Source: Nitrososphaeria archaeon (GTDB lineage: Archaea > Thermoproteota > Nitrososphaeria > Nitrososphaerales > JAAOZN01). Taken from it: a stretch of 64,000 nucleotides of DNA. The stretch covers positions 116,570-180,569 of the forward strand of contig JARVJZ010000006.1 in the NCBI GenBank assembly GCA_029775855.1. Direction: 5' to 3'. Both the position numbers and the translations under genes were made by a program. The notes beneath the pieces were generated by a model. That model made no database searches. It was not told where the DNA came from and saw only the letters and a program-made list of their open reading frames with translations. Position 1 is the stretch's first letter; every line of letters begins with the position of its first letter. Shown in pieces: positions 1 through 64,000 of this stretch.

Positions 1-305
1 ACTTAACAGCATTAAAAAGAGGGGTAAAAGCCTGCTTACTCTTAGGCAAGGATGACGCAAGTAGAGCTGCTGAAGTATTCAAGAAGATTGGTTTAGAGCC
101 GCCTACATTAAAGCCTGAAACTTCAAGATGCCCAATCTGTAATGGGCTGCTTCAAATCTGTAGCCCAGAAGAGGTTGAGGTTAAGCACAAGCCTAAGAGC
201 ACATACTATAAATGTGTAGTCTGCGGTAAACTCTACTGGATAGGAAGCCATTGGCCCAGAATTGTGGGCTTCGATAGGCGTCTAAGGCAGCTCCTTAAGA
301 CTTAA
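1..305 (+). CDS. Mut7-C RNase domain (DUF82-like) protein, 5' truncated by window edge
   Basis: Not in ORF track. Manual translation of frame 3 gives ...SRCPICNGLL...YYKCVVCGKLYWIGSHWPRI..., the C-terminal zinc ribbon of Mut7-C. Stop TAA at 303-305. Confidence 0.85.
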   Translation, partial: LTALKRGVKACLLLGKDDASRAAEVFKKIGLEPPTLKPETSRCPICNGLLQICSPEEVEVKHKPKSTYYKCVVCGKLYWIGSHWPRIVGFDRRLRQLLKT

Positions 306-331
306 AGGAGACCCTAGCTGGTGAAGATGCG

Positions 332-949
332 ATGATCGAGCTTAGTGACGAAGAAGGCGAATTGCTTGTAAAAACGGCTAGAAGAGCAGCTGAAGAGTAT
401 GTAGTCAGCAGAAGAAGACTGAAAGTAGGCGAGGAATTTCAGAAAAGGTTCAGCGAGAAATTAGGTGTATTCGTTACGATAAACACATTAAAAGGAAAGG
501 AGCATGAACTCAGAGGATGTATAGGGTTAGTTCAACCAAAAATACCCTTAAGCGAAGCGCTAATCGAAGCAGCTATAAGCGCAGCCACAGAAGACCCACG
601 CTTTGAACCTATCAAACCCCAAGAACTCAACAACCTAATCTTTGAAGTAAGCGTTTTAACACCGCCTGAGAGACTCAAAGCAGCATCACCGAGAGAGTAT
701 CTTAACTTGATAAAGATAGGAAGAGATGGCTTGATAGTCGAATACAGATTTCTAAGCGGGCTTCTACTTCCTCAAGTCCCAGTCGAAGAAGGTTGGGATG
801 TTGAACAATACCTTTCATACGCCTGTATGAAGGCTGGTGCACCACCTGACATCTGGCTTCTGCCGGAGACAAAGCTCTACCGCTTTGAGGCAGTGGTCTT
901 TGCTGAAGAAGAGCCGAATGGTAGGGTTATTAGGAGAAGGCTGGTTTGA
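332..949 (+). CDS. AMMECR1 domain protein (TIGR00296 family)
   Basis: GVFVT, LRGCIG, AATEDPRF, EVSVLT and GLLLPQVP motifs. Confidence 0.93.
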   Translation: MIELSDEEGELLVKTARRAAEEYVVSRRRLKVGEEFQKRFSEKLGVFVTINTLKGKEHELRGCIGLVQPKIPLSEALIEAAISAATEDPRFEPIKPQELNNLIFEVSVLTPPERLKAASPREYLNLIKIGRDGLIVEYRFLSGLLLPQVPVEEGWDVEQYLSYACMKAGAPPDIWLLPETKLYRFEAVVFAEEEPNGRVIRRRLV

Positions 950-964
950 GGGGAAAGACTTGGC

Positions 965-2134
965 TTGAAAAGAGTCTATTTCCCCATCTTCGGTTCAGGT
1001 CTTGGTCACGCTGCTAGAATGGTTACTTTAGCTTCGAGGCTTGTTGCACTAGGATTTGAAGCAGCTTTCTCCTCATACTATGAAGCAGCTGATTATGTGG
1101 AGCAGAAGGGCTTCCTCTGCTTTAGAGTGCCTAGGTTAGATGTAGGTTGGACAGCGTCAGGAAAATTTGAAGGGCTTTTAAAGACCTCTAAGAGACTGCC
1201 TTGGCATATAGCCACATTTATCCGTCAAACAGTAATAGAGAGAAAGATTATGCAGAGTTGGAAACCAGATCTTGTCATCTCAGATTCACGCCTTTCTGCG
1301 GTTATAGCTGCTAAGACCTTGGGTTTAAGATGCTTTGTAGTCACTAATCAGCTGCGTATACTTCTACCACCTAAGAAGAGAAGTAAGCGTACAAAGCCCA
1401 TCGAACGCTTCCTCAACGAGATCTTAGGTAAACTGTGGAATTTAGCCGACAGAATCTTCTTCCCAGACCTACCGCCACCATACACCATTTCTGAGGAGAA
1501 TCTGTGGTGGGTTTCTGCTGTGAGGAAAAAAGCTGAGTATATTGGTTTTCTTGTTCAACCAACCAAGAAGAGTAGAGAGGAGCTCGAAGAGAGTCTCCGT
1601 AAAACTGGGTTAAACATAGATAAGCCTATAGTCTTTATTCACATAAGCGGGCCAGCATTTACAAAGCCAGCGCTTCTAAGAAAACTCCTTAAAGCTGCAA
1701 CACTACTAAAGGATTTTCAAGTAGTTATATCTGAAGGCAGAACCAAAGGGAGCACAGAAGTTAAAAGATTAGATTCAATCTACTACTTTGAATGGTGCCC
1801 GATAAGTGAAGACCTTATGCAGATTTCAGACATACTTGTGGTTAGGGGAGGGCATTCAACCCTTGGCTCAGCTCTTCTGCTTGGAAAGCCTATGCTTATA
1901 ATACCGATAGCAGACCATAGTGAACAATTTAGCAACACATTTAAAATGGTTAGGCTCGGTGTGGCTCTTTGGCTCGACCCGCTTGAGTCAAATCCTGAAG
2001 ACATCTGTGAAGCTGTACATACGCTTCATGGTGATGGCGCCTATAGGAGTAGAGTTTCAGTTCTTTCACAGTTAGCTTCAAAGTATGATGGGTTAAGTAG
2101 GTTTACTGATGCAGTTCTTGAGGCGTTAAGATAA
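965..2134 (+). CDS. GT28/MurG-like glycosyltransferase
   Basis: N-terminal GSGLGHAAR; C-terminal RGGHST...P.L.IP...HSEQ. Confidence 0.85.
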   Translation: MKRVYFPIFGSGLGHAARMVTLASRLVALGFEAAFSSYYEAADYVEQKGFLCFRVPRLDVGWTASGKFEGLLKTSKRLPWHIATFIRQTVIERKIMQSWKPDLVISDSRLSAVIAAKTLGLRCFVVTNQLRILLPPKKRSKRTKPIERFLNEILGKLWNLADRIFFPDLPPPYTISEENLWWVSAVRKKAEYIGFLVQPTKKSREELEESLRKTGLNIDKPIVFIHISGPAFTKPALLRKLLKAATLLKDFQVVISEGRTKGSTEVKRLDSIYYFEWCPISEDLMQISDILVVRGGHSTLGSALLLGKPMLIIPIADHSEQFSNTFKMVRLGVALWLDPLESNPEDICEAVHTLHGDGAYRSRVSVLSQLASKYDGLSRFTDAVLEALR

Positions 2135-3265
2135 ACTATCTACAATTTCGTGTGCGTCTAAAAGACCCTTCACCACTTCTAGCCTTACAACATCTTTCCA
2201 AGCATCTCTTGCAGCGTCCTCTAAACTTGAAAGAGTTCTTCCAGAAGCGTCTAACATACTTAACCTACATTCGTTTAAATCAATCTGAAGCTTAGAGTGA
2301 AGACCTATCATACGCGCGTAACACAGCATCTCATCATTAGTCAAGAAGGATGCTGGTGAGAACATGGTAACTGATTCTCTACAAGCTCTTTCAACAACAT
2401 TCGTTGCGCTACCCCCTAGGATAAGCGGCAAAGAGACAGCCTTAACATTAGTCTCTTTAGCCGCTTTAAGGGCTAATGTTGCTGTAAACTCAAACCAACT
2501 ATAGCTTCCATCCCCAGTTCTATAACGATTTGCTGCATCAACATAGAACACTTGAACAATCTTTTTAGGCATACATCGTCTGAGCAGAGTAAAGACTTCA
2601 AAGGAGTGGTATAGCAGCTTAGAGGAGGGTTGAGGTTGGCTGATGATAATATATTTAGCGTCAAATCCAGCTCTTTGCGTAAGCCAAGCGTTCACCAGAG
2701 ACCTCACTGTAGGTTCAACCACTATTATGCATTCCCCTAAAGAGCCGCAGGGAAGCCCACAGGAGCCTAGATAGCGGTGAGTGAAGATGTATGCGTCTTC
2801 TTTTGTGACTAGAGTGTAGACAACCTTATCGGGCTTCTTCTCATCTGGTTTAGCGCCTCTATCACTAACTTCACCTATGAGTATAGATGTTGCTAGAGAT
2901 TCTAGATCTTTGGGTTCAAAGTTTAGGTTTTGGGTTGTCTCAACTTTAACCATAAAACGCTCTTTCTCAAAGATACCTTTTTTACCCATTCTCACTATGG
3001 CTTGCAGAACTTCGTCAAATTCTGGATTTACTCTTTCAGCCAAAGCCACATAAGCTACGCCAGAGAATCTGGATATAGTTTCAGCAACCTCAACTAGGTT
3101 TTGGGCTTCTACCTCTATGATATCCCCCTTTACTTTAATCGAATACTTTGAATCCGTAAAGGATGGTAAAGACTCTATTAGTAGATGCTTCAACAAATCT
3201 ATCTGGGCAGCAGTCTCAGCTGAAGGTTTGACGACGCAGCGCATAAGCAAGGTAAGCCTAACCAT
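2126..3265 (-). CDS. THUMP-domain ThiI-like protein with degenerate PP-loop
   Basis: THUMP region followed by GLPCGSLG linker typical of ThiI. SGGxDS is replaced by EPTVRS. Confidence 0.6.
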   Translation of the reverse strand: MVRLTLLMRCVVKPSAETAAQIDLLKHLLIESLPSFTDSKYSIKVKGDIIEVEAQNLVEVAETISRFSGVAYVALAERVNPEFDEVLQAIVRMGKKGIFEKERFMVKVETTQNLNFEPKDLESLATSILIGEVSDRGAKPDEKKPDKVVYTLVTKEDAYIFTHRYLGSCGLPCGSLGECIIVVEPTVRSLVNAWLTQRAGFDAKYIIISQPQPSSKLLYHSFEVFTLLRRCMPKKIVQVFYVDAANRYRTGDGSYSWFEFTATLALKAAKETNVKAVSLPLILGGSATNVVERACRESVTMFSPASFLTNDEMLCYARMIGLHSKLQIDLNECRLSMLDASGRTLSSLEDAARDAWKDVVRLEVVKGLLDAHEIVDSLS

Positions 3266-3297
3266 CCTTATAAGAATCTACTTAACCTTACCTAAAC

Positions 3298-4602
3298 TTG
3301 GAGGTAGGTAGATTGAGTCAAGTCGAGATTTCAGAGGCCTTTCAGCTGCCTGAAGGCTCAGCGGTTAAACTTAGAGGCTGGGTGGCTTCGAAGTCAGAGG
3401 TGGGTGGCATAATCTTCATCACTTTAAGAGACGGCACAGGATACATTCAAGCAGCGGGTAAGAAGGGAGTTATTGGTGAAGAAGATTTTCAGAGACTAAA
3501 GCGGGTTACAAAAGAAACAGCGGTTGAGTTGGAGGGAAGCATAAGGGTAGATAAGAGGGCGCCAAAGGGAAGAGAAGTAGCCATAAAATCTCTGAGTATT
3601 ATAGCTTTGGCTGATAAATGGCCTATAACTAAAAGCGCCGTTAAATCAACATCATTCCTTTATGACTATAGGCACCTCTCAATAAGAGGGCGTAAGGCTT
3701 CAGCTGTAATCAAGATAAGATGGGGCATCATGAAAGCGGCGATAGAATTCTTCTCGCAGCGTGGCTACTGCCTAATAAGCTCGCCTACAATAGTTCAGTC
3801 GGCTTGCGAGGGAGGGGCTACGCTTTTTGAACTCGACTACTTTGGTCAAAAAGCTTACCTTAGTCAAAGTGCACAATTTTATGAAGAGGCTGCGATTTGT
3901 GCATTAGGGAAGGTTTTCATTCTTCAACCAGCATTTAGAGCAGAGAAGTCTAAGACACCAAAGCATCTCACTGAATTTTGGATGATAGAAGCAGAAAAGG
4001 CATTCATGGATCAAGAGGAGAATATGAAGCTCCAAGAAGACCTTATTACATACATCTGCAACAGAGTGGTGGAAGATTGTAAAGAGGAACTGGAGGTGCT
4101 TGGGCGAAGATTTAAGCCTCCTGAACCGCCTTTCCCACGCATAACCTATGATGAAGTTTTGAAGTTCGCGTCTGAGCAGAATCTAGGCTTCAAATGGGGT
4201 GAAGACATTCCAACAGTGGTGGAAACGCTACTCTCTAAGAGCCAGACCAAACCATTCTTCATAACAGACTACCCTTTGAGCGCAAGAAGTTTCTACCATA
4301 TGACTAAGCCTGATAACGAAAACATAACTCTTTCAGCAGACCTAATTGCACCAGAGGGGCATGGTGAAATAGCTACTGGCGGGCAAAGAATACACGACTA
4401 CCAAACCTTGCTTAAAAGAATAGAGTCCCAAGAACTGCCGATGGAGAACTTCAGATGGTACCTTGAACTAAGAAGATATGGTATGCCCCCTCACTCTGGC
4501 TTTGGAGTAGGTGTAGAAAGGCTTACTAAGTGGGTCGCTGGGTTAAAACATATAAGGGCTGCAAGCCTATTTCCACGCACACCAACCAGAGTCAACCCCT
4601 AA
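3298..4602 (+). CDS. asnS: asparagine--tRNA ligase
   Basis: OB-fold N-terminus, YLSQSAQFYEEA (Asn-type rather than QSPQLYKQ), FRAEKS..KHLTEFW, PHSGFGVGVER. Start may be TTG 3313. Confidence 0.85.
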   Translation: MEVGRLSQVEISEAFQLPEGSAVKLRGWVASKSEVGGIIFITLRDGTGYIQAAGKKGVIGEEDFQRLKRVTKETAVELEGSIRVDKRAPKGREVAIKSLSIIALADKWPITKSAVKSTSFLYDYRHLSIRGRKASAVIKIRWGIMKAAIEFFSQRGYCLISSPTIVQSACEGGATLFELDYFGQKAYLSQSAQFYEEAAICALGKVFILQPAFRAEKSKTPKHLTEFWMIEAEKAFMDQEENMKLQEDLITYICNRVVEDCKEELEVLGRRFKPPEPPFPRITYDEVLKFASEQNLGFKWGEDIPTVVETLLSKSQTKPFFITDYPLSARSFYHMTKPDNENITLSADLIAPEGHGEIATGGQRIHDYQTLLKRIESQELPMENFRWYLELRRYGMPPHSGFGVGVERLTKWVAGLKHIRAASLFPRTPTRVNP

Positions 4603-4603
4603 G

Positions 4604-5566
4604 CTACTTAGATTTAAGACGAGCAACCTCCTCAGCAACCTTTATAGCCTTTTGAGCGACTTCAACAGCATTACTCCCAAATATGTATGCTGATGGCTCT
4701 ATCCAATATCCACCAGCATCTACAAACACTTCTGGTAGAGGTTCACCTCGCTTACCAAGGTTCAACACCTCCTCTATAACACGAGTCTGAGCCATATTTG
4801 CGTTGGTTGGTGTCTCACGCCTATCGAATATGTAGACGCTGAAACCCAGCTTTGTAAACGCACCTCTTACAAACCTATTATACGCAATGTTTATGGCTGC
4901 ACGAACATCGGGATTAACACGCATCGCTGCGAGCAAAACAGAAGCTAGATGCTCCGAGGCGCCAAACTCAGGAGGCATAAAGGCTCTTGGCATACCCTCA
5001 ACCTTAGATATGCGCCCGGGTATACCAGCGACATCTTTGACGCTCTTAGCATTAGGTGTTGCTTCAACTATATTAACTAAGACTTCAGGTATAACTTCAC
5101 TAAACTCCTTTGATGCATGGATAAGGTTCAGTGCAGCCTTTAAGTTGCTTAAAGCAACATACCGTTTATCTACAGTTGGGAGACCCTTTGAATAGAGTTG
5201 GATACATATATCACATCCTTCTGCTTGTAAACTTGGAAACCTAAGCTTATGCAGCGTGCAAACCGAGCCTTGACACTTTAGGGTTGTGCATAGGGTGCAG
5301 ATGCCTTTTACCGCCTCAGAGTATGATAAATTGCCTGAGGCTAGACCCGAGGCGAGCCATTTTGATAGAGCAACAACTTCTTCTGAATAGAGAGGTTCAT
5401 TCTTATCTATCTGCTGTTTAAGGTATCCGCTTACCGCTGGCTGTGTTACACCTACCATCTCAGCTATCTTGGCTTGGCTTAAACCTTTTGCCTTCAGATC
5501 TTTGGCTACGAGGGCTCTGATGAGTGGTAGAAGGTCTTTTATGGCTACTTCACAAGGAGGCTTCAT
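4604..5566 (-). CDS. thiR: ThiR-type transcriptional regulator (XRE HTH + ThiN-like sensor domain)
   Basis: MKPPCE start (ATG at 5566; the track start at 5692 overlaps cytX), HTH LSQAKIAEMVGVTQPAVSGYL, Cys cluster, ThiN-like IPEV..NI/PEFGASEHLA. Divergent from cytX-thiDN. Confidence 0.85.
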   Translation of the reverse strand: MKPPCEVAIKDLLPLIRALVAKDLKAKGLSQAKIAEMVGVTQPAVSGYLKQQIDKNEPLYSEEVVALSKWLASGLASGNLSYSEAVKGICTLCTTLKCQGSVCTLHKLRFPSLQAEGCDICIQLYSKGLPTVDKRYVALSNLKAALNLIHASKEFSEVIPEVLVNIVEATPNAKSVKDVAGIPGRISKVEGMPRAFMPPEFGASEHLASVLLAAMRVNPDVRAAINIAYNRFVRGAFTKLGFSVYIFDRRETPTNANMAQTRVIEEVLNLGKRGEPLPEVFVDAGGYWIEPSAYIFGSNAVEVAQKAIKVAEEVARLKSK

Positions 5567-5569
5567 CAA

Positions 5570-5596
5570 TATAACCGATTTATCAACAATGTTATA
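5570..5596. promoter_or_regulatory. candidate ThiR operator in thiR/cytX divergent promoter
   Basis: Two tandem imperfect ATAAC-N3-GTTAT palindromes (5571-5583, 5583-5595); outer TATAAC-N15-GTTATA. Confidence 0.55.
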
Positions 5597-5622
5597 AGCT
5601 GATCGCTCTTGGACTTCTGTGG

Positions 5623-6930
5623 ATGAAGATCCGTAAGCCTCCTGAATGGGGCATAACGCCTGTGCCTCCGAGTCAGAGGATACTTCGCCCAATAGATTTA
5701 GCGGTCTTCTGGACTAGCTTGGGGACGGGGCTGCTGGTTTACCAAGCTGGTGCGCTTCTTGTGCCTTCTTTAGACTTCTTAACATCATTTCTAGTGATTA
5801 CAGTAGGCACAGTCATAGGAACCTTGCCGCTTGCTTTGGCTGGTATGATAGGTGGGAAGTGTGGAGTACCTACCATGGTTTCGCTACGCCCAGCCTTCGG
5901 TATACGGGGCTCCTACTTTCCAACTTGGCTTAATGTTGCGCAGCTCGTAGGCTGGGGCACATTGGAGATAGTGGTGATGGCTAAGGCTGGTGACCTCATT
6001 TTATCCACTACTACTGGGTTCTCAGCATATTGGCTTTGGGTAATCATCTTCACAATCTTCACGATAATTATGGGTATAGGGGGACCTTTGATGGTTGTTA
6101 AGCAGTGGCTTGAAAGATTCGCCTTCTGGCTTCTCTACGGCTCAGCAGCTTGGGTAACCTTTTGGGCTCTTCAGAATGGAGGTTTAAGCAGAGTTATGGG
6201 CGCCAAGGCTGAAGGCGGGTTGCCTCTTCTAATGGCTCTTGACATTGTAATAGCGATGCCTCTATCTTGGATGCCTCTTGCAGCAGACTACAATAGGTTT
6301 GCGAGCACAGCAAAAGGTGGCTTTTTAGGCACCTACTTAGGGTTTATAGTAGGAAACATCTCAGGATACACAATAGGAAGCATACTCATATTAGCCACTG
6401 GTTCAGCTGATATAGTTGGTTCTTTCGGCTACCTATTTCTCGGAGCACCAGCCCTACTACTTATCTTAGTTTACGAGTTGGATAACTGCTTTGCAGATGT
6501 GTACTCAGCAGCGGTCTCGGTGCAAAATAATCTACCTAAGTTAAAGCAGTGGACGCTCATCGTGTTCATAGGCGGCTTATGCGCAGCATTAGCTCTATTC
6601 ATCAACATCGAAAACTATGTCTGGTTCCTACTCTGGATAGGCGCAACATTCTCACCAATCTTTGGCGTCGTATTGAGCGACCACTACATCTTAGCGAAGC
6701 AGAAGTTTGATGTAGAGCATCTATATATCAAAGGCGGCAGCTACTGGTATACTAAAGGTGTTAACATCTCAGCAATAGTTTCTTGGGCCGCTGGATTCAT
6801 AATGTATGTAGCTATAACAACATACATATCTTGGTTAGGTGCTACTATACCCAGCATGCTCACGGCAGCAGCCCTTTATGTAATCTTTGTTAAGATGGCT
6901 AGGCGTAAGCAGTTAGTGGTGAGGGTGTAG
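5623..6930 (+). CDS. cytX: NCS1 family permease, CytX-like hydroxymethylpyrimidine transporter
   Basis: Multi-TM protein with [34 protein letters not shown]; directly upstream of thiDN. Confidence 0.8.
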
Positions 6931-6936
6931 GTTTCT

Positions 6937-8307
6937 ATGGAAGATGTTGCAAGAGCACTTACAATAGCCGGCTCAGATTCTGGTGGAGGAGCGGGTATAC
7001 AAGCAGACCTTAAGACATTTGCAGCCCTTGGAGTATATGGGATGTGTGTAATTACAGCAGTAACGGCGCAGAACACGACTGGCGTTTCAGCGGTTCAGCC
7101 TATAGATGATGAGGTGGTTAGGGAGCAGATTAGAGTGGTTGTTTCAGATATTGGTGTTGACGCTGTGAAGACTGGTATGCTTTACAGCCGTGGAATAATT
7201 GAGGTTGTTGCTGATGAACTCGAGAACATCAAGGCACCTCTGGTTGTAGATCCGGTTATGGTGGCTAAGAGCGGCGCTCGGTTGCTTAAAGAGGATGCTG
7301 AAGAAGCGTTGATAAAAAAGATACTCCCCTTGGCAACAGTCGTAACCCCCAACTTAGATGAAGCTGCTCGGTTAGCTGGGTTAAGCATTAAGAGCTTAGA
7401 GGACGCTGAGGAGGCTGCAAAGAAGATAGCAACCCTAGGGCCGAAGGCGGTAGTGGTTAAAGGTGGGCATTTGGATTTAGAGGAGAGTGTGGATACATTA
7501 TATTATAATGGTGTAGTAAGAAAGTATGCTTCAAAGAGGGTGAGTGGAGGCACACATGGCACTGGATGCACCTTCGCCTCAGCCATAGCAGCACTCTTAG
7601 CCAAAGGATATGACATCTTCTCTGCAGTAGAGGAGGCAAAACGCTTTGTAGCAGACGCTATCTTACACAGCCCTAAAGTTGGTAGAGGCGTTGCACCAGT
7701 ATCACCCTTAGGTAAGACTGTGCTCTACGCTGAGAAGATGAAAGTTCTAGAGAGCGTAGGAGAAGCGGTAAACTTACTTGAAAACAACTCAGCCTTTGCA
7801 GACCTCATACCCGAATGCCAAACCAACATAGCTATGGCTCTACCGCAACCAAAGAAACTAGAGGACATCGCTGCCATCCCAGGAAGGATTGTAAACGCCA
7901 TGGGTAAGGTCAAGGCTTCTGGCTGCCCAAAATTTGGCGCATCGAGACACCTCGCATCAACTCTGCTTGCTATCTCAGAATACACACCTTTGGTTAGAGC
8001 CGCTCTGAACATAAGATTTGACGAACGGATTTTGGATGCTGCGCGTAAATTAGGCTATTTATGCTCAGAGTATGATAGGTCAAAGGAGCCTCCCGAAGTA
8101 AAGGCTGCTGAAGGCGAGACAACCAAATGGGGCGCAAGAGAGGCGGTGAAGAGCATAGGCGCAGTACCAGATATAATATTTCATAGAGGTGATGTTGGAA
8201 AAGAGGCTATGATAGTCATATTAGGTAGGGATGCTGTTGAAGCTGTTCATAAAGCTCTAAAGATCTTAACTCAATACAAAAATTTGAAAGAGTGTAGTAA
8301 AAGTTAA
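6937..8307 (+). CDS. thiDN: bifunctional HMP/HMP-P kinase + thiamine-phosphate synthase ThiN
   Basis: [34 protein letters not shown]; C-terminal ThiN ([23 protein letters not shown]). Confidence 0.95.
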
Positions 8308-8343
8308 TAGACCTATCATATATAGTGTGCCCAGTGTATCCAA

Positions 8344-10875
8344 ATGGTTTCTAATGATTCTGATGTAAAGATATGCTATGTTAGCGGCGGGTTATGTGGT
8401 CATTCACGCTCCGGACCTCCTATGGAGGTTCATGTTAAGGATGGTAAGATCATTAGGGTGCTGCCCTTCCGAGTACCGGATGAAGTTAGACTCTATAAGA
8501 TCAAGACGAGCAAAGGCGAGTTCACAAGACCCAGGAGAACTGTGCCAGCAGCATTTATGCTCGCTCACAAAAAGAGAGTGGATTCGCCGAATAGATTAAA
8601 GTATCCTTTGAAGAGAGTGGATTGGAGCCCTGAAAATAGGAACCCTCAGAATAGGGGTAAGAGTGGATATGTTAGGATAAGCTGGGATGAAGCTATAGAA
8701 ATAATCGTTAACGAGATCAAAAGGATAAAGGAGGTTTACGGCACAACCGAAGCGGTTTTGGTGCAAGCTGATGGGCATGGTCAATCAGGGCTGCTGCACA
8801 CATTCCATTGTTACGGCCACTATCTATTCGACAAGCTAGGAGGCTACACCTCACAAGTGAGGAACCCAGACAGCTGGGAAGGCTACTACTGGGGCGCAAA
8901 GCATGTATGGGGCTTCGATGCTCAAGTAGGTGAGCCGATTCAAGACGCGATCTTTGATGACATCTTAGAGAATTGTGAGATGCTGATATTCAGCGGCTGC
9001 GACCCTGAAACTACGCCAGCAGGCTTCGCTGGGCAGATAGGCACAATAATGTGCAGATGGATAAAACAGGCTGGAATAAAGATCGTTGGTATATCGCCTG
9101 ACTTAAATTACGCTGAAGCCGTGCACGCTGATAAATGGATACCCATTAAACCCAACACAGACGCAGCCTTATACTTGGCGATAGCATACACTTGGATCAA
9201 AGAGGACACATACGACAAGAAGTTTGTGCAGACACACTGCATCGGCTTCGAAGAATTCAAGAAGTATGTTTTAGGTGAAGAAGATGGTGTTCCAAAGACA
9301 CCAGAGTGGGCTGAGAGAATCTGTGGAGTGCCTGTTGAGACGATAAAGGCGCTTGCAAGAGCTTGGGCTAAGAAGAGAACATCCCTAGCAGTATTCTTCG
9401 GAGGACCTAAGATAAGGGGGCCTTATTGTAGTGAGGTTGCGAGGATAGAAGCGATAGTCTTATCTATGCAAGGACTTGGTAAGCCGGGTAGGCAATTCTT
9501 TAGATTTTGGTATAGGCTTGGCTTAGGCTGTAAGAAGCTTTCGCCTATACCTAGATATCCTGAGGTGGATGCTGAGGGGACTCCTCCGAACTTTGCTGAA
9601 CCTTATGTATATATGCCTCCAACCAGCAGATCTTTCGTTATTAAAACGCTGGTGCCAGAAGCTATTCTTAATCCTCCTGTTAGTTGGTATTGTGCCGGCT
9701 CTATTATTTGCCCTCGTGAAGATCAGTTCACCAAATACACCTTCCCACCTTCAAAAGATCATCCTGGTATACATATGATTTGGAACGAGAATGCTTGCTG
9801 GACTGCTTGCTGGAGCAACGGCTATAAGATGATTGAGGCTTTAAGGAGCGAGAAGATAGATTTTGTAGTCGGTATACATCCCTGGTTGGAGAATGATCTG
9901 CTGTATGCTGACCTTATACTTCCAGCCCAGACCATATTTGAGCATGATGACATAGTTCCAGTGAATCATACAGATATTGTAGGTTTGGTTTATCAAGATA
10001 AGTGCATAGAGCCTGTTGGTGAATCTAAGAGCGACTATGAGATACACCGCCTTATAGCTGAGAAACTTGGTATCGGCGATGCGTTTCCACCGCCTGAGGA
10101 GGCGTTAAAGAAAGCCTATGAGAAGACATTGGCAGCTAAGAAGATGAGTTGGGAGGAGTTCAAGAAGAAGAAGGTTGTGATCTACGACTGCCCAACTCCA
10201 GAGGAGTGGGAAGAAATTAAGAGGAAGTATAATGTTAAGCCTGGGTTGACTTGGTTCTATGAAATGCCTGAGGGTAAGGGTTTGGAGACACCAACTGGGA
10301 AACTTGAATTCTACTCTACGGGTCTTGCCGAGCACTTTCCAGACGATAAAGAAAGACCACCTTTACCACGCTATTTGCCTCATGGTGAAGCACATCAAGA
10401 GAGCTTAAGTCATCTTAGGGCTGAGAAGTACCCTCTGCTTCTTATGTCTAACCATCCAAGGTGGAGGCTTCACTCTCAAGGCGATGATATATCTTGGACA
10501 AGAGAGATACCTACCTGCAAAGTTAAAGGGTCTGATGGCTACCTCTATGAGCCTCTTTGGATTCACCCTATAGATGCTGAGAAAAGGGGTATAAAGAGCG
10601 GAGATGTAGTTATGATATTTAACGAGCGCGGCGTGGTTCTTGGAGGCGCATATGTGACTGAGAGGATAATGCCTGGCACGGTATACATGGATCACGGTGC
10701 TAACCATGATCCAATAGAAGATAAAGTAGATAGAGGTGGATGCATAAATCTGATAGCGCCACCGCCTCACGAGAAGAGAATTGCGGGGATGGAGGTTAGG
10801 GTTCCAGAGATGTGCGCAAGCGGCTATTTGGTTGAAGTTCAAAAGTTGGATGAAGATTATCTGGTAGGTGAGTAA
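8344..10875 (+). CDS. Mo-bisPGD oxidoreductase, pyrogallol transhydroxylase large subunit-like
   Basis: RLKYPLKRVDW, RNPQNRGKSGYVRISWDEA, NPDSWEGYYWGAKHVWG (Ser ligand in DSWEG as in AthL), SNHPRWRLHSQ. No N-terminal 4Fe-4S motif, no Tat signal. Confidence 0.85.
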   Translation: MVSNDSDVKICYVSGGLCGHSRSGPPMEVHVKDGKIIRVLPFRVPDEVRLYKIKTSKGEFTRPRRTVPAAFMLAHKKRVDSPNRLKYPLKRVDWSPENRNPQNRGKSGYVRISWDEAIEIIVNEIKRIKEVYGTTEAVLVQADGHGQSGLLHTFHCYGHYLFDKLGGYTSQVRNPDSWEGYYWGAKHVWGFDAQVGEPIQDAIFDDILENCEMLIFSGCDPETTPAGFAGQIGTIMCRWIKQAGIKIVGISPDLNYAEAVHADKWIPIKPNTDAALYLAIAYTWIKEDTYDKKFVQTHCIGFEEFKKYVLGEEDGVPKTPEWAERICGVPVETIKALARAWAKKRTSLAVFFGGPKIRGPYCSEVARIEAIVLSMQGLGKPGRQFFRFWYRLGLGCKKLSPIPRYPEVDAEGTPPNFAEPYVYMPPTSRSFVIKTLVPEAILNPPVSWYCAGSIICPREDQFTKYTFPPSKDHPGIHMIWNENACWTACWSNGYKMIEALRSEKIDFVVGIHPWLENDLLYADLILPAQTIFEHDDIVPVNHTDIVGLVYQDKCIEPVGESKSDYEIHRLIAEKLGIGDAFPPPEEALKKAYEKTLAAKKMSWEEFKKKKVVIYDCPTPEEWEEIKRKYNVKPGLTWFYEMPEGKGLETPTGKLEFYSTGLAEHFPDDKERPPLPRYLPHGEAHQESLSHLRAEKYPLLLMSNHPRWRLHSQGDDISWTREIPTCKVKGSDGYLYEPLWIHPIDAEKRGIKSGDVVMIFNERGVVLGGAYVTERIMPGTVYMDHGANHDPIEDKVDRGGCINLIAPPPHEKRIAGMEVRVPEMCASGYLVEVQKLDEDYLVGE

Positions 10876-11707
10876 GGTGGGTAAGGTTCTCATTATAGAT
10901 GTTTCTGAATGCGTAGGATGCTACTGCTGCCAAATAGTATGTAAAGATGAACATGTTGGAAACGATTGGTCACCTTACGCTAAACCTCAACCCGACACTG
11001 GTCACTTCTGGCTTAAAGTAGATGAAATGGAGCGGGGTACCATACCTAAAGTTAAGGTCACATATACCCCGATCTTATGTATGCACTGCGACAACGCACC
11101 TTGCATACCAGCGTGTCCAGACAACGCCATAGTGAAGAGAGAGGACGGTATAGTGCTCATAAAACCGGAGAAGTGTAGTGGCTGCAAACTCTGCTTAGAC
11201 GCTTGCCCATACGGTGTGATCTACTTTAACAGCGAATTGAACATCGCTCAAAAATGCACTCTCTGTGCACACCTCCTTGATAAAGGCTGGAGTGAGACAA
11301 GGTGTGTAGGCGCTTGCCAACGCGAAGCGCTTATATTAGGAGAGGAGGGTGACCCTAAGATCAAAAGTTTAATTGAGAAGAGTGAGGTGTTCCACCCAGA
11401 GTATGGAACTAAACCTAGGGTCTATTATCTTAACTTGCCCAAGCCGTTTATAGCTGGGACCATAGTAGATTCATCTATTAGGGAATGTGTTGAGGGAGCT
11501 ACGGTGGTTGCCTTGGATCTAGTTGAGGGTGTGAGGCATCAAACGGTTTCAGACGAGTTCGGGGACTTCTGGCTTAGGGATTTAAAGTGGATGCACCGAT
11601 ACCTAATTGAGGTATCTAAGGAAGGCTATGCTTCAAAGAAGGTTTGCGTAGTCCATACTGCTAAGGATGTGAATCTAGGCACGATAACCCTAACTAAACT
11701 CATTTGA
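10868..11707 (+). CDS. transhydroxylase beta-subunit-like Fe-S protein (DmsB fold + C-terminal beta-sandwich)
   Basis: CVGCYCCQIVCKDEHVGNDW, CMHCDNAPC..ACP, CSGCKLCLDACP, KCTLCAHLLD; C-terminal SDEFGDFW domain as in AthM. Confidence 0.85.
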   Translation: MSKVGKVLIIDVSECVGCYCCQIVCKDEHVGNDWSPYAKPQPDTGHFWLKVDEMERGTIPKVKVTYTPILCMHCDNAPCIPACPDNAIVKREDGIVLIKPEKCSGCKLCLDACPYGVIYFNSELNIAQKCTLCAHLLDKGWSETRCVGACQREALILGEEGDPKIKSLIEKSEVFHPEYGTKPRVYYLNLPKPFIAGTIVDSSIRECVEGATVVALDLVEGVRHQTVSDEFGDFWLRDLKWMHRYLIEVSKEGYASKKVCVVHTAKDVNLGTITLTKLI

Positions 11708-11727
11708 CCATCTATAGTGGGATAGGT

Positions 11728-13164
11728 TTGTCTTTCCTATTTAGGAGAAAGACAGTAAGCACAGCTCTGAAGGTTTATCCGCCTAACTTTCAGGTGGAGT
11801 CTGGTAGGAGTGTGACATTAAAGGCTCATCTGAATCCTGAGAAGGCGCCTGTGGAGCGTGTTGAGTGGCGTTTAGAGGGTTTAGGTATACTTTCTGAATC
11901 AAAGGGTCCTTCCACTGTGTATACTGCGCCTAATGTAGAGCAGGAGACTAAAGTTAGGGTTGTAGCGTCTTTCCCTAAGATGAGTGAATACTTAGAGAGC
12001 TCATCTTATGCTGAGGGTGTGATCTTACCTTCTGGCTTGGCTGCTAAGTCTTCTACATTTCTTACAATATCTCCTATAAGTTTTTCGATAAATGCAGGTG
12101 AAAACATTGATTTAACAGCTGTTTTGACAGACATGCAAGGAAATCTCTTAGGCAGTAAAGAGATCGTGTGGTTCATACAACCTCAACTAGGCAAATTAAC
12201 ACCAACATCAAACAACACAGCAGTATACACCGCACCTAAAGTAGATGTTGAAAACCAAATCTTAATCAAAGCAGTCTTTCAAGGCGATGAGCAGCACCTA
12301 CCTTGTGAAGGTGTCTCAATAGGCTTAGTGACGCCACCTACACTTAACGACGAATACATACTCAGCTTTAGTAGGGCAGAGGTATCAAACCTTAAGATCG
12401 ATGGTGGAGCTGAGGTTGATGGTGTAAGGGTTGTTAGGATCAGTGTTGACTTGCTTGAAATATCTGATATGAGGATAAGTAGAGTGAATCTATCCTCGCA
12501 AAGCGGAGTTCTACAGAAGGTTGAGATATACGCAACACGCCTCACAGCGCGCATACCAGATTCAGACAAGGGGTTAGATGTTAAAGGCGAAGATGATATA
12601 CATCTTAACGCTTCTGAAGCCAGCTTAGATAACGGTGTAATCTACTTTGTGAAGATGAGTTGTCTAAGTGGGGAATTAACTCAACCTGAAGTTTTAGGGC
12701 GGTATGCTGGTGGAGATGAGCCATACCTACCTATATTACTTACGACATCAAACATAACTATGGATAGGGGCTTTTCAGTTACAGGACCAGAGACATATGG
12801 CATGTTGGAGAATAAAGCTACTAAGATACTCTGCGGGAGAATCTCTGCATCAAACTTCTTCTTAAAATGCCCTAGCAGATACAGCTTAGATAGAGAGGGA
12901 AATAATCACGAGTTTGTTGAAAAGTGGGCTCTAAACGCTTCATCAGCAGCAATAGAGGATGCTGAGATATATGCAATATACTTCAAGGTAAGAGCCCTAT
13001 TGGTATGGAGAGTTAAGGCTACTGGAGAAGAGTATATCCCAAGCATAATACCAGAAGGCCTCCACAGAGGAGAAAAAGCGCCGATAAACGAGGCGGATGT
13101 GGACATAATCTACCTCAAAGCCACTAAACTAAAGGTCAATAACGCATCATTCACTTTAAAGTAG
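11728..13164 (+). CDS. hypothetical all-beta protein with 2 Ig-like repeats and 2 further repeats
   Basis: Internal duplication (VYTAP.V..E twice; EIYA twice). Likely start TTG 11728 (track start 11704). Confidence 0.6.
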   Translation: MSFLFRRKTVSTALKVYPPNFQVESGRSVTLKAHLNPEKAPVERVEWRLEGLGILSESKGPSTVYTAPNVEQETKVRVVASFPKMSEYLESSSYAEGVILPSGLAAKSSTFLTISPISFSINAGENIDLTAVLTDMQGNLLGSKEIVWFIQPQLGKLTPTSNNTAVYTAPKVDVENQILIKAVFQGDEQHLPCEGVSIGLVTPPTLNDEYILSFSRAEVSNLKIDGGAEVDGVRVVRISVDLLEISDMRISRVNLSSQSGVLQKVEIYATRLTARIPDSDKGLDVKGEDDIHLNASEASLDNGVIYFVKMSCLSGELTQPEVLGRYAGGDEPYLPILLTTSNITMDRGFSVTGPETYGMLENKATKILCGRISASNFFLKCPSRYSLDREGNNHEFVEKWALNASSAAIEDAEIYAIYFKVRALLVWRVKATGEEYIPSIIPEGLHRGEKAPINEADVDIIYLKATKLKVNNASFTLK

Positions 13165-15499
13165 AGCGATTCTTCAACAACCAAAAGACCTTCTCAGGGG
13201 TTATAGGAAGACTGGTAACCCTAACCCCTATAGCATCCTTAACACCATTACCTATAGCTGGCGCTATAGGCAGAACCCCTAGCTCGCCTACCGAGCGTGA
13301 GCCGAAAGGCCCAGGCCCTATGCCGCTCTCTAGAATTGTAGTTTCTATGTTAGGTGTCTCAGATATAGATGCTATTAGGTAATCCATAAAGGTGCCGTTG
13401 AAGATCTGCCCTTCTTCTATAACAAGTTCTTCAAAGAGAGATGTGCTGAAACCCATCCAAGCACCTCCCTTTAGCTGCCCCTCTACTAAAGCGGGGTTGA
13501 CCGCTCTACCTACATCGGCTATAACTTTGATGTTCAAGACCTTTATTGACCCACTTTCCGGGTCTACTGCTAAGTCTACTGCTGCGCAGATAGGCGTGTA
13601 TTCTAGTGCTACTCTAGGCTTGGATGCTTGCCCTGTTTCTGGGTCTATCTCCGCTAAATCTTCGTAGAAGAAGCCTCTGCCTAGCAGTAGGCCTGTTTGC
13701 TCTATGTATGCTCCACCCATGGGTCCTGCTGTGAAGAGGGTTTCGAGGGGTATCTCTTCAGTTGTATTTTCTGACTCTACCTTCAACTTTCCGTTGCTGA
13801 ATGATATTTTATCTTTTGGTTTAGAGAGGATTTTGGAGGCTGCTTCGACTATCTGCCCCTTAAGATCTTTGACTGCTGCCAGCACGGCATTACCTAACTG
13901 GACGAGCTGCCTACTTCCGCTTGAGCCTGGTGATATAGGCGTTAGGAGGGTATCTGACGAGATCACCCTAACTTTGCTGAGTGGTATATTGAACTCTTTA
14001 GCAACGATCTGAGCAAGCCCAGTAAATGTCCCTTGACCTATGTCTGTAGCGCCGATGTAGAGGTCGATGGTTAGATCTTCGTTTAGGCGTATAAGTGCTA
14101 CGCTTGGATAGGTTATGTCACATTGATGCTTCGCTATGGCTACACCCCGACCTACAACCCAACCGTCTATGGGGCTCTTTGGTTTTGGGTTTTCATCTAA
14201 GAGCTTCTTTAATGTGTTTATGCAAAGCCTCATTGTATCGCTGTGTATCTTCTCTCCTATACAGCTCACATCGCTATCCTTTAAGATGTTTTTCAGCCTA
14301 AGTTCTAAGGGGTCTATGTTAAGCCTCTGAGCGATTTCGTTCATCTGAGACTCTATAGCCCAATATATTTGTGTTGAACCGAAGCCTCTGAACGCGCCTC
14401 CTTGAACCTGATTTGTGTAGACTCGATAGATGTCTGCCTTAAAGTTAGGTATATTGTAGACTGAGCTTATGGCGTAGATTGCGTTTCTTACAACTACATT
14501 CCCAGCTACAGAGTATGCTCCGCCGTTATATACTATGCTCATTACTCTACCAATTATCCGCCCATCTTTAGTTACAGCATCACTTAACTTAATCTCTGCC
14601 TGGTGGCGTGTAGTTGTATACATTAGGTCTTCAAGCCTCGACAAAACGAGCTTAACAGGCCTACCCTGAGTCTTTAGGGCTAGGGCTGCTACTATCGGCT
14701 CATACACAGCTGCACCTCGATTACCAAAACCTCCACCAACATGCTTTGGCACTATGACTCTAATCTTCTGCTCCGGAATCTCTAAAGCGTCTGAAATCTC
14801 TTTTCTGGTTCTAAATGGTGTTTGCCCTGAGGTGTAGATTGTAAGGGAACCATCTGGCTCCTGTTTCGCTATAATAGATGTGGGTTCAAGTTGTGCGTGC
14901 TGCACCGCTTGCGTTGTATAAGTGTTAGTGATGATAAAATCTGCTTGTTTGAATGCTTCTTCTACATCGCCAAACCTTATCTTTTGCAAAGCCGATACAT
15001 TCGGTTTATTAGGTGTTAAAGCAACCCTATACAGCTTTGACTTCAGCCGCTTGTAGCGCGATAGATCCTCATGCACAACTGTAGGAGGCTCTTCAAGTAA
15101 GGCCTCTTTGAAGTCAAAGAGAGGTGTAAGAGGTTCATACTCAACATCGACCAACTCACAAGCTGCAAAAGCTATGTCAAAAGACTCAGCAGCTACAGCT
15201 ACTACAGGCTCTCCAATATACCTAACCTTACCCCTTGCAAGTATAGGTGTGTCTAGTAGCCCTCTACCGTGCAGCCCCTTCGGCACATCTTCTGCAGTGA
15301 TTACAGCAACTACGCCGCTAAGTGATGTGGCTCTACTTGTGTCCACCTTTTTTATGAGGGCGTGTGGTAATGGGCTCCTCTTTAAGCACGCATAGAGCAT
15401 ATAAGGTAGGGTGATGTCAGTTGTATACACTGCTTTACCAGTAACCTTCTCTAATCCATATAGATTGGGTGCGCGACTTAAATTGTTCATCTTAAACAT
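13151..15499 (-). CDS. xanthine dehydrogenase family Mo-binding large subunit (stand-alone)
   Basis: KVTGKAVY, GGGFGNR, AFRGFG, IGQG, GSSGSR, VEGQLKGG, VGELG. Confidence 0.9.
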   Translation of the reverse strand: MFKMNNLSRAPNLYGLEKVTGKAVYTTDITLPYMLYACLKRSPLPHALIKKVDTSRATSLSGVVAVITAEDVPKGLHGRGLLDTPILARGKVRYIGEPVVAVAAESFDIAFAACELVDVEYEPLTPLFDFKEALLEEPPTVVHEDLSRYKRLKSKLYRVALTPNKPNVSALQKIRFGDVEEAFKQADFIITNTYTTQAVQHAQLEPTSIIAKQEPDGSLTIYTSGQTPFRTRKEISDALEIPEQKIRVIVPKHVGGGFGNRGAAVYEPIVAALALKTQGRPVKLVLSRLEDLMYTTTRHQAEIKLSDAVTKDGRIIGRVMSIVYNGGAYSVAGNVVVRNAIYAISSVYNIPNFKADIYRVYTNQVQGGAFRGFGSTQIYWAIESQMNEIAQRLNIDPLELRLKNILKDSDVSCIGEKIHSDTMRLCINTLKKLLDENPKPKSPIDGWVVGRGVAIAKHQCDITYPSVALIRLNEDLTIDLYIGATDIGQGTFTGLAQIVAKEFNIPLSKVRVISSDTLLTPISPGSSGSRQLVQLGNAVLAAVKDLKGQIVEAASKILSKPKDKISFSNGKLKVESENTTEEIPLETLFTAGPMGGAYIEQTGLLLGRGFFYEDLAEIDPETGQASKPRVALEYTPICAAVDLAVDPESGSIKVLNIKVIADVGRAVNPALVEGQLKGGAWMGFSTSLFEELVIEEGQIFNGTFMDYLIASISETPNIETTILESGIGPGPFGSRSVGELGVLPIAPAIGNGVKDAIGVRVTSLPITPEKVFWLLKNRSTLK

Positions 15500-15660
15500 G
15501 CTTCACCTATTTTGTGGGTTAACTTTTAATTATACTTTAATAATAGCAACTAAATTAATTACTATTATCGTGTAAACGGTAGAAAGCTAGATGTAAAAGA
15601 ATTATTAGCGCGTTTTAAAAATTGCAATTAAATCCTTATATGAGGAATCGCAATAATAGA

Positions 15661-17370
15661 ATGTTAGAGTTGGAGGTTTATAGCCACGACATATTAATTA
15701 TCGGCGCCGGTCTTGCGGGTCTCAGAGCAGCAATCGCAGCTGCAGAAGTAAGCAAAAACTTGGACATCGCGGTAATCTCAAAGGTGTATCCAATGAGGTC
15801 TCACTCAGTCTGCGCCCAAGGGGGCACAGCAGCGGTAATGAGAGAGGGCGATAGCCACGATCTACACGCTTATGATACCGTCAAAGGAAGTGACTTCTTA
15901 GCAGACCAAGATGTTGTAGAATTCTTTGTAAAAAGAGCAAGTGTAGAACTTGTGAAGCTGGAGCATTGGGGTATGCCTTGGAGCAGAACAGAAGATGGAA
16001 AGATAGCTCAAAGAGCGTTTGGTGGGCATAGCTTCAATAGAACATGTTATTCAGCAGATCTTGTGGGTTTTCAAGAAATGCACACGCTGTATGGGCGCGC
16101 CTTAGCATATGACAACATAGGCTTCTATGACGAATGGTTCGTTACATCTCTGATAGCTGAAGAGGGACAAGCAAAGGGTGTAACAGCTATAGAACTCAAA
16201 ACAGGAAGAATGAGCGCGTTCAGGGCGAAGGCGATAATAATGGCAACTGGAGGAGCCTGCAGAATATACCGTTTCACAACCTATTCACACACAGCCACAG
16301 GCGACGGTATGGCTATAGCCTATAGGGCTGGTGCACCTCTTGAAGATATGGAGTTCGTTCAATTCCATCCAACAGCGCTTGTGCCAAGCGGTGTATTAAT
16401 AACTGAAGCAGCCCGTGGAGAAGGCGGCTACCTCCTAAACAGCAAAAAAGAGCGTTTTATGGAAAAGTATGCAAAGGAGAAGATGGAACTGGCGCCACGC
16501 GACATAGTATCAAGGGCTGAAATGACCGAGATAATGGAGGGAAGAGCATACACTGGACCAGATAGACCCTACATAGCCCTTGATCTAACACACTTAGGCG
16601 AGGAAAAGATAAACGAACGCCTCCCGTTTATACGCGAAGTAGCGCAGAGGTTAATAGGCGTAGACCCGGTTCATGAGCATATACCAGTAGCACCCGCTGC
16701 ACACTACTCTATGGGCGGTATATCTGCGAACATAAGGACAGCAACGCCTTTGCCTCATCTATTTGCAGCTGGCGAATGTGCTTGCCTTAGCCTACACGGC
16801 GCCAACAGGTTGGGCTCTAACTCTACAGCGGAATGTCTGGTTTTTGGTGCTGTAGCTGGTGAAGAAGCAGCAAAACTTGCGCTTTCCTCAACGCTCCCAA
16901 GTCTACCTAGCGATAAGCTTAGAGAAGAAGAGAAGCGTGTCTTTGACCAAGTTTTGGGAAATGAAGGCGGTGAGAGGATCTCAGAGATTAGAAGACAAAT
17001 GATGAATATTATGGATGATAAAGTATGGATCTTTAGAGACGAGCATGGATTAGCAGAAGCGGTTAAGGCGATAAGAGCCTTAAAGGAGAAGTTTAGAAGG
17101 GCTAAAGTTGAAGACACTTCAAGAGTGTTTAATTTAGGTTTGGTAAACGCTCTTGAACTGGACTTTATGCTTGATTTAGCCGAGGTTACAGCCTTCTCAG
17201 CGTTAAACAGAAGAGAGTCAAGAGGGGCACATTCAAGAATAGATTACCCCAAGCGTAATGATACGGATTGGCTTAAACACACCTTAGCCTACCACACACC
17301 AGACGGACCGAAATTAGAATATATGCCAGTAACCATAACGAAGTGGAAACCTGTCGAAAGAAAGTATTGA
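15661..17370 (+). CDS. sdhA: succinate dehydrogenase/fumarate reductase flavoprotein subunit
   Basis: [16 protein letters not shown] (covalent-FAD His), [35 protein letters not shown]. Start uncertain (15622/15661/15670). Confidence 0.93.
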
Positions 17371-17384
17371 AGGAGGTTAAGCTT

Positions 17385-18890
17385 TTGGTGGAAGAGAAGA
17401 TAATCACACTTAATGTGCAGCGATATCAACCAGAGAAAGGGCAGTTCACGACATCAACATATAGGATTCCTGTGAAAAAGGGAATGACACTACTCGACGC
17501 TCTACTATATGTGCGAGACAACATAGATGGGACATTAACCATCAGACACTCTTGCAGAATGGGCATCTGCGGAAGCTGCTCAGTAATAGCTAATGGCAAA
17601 CACCTTCTAGCTTGCTATACACAAGTCCTTGACTTAGGTTCAGACACCATAACTGTTACTCCGATGCAGAACCTCCCCATGATAAGAGATCTAGTCCCAG
17701 ACCTAAAACCATTCTTTGATAAGTATAAACCGATTCAACCCTACCTCATAAAACCAGATAAAGATATGCTTATGGAAGCAGAGTTCACACAGAAGCCTGA
17801 AGAACTCAAAAAGTATTGGAATACAACACTCTGTATAAAATGCGGACTCTGCTACTCCGCTTGCCCAGTCGTCAAATCTAACCCAGATTTCCCTGGGCCT
17901 GCTGCTACCACAACACTATACCGCTTCACAATAGATAGTAGGGACAGCGGTGGAGAAGCTAGGCTTCAGCATACAGGTCCTTGGCTATGCTACTATTGTG
18001 GGGACTGCTCTATAAGCTGCCCTAAAGGAGTTGAACCCGCTGAGTCAATTATGTCTATGCGGCGGCATCTAATAACCAACTACGATTGGACGGGGATCTC
18101 ACGCATGCTCTACAATTCAAAGAAAGCATCGATAATATTCACATTAGGTTTAGCACTACTAACACTGCTCTTAGTCTGGTTCCTACACGGACCTATAATT
18201 ACAGATAGAATTGAACTCACAACATTCGCACCAATCGAAATTGTGCACAACGGCGGAATAATATACGGTTTGCTACTTGCTGCTCTACTACTTAGCAACC
18301 TCGGTAGAATGTATTGGTTCACTGTGAAGAAGAGAACTAACGGAAAGCATATACCATTAAGCACCTACTTCAAAGCGTTAAAACATGTGGTCTCAGAGTT
18401 TCTAGCACAAGCAGGCTACTCCAGATGCACACCAAAACGCGCTTGGATCAACCACTTAATACTCATGTGGGGTTACACAAGCCTATTCATACTATTTGCA
18501 ATTCTGCTGCCTTACACACTAGTTAATACTATACTTCCCTTGAGCAACCCACTGCGTTTAGCAGGCTACTTTGGCTTCACAGCTTTAACATATGCTACCC
18601 TCTACGCCATCATAGGAAGAGTTAGAAAGAAGGAGGAGTTTAGGAAATACTCACACCACACAGATTGGATGTTCCTAATACTACTCTTACTCACATCCAT
18701 AACAGGTATATTAATTCACATATTCATAGCGCTCAACTGGCCTCTTCCAACCTACATAATCTTCGCCATACACCTTGCTGTAGTCGTGCCGCTACTTGCT
18801 GAAGTGCCCTTCGGCAAATGGACTCACCTCGCCTACAGACCTTTCGCACTCTACTTTAATAGACTCAAAAGAGAAGCGGGCATCCAATAA
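17385..18890 (+). CDS. SdhB/FrdB Fe-S subunit fused to QmoC-like membrane domain
   Basis: SCRMGICGSC...C (2Fe-2S), CIKCGLCYSACP, WLCYYCGDCSISCP, then YDWTG and several TM helices with His residues (NHLILMWG, IHLAVV, KWTHLAYRP). TTG start follows GGAGG. Confidence 0.8.
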   Translation: MVEEKIITLNVQRYQPEKGQFTTSTYRIPVKKGMTLLDALLYVRDNIDGTLTIRHSCRMGICGSCSVIANGKHLLACYTQVLDLGSDTITVTPMQNLPMIRDLVPDLKPFFDKYKPIQPYLIKPDKDMLMEAEFTQKPEELKKYWNTTLCIKCGLCYSACPVVKSNPDFPGPAATTTLYRFTIDSRDSGGEARLQHTGPWLCYYCGDCSISCPKGVEPAESIMSMRRHLITNYDWTGISRMLYNSKKASIIFTLGLALLTLLLVWFLHGPIITDRIELTTFAPIEIVHNGGIIYGLLLAALLLSNLGRMYWFTVKKRTNGKHIPLSTYFKALKHVVSEFLAQAGYSRCTPKRAWINHLILMWGYTSLFILFAILLPYTLVNTILPLSNPLRLAGYFGFTALTYATLYAIIGRVRKKEEFRKYSHHTDWMFLILLLLTSITGILIHIFIALNWPLPTYIIFAIHLAVVVPLLAEVPFGKWTHLAYRPFALYFNRLKREAGIQ

Positions 18891-18972
18891 CACCCTAAAG
18901 TCATTGAAGCGTAAAACTATGATGCTCAAAGTATTTTAATTCTTCTACCGATAATAAAGAGGTGAGAGAAGA

Positions 18973-19722
18973 TTGATTAAACGCATCCACATATTAGATT
19001 GCGGCACACTTGAAATAGACATGTCATACTTTACTTGGAAGGTGAACATAGGCAAACCATACCGCTTTCCAGTTTGGTGCACCTACGTGGAGAGCGACGA
19101 AGCTAAGATTATGATAGATACTGGCTACAACCTTGAAAACGCCTTACAATACTACAGCTGGGAGAAGCCTCAGCAGAGTGAAGAGCAGAGGCTTGACAAA
19201 CAACTAGCTCTAATCGGTGTGAAGCCAGAAGATATAGATATCGTGGTTATAACACACCTCCACTTCGACCACGCAGGCTACCTCTACCTATTCAAGAACG
19301 CTAGAATAATCGTGCAAAAAGAGGAGCTAAGACATGCCTATGTGCCTGAGCCGTTTGAAGCGATAGGCTACAGCAGACCAACCTTTGACATACCAGGGTT
19401 AAAATGGGAGTGTGTTAGCGGAGACCAAAAGATAGTCGATGGGCTTAGAACCGTCTTAGCCCCTGGGCACAGCGCTGGGCATCAGATACCCATTATAGAT
19501 AGTAAAGAGCTTAACACAATAATAATTGAAAGCGACGTTATAAGCACACGCGCCAACCTAGAGAAGCACATAGTAGGTGGAATACATCTAGACCCGATGG
19601 CTCAATACGAATCTATGCTTAAACTTGAGAGAATCGCCAAAGAGACTGGGGGGAAGATATTTCTAGCGCATGACACTGAATTCTATAACACGCTTAAACG
19701 TGGTAAAGAGTATTATACTTAA
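18973..19722 (+). CDS. 4-pyridoxolactonase-like metallo-beta-lactamase fold lactonase (AHL-lactonase family)
   Basis: THLHFDH, PGHSAGH, AHD metal motifs; RFPV, IDTGY, EKPQQ, PEPFEAIGYS, HLDP resemble Mesorhizobium 4-pyridoxolactonase as recalled. Confidence 0.75.
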   Translation: MIKRIHILDCGTLEIDMSYFTWKVNIGKPYRFPVWCTYVESDEAKIMIDTGYNLENALQYYSWEKPQQSEEQRLDKQLALIGVKPEDIDIVVITHLHFDHAGYLYLFKNARIIVQKEELRHAYVPEPFEAIGYSRPTFDIPGLKWECVSGDQKIVDGLRTVLAPGHSAGHQIPIIDSKELNTIIIESDVISTRANLEKHIVGGIHLDPMAQYESMLKLERIAKETGGKIFLAHDTEFYNTLKRGKEYYT

Positions 19723-19769
19723 GACATTGGACTAAGGAGGTCAGCGGATTCGTAAGAGTCCTAGTCAAG

Positions 19770-20018
19770 ATGTTGGGGTTGGGAATATTTACAGAGGGAG
19801 AAAACGAGGTTATTGTAGATGCTTATGACGTCTTTGGTGTGATAGAGGCTCTAAAGAACAAATATCCACTCTTTAAAGAGAAGTTATGTGACCCAAGAAC
19901 TGGTAGACTATATCCTGGGTTCGACATATTCGTGAATGAGCATCCTACATTGGATGAGAAGCATGTGTTAAAGGACGGGGACGTTGTAACTATAGTTCCG
20001 ATCTTTGCTGGTGGATAA
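19770..20018 (+). CDS. MoaD/ThiS/SAMP ubiquitin-like sulfur carrier
   Basis: IFVN, LKDGDVVTIVPIFAGG with C-terminal GG; adjacent to AOR. Confidence 0.88.
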   Translation: MLGLGIFTEGENEVIVDAYDVFGVIEALKNKYPLFKEKLCDPRTGRLYPGFDIFVNEHPTLDEKHVLKDGDVVTIVPIFAGG

Positions 20019-20080
20019 TAGAAAAGAGCTTATAATGGGGAATTAAAATCTAATATAGATGCAGATAGGTTGAGTCTAAA

Positions 20081-21955
20081 TTGAGCGATTTTAAATACAA
20101 AGGCTACTGCTCTAAACTGCTGAGAGTAAATCTAACTTCACAAACCGCTTCTGAAGAACCTTTGAATGAATCTGATGTAGAAAGATTTATCGGTGGTAGA
20201 GGACTTGGCGCGAAGATACTTTTTGACGAAGTCAAAGAAGGCGTTGAACCCCTAAGCCCAGAAAACAAGCTCATAATAACCACTGGACCATTAACGGGAA
20301 CGAGGGTACCTACTAGTACAAACCGCTTTGTAATTACAACAAAATCTCCTCTAACAGGTATCTACGGCTTTTCAGTTTCAGGAGGAGCATTTGGCTTAGA
20401 GTTAAAGAAGGCTGGATACGATGGATTAGTGATAGAAGGCAAAGCGAATAAACCAACATACTTACAGATAGAAGATGGAGAACTACATTTTAGAGACGCA
20501 GGCTGGCTCTGGGGCATACCAGTATTCGAAGCAACCAGGCTTCTGAGAGAAACCTTAGGTTATGACTACAGAACAATAATGATAGGCCCTTCTGGGGAGA
20601 AGTTGGTTAAGATCGCAGGCATAATTTCAGACGACCGAAGAGCATCAGCAAGGTGTGGTGTTGGAGCGGTAATGGGCTCAAAGCTACTAAAGGCAGTGGC
20701 GGTCAAAGGCTCAAAAGAATACACATTTGCAGACCCCGCTAAATTCGACGAAGCGTTAAAAGAAGCATTCAAGAACATTGGGATACAACCCGGCCCATGG
20801 AAGGAGTTCAGACAGACAGGCACCCAATCTGGGCCGATAAAGAACAACGCTTGGGGTATCTTACCTACAGCTAACTGGCGTGAATCTGTATTCGATAAAG
20901 CTGCTGAAATAAGCTACCCTCTGTTAAGAGAGAGGTTTGTCGTCAAAGATACTGGCTGTAACCAGTGCCCGATAAGATGCACAAAACTAACCTTGGTTAA
21001 GGATGGGCCTTATGCTGGTGCTGCAACTGATGGGCCTGAGTATGAGACGATTTACGCGTTTGGCAGCGCTTGCAAGATAGGTGACCCGAGACCTATTATA
21101 GCGGCTGATATGCTCTGTGACGATCTAGGGCTTGATACCATGTCTACTGGGCTTACTATAGCTTGGGCTATGGAGGCTCTTGAGAAGAATGCTATCTCAA
21201 AGAGCGAGTTGGATGGGTTAAATTTGAGATTTGGGAGCGACGAAGGACTGCTGAACGCTATCAAGAAGATGGCTTATAGGGATGGAGCATTAGGCAAACT
21301 ACTTTCAGATGGCGTAAGAGAGGCTGCTAGAAAGGTTGGGAAAGGCTCCGAAAGCTATGCTATGCACGTTAAGGGTCTTGAGATAGGAGGTTATGACCCA
21401 AGAGGCTCAAAGGGGCAGGGATTAGTGTTGGCTGCTGGTTCAAGAGGCGGATGCCATCACGCATATGGTGTGGCTTCCTTTGTTGAAATACCTCAAGGTA
21501 CTGCTACAAGCGCTAAAGGAAAGGGGTTGCTCGTTAAGGGAACATTAAGGGTTAGGGTTATGATAGATTCATCCCCTTTATGCGCCTTCGCAGCATCCAG
21601 GGTGCCACCGCCGCTGCTGGCTAGATTAATTTCAGCTGCCACTGGAATGGAGATGCAGCTCTCTGATTTGGAGAGAGCTGCTGATAGAATAGCGACACTC
21701 GAAAGAGCATATAACGCTAGAGAAGGGGTAAGAAGGGAGCATGACACTCTGCCGGATAGGTTGCTAAAGGAAGCTGTGCCAGATGGGCCGAACAAAGGTG
21801 CGGTTCTTACACCTGAAGAACTTGAACTTATGAAGACAGAGCTCTATGAAGCCATGGGTTGGGATACTTCTACTGGCATACCTAAGAGGAGCACGCTGGA
21901 GGCTTTAGGGTTGGCTGATGTAGCTTCAGATCTAGCTAGGGCTGGATGTCTGTAG
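20081..21955 (+). CDS. tungsten aldehyde:ferredoxin oxidoreductase family protein
   Basis: LLRVNL, IGGRGLG, KSPLTG, GAVMGSK.LKAVAV, C.QCPIRC, PEYET, CDDLGLDT, YDPRG. Confidence 0.93.
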   Translation: MSDFKYKGYCSKLLRVNLTSQTASEEPLNESDVERFIGGRGLGAKILFDEVKEGVEPLSPENKLIITTGPLTGTRVPTSTNRFVITTKSPLTGIYGFSVSGGAFGLELKKAGYDGLVIEGKANKPTYLQIEDGELHFRDAGWLWGIPVFEATRLLRETLGYDYRTIMIGPSGEKLVKIAGIISDDRRASARCGVGAVMGSKLLKAVAVKGSKEYTFADPAKFDEALKEAFKNIGIQPGPWKEFRQTGTQSGPIKNNAWGILPTANWRESVFDKAAEISYPLLRERFVVKDTGCNQCPIRCTKLTLVKDGPYAGAATDGPEYETIYAFGSACKIGDPRPIIAADMLCDDLGLDTMSTGLTIAWAMEALEKNAISKSELDGLNLRFGSDEGLLNAIKKMAYRDGALGKLLSDGVREAARKVGKGSESYAMHVKGLEIGGYDPRGSKGQGLVLAAGSRGGCHHAYGVASFVEIPQGTATSAKGKGLLVKGTLRVRVMIDSSPLCAFAASRVPPPLLARLISAATGMEMQLSDLERAADRIATLERAYNAREGVRREHDTLPDRLLKEAVPDGPNKGAVLTPEELELMKTELYEAMGWDTSTGIPKRSTLEALGLADVASDLARAGCL

Positions 21956-21975
21956 CAAGTTAGCAGATGCTTGTG

Positions 21976-22923
21976 TTAACGCGTCTTCCGCTCACGGAGT
22001 ATCTTTATTAGATATTCGTCTCTTAGCTTCATCACTTCGCTTGCCGACCTCTTTGACCAGTCGTAAAAGCCTTTACCAGTCTTCACACCGAATTCGTTTC
22101 TCTCAACCATCTGCTTGACGATATTATGGGGCTCGGTTGAGTTGTCAAGATCCTTATAGACTATTTTAGAAACTGCATAAAGTATGTTTACACCTGAGAG
22201 GTCAACTAGGTCAAAGACACCTAAAACTGGAAAGCGTGTGCCGAGTGTTTCTTTTATGACCGTATCTATATCCTCTGGTGTGGCTACACCCTTCTCTACA
22301 AGAGAAGTTGCTTCCCTTATGATAGCATATAGGATTCTTATTCCAATCTGACCAGGAATATCTTTGTTCACTACAACAGGCTTTTTCCCGACCTTCTCAA
22401 GCAGAGCTTTAGCGGTCTGAATGGTTGCATCTGAAGTCTTCTCACCTCTAACTATCTCTACAGCTTGAAGTAAGGTTGGTGGGTTCCAGAAATGCGTTCC
22501 AACCACCTTATCTGGGCGGTTTGTTGCTGAGGCTAGTAATGTTATGGGAATGCCTGAAGTGTTGCTTGCAAGAATTGTATGTTGAGGTGCTGATTGATCT
22601 AATGTTGTAAAAACACTTCGTTTAACATCGACATTCTCTGTGACAGCTTCGACTACAAAGTCTGCACCCCTACCGGCTTCTTTAAGGTCTAAGATTGGGC
22701 AGATGTTTGATAGAGCGGCTTTGGCTTCGCTTTCACTTAGAAGCCCGTATTGAGTAAACTTCTTCAGATCAGATTCTATTGATGAAAGAGCATTGTCAAG
22801 TAGAGTCTTATTCACATCATTTAGTAGCACCTTGTAGCCGGCTTGAGCGAAAACTTGTGCTATACCATGCCCCATAAGGCCAGCTCCTACAACCGCGACT
22901 GTTTTAATCTGGTTTAGAGACAT
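21976..22923 (-). CDS. 3-hydroxyacyl-CoA dehydrogenase family protein, FHMPC 5-dehydrogenase-like
   Basis: GAGLMGHG, EAVTE..VK, ASNTSGIPIT, HFWNPP, RILYAIIREA, PEDIDT. Confidence 0.75.
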   Translation of the reverse strand: MSLNQIKTVAVVGAGLMGHGIAQVFAQAGYKVLLNDVNKTLLDNALSSIESDLKKFTQYGLLSESEAKAALSNICPILDLKEAGRGADFVVEAVTENVDVKRSVFTTLDQSAPQHTILASNTSGIPITLLASATNRPDKVVGTHFWNPPTLLQAVEIVRGEKTSDATIQTAKALLEKVGKKPVVVNKDIPGQIGIRILYAIIREATSLVEKGVATPEDIDTVIKETLGTRFPVLGVFDLVDLSGVNILYAVSKIVYKDLDNSTEPHNIVKQMVERNEFGVKTGKGFYDWSKRSASEVMKLRDEYLIKILRERKTR

Positions 22924-23030
22924 AAGCTAGCGTATAGGAAAATTAAGTATTTTAACACTCACTTAATTTGTTGGCGTCAACAGATTTTAGAGGCATAGAT
23001 ATTTTACCTTGTCTAATATATGGTAGCACT

Positions 23031-23861
23031 GTGAGCGGGCGCTCATCAGAAGAAGAGAAGATTATTGATGCATTAAGGGACTTTGGTCTAACACGCCTAC
23101 AGGCTGAGGTCTACTTAACATTAAGAAGACTGGGCTCAGCATACGCAAGGGAACTCATAGCAGAGTTAAAGGCTAACAGAGTTGACATCTACCGTGCATT
23201 ACGAACCTTACGCAACCTTGAATTGGTAGAGGTTCAATTAGGTAATCCTACTCGTTTTCAGAGTGTAGCGCCGAGAAACGCGATTGAAGCGCTACTTAAT
23301 AGAAAAGAAGAAGCGTTGGCAAATCTAAAAGAGCGAGGTAAAGAAATCTTACCAAAGCTTGAAGCTCTAACACAAGAACCTAAGGCTTTCACACGCACTG
23401 AGAAAAGACTATTCTTAAGGCTGCTTTCAGGTGCACAAGTCTTTCGTAGAGTAGCTGACTTGGTTAAAGATGCTAGGTATGTGTTGAAGATGATTTCTCC
23501 TCGAGGGCTCTATTTACACTGGCAGTCTGGGATATATGATGCTGAAACCCTTAGTGTGCAGCGTGGGGCTAAGATAAGAATACTAACTTACATCGGTAAG
23601 CAGAATGTTGAATGTGTAAGGGAGTATTCCAATATAGCTTCTATACGCCACTTGGATGATCTAGCAGCCAGAATAAGGTATATAGTTGTAGATGAAAATC
23701 AGCTCGTTTTACCAGTTTCTTCTCCCCCGCAAGGTTTAAAAGATCCGGTTGTAATTTGGAGTAATAGTTCAACCCTAATAGACAGTTTACTACACGACTT
23801 CGACGCTGCTTGGATGAAGGGCGTAGATGCTGAGAAACGGATAAATGAACTTTGTAAGTAA
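23031..23861 (+). CDS. TrmB family transcriptional regulator
   Basis: N-terminal wHTH (LRDFGLT..QAEVYL, DIYRAL..L...LVE) and C-terminal PLD-like effector domain. GTG 23031 likely start (track 22968). Confidence 0.85.
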   Translation: MSGRSSEEEKIIDALRDFGLTRLQAEVYLTLRRLGSAYARELIAELKANRVDIYRALRTLRNLELVEVQLGNPTRFQSVAPRNAIEALLNRKEEALANLKERGKEILPKLEALTQEPKAFTRTEKRLFLRLLSGAQVFRRVADLVKDARYVLKMISPRGLYLHWQSGIYDAETLSVQRGAKIRILTYIGKQNVECVREYSNIASIRHLDDLAARIRYIVVDENQLVLPVSSPPQGLKDPVVIWSNSSTLIDSLLHDFDAAWMKGVDAEKRINELCK

Positions 23862-23914
23862 ACATATGCTACACTACCTACACTTTTACCTAACATCAAC
23901 TTATCTCCGAAAAT

Positions 23915-24799
23915 ATGCGCTCAACGCTCAGAAGCTACCTAACCAACAACTTTACATTTGACTACATAGACATAAATCTGATAAAACCATCAAAAATCAA
24001 CATAAGAAAAGAATTAGGCGACATAAATGGCCTTATGGCTTCTATAAAAGCGAACGGCTTACTACAACCTATAACAGTCCGCATTTGCGGCGAATATTTT
24101 GAAGTGGTTGCCGGTAATAGAAGGCTTGAGGCTTGTAAGCGACTGAGATGGGCAACCATACCTTGCTTTGTTAAGGATGTAGATGATAAAACAGCGTTCG
24201 AGTTATCATTAATAGAAAATGTGCAGCGTAGAACCCTAAACCCGCTTGAGGAAGCTGAAGCATTCAAACAATATGTGGACGGATATGGATGGGGTGGAAT
24301 AACAGATCTAGCACATAAGATAGGCAAAAGCGTTGAGTATGTGTCACATAGACTAAAGCTGCTCGAACTACCTAAAGATGTGCAGAATAAGCTAATCAGC
24401 GGCCAGCTTTCACCGAGCTGTGCACAAGAATTACTTTGGGTAGAAGACGATGATGCCCGAACTCAGTTAGCATCAACCACCGTCGAGTTAAAGATGTCCA
24501 CCAAAGAACTTAGATCAGCTGTTAAACTGATTAAAAGCGGGTTGAGCGTATCAGAGGCACTACTAGACTTAAGAGAAAATCAATTTAAAAGAAGTGAAGA
24601 GTGGGAACAGAAGGTAAAGGTGCTTGAAGAAGCCATCCTCATCCTCAGAATATGCTTAGTACGCTTCGATGATGTAGTGAAGAAAGCAGCCAAATACCCT
24701 AAACTTAGGTCAATGCTCCTAAAAAAGCGGTACACAATACATAAACTGATTGACAGCGTCATATACGAGAAAAAAAGAATAGAGAAGGGTTGCGGCTAG
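23915..24799 (+). CDS. ParB/Spo0J family protein
   Basis: SIKANGLLQPITVR, EVVAGNRRLEA, LIENVQRRTLNPLEEA, HTH LAHKIGKSVEYVSHRLKLL. Confidence 0.9.
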   Translation: MRSTLRSYLTNNFTFDYIDINLIKPSKINIRKELGDINGLMASIKANGLLQPITVRICGEYFEVVAGNRRLEACKRLRWATIPCFVKDVDDKTAFELSLIENVQRRTLNPLEEAEAFKQYVDGYGWGGITDLAHKIGKSVEYVSHRLKLLELPKDVQNKLISGQLSPSCAQELLWVEDDDARTQLASTTVELKMSTKELRSAVKLIKSGLSVSEALLDLRENQFKRSEEWEQKVKVLEEAILILRICLVRFDDVVKKAAKYPKLRSMLLKKRYTIHKLIDSVIYEKKRIEKGCG

Positions 24800-25785
24800 C
24801 TGAAGTAAGGTATTACATACTCCTTACACACCTTAGGCGTAAGCCAAGGATCAGGACTTATTTCAGCCCAGATTACAGTAGATACACCAACCTTGGCATA
24901 CTCCTCGAATCTGCTTATGATTTGCTCTGGCTTTGATGCAATGTTGAATGCTGCGATAAGCACATCATCTCTTACAAGGGCTGAACGGCTTTCGATTACA
25001 CGCGGATCTTGTGTGATTGAGTAGCACTCTGGTATTAGAACACCTCCGTATAGCCTCGCCTTTTTAAGGGCTTGCTCAAAGTCTGGGTGGTAAGATGTAT
25101 CTACGAAAGCCATCTTCTCCATCTTATCTGGATCTTTACCGGCCTCTCTTGCTGCTGAGTTGAAGGCGGGTAGGATTACGGATTTGAAGTAGTCTGGCGG
25201 ACCAAGGCTTAAGATCCCATCACAGTATTTACCAGCGATCTTAGCCATCTTTACACCTCCAGCTACACCAATCAATGGTATGGGTTGCTTTGGTTTGTCA
25301 TAAAGGTAGAAGAAAGTTTTGAAGTATCTTCCTTTGAATGTGAAGTAGTCTTGACTTGTCCAACACTTCTTAATCAGCTGTATAGCCTCTTCAACCCTTG
25401 CCACACGCTCAGCATTACTTGGCCACACGCCAGTAACGGTATTTTCATTCATGGCTTCTCCTGTACCAACATGTAGCCCCACCCTACCTTCGTGCAGAAT
25501 AGCCATAGTGGCTGTCTGCAAAGCTACATCAACGGGATGATTTCTTAAACCTAGAGGCGCAACCATGTAGTGGCAAGCAATCTTGCTGGTGCGCTGTAGA
25601 TAGGCTTCTGTCATTATGTTTGCTGCTGAGCAGTGTCCATTAGTGTGGTGCCAAGGTAGCGTATGATCTCCTTCCCACAGTAGGTCGAAGCCTGCATCTT
25701 CATATAACGGGACTCTCTTTAGTATGTCGACTGGATCGTATTCGACTATAACTGGGCATATACCTATCTTGAGTTTTTTGGGCAT
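24796..25785 (-). CDS. LLM-class oxidoreductase, F420-dependent FGD/Adf-like
   Basis: DHTLPWHH.NGH and VGTGEAMNE motifs of the FGD/Adf subgroup; FKGRYF. Confidence 0.75.
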   Translation of the reverse strand: MPKKLKIGICPVIVEYDPVDILKRVPLYEDAGFDLLWEGDHTLPWHHTNGHCSAANIMTEAYLQRTSKIACHYMVAPLGLRNHPVDVALQTATMAILHEGRVGLHVGTGEAMNENTVTGVWPSNAERVARVEEAIQLIKKCWTSQDYFTFKGRYFKTFFYLYDKPKQPIPLIGVAGGVKMAKIAGKYCDGILSLGPPDYFKSVILPAFNSAAREAGKDPDKMEKMAFVDTSYHPDFEQALKKARLYGGVLIPECYSITQDPRVIESRSALVRDDVLIAAFNIASKPEQIISRFEEYAKVGVSTVIWAEISPDPWLTPKVCKEYVIPYFS

Positions 25786-25861
25786 AGTTTTTCACAACAC
25801 TATCATAGTGGTTCGTTTTAGGATTTACGGTTGAAGAAAGACTTAGCTGACCGTTAAGGTT

Positions 25862-26773
25862 ATGTTAGGCTATGAGGAGCCTCTTTTTGATATGGGAAGT
25901 TTACCGCCGTTTGAATATCTTGAGCCATCAACCTTACAGTATGCTCTATACATCCTTAACCGCTACGGAGAATCAGCAAGTATCTTGGCTGGAGGCACAG
26001 ACCTACTTGTTCAGATGCGCGATGGGAAGAAGACGCCAAAATATGTCGTGAATATCAAAAAAATCCCGCAGTTAGAAGGCATTAGACTTGAAAACGAAGG
26101 CGTAGTGATAGGTGCATTAACTACAGTCAACAAAATACACGAATCAAACCTTATCAAAGAAAAGTTTCCAGCGCTCCATCAAGCAGCTGGCGTATTAGCA
26201 TCATATCAAGTGAGAAACAGAGCCACAATAGGAGGAAATCTCTGCAACGCTTCTCCGGCAGCTGACCTAGCACCTCCACTTCTAATCTACGAAGCAAAGC
26301 TGAAGATAGCTGGATTGAAAGGAGAAGATGAGGTGCCTATAAAGCGCTTCTTCTTAGGACCAGGTAAAACGGTTATAGAGCAGGGGATGATTCTAAAGGA
26401 GATCTACATCCCGACCCCTAAAGAACACACATACAGTATTCACCTAAAGTTTGGAGAGCGAAGAGCGATGGAGTGTGCAATAATTAATGTAGCCGCATCG
26501 ATAAGTATTGGAGACAGCATATGCGAAGATGCGAAGATAGCCTTAGGTTCCGTGGCACCAACACCTATTAGGTCTGAGAATGCTGAGGCTGAGTTGCGTG
26601 GAAAGAAGTTAGATGAAGAGGTGATAAAGAGAGCGGCTGAAGCGGCAGCAAAAGACAGTAAACCAATAAGTGACATTCGTGCTTCTGCAGAGTATAGAAG
26701 GGAGATGGTAAAGGTTTTTGTAAGAAGAGCCTTACATTCACTCATGATAGAGAGTAATATGGGGAATAGATAG
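25862..26773 (+). CDS. xanthine dehydrogenase family FAD subunit (CoxM-like)
   Basis: AGGTDL, QVRNRATIGGNLCNASPAAD, DIRASAEYR. Confidence 0.93.
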   Translation: MLGYEEPLFDMGSLPPFEYLEPSTLQYALYILNRYGESASILAGGTDLLVQMRDGKKTPKYVVNIKKIPQLEGIRLENEGVVIGALTTVNKIHESNLIKEKFPALHQAAGVLASYQVRNRATIGGNLCNASPAADLAPPLLIYEAKLKIAGLKGEDEVPIKRFFLGPGKTVIEQGMILKEIYIPTPKEHTYSIHLKFGERRAMECAIINVAASISIGDSICEDAKIALGSVAPTPIRSENAEAELRGKKLDEEVIKRAAEAAAKDSKPISDIRASAEYRREMVKVFVRRALHSLMIESNMGNR

Positions 26774-26781
26774 GTGAAATT

Positions 26782-27264
26782 ATGAAACAGCGTATAAAAC
26801 TTTTTGTAAACGGCGAAGCATATGAAGTATACACCGAACCCAACAGAACACTACTAGATGTTCTAAGAGAAGACCTAGAGTTAACAGGCACAAAAAGAGG
26901 CTGTGACTCAGGGGAATGCGGTGCATGCACAGTACTTCTAAACGGTAAACCAGTAAACTCCTGCCTAATACTAGCACCAGAAGTAGATGGGCAGAGCGTA
27001 GTCACGATAGAAGGAATAAGCAAACCTAACCTACCCCTACATCCAGTGCAAGAAGCGTTCATCGAAAAATGGGCTATACAATGCGGCTTCTGCACACCTG
27101 GCATGGTAATTTCCGCTAAAGCGCTTTTAGATCGAAATCCAGAGCCTTCTGAGGAGGAGATTAAGCTGGCTTTAGCGGGTAATCTATGTAGATGTACGGG
27201 TTATGTGAAGATTGTTGAAGCGGTTAAGGCTGCTGCTGAAAAGATGAAGGAGGGAAGAAGTTGA
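26782..27264 (+). CDS. xanthine dehydrogenase family 2Fe-2S subunit (CoxS-like)
   Basis: GCDSGECGACTV, QCGFCTPG, NLCRCTGY. Confidence 0.95.
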   Translation: MKQRIKLFVNGEAYEVYTEPNRTLLDVLREDLELTGTKRGCDSGECGACTVLLNGKPVNSCLILAPEVDGQSVVTIEGISKPNLPLHPVQEAFIEKWAIQCGFCTPGMVISAKALLDRNPEPSEEEIKLALAGNLCRCTGYVKIVEAVKAAAEKMKEGRS

Positions 27265-29549
27265 CTGTTCAAATAAGTCGAGAGAGTCTAATAGGGAAGT
27301 CTTTAACCAGAGTTGACGCGTTAGAGAAGGTTACTGGTAGAGCAGTTTACGGAGACGACATCAAAATGACAGGCTTGCTCTACGGTAAGATTCTAAGAAG
27401 CCCAAAAGCGCATGCAAAGATCAAGAGGATTGATGTATCTAAGGCACTTGCTCTTGAAGGCGTTAAAGCTGTGGTGACTGGTAAAGACGCACCTTTCCGT
27501 GGTGGCGAAGCCTTAAGGGACCAACCTTTCCTCGCAATAGATAAGGTTAGATTTGTTGGCGAGCCTGTTGCTGCTGTTGCTGCTGTAGATGAGAGAATAG
27601 CTGAGGAGGCGATAAAGCTAATTGAAGTTGAATACGAGGATCTGCCAGCTGTGTTTGATGTTATGGACGCGCTGAAGCCAGACGCCCCAATAATACATGA
27701 GGAGCTTCACACATATGAGCACATACCTATCGTGCAGCCAGTCCCTGGAACTAACATCTGCGCAAAATTTGAGTTTGAAAGAGGCGATTTAGAGAAGGGG
27801 TTTGCTGAAGCTGATGTAGTCATCGAAGACACTTTCACATTTGCACCTTCACACCACGGTCAAATAGAGCCATTTATGGCTATAGCCCAAGTTGACTACA
27901 ACGGTAGAATAACAGTCTGGGTTCCTAACGATGCACCAAGCAGACTCAGAAAGGATCTCTCAGACGCTATGAAGATACCTCAAGACAGAATACGCGTTAT
28001 ATCACCGCCTTATATGGGCGGAGGCTTTGGCGGAAAAGGTGGGCTCAAAGTTGAAATGGTATGCATAGCCCTAGCCATGAAGACAGAATGCAGACCAGTA
28101 AAGATTAGGCTAACAAGAGAAGAAACCTTTGAAGCAACACTCACTAGGCACGGCGCAGTATGCTGGGTAAAGATGGGCGCTAAAAAAGATGGACGCATAG
28201 TGGCTTGCCACTCTAAACTCTACTACAACACAGGAGCATACGCTGAAAAAGGACCTACAGTGACGCTCCATGGCTGCGAATCTGGAGTTGGACCGTACGA
28301 CATACCTAACATCAAGGTTGAAGGATATTGTGTTTATACGAATAGACCAGTCGCAGGAGCACTAAGAGGGTATGGGCTACCTCAATCCTCTTGGGCTCAT
28401 GAGTCGCTTGTTGATATGCTTGCTCATAAACTTGGGTTAGACCCGCTGGAGATAAGGCTCAAAAACGCTCTGGTTGAAGGCTCAATCAACCCTATCAGAG
28501 GTGATGAGCTGTTTAGCGTCGGGTTAAAAGAGTGTCTTGAGAAGGCTGCGAAGGCTATTGACTGGTATAAAAAGAGACCGCCAAATAGGGGTGTAGGCAT
28601 AGCCTGTGAATACAAAGCTACAAAGACACCATCAGGTTCAACAGCCTTTGTAAGGATCGAACAAGACGGGAGCGTTGAGGTAGTAACAAGCAGCGTTGAA
28701 ATAGGTCAAGGAGTCAGAACCATACTCACACAAATAGTGGCAGAGGAGCTGGGCGCATCACCGAACATGATCAAAGTTACCGTCCCAGATACAGATTACA
28801 CGCCATTCGACGCTTCAACCACAGCAAGCAGAACCACCTTCCACATGGGTAATGCGGTAAGAGAAGCTGCTAGAGATGCTAAAAAGCAGCTTCTTGAACT
28901 AGCGTCCAAACTCTACGGCATCAGCCCAGAGAGGCTAGATACTTGGGATGGCAAAGTCTTTCCGAAAGAAGGAGGGAAGGAGATGAGCTTCAGAGAAGTT
29001 ATTACAAGCCACTATAGGGCAGGGTTAAGCATACTTGGACGAGGCTCATACTACCCGAATATACCAGGCACACTCTTCTCAGCACATAGCGTATTCTACA
29101 TGTATGCTGCGCACGCAGTAGAAATTGAAGTAGATCCTGAGACTGGCGTAATCACGATTTTAAAGTATGCTGCTGCGCATGATGTGGGCAGAGCTATCAA
29201 CCCCAAGGCTTGTGAGGGGCAGATAGAAGGTGGTGTATTACAGGGAATAGGCTCAACGCTCTACGAGGAGATACTATTTGATGATAAAGGGGTTATGCTC
29301 AACCCTAATTTCAGAGACTATAAGATGCCTACAAGCATGGATATGCCTAAAGTTATTCCGATAATAGTAGAGGCTCCGCATAAAGAAGGGCCGTTTGGGG
29401 CAAAAGGCATAGGCGAAATAACACTAGTCCCTGTGTCTCCAGCTATAGCTAACGCGCTCTTTAACGCCATAGGTGTTAGGATAAAGGATCTTCCACTTAC
29501 AGCCGAAAAAGTTTACTTTGCTATCAAGAAGCAGAAAGGAGGGAATTAA
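27261..29549 (+). CDS. xanthine dehydrogenase family Mo-binding large subunit
   Basis: GGGFGGK, ALRGYG, EIGQG, TTASR, GQIEGG, KGIGE. Lacks the CODH AYxCSFR loop. Confidence 0.92.
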   Translation: MTVQISRESLIGKSLTRVDALEKVTGRAVYGDDIKMTGLLYGKILRSPKAHAKIKRIDVSKALALEGVKAVVTGKDAPFRGGEALRDQPFLAIDKVRFVGEPVAAVAAVDERIAEEAIKLIEVEYEDLPAVFDVMDALKPDAPIIHEELHTYEHIPIVQPVPGTNICAKFEFERGDLEKGFAEADVVIEDTFTFAPSHHGQIEPFMAIAQVDYNGRITVWVPNDAPSRLRKDLSDAMKIPQDRIRVISPPYMGGGFGGKGGLKVEMVCIALAMKTECRPVKIRLTREETFEATLTRHGAVCWVKMGAKKDGRIVACHSKLYYNTGAYAEKGPTVTLHGCESGVGPYDIPNIKVEGYCVYTNRPVAGALRGYGLPQSSWAHESLVDMLAHKLGLDPLEIRLKNALVEGSINPIRGDELFSVGLKECLEKAAKAIDWYKKRPPNRGVGIACEYKATKTPSGSTAFVRIEQDGSVEVVTSSVEIGQGVRTILTQIVAEELGASPNMIKVTVPDTDYTPFDASTTASRTTFHMGNAVREAARDAKKQLLELASKLYGISPERLDTWDGKVFPKEGGKEMSFREVITSHYRAGLSILGRGSYYPNIPGTLFSAHSVFYMYAAHAVEIEVDPETGVITILKYAAAHDVGRAINPKACEGQIEGGVLQGIGSTLYEEILFDDKGVMLNPNFRDYKMPTSMDMPKVIPIIVEAPHKEGPFGAKGIGEITLVPVSPAIANALFNAIGVRIKDLPLTAEKVYFAIKKQKGGN

Positions 29550-30542
29550 ATGAGGTTCGGAGTAAGGCTGCCTAACTCAGGCCCCCTAGCGAGCAGAAAA
29601 TCAATCGTTGAAGCAGCAAAGACAGCAGAAGCCTTAGGCTACGACTCCATTTGGGTGCACGACCATATTGTCTGGGGAACAGAGCAGCATAGAACACACC
29701 TCTCAGCAGGCTCAGCCGAAGCCTTAACTGAACAGCAGCTACCCAACTTCTACGAATCTCTAACAACACTATCTGTCTTGGCTGGTATGACCGAGAGAGT
29801 AAAGCTCGGTGTAGCAGTCATCATACTCCCACTTAGAAACCCAGTGGTCTTAGCCAAGCAAACCTCAGTCTTAGATGTGTTGTCAGAGGGCAGGTTCTTG
29901 ATGGGAGTAGCCCCTGGAGCCCCTAAGATAACTGAAAAAGAGTTCGAGGCTGTTAATGTACCATACCACGAGAGAGGTAAGATAACTGATGATTACATTA
30001 AAGCCATCAAAGCTATCTGGACTATGCCCCTAGCAACATACAGCGGCAAATATGTCTCATTTAAAGAACTACAGATCTTTCCTAAACCCCTTCAGAAGCC
30101 ACATCCACCCATACTAATAGGTGGAGGAGAGAGGGGGCTAAGCGAAAAAGCATTCAAAAGAGCCTCTGAACTTGGCGAAGGCTGGATACCAGCCTACTTA
30201 ACTGAAGAAGAGTTGACGGAAGGTGTCAAGCGGCTTAGAGAGATGACCGCAGCAGCGGGCAGAACAGTTAAGATGATAGTTGGGTTAGAGATGTTCACAA
30301 GCATAGATAGCGTAGAAGAGAAGGCTCTAAACGCAGCCAAACAAACATTGACCACAAACTTCTCCTCACTCGAAGAAGGGTTAAGGAGAAGCTTTGTCGG
30401 CACACCAACCCAAATATCTAAGCGGCTGGAGGGTTATAGAGCAGCAGACTACTTTGAGTTAAAGTTCATCTATCCAAGCGTAGAGCGGTTTAAAGAGATG
30501 CTGAAGCTCTTCGCTGAGACAATCTTAAAATCGTTCAACTAA
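29550..30542 (+). CDS. LLM-class, probably F420-dependent oxidoreductase (TIGR03619-like)
   Basis: AEALGYDSIWVHDH, PLRNPVVLAKQ..LDVLSEGR, PKPLQKPHPPILIGG. Confidence 0.8.
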   Translation: MRFGVRLPNSGPLASRKSIVEAAKTAEALGYDSIWVHDHIVWGTEQHRTHLSAGSAEALTEQQLPNFYESLTTLSVLAGMTERVKLGVAVIILPLRNPVVLAKQTSVLDVLSEGRFLMGVAPGAPKITEKEFEAVNVPYHERGKITDDYIKAIKAIWTMPLATYSGKYVSFKELQIFPKPLQKPHPPILIGGGERGLSEKAFKRASELGEGWIPAYLTEEELTEGVKRLREMTAAAGRTVKMIVGLEMFTSIDSVEEKALNAAKQTLTTNFSSLEEGLRRSFVGTPTQISKRLEGYRAADYFELKFIYPSVERFKEMLKLFAETILKSFN

Positions 30543-30565
30543 AAAAATTTGGGGGAAGCCTTAGC

Positions 30566-31579
30566 CTAGTAGGGTATCACTACCTTACCATCTTTTATTA
30601 TTAGTCTACCATCGACTTCAATAGTAGGATCTCTTATCGTCGCGTCAATATGTGACTTGCTGACATTCTTGCCTCCTGGATAAGCGCTGTGGTTATCTCC
30701 TAATGCTAGGTGGATAGTGCCGAGCATACCCTTCTCTGACAAAGTGCCATATTTTTCAAGGTGCCCCGTTCCTATAGAGAACTCCGCAACAACATTTGCG
30801 TTTGCGTCAGAACCTTCGATGACCCTCTTCAGGTGTGCTGCTTCAGCGCCTCCTTTGAAATCGATTGCACGCCCATCCTTTACATACACTTGGATAGGCT
30901 CTTTCAACCCAAAGGGTGCGACGATATTCATTACACCGTCTGCAACATACACACCGTTCGCTGAGTCCTCAACGGCTGCGAAGGCGATCTCGCCCCAGAG
31001 GGGCATAGGACCCATCATCACACCTTTTTCTCTTATTGGTGTGACTAGAAGAGGAGGTCTCCCTTTTATGGAAAGAGTCAGATTAGTCCCTTTTGCAGCG
31101 GTGATCTTAATCTTGTCTGCACCTTCAAACGCTTTAACTAAGGCTTCAGTCCTCCTCTGCACTTGCAATATGTCATCTACTGTGAGACCCCAGGTGCCCA
31201 AACCTTCCTCTACCGAAGCAATCTTAGCTTGATTATCCACCGCAGTCCTAACAGCCTTAGTGTGAGCAAACCTATGCGCAAAATCTATGTTAGTCTTGAT
31301 TATCACAACATCTGAAGATGTTACCGCACCAAAGACATTCTTAGGAGGCTCGGGAATACCCGGCGCTAAAAGACCTCTAGCAACTTGAGAAGATATATCG
31401 AGCACTATAACATCGCCACCAGCAGCGTTAGCAGCCGCGGCTAAGGCTTCTGCTTCAAGCCTATGCTCTGCATCCATAAGCACCGTGACTACTTCCCCCG
31501 GTTGAACACGGTATCCTTGTGTGATGCAGACCGTCGCTTCTTTGAGTGCTGTGATGAATGAGGTCATATGCATCAACAT
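30566..31579 (-). CDS. M29/leucyl-aminopeptidase-like metallohydrolase (NicX-related fold)
   Basis: GTNLTL, GEIA, VAEFSIGT, EKGMLGTIHLALGDN, SHID. Confidence 0.75.
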   Translation of the reverse strand: MLMHMTSFITALKEATVCITQGYRVQPGEVVTVLMDAEHRLEAEALAAAANAAGGDVIVLDISSQVARGLLAPGIPEPPKNVFGAVTSSDVVIIKTNIDFAHRFAHTKAVRTAVDNQAKIASVEEGLGTWGLTVDDILQVQRRTEALVKAFEGADKIKITAAKGTNLTLSIKGRPPLLVTPIREKGVMMGPMPLWGEIAFAAVEDSANGVYVADGVMNIVAPFGLKEPIQVYVKDGRAIDFKGGAEAAHLKRVIEGSDANANVVAEFSIGTGHLEKYGTLSEKGMLGTIHLALGDNHSAYPGGKNVSKSHIDATIRDPTIEVDGRLIIKDGKVVIPY

Positions 31580-31613
31580 AAGTTAGAGTTTAGGTTTTAT
31601 TTAAATCAGTCCA

Positions 31614-31979
31614 CTAATCTTGCGCTACTGTAGGTGGATACTCAGGGTAAGAAAAGACGTAAACCATAGTGACATCGTCTTCGCCGTCGTTGACTACTGC
31701 GTGTGCTATGTTTGGTGGTATATATAGCGCGTCTCCTGCTTCAAAGTAGACGTAGCCGTTATCAAGCTCTAGCTTACCTTTTCCTGATATGACGAAGCAG
31801 AGTTCCTCTTCGCTATGTGTAAGCTTTTTTGTCTTGGTTTTCGGTTTGAAAGTTGAGTAGCCAAGCATACATTTTTTTGAACCGGCTAATTTTGAGGTTA
31901 TGAGTTCTTGGACCCAGCTACCTCCCGCTAATTCTGTGCGTCTACCTGAGCCTAGTTTTACCACTTTTATGCTGCTCAA
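31614..31979 (-). CDS. cupin domain protein
   Basis: THSEEELCFVISGKG, GDALYIPPNIAHAVVN. Confidence 0.85.
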   Translation of the reverse strand: MSSIKVVKLGSGRRTELAGGSWVQELITSKLAGSKKCMLGYSTFKPKTKTKKLTHSEEELCFVISGKGKLELDNGYVYFEAGDALYIPPNIAHAVVNDGEDDVTMVYVFSYPEYPPTVAQD

Positions 31980-32001
31980 CTAACTGTTGCCTCTACGGCG
32001 A

Positions 32002-32430
32002 CTATTTTTTCTCCGTTGTAACCTCTTTTGTCCAGTAGAAGGGTTTGCCTTCTCTTACTTTTTGCTCTTCGTCTTCCGCTGCAAGCACCGCATCCATCCC
32101 ACTGTCTACCCAAGTGGACCAACCAGCAAGCCAAGTGCAGAGTTCAACAGCTTCTTCAACTTCCTTCGCTGTTGCGCCGAGCCTTACTGCTCTTCTGGCG
32201 TGGCTCTTTCCACCTTCACCGCGTCCAAGAGCGACTTCAACAGCGACGATAATTAACTCCTTGATCTTTTCTGGTAAAGCGCCTTCAGGAGCACCTTTAG
32301 GTTTGAGTGTTGCTTTTCTCATTGTGACGAAGCCTCTGAGCAACTCAGGATTATATCGGTCCATAGCTTCGAAGACTGGATGTATTCTACCGAACTTCTC
32401 CATCAAATACTCTTTAATATCCTCATCCAT
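32002..32430 (-). CDS. carboxymuconolactone decarboxylase (CMD/AhpD) family protein
   Basis: GALPEKIKELIIVAV, SHARRAVRLGATAKEV.EA; no CxxC. ATG at 32430. Confidence 0.82.
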   Translation of the reverse strand: MDEDIKEYLMEKFGRIHPVFEAMDRYNPELLRGFVTMRKATLKPKGAPEGALPEKIKELIIVAVEVALGRGEGGKSHARRAVRLGATAKEVEEAVELCTWLAGWSTWVDSGMDAVLAAEDEEQKVREGKPFYWTKEVTTEKK

Positions 32431-32559
32431 TATTATCAACACTTTGTCTTTTTCTCTAAGATTTAAGTTTAAAAGGGCTTATAGAGCGGCATCACAACAG
32501 TAATTACCTAACTCGCAAAAACCTTAATTTGAATGTTTACCAGCATCAAATGATCAAAG

Positions 32560-33681
32560 TTGGCAGGATGGCTTGCACGGAGAAATGTTAGGTTGCTTAT
32601 GACTCCTGGTCCAGTGGAGGTTTCCCCTAGGGTGTTAGCGGCTTTATCTTCTCCTCAGATATATCACTACTACCCTGGCTTCATAGATTTCTTTGAGGAT
32701 ACTGTTGAGAAGGTTAAGCGGGTCTTTCAGACGAAGCAGGATGTTATCTTGATGCAAGGTGAAGGAGTACTTGGCTTAGAGGCTGCTGTGGCTAATATCA
32801 TTGATCCAGGTGATAAGGTCTTGGTCTGCGACTCAGGGCCGTTTGGCAAGTGGTTTAGGGTCTATGTTGAGAATTATGGCGGTGTGGCTGTTGAGGCTTC
32901 GGTTGATCCTCGTGAAGTTATGGATGTTGAGTTGGTTAAGAGAGTGATGGATGATCATAAAGATCTAAAGGCTCTGACTATAGTTCACTGTGAGACACCT
33001 TGCGGCACCCTAAATCCAGTTGGAGAGATCTGTAGAGAGGCTAAGAAGCGCGGATTAATAACGATTGTGGATGCAGTAGCATCCCTAGGTGGAGTGGAGG
33101 TTAAGCCGGATGATTGGGGTATTGATGTTTGCATCTCAGCCTCTCAGAAATGCATCTCATCAACAGCAGGATTAACATTAATGACAGTTAGTCAAAATGC
33201 TTGGCAAGCTATGGAAGCTAAGAAGAAGCCGCTAAGAAACTCTTACCTCAGCATCTTAGATTACCGAGAGACTTGGCTTAAGCAGAAACGCTTCCCCTTC
33301 ACGCCGCTTGTAGCAGAAGTCTATGCGTTAAACGAGGCTGTATCCGAGCTGCTGGAGGAAGGGCTTGAGCAGTCATTTAAGAGGCATCGCGAGGCTGCTG
33401 AGCTATGTAGAAGGTACAGTAGGGAGATTGGGCTGACTCTATGGCCTAAGAAGGATGAGTATGCATCAAACACGGTTACCGCTGTAGAGGTTCCAACTCA
33501 ATACTCTGACAAGACGATAGTTGAGCATATGGCTGAGAAATATGGTGTGCTGATAGGCGGAGGATACGGTGAAACAAAAGGTAGAGTGCTAAGGGTAGGA
33601 CATATGGGATACCAAGCTACCACAGCGAACATAATCACAACTATGGAAGCGCTCCGGTTAACACTCAGAGACCTTAGCTAG
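32560..33681 (+). CDS. pyridoxamine--pyruvate aminotransferase-like class V aminotransferase
   Basis: TPGP, VDAV.S, SQKC, RVGHMG; QGEGVLGLEAA and FPFTP match PPAT (HGEPVLGLEAA, FPFTP as recalled). Confidence 0.8.
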   Translation: MAGWLARRNVRLLMTPGPVEVSPRVLAALSSPQIYHYYPGFIDFFEDTVEKVKRVFQTKQDVILMQGEGVLGLEAAVANIIDPGDKVLVCDSGPFGKWFRVYVENYGGVAVEASVDPREVMDVELVKRVMDDHKDLKALTIVHCETPCGTLNPVGEICREAKKRGLITIVDAVASLGGVEVKPDDWGIDVCISASQKCISSTAGLTLMTVSQNAWQAMEAKKKPLRNSYLSILDYRETWLKQKRFPFTPLVAEVYALNEAVSELLEEGLEQSFKRHREAAELCRRYSREIGLTLWPKKDEYASNTVTAVEVPTQYSDKTIVEHMAEKYGVLIGGGYGETKGRVLRVGHMGYQATTANIITTMEALRLTLRDLS

Positions 33682-33683
33682 AT

Positions 33684-34424
33684 TTATTCTAGCGCAAAGA
33701 GCTGAAGCGCGTTTCTCCCCAGCACAAGCTCTAATTCTTTTTCAGATAAATCTGCCACCATAACCTTCGTGAGTTCTACAGCATAGTGGTGGAAGGGCAC
33801 ATCAGAACCCCAGAGGACTCGTTCAGCACCCAACATCTTCACTGCTTCAAGAATCTTAGTATGCATAGGCATCCCTGATGGTTCAAGGTAGATGTTCTTT
33901 CTTCTAGAAGCGACTTCTAAACTGCCGTTTATGTACACTATGTGACCGTGTCCCATATGCCCCAACACTATAGGCACATTGTTGAATTTTTCAGCCAAGG
34001 GTTCATAGCTCCAAGGCAGTGTGAAGGGGGGATGCCCACAGTGGGCAAGAACCCTCCAACCAGCATCCTTAACTAAACACATAACTTCATTCAACACTTC
34101 TGGCGTAGGTAGGTAGCCGTCAAGTAGAGGGTGAAGCTTCACGCCAACAAACTTGGGGTCATTTAGATGCTTTTCAAGAAACTTTATGGTTTTAGAATCC
34201 TTCGGGTTCGCCCAGACCATTCCATACAGCTCTTTATGCGCTTTAACAGCCTTTTCAACACTCTCATTGTCGGATGTAAAGATGATTGCTCTTTTGATGT
34301 TATATTTGTTAAGAGATTTAATTATCTCATCTGCGCTCAGCTTAACGTTGAAAATTGGGTAGATGCCTATGTGAGCATGGGCATCAACTATGCTGAACCT
34401 TTTACCTAAATCTTTAATCTCCAA
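33684..34424 (-). CDS. amidohydrolase-2 family metalloenzyme
   Basis: DAHAH, GVKLHP, HCG, GHMG, LWGSDVP. Confidence 0.85.
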   Translation of the reverse strand: MEIKDLGKRFSIVDAHAHIGIYPIFNVKLSADEIIKSLNKYNIKRAIIFTSDNESVEKAVKAHKELYGMVWANPKDSKTIKFLEKHLNDPKFVGVKLHPLLDGYLPTPEVLNEVMCLVKDAGWRVLAHCGHPPFTLPWSYEPLAEKFNNVPIVLGHMGHGHIVYINGSLEVASRRKNIYLEPSGMPMHTKILEAVKMLGAERVLWGSDVPFHHYAVELTKVMVADLSEKELELVLGRNALQLFALE

Positions 34425-34622
34425 GCGATGTTATATTGTGATAGGTTTTAATTATTCTTTTAGAGGCAGGGTATAAAACAATTGAAGCAATTTAATATAT
34501 AGGAGCTGACGATTTATTGTTACTTCTACATAACACGGTACTTATAAATGCAGATTTATTTAGAGCAAACTTTTGAGCATAAAGTTTAAAGTCATATACT
34601 ACCAACCAGATAGCTACCGAAT

Positions 34623-35834
34623 ATGCCATCTAAAGAACTTCGTAAGAAGGAAATAGGCGTGTCTACAGCTGTCGCGGTTGGCGCAATAATAATCATCGCA
34701 ATTATAGCTGGTGTTGCAGGCTACTTTGGTGGTGCTGGGCAAGTAGTAACAACAACCGTAACTGAGCGTCAAACAACAACAGCAACAGTAACACAGACAG
34801 CAGCAGCCCAAACCATAACACAAACAGTAACACAAACGGTAGCTGGGGAAGGAGTATTAGGCAGAAAGTTGAAGGTAGCGGTAATAGTGCCTGGCAGAGC
34901 GAACGACTACGGTTGGAACCAGGAGGGTGTAGAGGGATTAAGGAAAGTTGCATCAAAGTTTGGTGCAGAATTCTCATTTAGTGAGGGACTAGGTTACGGT
35001 GAACCACCACTTCGGGCTATGGAAGATTACATTAGAAAGGGATATGATCTGGTAATAGGCCACGCTGGCGGCTATAGAGAGTTCGTCCTAGAGGCAGCTA
35101 GAACTGGTAAAATAGGCACAAGTAAGGTTCTGATCGTAAGCGAGGCTAAAGAGGGTGAGGAGGAGAAGGATGTAGTTCCAGGCAAGGTTGGAACCTACTC
35201 ATTCGTAGTCTGGGCCGCTTCATACCCAGCGGGCTACCTCGCTGGTCTAATGACTAAATCTAACGTTGTAGGTATAGTTCAATCTGTTGAGACGGATATC
35301 AACTGGATCAGGCAGAGCGCAGCATTTGCACAAGGACTTAAAGCAGCTAATCCTAAAGCTAAGCTACTCTTTACAGTTGTAGGCTCATATGAAGACCCGG
35401 CGAAAGGGAAAGAGTTTACCGCTGCGCAGATCGGGCTTGGTGCTGATGTGATCTTTGGGCAAGGTGATGGCACATCTTTCGGCATAATGGATGCCTGCAG
35501 GGATGCTGGAGTTTGGTTTATCGATGTGATAGGTGATAAGAGGGCTATAGATGAGAAAGGCATACTATTAACTTCTGTACTCTGGGACTTCTCGAAGGCA
35601 TATGAGCAAGCTCTGATAGACATTTATAATGGTGAATTCGGTAAACATAACTATTATATGTCGCATGCGAACCAAGCAATCTACTTACTCACCCTAAACC
35701 CGAAGGTACCAGCTGATATAGCTACAAAGGTAAGTGAAGTTAGCAGGAAGATTCAAGCTGGAGAGATCAAAGTGAAGATTCCAGATAACATCGAGGATCT
35801 ACACGCCATATTCAGGGAACTCGGCTACGAGTAG
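34623..35834 (+). CDS. BMP family ABC transporter substrate-binding protein
   Basis: N-terminal TM anchor and Thr-rich linker; DYGWNQ, GYLAGLMTKSNVVG, GSYEDPAKGKE, GADVI. Confidence 0.9.
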   Translation: MPSKELRKKEIGVSTAVAVGAIIIIAIIAGVAGYFGGAGQVVTTTVTERQTTTATVTQTAAAQTITQTVTQTVAGEGVLGRKLKVAVIVPGRANDYGWNQEGVEGLRKVASKFGAEFSFSEGLGYGEPPLRAMEDYIRKGYDLVIGHAGGYREFVLEAARTGKIGTSKVLIVSEAKEGEEEKDVVPGKVGTYSFVVWAASYPAGYLAGLMTKSNVVGIVQSVETDINWIRQSAAFAQGLKAANPKAKLLFTVVGSYEDPAKGKEFTAAQIGLGADVIFGQGDGTSFGIMDACRDAGVWFIDVIGDKRAIDEKGILLTSVLWDFSKAYEQALIDIYNGEFGKHNYYMSHANQAIYLLTLNPKVPADIATKVSEVSRKIQAGEIKVKIPDNIEDLHAIFRELGYE

Positions 35835-35859
35835 CCGAGCCCATATTTTTCTTTTTCAA

Positions 35860-37008
35860 GTGTTGATTAGGTGTTTGAGTAATATGGTTAAAGTTTATAA
35901 TGAAGATAAAAAAGATTTAAGCAGATTGAGTAAGGAAGGTTTAGCCATAGAGGCGAAGGTAAGCCCTATTAGTGTATTGGTATCTTCAATTAAGCCTGCT
36001 CTTTCAACGATTATAGGTATAGTAGGTGGTATGGCCGCTGGCTCCATAGTGCTTTGGTTAACAGGTTTTGATCCGGGATATGTTTACTATACGATCTTTG
36101 CGCAAGCTTGGGGCACGTCCTTCGGTGTAGGTAAGATGTCTATTACGATGATGCCTCTTCTGATAATAGGTGTTGGGCTGCTCTTTTGCTTTAAAGCTGG
36201 AACTTGGAATATAGGTGCACAAGGGCAGATGATCTTAGGCGCACTTTTCGCTAATGTGGCTGGGTATGCTTTTGGGCCTCTGCCGGCGCCTATTCTTATA
36301 CCTATTGTGCTTATCGCAAGCATAGTTGGTGGTTTACTCTGGATTCTTCCAGCTGCTGTTATGAAGGCTAAGTGGGGGATAAATGAAGTCGTTACTACTA
36401 TGCTTTTCAACTTCTTAGGGATATTTTTGCTGATGTATCTTGTTAAGAGCCCACTTAGATATCCAAAGGAATATCATCCAATCACACAGCCAATCTACCC
36501 TTCAGCGCAGCTCCCTATGCTCCCTGGTGTTCCTATTCACAGTGGTCTAATTATCGGGTTAGCGCTTGCCATCTTCACATATATCTTCTTTACAAAGACA
36601 ACATTAGGCTTTCAATTCAGAATAATAGGGAGCAACTTGAAAGCTGCCAGATACGCTGGGCTACGCATACCTTGGCTAATCTTTTACTCCTTAATCATTA
36701 GCGGTGCAATATGTGGGTTAGCTGGTGGGGTTCAGCTCTCCGGTACTATGCGCTTTCTCGACCCAGACTGGGTCCCTTGGTACGGTTTTCAAGCGGTACC
36801 TCTAGTCTTCTTAGCTAGGTTAAACGCGATAGCACTAATACCCTTCTCATTCTTCTTCGCGTCCTTACTCATAGGAGGTGATCTAATGCACAGGATAGTT
36901 GGTCTACCAGTATTCTTTGTGGATGTAATCTTCGGCTTGATGCTCATACTGTTCGCTGCTTCTGAATCTATCAAATACGTCAGGCTAAAGAAGCGGGGTG
37001 CAAAGTGA
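35860..37008 (+). CDS. ABC transporter permease (nucleoside/BMP-type)
   Basis: WNIGAQGQ, INEVVTT.L.N, ISGAICGLAG. Start may be downstream. Confidence 0.9.
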   Translation: MLIRCLSNMVKVYNEDKKDLSRLSKEGLAIEAKVSPISVLVSSIKPALSTIIGIVGGMAAGSIVLWLTGFDPGYVYYTIFAQAWGTSFGVGKMSITMMPLLIIGVGLLFCFKAGTWNIGAQGQMILGALFANVAGYAFGPLPAPILIPIVLIASIVGGLLWILPAAVMKAKWGINEVVTTMLFNFLGIFLLMYLVKSPLRYPKEYHPITQPIYPSAQLPMLPGVPIHSGLIIGLALAIFTYIFFTKTTLGFQFRIIGSNLKAARYAGLRIPWLIFYSLIISGAICGLAGGVQLSGTMRFLDPDWVPWYGFQAVPLVFLARLNAIALIPFSFFFASLLIGGDLMHRIVGLPVFFVDVIFGLMLILFAASESIKYVRLKKRGAK

Positions 37009-37958
37009 TCCCTATGATAGACCCTATCTTAACGATGTTCATAACATTCATATTAGCCAGCATGCTTAGAGTAGCAACGCCAATCTTACTTGCAGCTTTA
37101 GGCGAATGCTATGTGGAGAATGCTGGGATACTTAACCTAGGTATAGAGGGGATAATGCTCTTCTCAGCCTTTACGAGCTTTTTAGGGGCAGTAGCAACCA
37201 ACTCGAGTCTCATAGGGCTGGGGGTGGGTTTATGCACCGGTCTGGTCTTAGCGTTGATCTTAGCGGTTCTCTATGTTACTCTTAAATCAGACCAGATCGT
37301 TGTGGGCATAGCCTTCTCTTTATCAGCGATAGGTTTCACAAGCCTATACTTCAGAATACTCTATGGAACTACACTACCTAGGCTCCCAGTTAAAGAGTGG
37401 ATTGTGACTGTTCCTCAACTTGCAGATGTACCGATTATAGGTAGAGTGTTCTTTAATCAACCATTCATGGTTTATGTGAGCATCGCTTTGGTCCCCATCT
37501 TCTACTATATTCTCTACAGAACACGCTTTGGGCTAAAGGTCAGAACACTTGGTGAAAACCCAGTAGTTGCAGACACAGCAGGGGTCAACGTCTTCCTCTA
37601 CCGCTACATAGTTATGCTCATAGGCGGAATGCTCGCTGGCGTAGGTGGGGCATACTTATCGCTCTACCAAGTTTCACTCTTCCAAGACAACATGATCCAA
37701 GGCCGAGGATATGTAGCTATAGCGATAGTTATGTTCGCCAGATGGAACCCTCTAAAGATCTTAGCTGGAGCGCTGCTCTACGGTGGAGCAGAAGCCTTTG
37801 CGGGTGCAATACAAGCACTAGGATACCTACGCACAATACCTGCAGAAATAGTTCTTATGCTGCCTTATCTAATAACTATTGTTGGGCTTGTTGTGCTTGC
37901 TCGGCGTGCACGCTTCCCACCAGCATTTGCAAGACCATATAGGAGGGAGATGAGATGA
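37005..37958 (+). CDS. ABC transporter permease (nucleoside/BMP-type)
   Basis: ATPILLAALGE, GILNLGIEG, GENP..ADTAGVNV, GRGYVAIA. Confidence 0.92.
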   Translation: MIPMIDPILTMFITFILASMLRVATPILLAALGECYVENAGILNLGIEGIMLFSAFTSFLGAVATNSSLIGLGVGLCTGLVLALILAVLYVTLKSDQIVVGIAFSLSAIGFTSLYFRILYGTTLPRLPVKEWIVTVPQLADVPIIGRVFFNQPFMVYVSIALVPIFYYILYRTRFGLKVRTLGENPVVADTAGVNVFLYRYIVMLIGGMLAGVGGAYLSLYQVSLFQDNMIQGRGYVAIAIVMFARWNPLKILAGALLYGGAEAFAGAIQALGYLRTIPAEIVLMLPYLITIVGLVVLARRARFPPAFARPYRREMR

Positions 37959-39478
37959 GTAAAGAAGACTATGCTGTGCAGATGAGAGGCATAACAAAAA
38001 CCTTCCCAGGGGTAGTGGCGAACAAAAATGTTGATTTAGATTTAAGGAAGGGTGAAATACACGGGCTTTTAGGTGAAAACGGTGCAGGCAAAACAACTCT
38101 AATGAACATACTATCCGGATTCTACAAACCAGATGAAGGAGAGATATATGTTGAAGGAAAGCGTGTTAAGATGCATTCACCTAAAGACGCGCTTAAGCTC
38201 GGTATAGGCATGGTTTACCAACACTTTACACTGGTTCCAGAATTCAAGGTAGTCGAAAACATCATGCTCGGTATGGATGTAGTAGGGAAGAAGCTGAGCC
38301 TAAAAGCAACAGCTAACCTAATAGAAGAGCAGGCTAAACAACTTGGCTTTACAGTAGACCCTTGGAGCAAAGTAGCAGATCTATCCTTAGGCGAGCAGCA
38401 GAAAGTAGAGATTCTCAAAGTTCTCCTACGCGGAGCCAAAGTAATTATATTAGACGAACCGACCTCGGTATTAGCACCGGTAGAAATAGCGGGCTTATTC
38501 AACGTGTTAAAGCAGCTCGCATCTCAAGGCAAATCGATTGTTTTTATCACACATAAGCTTAATGAAGTTATGGAGATCTGCGACAGAATAACCGTGCTCA
38601 GAAGTGGAATGAAGATAGGAACGTTAAACAGAAGTGAAATTGCATCAACATTAGATATCATAAAGATGATGTTTGGCGTAGAGGCTGAACCGGCACTTGC
38701 AGCAGAAGTTCCAAAAGAACTAGGTAAAGAAGTTCTAAAAGTAGAGAATCTCGTTGTTGAAAGTGACAGAGGAATAGACGCCGTCAAAGGAGTCTCATTC
38801 ACAATAAGGGAAGGGGAGATTTTAGGGCTAGCAGGTATAGATGGAAATGGTCAAAAAGAACTCGCTGAAGCTCTGTCTAGAATAAGAAGCGTAAAGTCTG
38901 GAAAAATATACTTCAAAGGGGAAGACGTCACAGCTCTTAGCCCAGCAGATCTTTACTTAAAGGGAGTCACATACATAACCGATGACAGAATAAGTGAGGG
39001 GTTAATCCAAGACTTTACTTTAGCCGAGAACGTGGTGCTAAAAGACTTTAGAAAAAATGGTGTAAAACGTGGTTTATTTATCGACTGGAAGAAGATCACA
39101 GAAAACGGGCGGAAACTCGCCGAAGAATACGAGTTAGCCGCAGCAAAGCCAAACTCATTAGTCCAAACACTTTCAGGTGGCACACAGCAGAAGCTACTTG
39201 TAGCTAGGGAGATAGGCGGCGACGCATCACTTATAATTGCCAATCAACCAACACACGGAGTTGACGCAAAGACTACAGCATACATTAGAAAGAAGCTGAT
39301 AGAAAGCGCCGCTAAAGGCGCTGCTGTGCTCCTAATCTCTAACGATTTAGATGAGATATTCAGCTGCAGCAACACAATAGCGGTAATATACGAAGGCAGG
39401 ATTCTTGGCATCTTAGATAGACAAAGCGCCACAAGAGAAAATGTAGCTTACCTTATGATAGGTGTAAAGAAGGATTAG
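37955..39478 (+). CDS. ABC transporter ATP-binding protein (double NBD)
   Basis: GENGAGKTT, LDEPT, LSGGTQQK, QPTHGVD. Confidence 0.95.
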   Translation: MSKEDYAVQMRGITKTFPGVVANKNVDLDLRKGEIHGLLGENGAGKTTLMNILSGFYKPDEGEIYVEGKRVKMHSPKDALKLGIGMVYQHFTLVPEFKVVENIMLGMDVVGKKLSLKATANLIEEQAKQLGFTVDPWSKVADLSLGEQQKVEILKVLLRGAKVIILDEPTSVLAPVEIAGLFNVLKQLASQGKSIVFITHKLNEVMEICDRITVLRSGMKIGTLNRSEIASTLDIIKMMFGVEAEPALAAEVPKELGKEVLKVENLVVESDRGIDAVKGVSFTIREGEILGLAGIDGNGQKELAEALSRIRSVKSGKIYFKGEDVTALSPADLYLKGVTYITDDRISEGLIQDFTLAENVVLKDFRKNGVKRGLFIDWKKITENGRKLAEEYELAAAKPNSLVQTLSGGTQQKLLVAREIGGDASLIIANQPTHGVDAKTTAYIRKKLIESAAKGAAVLLISNDLDEIFSCSNTIAVIYEGRILGILDRQSATRENVAYLMIGVKKD

Positions 39479-39519
39479 CAGTTAAATAAGAGGATTAAGC
39501 TAAGAGTAAATAGGTTAAA

Positions 39520-40548
39520 TTGGAGAGTATGAAAGCAGCGGTATTTAGAGGGGTAAACAACCTCTCGGTAGAAGATAGACCTATACCAGAAATCAGAAGC
39601 CCTAACGATGTTCTACTTGAAATATACGGCTGCGGCATCTGCGGCACAGATCCAAAAATAATAGCTGGGGAGCACCCCGTGGTGCCCGGAATAATACTTG
39701 GCCATGAATATGCTGGCACGGTTGTAAAAGTAGGAGAGAAGGTGAAGAACGTTAAACCTGGGGACCGTGTAACCGTTGATGTTGATATTAAATGCGGCGA
39801 ATGCTACTACTGCAAGACTGGGAGAGAGAACCTATGCCAGAACATCAAGACCCTAGGTGAGCATCTTGATGGGGGATATGCAAAATATAATGTTTCACCG
39901 GCGCAAACACTTTACAAGATCCCAGATGATATGTCATTTGAAGCTGGTATAATGGCTGGACCAATATCTTGCGTGGTTAACGGTGTGAGGAGGGCTCAGA
40001 TTAAGCCTGGAGACACTGTGGTTATTATTGGCGCAGGACCTATGGGGCTGCTCTACCTTCAACTGCTTAAAGACAGTGAAGCAAGCAAGGTTATTGTCTG
40101 CGAGATTAAAGATAAGCGCATCGAAGATGCGAAGCGCTTCGGCGCTAAAATAGTAATAGACCCCAAGAAAGAAGAGCCGGCTGAAGTTGTTAAGAGTTTG
40201 ACTGATGGTAGAGGGGCTGATGTAGTTATAGAAGCCGCAGGCAACCCAACAGCAACTAGACAAGCGCTCTCTATGGTAGGCAGAGGAGGTAGGATAGTGC
40301 TATTCGGCATAAACCCTCAAGGCCAAGAGGTTCCGATACAACCATTTGACATAACCTTTAGGCAGATAGAGATAGTGGGTAGCTTCATCTCAAACTACAC
40401 CTTCCACGCAGCGGTGGACCTCTTAAGCGCAGGTAAATTTGATACACATAATTTCATTACGCACCGAGTCAAAATTACAGATATCCACAGAGGTATGGAT
40501 CTAATGCGTAGAGGTGAATGCATAAAAGTCATGGTGATACCAGAGTAG
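39520..40548 (+). CDS. zinc-dependent alcohol dehydrogenase (MDR family)
   Basis: GICGTD, GHE, CGECYYC...C, GAGPMG. Confidence 0.92.
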   Translation: MESMKAAVFRGVNNLSVEDRPIPEIRSPNDVLLEIYGCGICGTDPKIIAGEHPVVPGIILGHEYAGTVVKVGEKVKNVKPGDRVTVDVDIKCGECYYCKTGRENLCQNIKTLGEHLDGGYAKYNVSPAQTLYKIPDDMSFEAGIMAGPISCVVNGVRRAQIKPGDTVVIIGAGPMGLLYLQLLKDSEASKVIVCEIKDKRIEDAKRFGAKIVIDPKKEEPAEVVKSLTDGRGADVVIEAAGNPTATRQALSMVGRGGRIVLFGINPQGQEVPIQPFDITFRQIEIVGSFISNYTFHAAVDLLSAGKFDTHNFITHRVKITDIHRGMDLMRRGECIKVMVIPE

Positions 40549-40810
40549 TTGCTGGGCTAATATAATAGGTCTTGATCTAGTAAAACCGAAAGAAGTATCA
40601 TCAACCAATATTACTTAATGGGTTTGGAGTCTTGGCACTGTATAGCGGTTGATAATGTTAACCTTTGGAGAGAGTGTAGTTAAGTATTCAAAAATTTTGT
40701 ATTTAAGTTTAAACTTATATTTGTTTTAATCAAAGGTGCAGCAGAGATTAAGATTATGAATATTGGATTGGATAAGAGTCTTATAGATGTTTAACATCTA
40801 AAATCTTGAT

Positions 40811-41692
40811 TTGATAAGCAAACTCGTGGTAAAGTCGACAGTTAAAGAACTTTTGAGGATAGCTTCTGTGGAGCTGCCCAATGATGTGAAGATGGCTTTA
40901 AGAGCTGCTTACGAGCGTGAGGTTGATGCTGTGCCTAAGATGCAGCTTAAAGCTATACTCGACAACATCGATCTTGCTGAAAAGACGGGTATTCCTATGT
41001 GTCAGGATACTGGCATTCATGTGGTGTATGTTAAGTGGGGTGATGTTGATGTTGAGGATTTGGAGGAAGCAGTAAGGGAGGGGGTTGCGGAGGCTACATC
41101 TTCTATACCTCTTCGCCCCAACGCTGTGCATCCCCTAACTCGAAAGAACCCTGGCACGAATGTCGGTTTGCATATGCCCTATATACACATCGATAAAACA
41201 AAGGAGAAGTTCTTGGAGATCACGGTTATGCCTAAGGGGTTTGGTGCTGAAAATATGAGTGCTTTAGCGATGCTAACCCCAGCACATGGACTCAAAGGTG
41301 TTAAGGAGTTTATTCTGCAGACGGTTGTGAAGGCTGGCGGCAACCCTTGCCCACCTGGCATACTTGGTATTGGGATTGGTGGGACGGCTGATGTCGCTAT
41401 GAAGCTCGCTAAGGAGGCTCTGCTTCGTCCACTTGGCTCTAGAAATCCTGATCCAGAGGTGGCTAAGTTGGAGGAGGAACTTCTTGAAGCGTTGAACGGC
41501 TTAGGCATAGGTCCTATGGGTTTAGGTGGTAAGACCACTTTGCTTGGTGTTAACATCGAGGTAGCCTACACTCATACGGCTGGGTTGCCTGTTGCTGTGA
41601 ACTATCAGTGTTGGGCTGCTAGGCGTGCTTCTGCTAGAATATACCCTGATGGTAGGGTGGAGTATACTTCACATAGGAAGAAGGAGGTGTGA
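40811..41692 (+). CDS. class I fumarate hydratase/tartrate dehydratase alpha subunit
   Basis: PMCQDTG, PKGFGAEN, NPCPP, GIGPMGLGG, CWAARR. Confidence 0.92.
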   Translation: MISKLVVKSTVKELLRIASVELPNDVKMALRAAYEREVDAVPKMQLKAILDNIDLAEKTGIPMCQDTGIHVVYVKWGDVDVEDLEEAVREGVAEATSSIPLRPNAVHPLTRKNPGTNVGLHMPYIHIDKTKEKFLEITVMPKGFGAENMSALAMLTPAHGLKGVKEFILQTVVKAGGNPCPPGILGIGIGGTADVAMKLAKEALLRPLGSRNPDPEVAKLEEELLEALNGLGIGPMGLGGKTTLLGVNIEVAYTHTAGLPVAVNYQCWAARRASARIYPDGRVEYTSHRKKEV

Positions 41693-41699
41693 AGATAGT

Positions 41700-42299
41700 T
41701 TGGCTGAGTATAGGCTTACTACTCCGCTTGACGATGATGTTGTTAGAAGTCTGAGTATAGGGGATATAGTTTACCTTACAGGCATAATCTACACTGCACG
41801 AGACGAAGCGCATATACATATCTTAGAAGATTTAAGGCGTGGTCGTGAACTTAAGATATCTTTGAGGGGTGCGGTGATCTACCACTGTGGCCCTATTCTC
41901 AAGCGTGTAAATGGGGGGTGGAGGGTGTTAGCTGCTGGGCCGACGACGAGTTCAAGAATGAATCCGCTTGAACCAGAGTTTATCGAGAAGACCGGCGTGA
42001 AAGGTGTGATAGGGAAGGGTGGTATGTCTAAGCCTGTAGTTGAAGCTTTAGCTAAGCACGGGGCGGTTTACTTATCTTTCACAGGCGGTGCTGCTGTGCT
42101 AGCTGCAAACGGGATAAAGGCGGTTAAAGGTGTTTACTATGAGGAGCTCGGTATGGCTGAAGCTGTTTGGGTGTTTGAAGTTAAAGACTTTGGTCCACTG
42201 ATAGTTGGGATAGATGCGAAGGGTAACTCAATATTTGAGAAGGTGGGCTTGGAGGTTCAGCAGAACATTCAAAGAGTTAGGGAGAAGCTGAGCATCTAG
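41700..42299 (+). CDS. class I fumarate hydratase beta subunit
   Basis: TARDEAH, YHCGP, AGPTTSSRM, IGKGG, LGMAEA. TTG 41700 likely start. Confidence 0.92.
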   Translation: MAEYRLTTPLDDDVVRSLSIGDIVYLTGIIYTARDEAHIHILEDLRRGRELKISLRGAVIYHCGPILKRVNGGWRVLAAGPTTSSRMNPLEPEFIEKTGVKGVIGKGGMSKPVVEALAKHGAVYLSFTGGAAVLAANGIKAVKGVYYEELGMAEAVWVFEVKDFGPLIVGIDAKGNSIFEKVGLEVQQNIQRVREKLSI

Positions 42300-42304
42300 T
42301 TGGG

Positions 42305-43303
42305 TTAAGCGATTCTATAGAGCCTATGTCTAGCGTCTCTTAGATCTTGTGATCTCTTAATAAGACCTTTACTTAGTAGGAGCCTTAGTGCAAGCCTCGT
42401 GGTTCTAGGAGGTAATAGTGTCTTCTCTGAGATCTCCCTCTGCCCTAATGGACCTTCGTATTCAAGCGTCTTTAAAACCAGCTTGGCGCTTGGAGGCATT
42501 TTGAGGAGTTCTTCAGCTAGCTTAACCTTGCGCTTAATCTTGTTTTGGGTAGCCGATGCGCCTATTAGCCTCACAATTTTGGCTGGCGTTGACGCTTTCT
42601 TTGCTTTTACTGTATTCTCAGCCTTAACTCTTACTATACCATCTAGGACAACTTCGCAGTCATATCTGCTGTTGATTTCGCTGATCTCTATGGTTGAAGA
42701 GTCATTTACAACAAGTGGTCTGCGCGTCACATCAACCGAGTTCACGGGCACAAGAAGAAAGACAGCGGCTTTTTGATGCACCATAGGCCCTCCTGCTGAC
42801 ATAGCGTAGGCGGTTGAGCCGGTGGGTGTAGCTAGTATAAGACCATCGCCGTAATCCCTCCAAATGGTTTCACCGTCAACTTTGAGGAGGTATTCTATGA
42901 AGGAGGCGCTTCGGGTTGGGAAGATGGCTACTTCGTTTAACACTGGAGGCAGGTTTCTGTCATCAACTAGCACTTCAAGTCTGGTCGCTTCTTCTATCTG
43001 GTAGTTGGATGACGCTATATCTTGCAGAGATTGTTTAAAGTTTGAGATACCTACCTCTGTTAGAAAACTTTCTCCATCAGCTTCGCTTACACCTAGCACA
43101 GGTATGCTTTCTGAACCGAGCTTCTGGAACACTCTAAGCACATCACCATCTCCGCCTACGACAAGGATCATGTCGTATGCTTTAATGTTCTCAACTGTAG
43201 GTGCTTCTGCAACTTGATGTGTGAAGCCTAGTTTCTGAAGCGTCTCAGAGACCTCTCTTATAACTGGTCCTATTCGCCTCCTAGGTATTACTAGTATCTG
43301 CAT
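42305..43303 (-). CDS. NAD kinase with C-terminal HTH
   Basis: VGGDG, LNEV, GDGLILATPTGSTAYAMSAGGP; C-terminal wHTH. Confidence 0.88.
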   Translation of the reverse strand: MQILVIPRRRIGPVIREVSETLQKLGFTHQVAEAPTVENIKAYDMILVVGGDGDVLRVFQKLGSESIPVLGVSEADGESFLTEVGISNFKQSLQDIASSNYQIEEATRLEVLVDDRNLPPVLNEVAIFPTRSASFIEYLLKVDGETIWRDYGDGLILATPTGSTAYAMSAGGPMVHQKAAVFLLVPVNSVDVTRRPLVVNDSSTIEISEINSRYDCEVVLDGIVRVKAENTVKAKKASTPAKIVRLIGASATQNKIKRKVKLAEELLKMPPSAKLVLKTLEYEGPLGQREISEKTLLPPRTTRLALRLLLSKGLIKRSQDLRDARHRLYRIA

Positions 43304-43392
43304 GGCTGGCTCCTTTTAGAGTCTAACTGTTAGGTTCGATTAATGTCTTTTGTGATTTGCTTATTAGCCTTTTGGCTTAATGGAGGTGAGGC

Positions 43393-44202
43393 TTATTTTC
43401 TTCCCGTTAAGCCGATGGATATAACGCCGTAAGGGCATTTAGAGTAGCAGACGAAGCATTTAGTGCATTCTGCAAAGGTCTTTTCTTCACAAACCATTAG
43501 ACCTTCAGGACAGATTACAGCGCAAGCTCCGCAGCTTCTACATTCTTCTCTCTTAACTCTTGGTTTTATAAAAAAGTTGAATCTGCTGATTAAGGTTAAT
43601 AGCCCAGCTACTGGGCAGATATATTTGCAGAAGAAGCGCTTCTCATACACATTAGCCGCTAAGACAGCGCCAACTATAGCCATCTCAGCACCAGCAACAA
43701 AACTTCCAGCTACAGTGCCTCTACAAATGGTGCCTATTGGGCAGAAGCTACACCAAGATGGTGTCCTTGTTACAGCTGAGGATATTATAACCGCGCTTAG
43801 CGTGAAGTATTTGACTTCTTTACTCCAGATTCTACCTTCTTCTGCCTTAAGTGGGATTCGAGGTCTTCGTTCAACTAGAGGCTTAAACCTTCTCTTATTC
43901 ATGACATGTTCTGTGAATTCGGTTATTGTACCTATGGGGCATGCCCAAGCACACCAAGCCCTGCCTAGAAGAATCGTCACAAATATGAATATTGCAGTAG
44001 CAGATACGAATACTAGAAGTGTGGATTGTGGTATACTTGCTCCACTAGCAACTAGAATTTGAAGGGCACCTAGTGGCTCAACCACTTCTACGCTTCCGAT
44101 GACAAAGCTGCATACCGCGCCCACAACCACAGCGGTGAAAAATATAAAGAAGAATGCTTGTGAAATATGGCGAGTTTTCTGTATAAGTTTCTTAAGGTTC
44201 AT
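43393..44202 (-). CDS. NapH/MauN-like membrane Fe-S protein
   Basis: GRAWCAWACP, FCPIG, RFFCKYICP, two C-terminal 4Fe-4S motifs. Confidence 0.85.
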   Translation of the reverse strand: MNLKKLIQKTRHISQAFFFIFFTAVVVGAVCSFVIGSVEVVEPLGALQILVASGASIPQSTLLVFVSATAIFIFVTILLGRAWCAWACPIGTITEFTEHVMNKRRFKPLVERRPRIPLKAEEGRIWSKEVKYFTLSAVIISSAVTRTPSWCSFCPIGTICRGTVAGSFVAGAEMAIVGAVLAANVYEKRFFCKYICPVAGLLTLISRFNFFIKPRVKREECRSCGACAVICPEGLMVCEEKTFAECTKCFVCYSKCPYGVISIGLTGRK

Positions 44203-44837
44203 ACTTGACCCCTTCTACTCCTCAACCTTTGCCCTTCAGATGTGTAGTCAGACAGTTTAACGCGTATAGCCTTCTCCGGCACTGGACAAATGTATTCACA
44301 CTGCTGGCATCCTACACAGACAGAGCGGTTAACCTCTACCCCTCCTCTAGCCGTTATCTTCACAGCGTCGAAGACACATATATCGACACACCTATAGCAG
44401 ATATTATGAGTCCAAGCTAGGCAGAGGCTTCGATTAACTTCAGCCTCACCCATCTTAAGCTCTTCTACATCTACGCTTTCTAAGGCACCAGTGGGGCAAG
44501 TGTCTATGCACCTAAAGCAGAGCTCAGCAGAAGACTTAATCCTCTTAAAGGCTCTATTCTTGGATGGTGTGGGCTCCACTAGATCAAGGTAGACTGCACA
44601 GTATCCATCTAGAATAGGTGTGCCTAGAGTAAATAGGCTGCTGTTATCAGGCTTAATTCCTTTAGTGGGGCATACATCTGCGCACCTATTACATCTTATG
44701 CATAAAGAGAAGAAGTTATCTTCATTTACTACACCTGGTGGTCTAATCGCTTTGCTCTGCCTTATGTTAGTTAGAGTTAGGGTTATTGAGAGCGCTAAGA
44801 AGCTTGTTATTGACAGTAGGAAGCCTCTGCGGTTCAA
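44199..44837 (-). CDS. NapG/MauM-like polyferredoxin with Tat-like signal
   Basis: MNRRGFL, IRPPG, CIRCNRCADVCP and further 4Fe-4S motifs. Confidence 0.85.
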   Translation of the reverse strand: MNRRGFLLSITSFLALSITLTLTNIRQSKAIRPPGVVNEDNFFSLCIRCNRCADVCPTKGIKPDNSSLFTLGTPILDGYCAVYLDLVEPTPSKNRAFKRIKSSAELCFRCIDTCPTGALESVDVEELKMGEAEVNRSLCLAWTHNICYRCVDICVFDAVKITARGGVEVNRSVCVGCQQCEYICPVPEKAIRVKLSDYTSEGQRLRSRRGQV

Positions 44838-45042
44838 CTTATTTCAACCAAGCCATTAAATTGTAAGCTAGATATATGAAAACTTCTGTTATAGAATATA
44901 TATTAATGGTCTTTTTTGAAATATTTAGGTTTACTAAATTTATAAGATATTTGCGACTGCATATAGAGGAGTGGTGTGGGTTTTGATTATTATTTAGTGG
45001 AGTCAACAATAAATCTCCAACGACGCAAGTGTTTTAAATGCC

Positions 45043-46143
45043 TTATCGGAAGAAGAAGGGGTTGCTTCGTATTGCAAATATGTAGATGAGGGCTGCGATA
45101 ACCCATACTAAGATGAACATAATCTTTCTACTCTTGGAGAGGGGTGAGACATCGTCAAGAGGCTTCATTTCAGGGCTTCTCATCGAGAGGATTAGTATGA
45201 GGATAGCCATTAGTTGAAAACCTGTTATAAAGAGCACAGCTATACTAGCGTATGTGAGGATTTTATGCAGCTTTGGGCTTAAAACGGCTCTAGCCACATG
45301 CCCCCCATCCAGTTGCCAAGCTGGCATAAGGTTTAGGAAGGTTATGAGAAAGCCGAGTGAAGATGCGAAGATTAGGGGTGAGAGTATTATTCCCGTGCCT
45401 ACTCTTTGTGGGGCGAATATAGAAAGAAGGTACGCTGTGAAGATGTCAAGGTTGGATACCATTAAAAGTTTACCCGCAGCAGCTTGCCTACTCAACTCTT
45501 CAATAGGCACAGCTGCAGAAGTTAAAGCTCCACCTACAGCAACCAGTAGTGTGACTGCTAAACCAGCTAGAGGACCTGAGATGCCTAAGTCGAAGAGTGA
45601 ATCTCTATTAGTAGGTGGTTCGCTTGAGGTGATAACAGCTCCTAAAGTTGGTAGGGCTCCTGGTATGCCGGGTATGAAGTAGGGTGAAGATGACTTGACA
45701 CCGTGTAGTGCGGATGCTATTTTATGCCCCATTTCATGCACGCCGATTATCCCCATAATTCCTACTGCGTATAATCCAATCATAAGAGGTAGGTTCCCCG
45801 GGTAGTTTGAGGATTTAAAGAAGCCGTCAGCTGCAACTGTGCCTAATGTTGCCAAAAGTAGTATAAGGTTTAGTCTTAAGCCTCTTTTTTTTACTTCAGG
45901 TTTTCTAAACGCTATGAGGGTTAGATAGCCTTCGCCTCTCCTCAACACAGCAAGGTAGCCTAAGGGTTTAATTTCTTTGATTAGTTTTAGGAAGGCTAGC
46001 TTGTTCCCCCCATCTTCTTCTACTTCAAATTCCACTGCTCCCTGCTCCCTGAAGTATTGGTTTCTAATGTGGAATAGGGTTTTAACCTTCTCCGCTACCA
46101 TCCTCTGCTCGATGTAGAAGGTGCTTGAGGAGTCTTCAGCCAA
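45043..46143 (-). CDS. M50 site-2 protease family metalloprotease
   Basis: HEMGH, GPLAG, NLMPAWQLDGGH. Confidence 0.92.
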   Translation of the reverse strand: MAEDSSSTFYIEQRMVAEKVKTLFHIRNQYFREQGAVEFEVEEDGGNKLAFLKLIKEIKPLGYLAVLRRGEGYLTLIAFRKPEVKKRGLRLNLILLLATLGTVAADGFFKSSNYPGNLPLMIGLYAVGIMGIIGVHEMGHKIASALHGVKSSSPYFIPGIPGALPTLGAVITSSEPPTNRDSLFDLGISGPLAGLAVTLLVAVGGALTSAAVPIEELSRQAAAGKLLMVSNLDIFTAYLLSIFAPQRVGTGIILSPLIFASSLGFLITFLNLMPAWQLDGGHVARAVLSPKLHKILTYASIAVLFITGFQLMAILILILSMRSPEMKPLDDVSPLSKSRKIMFILVWVIAALIYIFAIRSNPFFFR

Positions 46144-46239
46144 CTTCCATGCTTAGATTCGATAGAGATGCTGTTAAGTATTGTGGTTAAGAGATGAGTT
46201 TATGTGTAAGTTGATAGAGGGTTTGATTGCGACTTACAT

Positions 46240-46743
46240 ATGCTTGCTAGGTGGGTTGGCGAGTATCTGATTAGACCGTGCACCGAAGATGATATAGCGA
46301 GCGTGATATCGATAAATCTTGTTTCTTTGCCTGAACATTATAGTGACTACTTCTTTGAGGAGCTGAGGAGAGAATCTCCTGAAACCTTTCTCGTCGCAGA
46401 AAAGAATGGTGAAGTCGTGGGCTACATAATGTGTAGAATCGAGTATGGCTTCTCAAACCTAAAGAGGTTCAACCTAGTTAAGAAGGGGCATATAGTCTCT
46501 ATAGCGGTTTTAGAGCAGCATAGATCCAAGGGTATTGGGACCGTGCTACTTCAGGAAGCTATTAAGGCGATGGTTAAGAAAAAGTGCGCTGAAGCCTATC
46601 TTGAAGTAAGAGTTTCTAATGAGGGAGCTATTTCACTATATAAGCGCTTGGGATTCATCATAACATCTAAAATCGACTTCTACTATAAGGATGGGGAAGC
46701 TGCTTATGTCATGACTTTGCCCTTAGAAAAGATGGGGCAGTAG
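46240..46743 (+). CDS. N-terminal acetyltransferase (Ard1/RimI family)
   Basis: LPEHY, KGHIVSIAV, GIGT, LEVRVSN..AI.LY, YYKDGE.A. Confidence 0.92.
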   Translation: MLARWVGEYLIRPCTEDDIASVISINLVSLPEHYSDYFFEELRRESPETFLVAEKNGEVVGYIMCRIEYGFSNLKRFNLVKKGHIVSIAVLEQHRSKGIGTVLLQEAIKAMVKKKCAEAYLEVRVSNEGAISLYKRLGFIITSKIDFYYKDGEAAYVMTLPLEKMGQ

Positions 46744-46758
46744 GAAAGAAGAGGGGGT

Positions 46759-48402
46759 TTGGCGACACTATTAGAATTTGCTGAAGTATGCGAAAAGATC
46801 AAATTAACTACAAGCAAGAATCAGAAGGTAAGCATATTAGCAAACTACCTACTTAAACTTAGTAGAAATGAACTACCTATAGCCTGCAGACTCCTTACAA
46901 GCAAGGTCTTTCCACCTTGGGATACTAGAGCAGTAAACATAAGCTACTCTACAATCTCTGATGCCATCAAAGAGATTACAGAAGTAAGTGAAGATAAGCT
47001 CAAAGCAACCTACATCAAATACGGCGACTTAGGAGAAGCCGCTGAAGAGCTGATGAAGGGGAAGAAGATCACTACCTTAATACAGAACACCCTTACGCTT
47101 CAAGATGTCTATAGCGCCTTAGATACCGCAGCCTCAAAGAAAGGAGAAGGAGCAACTGAAGTCAGATTAAGGGTGTTGAAGGGGCTGCTCGCTCTATGCA
47201 GCCCTATTGAAGCCAAGTATCTTGTTAAAGTTCTCTGCGGTGAGATGAGAATAGGATTAGATGAAGGGCTACTTGAAGAAGCTCTTGCTGCAGCCTATGG
47301 GCGTAGTTTAAAGCAGGTTAGAGAGGCTGGTTTGATAGTTGCTGACATAGGTGAAAGCGCCTTAGTCGCTTTAGATGGAAACTTTGATGCTGTTAAACTT
47401 AGTGTCTTTCACCCCACCAACTTCATGCTTGCTGAAGAGATGCCCTCTCCTCAAGAGGTAGCAGACTATTTCCGATGTGATTTATATGCTGAGTATAAGT
47501 ATGATGGTGTAAGGGCGCAGATACATAGTAGTGGCAAAGAAGTTCGAATATTTTCTCGCCGCCTTGAAGATGTGACGAACAGCTTTCCTGAATTCTCTAA
47601 ACCATTTAGTGATAAAGCGGTAATACTTGATGGTGAGATAGTTCCCTATAAGGATGCACCACTACCGTTCCAGATGCTGCAGCGTAGACTACACCGCAAA
47701 GAGATTACAAAAGAGCTCTTGGAGGAGACACCCGTGGTATACTTTGCCTTTGACATACTCTACTACAACGGAGAAACTTACATCAGCAGACCTCTGAGGG
47801 AAAGGAGGATGATTTTAGAAGGTCTTAATCTACAGCCACCACTATATTACGCCAACCAAATTAAAGTCAAGCTCAAAGAGGATATAGAAGAGGCTTTCGA
47901 AGCGAGTCTAAAGCTTGGCTACGAGGGGTTAGTAATCAAGCATCCAGATTCAGTATATACTCCCGGAAAGAGGGGTAAAAAGTGGGTTAAACTCAAAAAG
48001 GAACTTGCTACCTTAGATGTTGTGATAGTTGCTGCTGAGTATGGGCATGGTAAGAGGGCTGGTGTACTCTCAGACTACACCTTCGCGGTTAAATCTGAAG
48101 ACGGGCTTAAGGTAATAGGGAAGGCTTACAGCGGCTTGACCGACAAAGAAATAGACGAGATGACAAAAATTTTAAGCGCTATAACGGTAAAGGATTTAGG
48201 GCATCTTAAGATCGTTGAACCTAAGATCGTTTTAGAGGTGGCGTTCAACAACATACAGAAGAGCAGCAGACACAGCAGTGGATACGCTCTAAGATTCCCA
48301 AGAATCAAAAGAGTAAGATGGGACAAGAATGTTGATGAAATAGACACAATAGACAGAGTTAAAGAGATATACGAGATACAAGCATATAAGAAAATGCTAT
48401 AA
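46759..48402 (+). CDS. lig: ATP-dependent DNA ligase
   Basis: EYKYDG.RAQIH, LDGE, FDILY, EGLVIK, W.KLK, LRFPR. Confidence 0.95.
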   Translation: MATLLEFAEVCEKIKLTTSKNQKVSILANYLLKLSRNELPIACRLLTSKVFPPWDTRAVNISYSTISDAIKEITEVSEDKLKATYIKYGDLGEAAEELMKGKKITTLIQNTLTLQDVYSALDTAASKKGEGATEVRLRVLKGLLALCSPIEAKYLVKVLCGEMRIGLDEGLLEEALAAAYGRSLKQVREAGLIVADIGESALVALDGNFDAVKLSVFHPTNFMLAEEMPSPQEVADYFRCDLYAEYKYDGVRAQIHSSGKEVRIFSRRLEDVTNSFPEFSKPFSDKAVILDGEIVPYKDAPLPFQMLQRRLHRKEITKELLEETPVVYFAFDILYYNGETYISRPLRERRMILEGLNLQPPLYYANQIKVKLKEDIEEAFEASLKLGYEGLVIKHPDSVYTPGKRGKKWVKLKKELATLDVVIVAAEYGHGKRAGVLSDYTFAVKSEDGLKVIGKAYSGLTDKEIDEMTKILSAITVKDLGHLKIVEPKIVLEVAFNNIQKSSRHSSGYALRFPRIKRVRWDKNVDEIDTIDRVKEIYEIQAYKKML

Positions 48403-48460
48403 CAAAAATGTTCATAGAAAATGATATATATTGATGCTCTTAAGCACTATCTGAGCGCAT

Positions 48461-48745
48461 TTGGATAAGGATAGAGCGATTGGTGTCCTACTTGTTGTAG
48501 CTGGAGTTATTGGCATAATAGTTTACGGGCTTCTGCTCTGGAATCCTTGGACAGGAACACTTTACACCATGACCGTGTTAGCTATAACAGCGTTTGTAGC
48601 GGTAGCAGCCCTCTTAGGTATCGTCGCTTGGATAGGCTGGACTATGGCTACAACACCACCCCCACCACCAATAGAAGCAGAAGTTCCAACGAGCGACCAG
48701 CAGTCAACCGGAGAAACCAAAGAAAGCGAATCTAAGAGCAGCTAA
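48461..48745 (+). CDS. small conserved archaeal 2-TM protein
   Basis: Two TM helices ending AWIGWTMATTPPP. Confidence 0.75.
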   Translation: MDKDRAIGVLLVVAGVIGIIVYGLLLWNPWTGTLYTMTVLAITAFVAVAALLGIVAWIGWTMATTPPPPPIEAEVPTSDQQSTGETKESESKSS

Positions 48746-49596
48746 TCGACTTTAAGATCCAAAACTACTTGCGCCAGCCTAGGCCCTACATCCCTTACAA
48801 CACCAGCATAGTCTACATTAAATCTAAATAGTGCTTTATTGCTAATGTGCTCTATCGCCTTAAGAAGAGGGTCTTCACTAACTTCATAAAAGATGTGTTC
48901 ATAATAGTGTATGATGCCTTTACCTCCTTTTAGTGCTGAATATGCGTCTGAGAGGTAGCTTAGGGCCTTTTCTGGGAGTGGCATAATCACCCTATCAGCA
49001 ACTTGTTGTAGAGTGTTGCGTATGACTTTAGCCGCATCTCCTAGTATAGGTATCACCTTTCCTTCAACTTTATTCAGCTTAATGTTTTCTTGCATATATC
49101 GGTAGGCTTCGGGGTTATTATCTATCGAATAGACTCTAACTTCTCTAACCTTCTTTGCTATCAAAATAGAGTAGGGGCCTACACCAGCGAACATGTTGAT
49201 GACTACTTCCCCTTCTCTGACTTGGTTGGCTACTCTCAACCTCTCAGCAGACAGCCTTGGAGTAAAGTAAGCGGTGCGTAAATCTACTTTATAGAGGCAT
49301 CCGTGCTCCTTATGAATAGTTTCAAACTTAGGTTCACCAGCCAGCACCTCAAGCCCTCTGAGCCTATACTCGCCTTCCACTGGCGTGGTCTGCTGTAAAA
49401 CTGTTTTCACACTCTTTACCGCTTTCAACAAAGATTCCGCTATCAGATGCCTTTTAAGCATAAGAGGTTCCGGTATCTTAAGAACAGCTATATCCCCGAT
49501 GATGTCAAACCCAGCATAAAGTGATTTGAGCTCGCTCGCGGTGAGCTTATCTTTTAACACCTCTTTCAGAAGCCTACCCAAACTATTCAGCAGCAC
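48742..49596 (-). CDS. Trm5/Met-10+ family tRNA methyltransferase
   Basis: FDIIGDIAV, HKEHG, F.PRLS.ER.R, MFAGVGP, DRVIMPLP. Confidence 0.88.
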   Translation of the reverse strand: MLLNSLGRLLKEVLKDKLTASELKSLYAGFDIIGDIAVLKIPEPLMLKRHLIAESLLKAVKSVKTVLQQTTPVEGEYRLRGLEVLAGEPKFETIHKEHGCLYKVDLRTAYFTPRLSAERLRVANQVREGEVVINMFAGVGPYSILIAKKVREVRVYSIDNNPEAYRYMQENIKLNKVEGKVIPILGDAAKVIRNTLQQVADRVIMPLPEKALSYLSDAYSALKGGKGIIHYYEHIFYEVSEDPLLKAIEHISNKALFRFNVDYAGVVRDVGPRLAQVVLDLKVD

Positions 49597-51379
49597 CCCG
49601 AGCTAAATAGTAGTATGAGCCAGATGACTTCTGAAACCTATCGAGCTTGCTTCCAGGCTTATTCACCCTAGGTCTTCCCGATTCAACATCTCGACGGTAT
49701 GTGATGCCAAGACTCTTCAAGAAGAGGTTCATACCATCTTCTTTAGAGAGGGCTGGTGAAACTCTACCTTCTACAGCAGGCTTCCCAGTGAATATTAGGA
49801 GGCGATCTGAGACGATATCTATGAGCTGAATATCGTGGTCCACTACGAGTGCTGATTTGCCTTCAGCTTTAACGAATCTGTTTATCGCCTTTGCTAATAT
49901 GAACCTATCTTCTACATCGATGAAGGCTGATGGTTCGTCGAGGGCATAAATGTCAGCGTCTTGTAGGAGGCAAGCTGCTATTGCCACCTTCTGCAGCTCA
50001 CCGCCACTCAGATCTCTGACCTGCTTATCAAGTAGCTTTGTTATGCCGAGAGGTTGGATTATCTGGCTCTGATACAGTCCTGAGTCTATTTTGCCGTTTG
50101 AAGCTTTATCCAATAGTGTTCTTACATCTCCATCTACATCTGAGTTTAGATATTGTGGCTTGTAGGAGATTTTGGCGGTTATGGTTAGGCTGCCTTCATC
50201 TGGCTGCTCCACGCCAGCAATCAGCTTAAGGAAGGTGGATTTACCTAAAGCGTTTGCGCCTAGTATACCTATAACTTCACCTTTTTTAACCTCGCCTTCA
50301 TCGACTCTAAGTGTGAAACCAGGGTAATTTTTCACAATCTGTGTGTAGCTGGCTACAGGATACTGTGCATCTACTTTATCTATCGGCGCTGTGGTGTCGA
50401 ATTTGATAGGTCTGTCTCTGAATCTGATGTTTTCCTCTGGTATATAGCCGTCAAGTAGTATGTTTATGCCAACTCTTGAGGTCTGCACCTTTGAAACTAT
50501 GCCATAAACTCCAGGCTCACCATACAGTATGTGGATGTAGTCGCTTAAGTAGTCAAGTAAGGTTAGATCGTGTTCAGCAACTATAACAGATTTACCCTCT
50601 GAGGCAAGGCTTCTTATCACCTCTGCTACAGCCATCCTTTGGTAAACATCGTTGTATGAGGAGGGCTCGTCGAAGAAGTAGACTTCAGCGTCTTTAGAGG
50701 CTGCAACGGCAACAGCGAGCCTTTGACACTCGCCTCCACTCATCTCTGAGACTGATTTATTTAGTGCTTCTTTGAGGTTAAGCGCTTCAGCAAGCTTATC
50801 AGCAGCTCCCTTTTCGTCATAAGTCTTAAGAAGCTCTTTACCAGTTCCTTTCCACACTTTTGAAAGAAGGTATACGGCTTGGGGCTTTACAGAGATCTTG
50901 ATGCTCTTTGAAGCGATCTTCTCAAAGTATTCTTTTAGCTCTGTGCCCTTAAACGCTTCAATTATTTTATCCCAGTCTGGTGCTGCATCATAATATCCGA
51001 GGTTGGGTTTAAGCGCCCCTGAGAGAATTTTAATGGTTGTGCTCTTGCCTACACCATTCTTACCTACTAACCCAACTACCGCGCCTTTTCTTGGTATAGG
51101 GAGTCTGAATAACCTGTATCCGTTTACACCAAATTGATGTATCTTCTCTTCTTTTAGCTGTTCAGCGAGGTTAACTATAGTTATGGCTTCAAAGGGGCAT
51201 TTTTTGACGCAGATTCCGCATCCTGTGCAGAGCTCTTCGCTTATGACAGCCTTACCATCATCATTCAAAATTATGCATTCGCTTCCACCTTTGTTAACTG
51301 GGCAGAACTTTATACATTCAAGCCCGCATTTCCTAGAGTGGCAGTTATCAAGATCTACTACAGCGACTCTGTGAACCAT
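49583..51379 (-). CDS. ribosome recycling ATPase ABCE1/RLI
   Basis: N-terminal 2x4Fe-4S (C..C...CP, CTGCGICVKKCP) and two ABC domains. ATG at 51379. Confidence 0.96.
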   Translation of the reverse strand: MVHRVAVVDLDNCHSRKCGLECIKFCPVNKGGSECIILNDDGKAVISEELCTGCGICVKKCPFEAITIVNLAEQLKEEKIHQFGVNGYRLFRLPIPRKGAVVGLVGKNGVGKSTTIKILSGALKPNLGYYDAAPDWDKIIEAFKGTELKEYFEKIASKSIKISVKPQAVYLLSKVWKGTGKELLKTYDEKGAADKLAEALNLKEALNKSVSEMSGGECQRLAVAVAASKDAEVYFFDEPSSYNDVYQRMAVAEVIRSLASEGKSVIVAEHDLTLLDYLSDYIHILYGEPGVYGIVSKVQTSRVGINILLDGYIPEENIRFRDRPIKFDTTAPIDKVDAQYPVASYTQIVKNYPGFTLRVDEGEVKKGEVIGILGANALGKSTFLKLIAGVEQPDEGSLTITAKISYKPQYLNSDVDGDVRTLLDKASNGKIDSGLYQSQIIQPLGITKLLDKQVRDLSGGELQKVAIAACLLQDADIYALDEPSAFIDVEDRFILAKAINRFVKAEGKSALVVDHDIQLIDIVSDRLLIFTGKPAVEGRVSPALSKEDGMNLFLKSLGITYRRDVESGRPRVNKPGSKLDRFQKSSGSYYYLARGAAE

Positions 51380-51461
51380 TTGAAGAGCACCTTTTAATAC
51401 TGAAGTGTTCAAGATATGTTATTACATATCCAAACTATGTAAATGTATTGCAATCAGAGCT

Positions 51462-52073
51462 TTATTTGGAAAATCGTTCTTTAAATTTTTCGATGAGCTT
51501 GATGAAGTGTTCTTTAGAGCTTCCAAGGACTTTGGCGACATCTTCAACAGTTTTTTGAGGGTCTTTGCCCTCTAAAATATGCGTAATCAGAAGGTCTGTA
51601 TCTGTTAAGCTGTGCTTACTAAAAAGGGCTTGCTTCACAGCGTTTAACTCAACCAGCTTCCTATGTATACGATGCTCCTTAGTTTTTAACGCTTTGAGCC
51701 TTCTCTTCAGTAAATATATTTCGTCATCTACCTCTTGAAGCGCTTCAGCAAACTTTTTCCCCTCAAACTCGTAGCTGATATCAGCGATTACTGTAGACTT
51801 TGCAGCATTAATACAGAAGGAGTCTAGGCTCCGATCTGAATATAAGTTGACATCAACATATTTTGCCAAGAAGATCATCTGTTTCCCAAACTCTTCTAAT
51901 TCAACAGTCTTAACTAACCCATACTTTTCTAAGACCTTAAGATGCTTAATAACAGCTTGTGGGGTAACTGATAGGAGTGAGGCTAGCTCTTGCATTGTAT
52001 GTGGTCGAGAAGCAAGTATACCCAAGATCTTGAGCCTAGTAGGCGAACACGCTACCTTAATTATATCAGCCAA
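51462..52073 (-). CDS. ArsR-type wHTH regulator, HSR1/Phr-like heat-shock repressor
   Basis: TRLKIL..L, ELASLLSVTPQAVIKHLKVLE..GLV, C-terminal coiled coil; divergent from hsp20-cdc48. Confidence 0.7.
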   Translation of the reverse strand: MADIIKVACSPTRLKILGILASRPHTMQELASLLSVTPQAVIKHLKVLEKYGLVKTVELEEFGKQMIFLAKYVDVNLYSDRSLDSFCINAAKSTVIADISYEFEGKKFAEALQEVDDEIYLLKRRLKALKTKEHRIHRKLVELNAVKQALFSKHSLTDTDLLITHILEGKDPQKTVEDVAKVLGSSKEHFIKLIEKFKERFSK

Positions 52074-52258
52074 ATATGCATCTGTAGATAGGTGATGGGT
52101 GGATGCTTATAAAAGATAGGTGATTCACATATTCATCTATGTTTAAATTTATTGCCTAAGAAGACACTTCATACCTTATTAATTAAGCACTCTGTGAATA
52201 TTTACTATATTTTTCGATGCGAAAATCAATTTTACACTTAAAATAATGGTGCATAACA

Positions 52259-52298
52259 TTTATATTTTTGTTAACCGATAGTTATTAACTGGTGGTTA
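52259..52298 (+). promoter_or_regulatory. hsp20 promoter: TATA box plus two tandem TAAC-N5-GTTA operators
   Basis: TTTATA at 52259-52264; TAAC-CGATA-GTTA at 52272-52284; TAAC-TGGTG-GTTA at 52286-52298; ATG at 52301. Confidence 0.7.
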
Positions 52299-52300
52299 AA

Positions 52301-52807
52301 ATGTTCGACGAAAGAAGAAGGTTTAGAGACATACTAGATGAGATCGACAAGCTGATGGCTGAGATGGAGCGTGAAATCGAAGACTCCCTAAAAAACTTCC
52401 TTAAATTCGAGGGAAGTAGCTTTAACAAACCCATCATCTACGGTTTCTCCATGAGCCTAGACCCAGAAGGCACACCAACCTTCAGAACCTTTGGCAACCT
52501 TAAACCAGGGCTAGGGGGCTACAGAGAGCCGGTCAGCGACCAGATCTTAGATGAGCAGCGTGGTGAGTTGAGGCTAGTAGTTGAGCTGCCAGGTGTTGAG
52601 AAGAGCGATATACATATTCAAGCCTTAGAGGACACCGTCAGCTTGTCTGCTGAGCGGGGAGAGCGCAAGTATAAGGCAGAGATACCTTTGAGGGCTAAGG
52701 TTGATCCAACGAAGGCTAAGGCGAATTTCCAGAACGGTGTGCTGGAAATACTCTTCCCACTTAAAGAGAAGACTAATAAAGGGTTCTACAAGATTAATAT
52801 AGAGTAG
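52301..52807 (+). CDS. hsp20: archaeal small heat shock protein Hsp20
   Basis: PIIYGFSM..DPEG.P.FR.FGN, ELPGVEK, A.F.NGVLEI. Confidence 0.93.
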   Translation: MFDERRRFRDILDEIDKLMAEMEREIEDSLKNFLKFEGSSFNKPIIYGFSMSLDPEGTPTFRTFGNLKPGLGGYREPVSDQILDEQRGELRLVVELPGVEKSDIHIQALEDTVSLSAERGERKYKAEIPLRAKVDPTKAKANFQNGVLEILFPLKEKTNKGFYKINIE

Positions 52808-52822
52808 TTGGGCGTGACATAG

Positions 52823-54988
<2,166 letters not shown>

Positions 54989-54997
54989 AGACCAGCT

Positions 54998-56905
54998 TCA
55001 CCCACTCTTTTCTTCTATTGTCTGTTTGATTTCTTCTTGTAGGAGTATGCTGAGCCTCTTACCATCTACTTTACCCCTTAGATCCCGCATCAATTCACCC
55101 ATTAATGCGCTGAAGGCTCCTTGACCTCTAGATCTTATTAGCTGCTTATTCTTTTCCACCAACTCTTTCACCCTCTTCTTAACCTCCTCTTCTGTAAAGG
55201 GTGTTAAACCGAGCTGTTCAGCAGCTTCCTTTGGGGTCTTAGCTTCACCTCGCAGAATCTTTTCTAAGATTGCAGGCACCCCCTCTTTTGATATCTCCAT
55301 CTTGTCTACGAGTATAAAGACTTCTTTTATGGTCTGCTCGCTCAAGTTTTCCGTCTTTAACCCTAAGCGGGAGAGGCTGACTAAGGTTTCAGTTAAGGTT
55401 GCGGCTACAAAGCTCGGTTGAACCTTGGTTTCTTTGATTATCAGCTCGAATAGCTTTAGGTACTCTGAGTCGCAGATTTGTGAAGCTAGCTTCAGGCTTA
55501 AACCATATTTTGATGCATATTCTTTGATAGTTTCATCCCAAGGCTTCGGTATTACTGCACGGAGCCTCTCAACCCTCTCTTCTGAGATTGGTAGAGGTGG
55601 TATATCTGTCTCAGGATACATCCTTGCTGGACCGGGTCTTGGTCTTATGAATCGTGTTGTTCCTTCAGGGGTTGGTCCCCGTGTTTCTGGTGGCACACCT
55701 TTTACAGCAGCCCTTGCTCTTTCTATGATGGCTGCTACAACATCTTCTAGTGTACTTTTGTCTCCAGCTACTATGATGAAAGCATCTTCATCTCTTAGGT
55801 TAAGTGCTACTCTTACATTCTTCACCTCTTCCTCTGATATGCCGTATGCTGGGAGCTCATCTGAGTGGAAGATTCCTCCTACACCGTAGAATCTGACTAA
55901 GTCTGCGAATTCTTTTCCGAGTCTTATGTTAGGATGCTCCTCTAGTTTAAGTAGCCCTTTGAAGCCGCGTAGCGCTACACCTATGACTGAGCCGCCTGAG
56001 TCTACGACTCTTTTGATGATCTTGCTTGAAGACTGCTTGAAGACCGAGTTTAACTCCTTTACCTCACCTACCGCTTCTTCAACTTTTACACCTCTGCTTT
56101 GAAGGGTTTGGGCTATTTTTGCAAGGAAGTGCTGCCTCTTTGCCTCAAAGTCAACGATCTTTGAGATTAACTCTAGATTTTGAACACCTTTAACTTCAAC
56201 TACTGAGCCTCCTTGAATTGAGATGTTTATGTCTTGTCTAATTGTCCCTAAGCCCCTCATAACCCTTCCTGTGGAGCGCATCACCCTACCTAATGTATAC
56301 GCTACTTCCTGAACCTCATCTGGTGTGGCTGTGAAAGGTGCTAACGCGACTTCAACTAAAGGCACACAGAGTCTATCTAAACCATAATTCCGCACACCTT
56401 CAGATTCATTAAGAAGCCTAGCCGCATCTTCCTCTAAGCAGACGGTCTGGACTGGAATCTCTCCTATAGGTGTTTTAAGCACCCCTCCTAAAGCAACTAT
56501 CGCAGTTCTCTGGAAGCCGGTGGTGTTTGAGCCATCGATCACAATCTTCCTCATAACATGCAATTCATCTACTGGTGTTGAGCTTAGAGTTAGGGCTATG
56601 ATAAGCGCTGTATCTACCGCTTCTTCATTTATTGGGTGAGGAGGCTCTTCATCAGCCTCAACAAGGCAGGCTGAATGCGCTCCAGCGTGATATTTGAAAG
56701 GTTTTCTCTTTTTAAACTCGAATAAAGCTGCTGGGTCGACTTGCCCAAGTTCGCTTTGTGAGGGTCTGAGCCTTCTCTCAAATTTTGGTGTCTGATGTTC
56801 TTCGTCTATCGGCTTGCAGTCGCAGAAGAGCTTTGCTTTAGTGGCTAGCTGTTGGTGTATCTCTAAACCTACTAACAACCCTATCTCTTTATAGAAGCTG
56901 CTCAA
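54998..56905 (-). CDS. gatE: Glu-tRNA(Gln) amidotransferase subunit E
   Basis: GLEIHQQL, MRKIVIDGSNTTGFQRT, RGLGTIRQD, RMYPETD. Confidence 0.96.
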   Translation of the reverse strand: MSSFYKEIGLLVGLEIHQQLATKAKLFCDCKPIDEEHQTPKFERRLRPSQSELGQVDPAALFEFKKRKPFKYHAGAHSACLVEADEEPPHPINEEAVDTALIIALTLSSTPVDELHVMRKIVIDGSNTTGFQRTAIVALGGVLKTPIGEIPVQTVCLEEDAARLLNESEGVRNYGLDRLCVPLVEVALAPFTATPDEVQEVAYTLGRVMRSTGRVMRGLGTIRQDINISIQGGSVVEVKGVQNLELISKIVDFEAKRQHFLAKIAQTLQSRGVKVEEAVGEVKELNSVFKQSSSKIIKRVVDSGGSVIGVALRGFKGLLKLEEHPNIRLGKEFADLVRFYGVGGIFHSDELPAYGISEEEVKNVRVALNLRDEDAFIIVAGDKSTLEDVVAAIIERARAAVKGVPPETRGPTPEGTTRFIRPRPGPARMYPETDIPPLPISEERVERLRAVIPKPWDETIKEYASKYGLSLKLASQICDSEYLKLFELIIKETKVQPSFVAATLTETLVSLSRLGLKTENLSEQTIKEVFILVDKMEISKEGVPAILEKILRGEAKTPKEAAEQLGLTPFTEEEVKKRVKELVEKNKQLIRSRGQGAFSALMGELMRDLRGKVDGKRLSILLQEEIKQTIEEKSG

Positions 56906-58232
56906 ACCCTCTTCTCTCCTCTATAGTTAGGCGTTGAACCATTTCGCCTACAAGGTCTTTGAGCATAAGTTCCCTTGCTTCCTCTAAGGTCTTTGTGTTG
57001 CCTAAGACCCACATCATCTTAACCAAGGCAACTTCGGGAAAGAGTGTATCTAGTGGTAGCACACCTATGTTGAGCAGATCTCTGCCTGTGTCGTAGACGG
57101 TCATTCTTACTCTACCCCAGATGCACTGTGAACACATCCCAACCAAAACACCTTTACCAACAGCTCTTTTTATTGAATCGTAGCAATAGTGCCCTACATG
57201 CCCTAACCCAGTACCCTCTAATACCAAGCCTCTAACACCCTTATCCACCAAATAATCTATTAATGTAGCATCGAAGTTAGGATGAAACTTAAGCAGAGCA
57301 ACCTGCTCCTCAAATCTGGCAGAGGGTCTAAAATCCGTGGATTCACCTCTCGGCGGAAGATTGGAAGTGACTTGCTGAATCACTCCATCCTTAACATAGG
57401 CTACAGGGCTTCTATTTATCGACTGGAAGGCATCTCTTCTGCTTGTATGATTCTTCCTTACAGAGGCTGCGTGGTGAACAGCTATTACATCATCACTCAA
57501 CCCAGCGTGCATAGCTACATAAACTCCTGAGAAGGTAGCTTTAGAGGCAACTGATACTGCTGCTAAAAGGTTTGTAGCCGCGTCAGAAGACGGTCTATCT
57601 GAAGAGCGCTGTGCACCAACTAAAACGACTGGCACAGGTATGCCCTTTAGAGCAAATGAGAGAGCTGCGGCTGTGTAGCCCATGGTGTCGGTTCCGTGTG
57701 TGACTACTACACCCCTATACCCTTTATATAGTGAGGATGCGATGTGTTCAGCTATCTTACACCAGTGTTCGGCTCTTAAGTTTTCGCTAAATACGCTGAA
57801 CAGAACTTCGGCATCAACCTGTGCTATTTCTGCTATTTCTGGTATGGAGGTATAGAGGTCTTCTGCCGTCAAAGCTGGGTGGACTCCTCCTGTTCTGTAG
57901 TCTATTCTGCTCGCTATTGTGCCTCCTGTGCTTAGTATGAGTACTTTAGGTAGGTCTTTGCTGAACTTGGGGAGTAGGGCTGGTGTGTATTTTGGCTTCT
58001 CTCCTTCTGCTATCTTAGTTATGCTACGAACCTTCTTAATTGATATTCCAATGTTATATCCGTTTTTAAGCTTGATAACTATATGATGGTTATCAGCCAA
58101 CTCGTATCTGGGCATCAGATATCCTTCAAAAGATGTAGCGTTGGTCTCCACTTTCACAAGGTCTCCTATCGAGAGACCAGCATTCTCAAGTAGAGATAGA
58201 GCTTCACCCCTGTAGCCCGCTAGCTCACCCAT
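56889..58232 (-). CDS. gatD: Glu-tRNA(Gln) amidotransferase subunit D
   Basis: KLKNGYNIG, TGGTIASRIDY.TG, HGTDT, QRSSDRPSSD. Confidence 0.96.
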   Translation of the reverse strand: MGELAGYRGEALSLLENAGLSIGDLVKVETNATSFEGYLMPRYELADNHHIVIKLKNGYNIGISIKKVRSITKIAEGEKPKYTPALLPKFSKDLPKVLILSTGGTIASRIDYRTGGVHPALTAEDLYTSIPEIAEIAQVDAEVLFSVFSENLRAEHWCKIAEHIASSLYKGYRGVVVTHGTDTMGYTAAALSFALKGIPVPVVLVGAQRSSDRPSSDAATNLLAAVSVASKATFSGVYVAMHAGLSDDVIAVHHAASVRKNHTSRRDAFQSINRSPVAYVKDGVIQQVTSNLPPRGESTDFRPSARFEEQVALLKFHPNFDATLIDYLVDKGVRGLVLEGTGLGHVGHYCYDSIKRAVGKGVLVGMCSQCIWGRVRMTVYDTGRDLLNIGVLPLDTLFPEVALVKMMWVLGNTKTLEEARELMLKDLVGEMVQRLTIEERRGFEQLL

Positions 58233-58296
58233 AGCCTCTGGTTGGTGAGAGTAGAAGATAAGAGTTTTTCAAAAAATGGAGAGGTGCCTTCGCAGC

Positions 58297-59085
58297 CTAC
58301 TCTATCAGAAAAGTGGCTGACACACTTACAGTGATTTGAGACTCTCCAGGCATTATGTAGGTGTCTTTTGCTACTGCTTCTGCTGCGAGGGCTGTTCTGG
58401 TTGGTAGATATATACCTCCTATTGTAAGGCTCTTTAAGCCTATTACCTTTGTGCCCGCTGCAGCTGCAGCTACTTCAGCTTGAGTTTTTGCGTCTTGAAC
58501 CGCTAGTGTGAGGGCTTCTGACTTTAGAGCCTTGGCTTTTTCGTTTGATACTTGGAAGGTTAATGAGTTGATGATGTTTGCGCCTGAGGTTATTGCTTTC
58601 TCAACTACTTCACCTACTTTGCTTAAGTCTTGCACAGTTATTGTTAGTGTGTTTCTCGCAATGTAGCCTATGATTTTTAGACCCGTTTTTTCTTCTCGTA
58701 TGGGGGTTAAGAATAGACCTGATGTCTTCATATGCTCATCTTTTATTCCAAGTTCCTTCATAGCTTTGATGATGGAAGCCATTTTCCTCGTAGCTTCTTC
58801 TTGCGCTAAAGTGGCTGATGTGTTTGAGGCTTCTACTGTGACTTGCACAACCGCTTCATCTGGAGTGGTGTAGACTACACCCATACCGTTCACATAGATT
58901 ACCCGTTCACTGCCCTCGGATGCTACAGCTCTTGTGATGATTCTAGATTCAAGGTATCCGAGCAGGCTTTCTGTTTGAGTTGTGTAGAGTTGGGTTGTTG
59001 TGTATGCTGCGAAGGCTGCTATCACTATCACACCTGCTAAGATTATGCCTATCCAAGTTAAGGTTGGTTTGCTCACAGCATTCAC
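58297..59085 (-). CDS. SIMPL (DUF541) domain protein
   Basis: N-terminal TM, V.G.G.V...PD.A, A..AV.DAK..A, PGE..I.V.V. Confidence 0.88.
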   Translation of the reverse strand: MNAVSKPTLTWIGIILAGVIVIAAFAAYTTTQLYTTQTESLLGYLESRIITRAVASEGSERVIYVNGMGVVYTTPDEAVVQVTVEASNTSATLAQEEATRKMASIIKAMKELGIKDEHMKTSGLFLTPIREEKTGLKIIGYIARNTLTITVQDLSKVGEVVEKAITSGANIINSLTFQVSNEKAKALKSEALTLAVQDAKTQAEVAAAAAGTKVIGLKSLTIGGIYLPTRTALAAEAVAKDTYIMPGESQITVSVSATFLIE

Positions 59086-59215
59086 CTACCTAACTATACT
59101 ACAGATAGGTAGTAAACGATATCGAATAGAACCGTTTGTTCTACATTTTAAAACACATTTTGCTCTCAACGCTTAAAAACTGGTAGCTCAAAACCGATGT
59201 CGAGTAAGGTCAAAT

Positions 59216-60709
59216 ATGCAACCACTCCATCTACTTGAGAAGAAGATTTTAAGAGCGTTAAGCGAGGTAGGTCAAGCAGATTTAGAGGGGTTAATTTCAT
59301 CTTCTAAACTAAGCGAAGACCAAGTTAGAAGAGCGATAGAGTGGCTTCAAGCAAAAGGTTTCATACAACTTAACACGACGCAGAAGAATCTAATTGCACT
59401 TGGCTCTAAAGGGTTAGAAGCACTTAAAGAAGGGCTGCCTGAGCGTAGACTCATACAACACCTAAAGAAAGGCGTAAAGAACCTAGTTGAATTGAAGGGT
59501 TTATTCAAAGACGAACAAGAGTTCAGCGCATCCTTAGGCAGAGCCAAAAGGAGGGGCTGGATCAAGATAACGAACGATTGTGTAGAGCTGGTAAACGAGC
59601 CCAGCAGACTACCTGAGGAAGATTTGCTCGAGAAGTTAAGTGTTAAGCAGAATGTGGAGGAAGAGGAGTTAGTCAAAGACAAGGTGCTCTATGAAGGTGT
59701 AAAAGAGCTCCTGAGCAGACCCAACTACCTATCTAAAAAAGTCGTTAAGAAGGTTCAAGTAAGCCTAACAGAGCAAGGTAAAGCAGCCTTAAAGAGCATA
59801 GTCGAGGAAGAAGAGCTAGACGCTCTAACCCCAGAAACAATAATCTCAGGTATATGGAGGCAGAAGCGCCTTAGAGCAATAGATGTAGAGGCGCCAGCAC
59901 CACCAATCTACGCTGGAAGAAGACACCCTGTTCAACTATTCATAGATGAAGTTAGAGAAATCTTCATCTCTATGGGGTTTGAGGAAATAGAGGGTTCACT
60001 AATACAACCTTGCTTCTGGAACTTTGATGCACTCTTTACACCACAAGACCACCCTGCTAGGGAGATGCAAGACACATTCTACATAAAAGGCGTGGCTCAG
60101 AACTACGCTGATAAAGAAGAAATCGCAAAGGTCTCTGCAACCCACAAAGACGGGTGGAGAACAGGCTCAAGAGGCTGGGGCTACAACTGGCGAGAAGACG
60201 AAGCAAAAAAGCTTGTTCTCAGAACCCACACAACATCCATAACAGTAAGATACCTTGCTGAGCATAAACCAAAAGAAGCAAGAGTATTTACAGTTGGAAG
60301 AGTATTCAGAAACGAAAAAGTAACCTTCAAGAACCTAGTTGAATTCCACCAGATAGAGGGTATAGCGGTAGGACCAAGACTTACACTAAGGGACCTAATG
60401 GGTCTGCTCTCAACCTTCTATAGGAGGCTGGGGCTAGAGAAAGTGAAGTTTTGGCCCACATTCTTCCCCTATACTGAGCCATCTATGCAGTCTGTAGTCT
60501 ACTATGATAAAGCTGGTAAATGGATTGAGCTCTGTGGCATGGGGATCTTTAGACCAGAGGTGACACTACCTTTTGGTGTAAAGAATCCGGTGTTGGCTTG
60601 GGGCGGGGGTTTAGAGAGGTTGGTTATGATGAAATATGATTTGGATGATGTAAGAGAGCTTTACGCAAATAGGCTGAGCTGGTTAAGGAGGAGCCCACTT
60701 TGCCTGTAG
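59216..60709 (+). CDS. pheS: phenylalanine--tRNA ligase alpha subunit
   Basis: WNFDALF.PQDHPAREMQDTF, LRTHTT, FRNE, FPYTEPS, WG.GLERL. Confidence 0.96.
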   Translation: MQPLHLLEKKILRALSEVGQADLEGLISSSKLSEDQVRRAIEWLQAKGFIQLNTTQKNLIALGSKGLEALKEGLPERRLIQHLKKGVKNLVELKGLFKDEQEFSASLGRAKRRGWIKITNDCVELVNEPSRLPEEDLLEKLSVKQNVEEEELVKDKVLYEGVKELLSRPNYLSKKVVKKVQVSLTEQGKAALKSIVEEEELDALTPETIISGIWRQKRLRAIDVEAPAPPIYAGRRHPVQLFIDEVREIFISMGFEEIEGSLIQPCFWNFDALFTPQDHPAREMQDTFYIKGVAQNYADKEEIAKVSATHKDGWRTGSRGWGYNWREDEAKKLVLRTHTTSITVRYLAEHKPKEARVFTVGRVFRNEKVTFKNLVEFHQIEGIAVGPRLTLRDLMGLLSTFYRRLGLEKVKFWPTFFPYTEPSMQSVVYYDKAGKWIELCGMGIFRPEVTLPFGVKNPVLAWGGGLERLVMMKYDLDDVRELYANRLSWLRRSPLCL

Positions 60710-62361
60710 TAACCGTATATTATGACAGGCTTAGAAGACTGATGAACACAAGCGACATAGAAGCTTGTATAGAGCGTCTACCATACCTAGGGTTAGACAT
60801 AGAGGAGCGTGCTCAAGACTACATAAGAGTGGAGTATAACCCCAATAGACCAGACTTCTCAACAGATTACGGCATAGCAAGGGCTTTAAAAGGGCTCCTT
60901 GGGTTGGAGAAGGGCTGCCCAAGATACACTGTGCACAAAAGCAACCTTCTGGTTCAAGTAGACCCAAGCGTAAAAGATGTTAGACCATACATAGTCTCAA
61001 CACTAATAGAAGGTATCACTTTAGACGACGAGACGATAAGGCAGATCATAGCGATGCAAGAAGATCTGCATCACACAATAGGGCGAAGAAGGGCAAAAGT
61101 TTCAATAGGCATACATAACTTCGATGTTCTCCAGCCCCCAATCATCTACACAACTGAAACGCCTGAATTCAGATTCATACCTCTAGGCGGAGTTGAACCC
61201 CTATCTATGAAGGAGATTCTTGAAAAGACTTCTGTAGGTCAGAAATATGGCTGGATAGTCTCAAAGTATCCACGCTACCCCATACTGATAGATTCGCTTG
61301 GTCAAGTGCTCTCATTCCCACCTATAATCAACGGCGAACTGACCAGACTAACACCAGCTACAAGAAACTTATTCATAGACATAACGGCAACAGACTTAAA
61401 GGCTGCTGAAGACACACTAGCCATACTTACAACAACACTAGCAGACGCAGGAAGCAAAATTAACTCAGCTGAAATACACTACACAGATGGGAGCATAGTT
61501 ACACCTAACCTCGCTGAGACAGAGATGAAGATTGAATTAAGGCGTGTAAATAGGCTGCTTGGGCTTAAGCTAAGTGGTGAAGAAGCTGTAGAATGCTTGG
61601 CTCGAAGCAGAATAGACGCAACCTACACAAACAGTTGGCTTAAGACTAAGATACCAAGATACAGAATAGATTTGATGCACCCAGTAGACCTTGTAGAGGA
61701 GGTCGCAATAGGCTACGGCTTAGATAGACTTACACCTACACTCCCCCCCTCAACAAGTGTAGGCAGAGCTCATCCTGAACTCAAAAGACTCTCTTTGATA
61801 AGAGAGGTGTGTGTTGGACTTGGTTTAACAGAGGTTATGAACCTTAGCCTCACAAGCGAAGCAACCCTATACACCAACCTACAAAGGGAAGCAAGCAGCG
61901 CCATAAAGGTAGAGGAACCTAAGAGTGGTGAACATGAATATCTAAGGGACATGCTCATACCAACCCTACTATCAAACCTATCAACCAACATCCACGAACC
62001 ATATCCGCAGAAACTCTTTGAAATCGCCAAAACCTTCCAAAGAAGAGGAGAAGAAATATACGAAGAATACCATGTAGCGGTAGTCACATCACATTCGGAA
62101 GCAAACTACACAGAAGCAAAGTCGCTACTCGACGCACTACTGCAACAAAGCTTAGGAATCAAATGCGAAACAAAGCCAGCAGTCAACCCCCTCTTCGTAG
62201 AGGGAAGGTGTGCCGAAATCAGAAAAGACAACCTAAAGGGAGTAATTGGAGAAATAAAACCAGAAGTACTACAAGCATTCCACCTCAGAATGCCAACAGC
62301 AGCATTCGAACTAAACATAAACCAAAACACACATCATATAAATAACAACACCCACAAATAA
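60700..62361 (+). CDS. pheT: phenylalanine--tRNA ligase beta subunit
   Basis: PNRPDF, RPYI, SFPPIIN, R.DLMHPVDLVEEVAIGYG. Confidence 0.96.
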   Translation: MPVVTVYYDRLRRLMNTSDIEACIERLPYLGLDIEERAQDYIRVEYNPNRPDFSTDYGIARALKGLLGLEKGCPRYTVHKSNLLVQVDPSVKDVRPYIVSTLIEGITLDDETIRQIIAMQEDLHHTIGRRRAKVSIGIHNFDVLQPPIIYTTETPEFRFIPLGGVEPLSMKEILEKTSVGQKYGWIVSKYPRYPILIDSLGQVLSFPPIINGELTRLTPATRNLFIDITATDLKAAEDTLAILTTTLADAGSKINSAEIHYTDGSIVTPNLAETEMKIELRRVNRLLGLKLSGEEAVECLARSRIDATYTNSWLKTKIPRYRIDLMHPVDLVEEVAIGYGLDRLTPTLPPSTSVGRAHPELKRLSLIREVCVGLGLTEVMNLSLTSEATLYTNLQREASSAIKVEEPKSGEHEYLRDMLIPTLLSNLSTNIHEPYPQKLFEIAKTFQRRGEEIYEEYHVAVVTSHSEANYTEAKSLLDALLQQSLGIKCETKPAVNPLFVEGRCAEIRKDNLKGVIGEIKPEVLQAFHLRMPTAAFELNINQNTHHINNNTHK

Positions 62362-62363
62362 TA

Positions 62364-62530
62364 GGCGAAGGCCTCTGCCAAACAGCGTGGCGACGGCGGG
62401 TGTTTGAGCAAAGATGAAAACCCCGTTTACCCAAACACGCAACAAGCAGAGGCCGCCCCGGGGTAAGAGGCTTAGTGAGAGGAGGCAAAGCCTCTCTATG
62501 ATCCGAGCTGTTCAGAGCCGGGGTACAGCC
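62364..62530 (+). ncRNA. candidate two-hairpin box H/ACA guide sRNA
   Basis: GC-rich intergenic RNA. Hairpin 1: GCGTG/CACGC stem, pocket, GGCGGG/CCCGTT, GTTT-GA...GA-AAAC K-loop, ACA at 62442-44 (14 nt from pocket top). Hairpin 2: GCCCCGG/CCGGGGT, pocket, GGCTT/GAGCT, TGA..TGA K-turn-like motif, ACA at 62525-27 (15 nt). Confidence 0.72.
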
Positions 62531-62565
62531 AAATTTCAGCAACACTTAATTACATATGAGCATAG

Positions 62566-63483
62566 TTGAGAATTATGGTTCTACGCTTCATCGTAGACAA
62601 TGTGTTAAGAAACTCGACAGTCATACTTTTGTTGGCGATCTTTATCGGGTTGACCTTCCCACAAGCAGCCCACTTCTTCAAGGGCTATGTGAACTACTCT
62701 TTGATCATTATGCTTACAGTTTCAACTATGGGTATGCGCATCAGAGCAATCTTTTCGGCAAAAAGGGGAGTGAAGACGATTTTAATTGGGTTAACCTTAA
62801 ATTATGTTGTGCTATCAGCGCTCTGCATACTTCTCGGCTACATCTTTTTCCCGATGGATGTTGAGCTAAGAAACGGATTTGTAGTTATGGCTGCTGTGCC
62901 TGTTGCTGTAGCTGTTGTTCCATTCACCTATCTTCTAAATGGTGATGCAGAGTATTCGATGAGTATAACTGCGCTTCTCTATCTTTTGGCGCTGATTTTA
63001 ACGCCGCTTCTGATCTACATACTCTTCGGCTCAGCCATAAACCTCTTAGACCTAATCATACTTGATCTCCAGCTCATCCTACTACCACTAATCCTTTCGA
63101 GGGTTCTACTGCTGCTTAAAGCAAATAGGCTCTCTAGAGGAGTCTACGACATTATAATTAACCTCTCACTTGTAGTCATAGTATACGCAATAATAGGTGT
63201 GAACCAACCCACCTTCTTATCTGGAGAAGGGTTCCTCTACCCCATCTTAGCAGCCTCACTCATACGCACATTCGGCATAGGCATCCTAACAGAAAAAATA
63301 TCGGCAAAGATAGGTGTAGAAAAGCAGCTCATCCCACCCTTCGCCATGCTAGCATCCATCAAAAACATGGCGCTCACAAGCACCCTAGCTCTAAGCCTAT
63401 TCGCACCCAAAAGCAGCATACCAGCAGCAATATGCATGCCCCTAGAGATATTCTTCTTCATCTACCTTAAAGCAAAAGCTTAG
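62566..63483 (+). CDS. bile acid:sodium symporter (BASS/Acr3-like) family transporter
   Basis: Multi-TM protein with AVP.AVAVVPFT.LLNGD and KN.AL motifs. Confidence 0.75.
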   Translation: MRIMVLRFIVDNVLRNSTVILLLAIFIGLTFPQAAHFFKGYVNYSLIIMLTVSTMGMRIRAIFSAKRGVKTILIGLTLNYVVLSALCILLGYIFFPMDVELRNGFVVMAAVPVAVAVVPFTYLLNGDAEYSMSITALLYLLALILTPLLIYILFGSAINLLDLIILDLQLILLPLILSRVLLLLKANRLSRGVYDIIINLSLVVIVYAIIGVNQPTFLSGEGFLYPILAASLIRTFGIGILTEKISAKIGVEKQLIPPFAMLASIKNMALTSTLALSLFAPKSSIPAAICMPLEIFFFIYLKAKA

Positions 63484-63518
63484 GCTTATATGCCCCTTCT
63501 AACTCAGCCAATAAGGTT

Positions 63519-63596
63519 GGGCCAGTCGTCTAGCTCGGTTAGGATATCGCCCTTACACGGCGAGGGTCGCAGGTTCAAATCCTGCCTGGCCCACCA
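63519..63596 (+). tRNA. tRNA-Val(TAC), intronless, CCA encoded
   Basis: Acceptor GGGCCAG/CTGGCCC followed by ACCA; anticodon arm TCGCC-CTTACAC-GGCGA; T arm GCAGG-TTCAAAT-CCTGC. Confidence 0.97.
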
Positions 63597-64000
63597 AATT
63601 TCAGTCTAAATACAAAGCACTTTTCCTCCTTGACAGAAGTTGAGGACCAAGTACACATACTTAGCTGAGGACTTAGGCGTTGATTCAGTAACTTACAGCC
63701 GAATTGATAGTTACTGCTATGTTTACCTCAGAATTCCAGCTTTGTGCTGAATGTAACGAATACGAAGGCTATGCTTGGAGTTGATGGGGTTAAAGCGTCT
63801 GAGGATGGTTTTGCAGATTTATTCGGTATTCCATCTTCTGGATAGATTTGTTATCGCATCTAACCCATAAATCAACAAGGGAACCAATGACCTTATCTTC
63901 AAAGACACACAGATAGGTTATCCAAATTTAGATGCAGAGCTGCGAAGGCTAACGTCACTACCGGATTACCGCCGAAAAAATTTTTTCTCCAAAAAATGTG

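Follow-up and report, generated by a model that had tools for sequence, protein, structure and literature searches.

The window is a 64,000-nucleotide stretch from a hot-spring Nitrososphaerales archaeon whose genome is 98% complete. An earlier note had read positions 8344-42299 as one vitamin B6 catabolic cluster, and all of the gene families that it named are there (Table 1). It overlooked a ParB-like gene (23915-24799) within the block. Our Pfam scan covered 50 ORFs between 332 and 60709, among them only a minority of the ORFs under 90 aa. The MoaD that had been named fits an 82-aa ORF, which we take to be MoaD from its Gly-Gly end and a trait of that family.

Table 1. Features between positions 8344 and 42299 of the window.
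Feature	Position	Strand	Evidence
Mo-bisPGD alpha, AhtL-like domain	8344-10875		Pfam
Fer4_11 + CarboxypepD_reg beta	10868-11707		Pfam
XDH large subunit L1, second XDH-family L	13151-15499	-	Pfam
SdhA + SdhB	15622-18890		Pfam
MBL-fold lactonase, 4-pyridoxolactonase-like	18973-19722	+	Pfam, PDB, NCBIfam
MoaD/ThiS-like ORF, 82 aa	19770-20018	+	C-terminal Gly-Gly
AOR, aldehyde:ferredoxin oxidoreductase	20081-21955	+	Pfam AFOR_N, AFOR_C
3HCDH-family NAD enzyme, FHMPC-DH-like or HBD-like	21976-22923	-	Pfam
TrmB-family regulator + ParB-like HTH protein	22968-24799	+	Pfam
TrmB alone	22968-23861		Pfam
LLM1, luciferase-like oxidoreductase, FGD-family-like	24796-25785	-	Pfam
XDH-family Mo hydroxylase: FAD (M), 2Fe-2S (S), Mo (L2)	25862-29549	+	Pfam, NCBIfam
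LLM2, luciferase-like oxidoreductase	29550-30542	+	Pfam, TIGR03619
NicX/M29-superfamily metalloenzyme	30566-31579	-	Pfam, profile search, AF2/Foldseek
Single-domain cupin	31614-31979	-	Pfam Cupin_2
CMD, carboxymuconolactone-decarboxylase-family protein	32002-32442	-	Pfam CMD
PPAT-like class-V aminotransferase	32560-33681	+	Pfam, PDB, NCBIfam
Amidohydro_2 enzyme	33684-34424	-	Pfam
Bmp ABC importer: binding protein, two permeases, double ATPase	34623-39478	+	Pfam
Zn-ADH, Zn-dependent alcohol dehydrogenase	39520-40548	+	Pfam
Fumarase alpha/beta	40811-42299		Pfam

Extent of the island

We place the functional unit at about 18973-40548, an island of some 21.6 kb, together with the outlying XDH-L1 gene. 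SdhAB, fumarase, and the transhydroxylase-like pair are outside it, and the original 34-kb block contained unrelated flanks. The island is collinear in the sister genome G003, including the TrmB and ParB-like genes, and is present in G001, but neither DNA nor protein searches found it in G002. (XDH-L1 had no DNA match in G001-G003.) In G002, SdhAB and fumarase flank the corresponding position without the island, so they are conserved flanks, and the earlier proposal that C4 products of the pathway enter Sdh and fumarase is not supported. The alpha subunit of the transhydroxylase-like pair does best match pyrogallol hydroxytransferase (4v4c, 465 bits; DMSO reductase is next at 239), but the pair adjoins the PPAT-like gene in none of the 29 other loci, and the sister genomes have related copies at other positions. 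Transhydroxylation as a step of the pathway is therefore not supported either.

We found no common operator motif among the divergent promoters. Contigs from two RNA libraries covered 27/30 and 20/30 bins of the island, which is consistent with transcription. Genes for the thiamine pyrimidine lie immediately upstream.

Similarity to vitamin B6 enzymes

The aminotransferase and the MBL-fold hydrolase are nearest to the PPAT and 4-pyridoxolactonase of Mesorhizobium loti, as the earlier note had it. Among PDB sequences, the top match of the aminotransferase is 2z9u, which we confirmed to be M. loti PPAT (245.8 bits and an alignment without gaps; AGXT is next at 188.8), and its top NCBIfam model is NF046070 (358 bits, cut-off 600; next 219). 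In our tree, it groups with PGAP-named rhizobial PPAT, on the rhizobial side of a split with SH-aLRT of 100. Both have Lys197 and the motif QGE(G/P)V, which includes Gly-Glu68; at this position, the AGXT-like sequences compared, one of them the host's own paralogue, have SG(S/T)GG or SRSG. Ordinary class-V enzymes grip the phosphate of the cofactor here, so B6 would be the substrate of the PPAT-like enzyme, not its cofactor; this is what we presume the role of Glu68 to be. Lys197, Glu68, Asp171, and Arg345 are invariant. In this clade, Arg336 of the rhizobial PPATs is replaced by Tyr or Phe.

For the MBL protein, the top PDB match is the 4-pyridoxolactonase 3aj3 (151.7 bits, then AiiA with 110.9), the top NCBIfam model is NF047925 (223 bits, cut-off 325; AiiA is next with 142), and the HLHFDH zinc motif is aligned. 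Its orthologues are in G001, G003, and G041 only: G041 alone has a close homologue among the 27 outside carrier genomes, and of the 29 outside loci only 1 has the lactonase together with the PPAT-like gene. The sole NCBIfam match of the BMP binding protein is NF047927, "putative B6 ABC transporter" (260 bits, cut-off 400), and the transporter is 36-41% identical to that of a B6-type cluster from Rhizobium. (By Pfam, the binding protein is PnrA-like, and nucleosides are the usual ligands of BMP proteins.) All four B6-model scores, including the remaining one of 239 bits (cut-off 500), are under NCBI's equivalog cut-offs. Homologues at about 40% in Haloferax and Peptoclostridium are in unrelated gene contexts. 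The B6 link nevertheless goes beyond a generic family match.

The identity of the 3HCDH protein is ambiguous: it scores 210 bits against 6aa8 (HBD) and 203 bits against 4om8 (FHMPC-DH), and the FHMPC_DH model ranks only fourth, behind 3-hydroxybutyryl-CoA dehydrogenases. Its earlier assignment as FHMPC dehydrogenase is therefore not supported.

The same neighbourhood in other genomes

We compared 29 loci outside this one, from 27 genomes of five lineages (Bathyarchaeia, Nitrososphaerales, Spirochaetota, Aerophobetes, and Acidiferrales). Beside the PPAT-like gene we found the cupin in at least 13 loci, XDH-L in 10, the NicX/M29-like gene and LLM2 in 9 each, AOR in 8 (at 39-46%), Amidohydro_2 in 7, Bmp in 6, and 3HCDH orthologues in 5; these are lower bounds because 9/29 loci are under 9 kb. 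CMD is nearby in 3/29 loci by clustering and in 5 by tblastn. The cupin is the commonest neighbour; an Atlas search with it gave generic cupins only. XDH-L2 orthologues (67-71%) adjoin PPAT-like genes in L014, L017, and L036; XDH-L1 orthologues (47-48%) do so in L017, L021, L022, L024, and L031; a Zn-ADH orthologue (72%) abuts the gene in the Acidiferrales locus L017; and an LLM1 orthologue (67%) is in the Pelearchaeum locus L012. These families are missing beside 3/3 distant AGXT-type homologues with equal flanks (L038-L040). Hence, the clustering is beyond chance. The recurrence of the gene set in other TACK and anaerobe-type MAGs supports the earlier note.

Other carriers have additional genes for UbiD decarboxylases, DHODH-like+Fer4 reductases, FAD-linked oxidases, ALDH, and APC or ECF transporters. 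The ECF type, which is typical for vitamin uptake, is a neighbour in 6 loci. Three Spirochaetota loci (L025, L028, L034) have the PPAT-like gene with a Bmp ABC transporter and nothing else. A plasmid cluster of Rhizobium daejeonense has an annotated PPAT together with genes for a BMP ABC transporter, a lactonase, CMD, and a true NicX dioxygenase; the archaeal island has the last four families in common with it.

Ring chemistry and oxygen

The scanned ORFs include no GMC oxidase, SDR, class II aldolase, or FAD_binding_3 protein, in agreement with the earlier observation that the known O2-dependent enzymes of pathway I are not recognisable here. The nearest solved fold to the candidate ring-opening enzyme is NicX, which is an O2-dependent dioxygenase. 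A profile search with this protein matches NicX (7cn3, E = 9.2e-6), and Foldseek with its AF2 model (pLDDT 83.5) places NicX first (TM 0.74-0.75) and M29 aminopeptidases lower (0.64-0.67), but the Pfam match of the catalytic half is to M29 peptidases. Homologues are in MAGs labelled Anaerolineales, Thermodesulfobacteriota, and Bathyarchaeia. Of 30 carrier genomes, 18 have the gene; no orthologue was found in G002 or in the complete chromosome G054.

COX1 was not found in the host genome. It does encode a cytochrome bd oxidase, and exposure to O2 is possible. Independence from O2 is plausible.

LLM2 exceeds the cut-off of TIGR03619 (200 bits, cut-off 166.9) and is a candidate ring reductase, with an uncertain cofactor; LLM1 has FGD-family-like NCBIfam scores, all under the cut-offs. 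The earlier note had proposed ring reduction with F420H2, but CofD and CofH were not found in the 98% complete genome. The AF2 model of the Amidohydro_2 enzyme (pLDDT 93.2) has LigI-type lactonases, LigW, gamma-resorcylate decarboxylase, and IDCase as Foldseek neighbours (TM 0.67-0.77), so this enzyme is a candidate lactonase or non-oxidative decarboxylase of hydroxy-aromatic acids.

Supply of B6 in the carriers

Neither PdxS nor PdxJ was found in the host genome, and neither was a dedicated PdxK or PdxY; a ThiD-ThiN fusion is the sole candidate kinase. Among the other carriers, PdxS is present in 0/27 and PdxJ in 2/27. Within the genus, the carriers G000, G001, and G003 all lack PdxS, and G002 has PdxS/PdxT beside Sdh, where G000 has the island. 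Bathyarchaeia, however, normally lack PdxS: 81/101 genomes have none over the cut-off. As the other 100 sampled genomes yielded no PPAT-like gene, the anticorrelation between PdxS and the PPAT-like gene has little weight there.

Proposed role of the island and alternatives

We tentatively propose, at a little under even chances, that the island provides import, salvage, and catabolism of B6 vitamers without the usual O2-using enzymes. From homology, the BMP-type transporter would bring in a B6 vitamer, the PPAT-family transaminase would interconvert pyridoxamine and pyridoxal, and the MBL lactonase would hydrolyse 4-pyridoxolactone. Zn-ADH is a candidate for converting pyridoxine to pyridoxal, and AOR may oxidise pyridoxal directly to 4-pyridoxate with ferredoxin. 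We infer all of the steps beyond pyridoxal from family chemistry. Zn-ADH and the 3HCDH enzyme might act on the side chains, oxidising their hydroxymethyl and formyl groups. The XDH-family Mo hydroxylases might place a water-derived hydroxyl at C6, which is the sole free ring carbon next to the nitrogen; with the 3-hydroxyl, this would give a ring of the 2,5-dihydroxypyridine type. The Amidohydro_2 and CMD enzymes might remove carboxyl groups, a flavin LLM might reduce the pyridone, and the NicX/M29-like enzyme, with its hydrolase-type metal ligands, might open the ring or deacylate. Because the host lacks PdxS and PdxJ, which the earlier note had missed, import and the conversion of pyridoxamine to pyridoxal probably also feed its PLP pool, and these first steps may be as much for salvage as for catabolism. 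It would be odd for a host that cannot make PLP to degrade its own vitamin. Also against the proposal are the B6-model scores under the cut-offs, the replacement of Arg336, the ambiguous 3HCDH protein, the rarity of the lactonase in outside loci, the homologues in unrelated contexts, the missing dedicated kinase, the cytochrome bd oxidase, the NicX fold of the ring-opening candidate, and the lack of a common operator motif.

B6 occurs in trace amounts, a point in favour of salvage or of a different substrate. The island could be an O2-independent system that gives pyridoxal to a B6 auxotroph in place of the O2-dependent PdxH route, with the transporter, the transaminase, and perhaps Zn-ADH, AOR, and the lactonase acting on imported pyridoxamine, pyridoxine, or oxidised vitamers. 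Another heterocycle would then be the target of the XDH, NicX-like, LLM, cupin, and decarboxylase genes, unless they only clear damaged vitamers. The distribution of PdxS and PdxJ, the G002 locus, the ECF transporters, the minimal Spirochaetota units, and G054, with no NicX/M29-like orthologue, fit salvage alone. We nevertheless think it unlikely, as the genes that most often neighbour the PPAT-like gene in the various phyla are of the catabolic type, the same families are in the aerobic Rhizobium cluster, no dedicated pyridoxal kinase was found, and PdxS is so often missing in Bathyarchaeia. It is also doubtful, but deserves consideration, that the pathway degrades another N-heterocycle (such as a hydroxypyridine, an acid of the picolinate or nicotinate type, or another aminomethyl-heteroaromatic compound), with the transporter importing that compound and the PPAT-like enzyme transaminating a non-B6 amine or aldehyde. 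The 2,5-dihydroxypyridine pathways for picolinate and nicotinate use the same logic of an XDH hydroxylase, an Amidohydro_2 decarboxylase, and a NicX-type enzyme. The B6-model scores under the cut-offs, the variable Arg336, the usual nucleoside ligands of BMP proteins, and the thiamine-pyrimidine genes also suit such a substrate. However, three independent proteins have B6 models as their top matches rather than nucleoside, AGXT, or AHL models; the Glu68 motif, which replaces Ser/Thr-Gly, argues that a vitamer is the substrate; and the island is where a sister genome has PdxS/PdxT.

If the NicX/M29-like protein were a ring-cleaving dioxygenase active under low O2, like the true NicX of the Rhizobium cluster, then B6 catabolism would still need O2 and hydroxylation would be the sole step made O2-independent. 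The Foldseek ranking and the host's cytochrome bd oxidase fit this, as do His310 and Asp312, which take the places of the NicX iron ligands His318 and Asp320 in the alignment. But 9/9 aligned members have Glu266 and Ala292 instead of the NicX ligands His265 and Ser302, both of which were essential by mutagenesis (PMC7910607). Also, Glu197 and His290 are invariant in these members and absent from rhizobial NicX. Along with the Pfam assignment and the homologues in the MAGs listed above, these substitutions make an O2-requiring pathway improbable. Finally, such genes are common in this Mo/W-enzyme-rich genome (7 AOR and 5 XDH-L paralogues), and with unrelated flanks in the original block, unrelated redox and hydrolase genes might merely have come together. 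The recurrence in five lineages, and an island that is collinear in G003 and not found in G002, largely refute this, and we consider it very improbable.

Overall, our proposal of B6 import, salvage, and catabolism retains the PPAT, the lactonase, and the conserved neighbours from the earlier B6 catabolic cluster, but not FHMPC dehydrogenase, F420, transhydroxylation, or C4 channelling. If it is true, then the island that this hot-spring archaeon has in common with other uncultured microbes would serve the import and the conversion or breakdown of vitamin B6.

Gene content and extent of the island

We propose, with moderate confidence, that this archaeon carries a gene island linked to vitamin B6. 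Pfam scans of the ORFs found all of the gene families that the earlier note had listed at 8344-42299. They also agreed with its statement that the block has no GMC oxidase, SDR, class II aldolase-type decarboxylase, or MHPC oxygenase: there were no GMC, SDR, class II aldolase, or FAD_binding_3 domains among the 50 ORFs scanned. The family of the AAMS hydrolase (an alpha/beta hydrolase) was not seen among these ORFs either. An 82-aa ORF with a Gly-Gly end precedes the AOR gene. Housekeeping genes flank the block (thiamine genes, aspartyl-tRNA synthetase, DNA ligase, ABCE1, Cdc48, and GatDE).

After comparing the DNA and the proteins to sister genomes, we gave up reading the entire 34-kb block as a single unit. 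In the sister genome G003, the collinear stretch is on two contigs, and in G001 the island is in fragments. G002, which is in the same genus and is 98% complete, yielded no close homologue of the PPAT-like aminotransferase (best 37%), the MBL lactonase, or the NicX-like gene. On contig C112 of G002, the gene order is ThiD-ThiN, SdhA, SdhB, a CCG protein, PdxT, and PdxS; on contig C67, it is an AOR paralogue, FumA, FumB, and NADK. Because of these gene orders, we consider the Sdh and fumarase genes to be conserved flanks, with the island sitting at the place of the sister's PLP synthase. SdhAB and fumarase had been included in the proposed pathway, but these flanks are kept in G002, which has no island, so we removed them. 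SdhA and SdhB from the window are 84% and 65% identical to those of G002. In the window, SdhB is a fusion of 515 aa that is QmoC-like in its C-terminal half, and G002 has a 320-aa SdhB and a separate 291-aa CCG-domain protein.

For the Mo-bisPGD pair, the identification as transhydroxylase-like stands: the alpha subunit matches pyrogallol hydroxytransferase (4v4c) at 465 bits, versus 239 bits for the next solved structure, and the beta subunit has Fer4_11 and CarboxypepD_reg domains (Fe-S plus an Ig-like domain). Its membership in a B6 island is unsupported, because the pair, like SdhAB and TrmB, is never beside the PPAT-like gene in other loci (0/29). Copies of the pair at 64-72% DNA identity are on contigs C4 and C74 of G002 and C32 and C17 of G003.

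PdxS, PdxJ, COX1, CofD, and CofH were not found in the host genome (1.5 Mb in 6 contigs, 98% complete). Since CofD and CofH were not found, we rejected F420 dependence in this host, and with it the earlier idea that F420H2 is the ring reductant. LLM2 scores above the cut-off of an NCBIfam "F420-dependent LLM" subfamily (200 vs. 166.9 bits). AmoA had no match in the host, but it also had none in 14/14 control genomes, so that search says nothing about absence. The host does encode a cytochrome bd oxidase. Its paralogues include 7 AORs, 5 XDH large subunits, and 5 members of the DMSO-reductase family.

Runs labelled as hot-springs metagenome contain DNA that is near-identical to the window. Contigs from two RNA libraries of one study cover 27/30 and 20/30 bins of the stretch that we compared, mostly at 95% identity or above; such contigs are compatible with transcription of the island but do not prove transcription, strand, or level, and uncovered bins carry no meaning. 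A search for shared k-mers or operators in 12 intergenic regions gave just one AT-rich 9-mer, in 3 regions.

Positions of the features, and number of the 29 close loci in which each family was found near the PPAT-like gene
Feature	Position (in the window unless another sequence is named)	Loci (of 29)
Thiamine block: ThiN-domain HTH regulator, CytX-like hydroxymethylpyrimidine permease, ThiD-ThiN fusion	4604-8307	
Mo-bisPGD alpha and beta, followed by a 486-aa Ig-like third ORF	8344-13164	
XDH-L1, outlying large subunit	13151-15499 (-)	
XDH large subunit		10
SdhB fusion	17343-18890	
Stretch collinear in G003	18145-40542	
Stretch compared with RNA-library contigs	18900-38899	
Island, main part	about 18973-40548	
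MBL lactonase	18973-19722	1
LLM2	29550-30542	9
NicX/M29-like	30566-31579 (-)	9
PPAT-like aminotransferase	32560-33681	
Cupin		13
AOR		8
Amidohydro_2		7
Bmp binding protein	34623-35834	6
3HCDH		5
CMD		3
NAD kinase with a C-terminal MarR-type HTH fused	42305-43303 (-)	
Cytochrome bd oxidase	host contig C1:268337-270872	
SdhB and CCG-domain protein of G002	L066:2213-4052	
343-aa protein without a Pfam match	L016:8934-9965 (-), and 5 other loci	6
Rhizobium daejeonense cluster	L062, plasmid NZ_CP048425, 118872-149927	

Transaminase, lactonase, and transporter

The earlier note had put forward three marker proteins as candidate B6 enzymes. The PPAT-like and MBL proteins have B6 enzymes as their best matches in both the PDB and NCBIfam, but the putative FHMPC-DH does not.

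We compared the PPAT-like protein's matches to 2z9u and the PPAT equivalog NF046070 against AGXT, SGAT, PucG, and BhcA. Its best solved relative is 2z9u, the PPAT of M. loti according to a review table (245.8 bits, aligned without gaps; the next is AGXT at 188.8). Its top NCBIfam model is NF046070 (358 bits; the next is BhcA at 219), although it stays below the equivalog cut-off of 600 bits. In a tree of a small sample (29 rows, leaving out the M. loti sequence itself), the PPAT-like clade groups with the named rhizobial PPAT, apart from AGXT-like paralogues (SH-aLRT of 100). Glu68, Thr146, Asp171, Lys197, and Arg345 are invariant in 16/16 aligned clade members; Lys197, Asp171, Arg345, and Glu68 are common to the clade and the PGAP-named rhizobial PPAT, as is the motif QGE(G/P)V. 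Six aligned AGXT-like sequences, including the host's own paralogue, have SG(S/T)GG or SRSG at the same position. We take Lys197 to be the Schiff-base lysine and the Gly-Glu68 motif to replace the Ser/Thr-Gly of AGXT-like sequences. Arg336 of PPAT, presumably the second carboxylate-binding arginine, is Arg in both of the alphaproteobacterial sequences aligned but is not kept in the clade: the window has Tyr336 at this position, and the remaining aligned members have Tyr, Phe, or Val.

Many relatives of the PPAT-like protein are at 53-66% identity. Some are labelled as Bathyarchaeia, Nitrososphaerota, Aerophobetes, Spirochaetota, or Acidiferrales, and some are named pyridoxamine-pyruvate transaminase by JGI. 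The homologues on Haloferax pHV4 and in Peptoclostridium are not in B6-type contexts.

For the MBL protein, 4-pyridoxolactonase is the top match in the PDB (3aj3; 151.7 vs. 110.9 bits) and in NCBIfam (NF047925; 223 bits vs. 142 for AiiA), below the equivalog cut-off of 325 bits. In the HxHxDH zinc motif, its HLHFDH aligns to HFHFDH. Homologues at 54-66% identity bear Caldarchaeum and Bathyarchaeia labels; a 2026 preprint describes pyridoxolactonase homologues as absent from archaea.

The FHMPC-DH model (NF042925) ranks only fourth for the 3HCDH protein (239 bits vs. 266 for HBD; cut-off 500), and among solved structures 4om8 (FHMPC-DH) scores 203 bits and 6aa8 scores 210. By sequence, this protein cannot be separated from 3-hydroxybutyryl-CoA dehydrogenases. 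We considered a Haematobacter 3HCDH near a PPAT homologue as a clue to FHMPC-DH, and dropped it as it is only 29% identical. The sole NCBIfam match of the BMP binding protein is NF047927, "putative B6 ABC transporter substrate-binding protein" (260 bits, E = 2e-77; cut-off 400), where "putative" is the model's own label.

Conserved neighborhood in other genomes

Scanning a single genome for each GTDB species gave 33 loci, of which we used the 29 close ones, from 27 genomes. The same families recur by the PPAT-like gene in these loci (see table), which bears out the co-occurrence that the earlier proposal implied. The counts are from ORF clustering per locus, and 9/29 loci are shorter than 9 kb. 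Each of the window's two XDH large subunits has orthologues beside PPAT-like genes elsewhere. The distant AGXT-type loci, retrieved with flanks of the same size (3/3), have none of these families.

Other families recur in these loci and are absent from the window: APC permeases, an ECF transporter module, aldehyde dehydrogenase, UbiD decarboxylase, a DHODH-like plus Fer4 reductase, FAD-linked oxidases, SCP2, and ferredoxin. The 343-aa protein in the table is not in the window either. Genome-wide, an orthologue of the NicX/M29-like protein is present in 18/30 carrier genomes; there is none in the non-carrier G002 or in G054, a complete Spirochaetota chromosome with only the PPAT-like gene and the Bmp ABC.

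Candidates for ring opening

A single-sequence search of the PDB gave no match for the NicX/M29-like protein, and a 9-member profile matched NicX (E = 9.2e-6). When its AF2 model (pLDDT 83.5) was searched with Foldseek, NicX ranked 1-3 (TM 0.74-0.75, E = 3e-20), ahead of the M29 aminopeptidases PepS, AmpS, and AmpT (TM 0.64-0.67). The M29 family PF02073 scores 39 bits (cut-off 27) over residues 144-331 only, which is the profile's C-terminal half, and the protein has 337 aa, as compared to about 410 aa for a full-length two-domain M29 aminopeptidase.

The Fe(II) ligands of NicX are His265, Ser302, His318, and Asp320, all of them essential (PMC7910607). The rhizobial NicX retains His, Ser, His, and Asp at these positions, but 9/9 NicX/M29-like members have Glu266, Ala292, His310, and Asp312. 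Glu197 and His290 are also invariant in these members, and the rhizobial NicX lacks both. The resulting Glu/Glu/His/His/Asp pattern presumably resembles a dinuclear aminopeptidase site, so we infer that the protein is a putative hydrolase.

The Amidohydro_2 model (pLDDT 93.2) has both LigI-type lactonases and hydroxy-aromatic-acid decarboxylases as fold neighbors, and the fold search does not separate the two. A lactone or hydroxypyridine-carboxylate intermediate would be compatible with both of these activities. For the single-domain cupin, a search of the Atlas gave generic cupins only.

Comparison with known pathways

Pathway I of M. loti comprises PPAT, pyridoxal 4-dehydrogenase, 4-pyridoxolactonase, 4-pyridoxate DH, FHMPC-DH, HMPDC decarboxylase, MHPC oxygenase, and AAMS hydrolase. 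What the island has in common with it are a transaminase of the PPAT family and an MBL lactonase, each closest to its M. loti counterpart, possibly an FHMPC-DH-like enzyme, and the proposed intermediates (pyridoxamine to pyridoxal to 4-pyridoxate). The island differs in being in an archaeon, and in having AOR, XDH-family Mo enzymes, LLMs, Amidohydro_2, CMD, cupin, and the NicX/M29-like protein instead of the GMC oxidase, SDR, class II aldolase-type decarboxylase, flavin ring oxygenase, and alpha/beta hydrolase, none of which is recognizable.

Using tblastn against plasmids, we found a cluster in Rhizobium daejeonense that contains a PGAP-named PPAT, a BMP ABC transporter, an AHL-lactonase-family MBL, CMD, and a "2,5-dihydroxypyridine 5,6-dioxygenase", along with two amidases, an HpaB-like monooxygenase and flavin reductase, a GMC oxidoreductase, SDRs, and a GntR regulator. 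Because of this cluster, we conclude that NicX-family-centred B6-type clusters exist in aerobes. Proteins of the window match five of these components. The families in common are PPAT (37.5% identity), BMP ABC (36-41%), MBL (31%), the NicX-family protein (26.5%), and CMD. R. daejeonense has a true NicX with the His/Ser/His/Asp site, whereas the window's protein has Glu/Ala/His/Asp; and it has the HpaB-like flavin monooxygenase, flavin reductase, GMC oxidase, SDRs, and two amidases where the window has XDH and AOR Mo/W enzymes. The window has the same core, with Mo/W enzymes replacing the oxygenases. No MHPC-oxygenase is annotated in the R. daejeonense cluster, which may be an undescribed aerobic B6 route via a 2,5-dihydroxypyridine-type intermediate.

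The maleamate (2,5-dihydroxypyridine) pathways for nicotinate and picolinate use a Mo hydroxylase (NicAB/PicA), an Amidohydro_2 decarboxylase (PicC), and a dioxygenase (NicX/PicD), with O2 required for NicC/PicB and NicX. The window similarly has an XDH-family Mo hydroxylase and enzymes with the Amidohydro_2 and NicX folds, and B6 that was hydroxylated at C6 would be a 2,5-dihydroxypyridine derivative. These pathways are not known to include a transaminase, AOR, or LLM; the window has all three but lacks the NicX iron-ligand set. The anaerobic fermentation of nicotinate by Eubacterium barkeri uses a Mo hydroxylase, 6-hydroxynicotinate reductase, and enamidase. It has the order of steps that we propose for the island (hydroxylation with water, ring reduction, and hydrolytic opening of a cyclic amide), with reductase and hydrolase families that differ from the island's (LLM or DHODH-like, NicX/M29-like, and Amidohydro_2).

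Proposed pathway

Homology suggests that the B6-type BMP transporter imports a vitamer, that the PPAT-like transaminase interconverts pyridoxamine and pyridoxal, and that the MBL enzyme hydrolyzes the lactone. Given the chemistry of their families, AOR could oxidize pyridoxal directly to 4-pyridoxate, and such a step would account for how most carriers do without a lactonase. Zn-ADH, 3HCDH, or LLM1 might oxidize the side chains; the XDH enzymes might hydroxylate C6 to give a 2,5-dihydroxypyridine-type ring; Amidohydro_2 and CMD (UbiD in bacteria) might decarboxylate it; LLM2 (a DHODH-like enzyme in bacteria) might reduce the ring; and the NicX/M29-like enzyme might perform the hydrolysis. For everything downstream of pyridoxal, our confidence is low.

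Vitamin B6 supply and alternative roles

PdxS is present in 25/41 relatives and in 0/27 outside carriers, and PdxJ is in 2/27 outside carriers. Within the Nitrososphaerales, the pattern of PdxS and the island amounts to about one evolutionary event. Among 101 sampled Bathyarchaeia (G043 and G068 onwards, requested at a completeness of at least 80%), PdxS passes the Pfam cut-off in 20, and the 100 other genomes of the sample gave no PPAT-like gene. As most Bathyarchaeia lack PdxS, and the PPAT-like gene is in none of those 100, we downgraded the anticorrelation between PdxS and the island. The island is rare, and its carriers, like most Bathyarchaeia, lack known PLP synthesis. The PPAT-like gene does not provide a general source of PLP for the Bathyarchaeia, of which 81/101 sampled lack PdxS over the cut-off. 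The ThiD-ThiN fusion (6937-8307), next to the island and part of the thiamine block that lies directly upstream, is the only strong Phos_pyr_kin-family protein in the host genome, so it is the only candidate for pyridoxal kinase. We rejected a second, weak match as it is NAD(P)H-hydrate dehydratase.

It is very improbable that the island is a novel route of de novo B6 biosynthesis: we set this aside because there is an importer in every locus and XDH hydroxylases act catabolically. Somewhat less improbable, but still unlikely, is that the island is the sole source of PLP, having replaced PdxS/PdxT at the same locus, and that it reclaims oxidized B6 and destroys the surplus without O2. The lactonase would then open 4-pyridoxolactone from environmental "dead-end" B6 catabolites, beside the use of pyridoxamine; a tungsten/molybdenum AOR with reduced ferredoxin would turn 4-pyridoxate back to pyridoxal; and a branch with the Mo-hydroxylase, the reductase, and the NicX-like hydrolase would remove the surplus. 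If this is true, then the island would represent reductive vitamin salvage together with a new hydrolytic branch within the NicX superfamily, exchanged between archaea and bacteria that live in anoxic habitats. We prefer to read the island as one for the import and catabolism of B6 vitamers, plausibly independent of O2. Its import and transaminase steps would probably also serve this auxotroph for salvage.

Implications

To our knowledge, bacterial B6 catabolism is known from aerobes only, with O2 used both at entry and in ring opening. A literature search covering the degradation of B6, its enzymes in archaea or anaerobes, and B6 in Bathyarchaeia turned up no account of such a cluster from an archaeon or an anaerobe. 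Our proposal is directly testable, since transaminase, lactonase, and binding protein are all small and soluble and their substrates can be bought cheaply. Few of the sampled Bathyarchaeia carry the island. If our reading holds, then the island would reveal how anoxic sediments and hot springs recycle or consume B6, would let B6-auxotrophic archaea convert pyridoxamine to pyridoxal independently of O2, and would add a new, probably hydrolytic, subfamily with the NicX/M29 fold.
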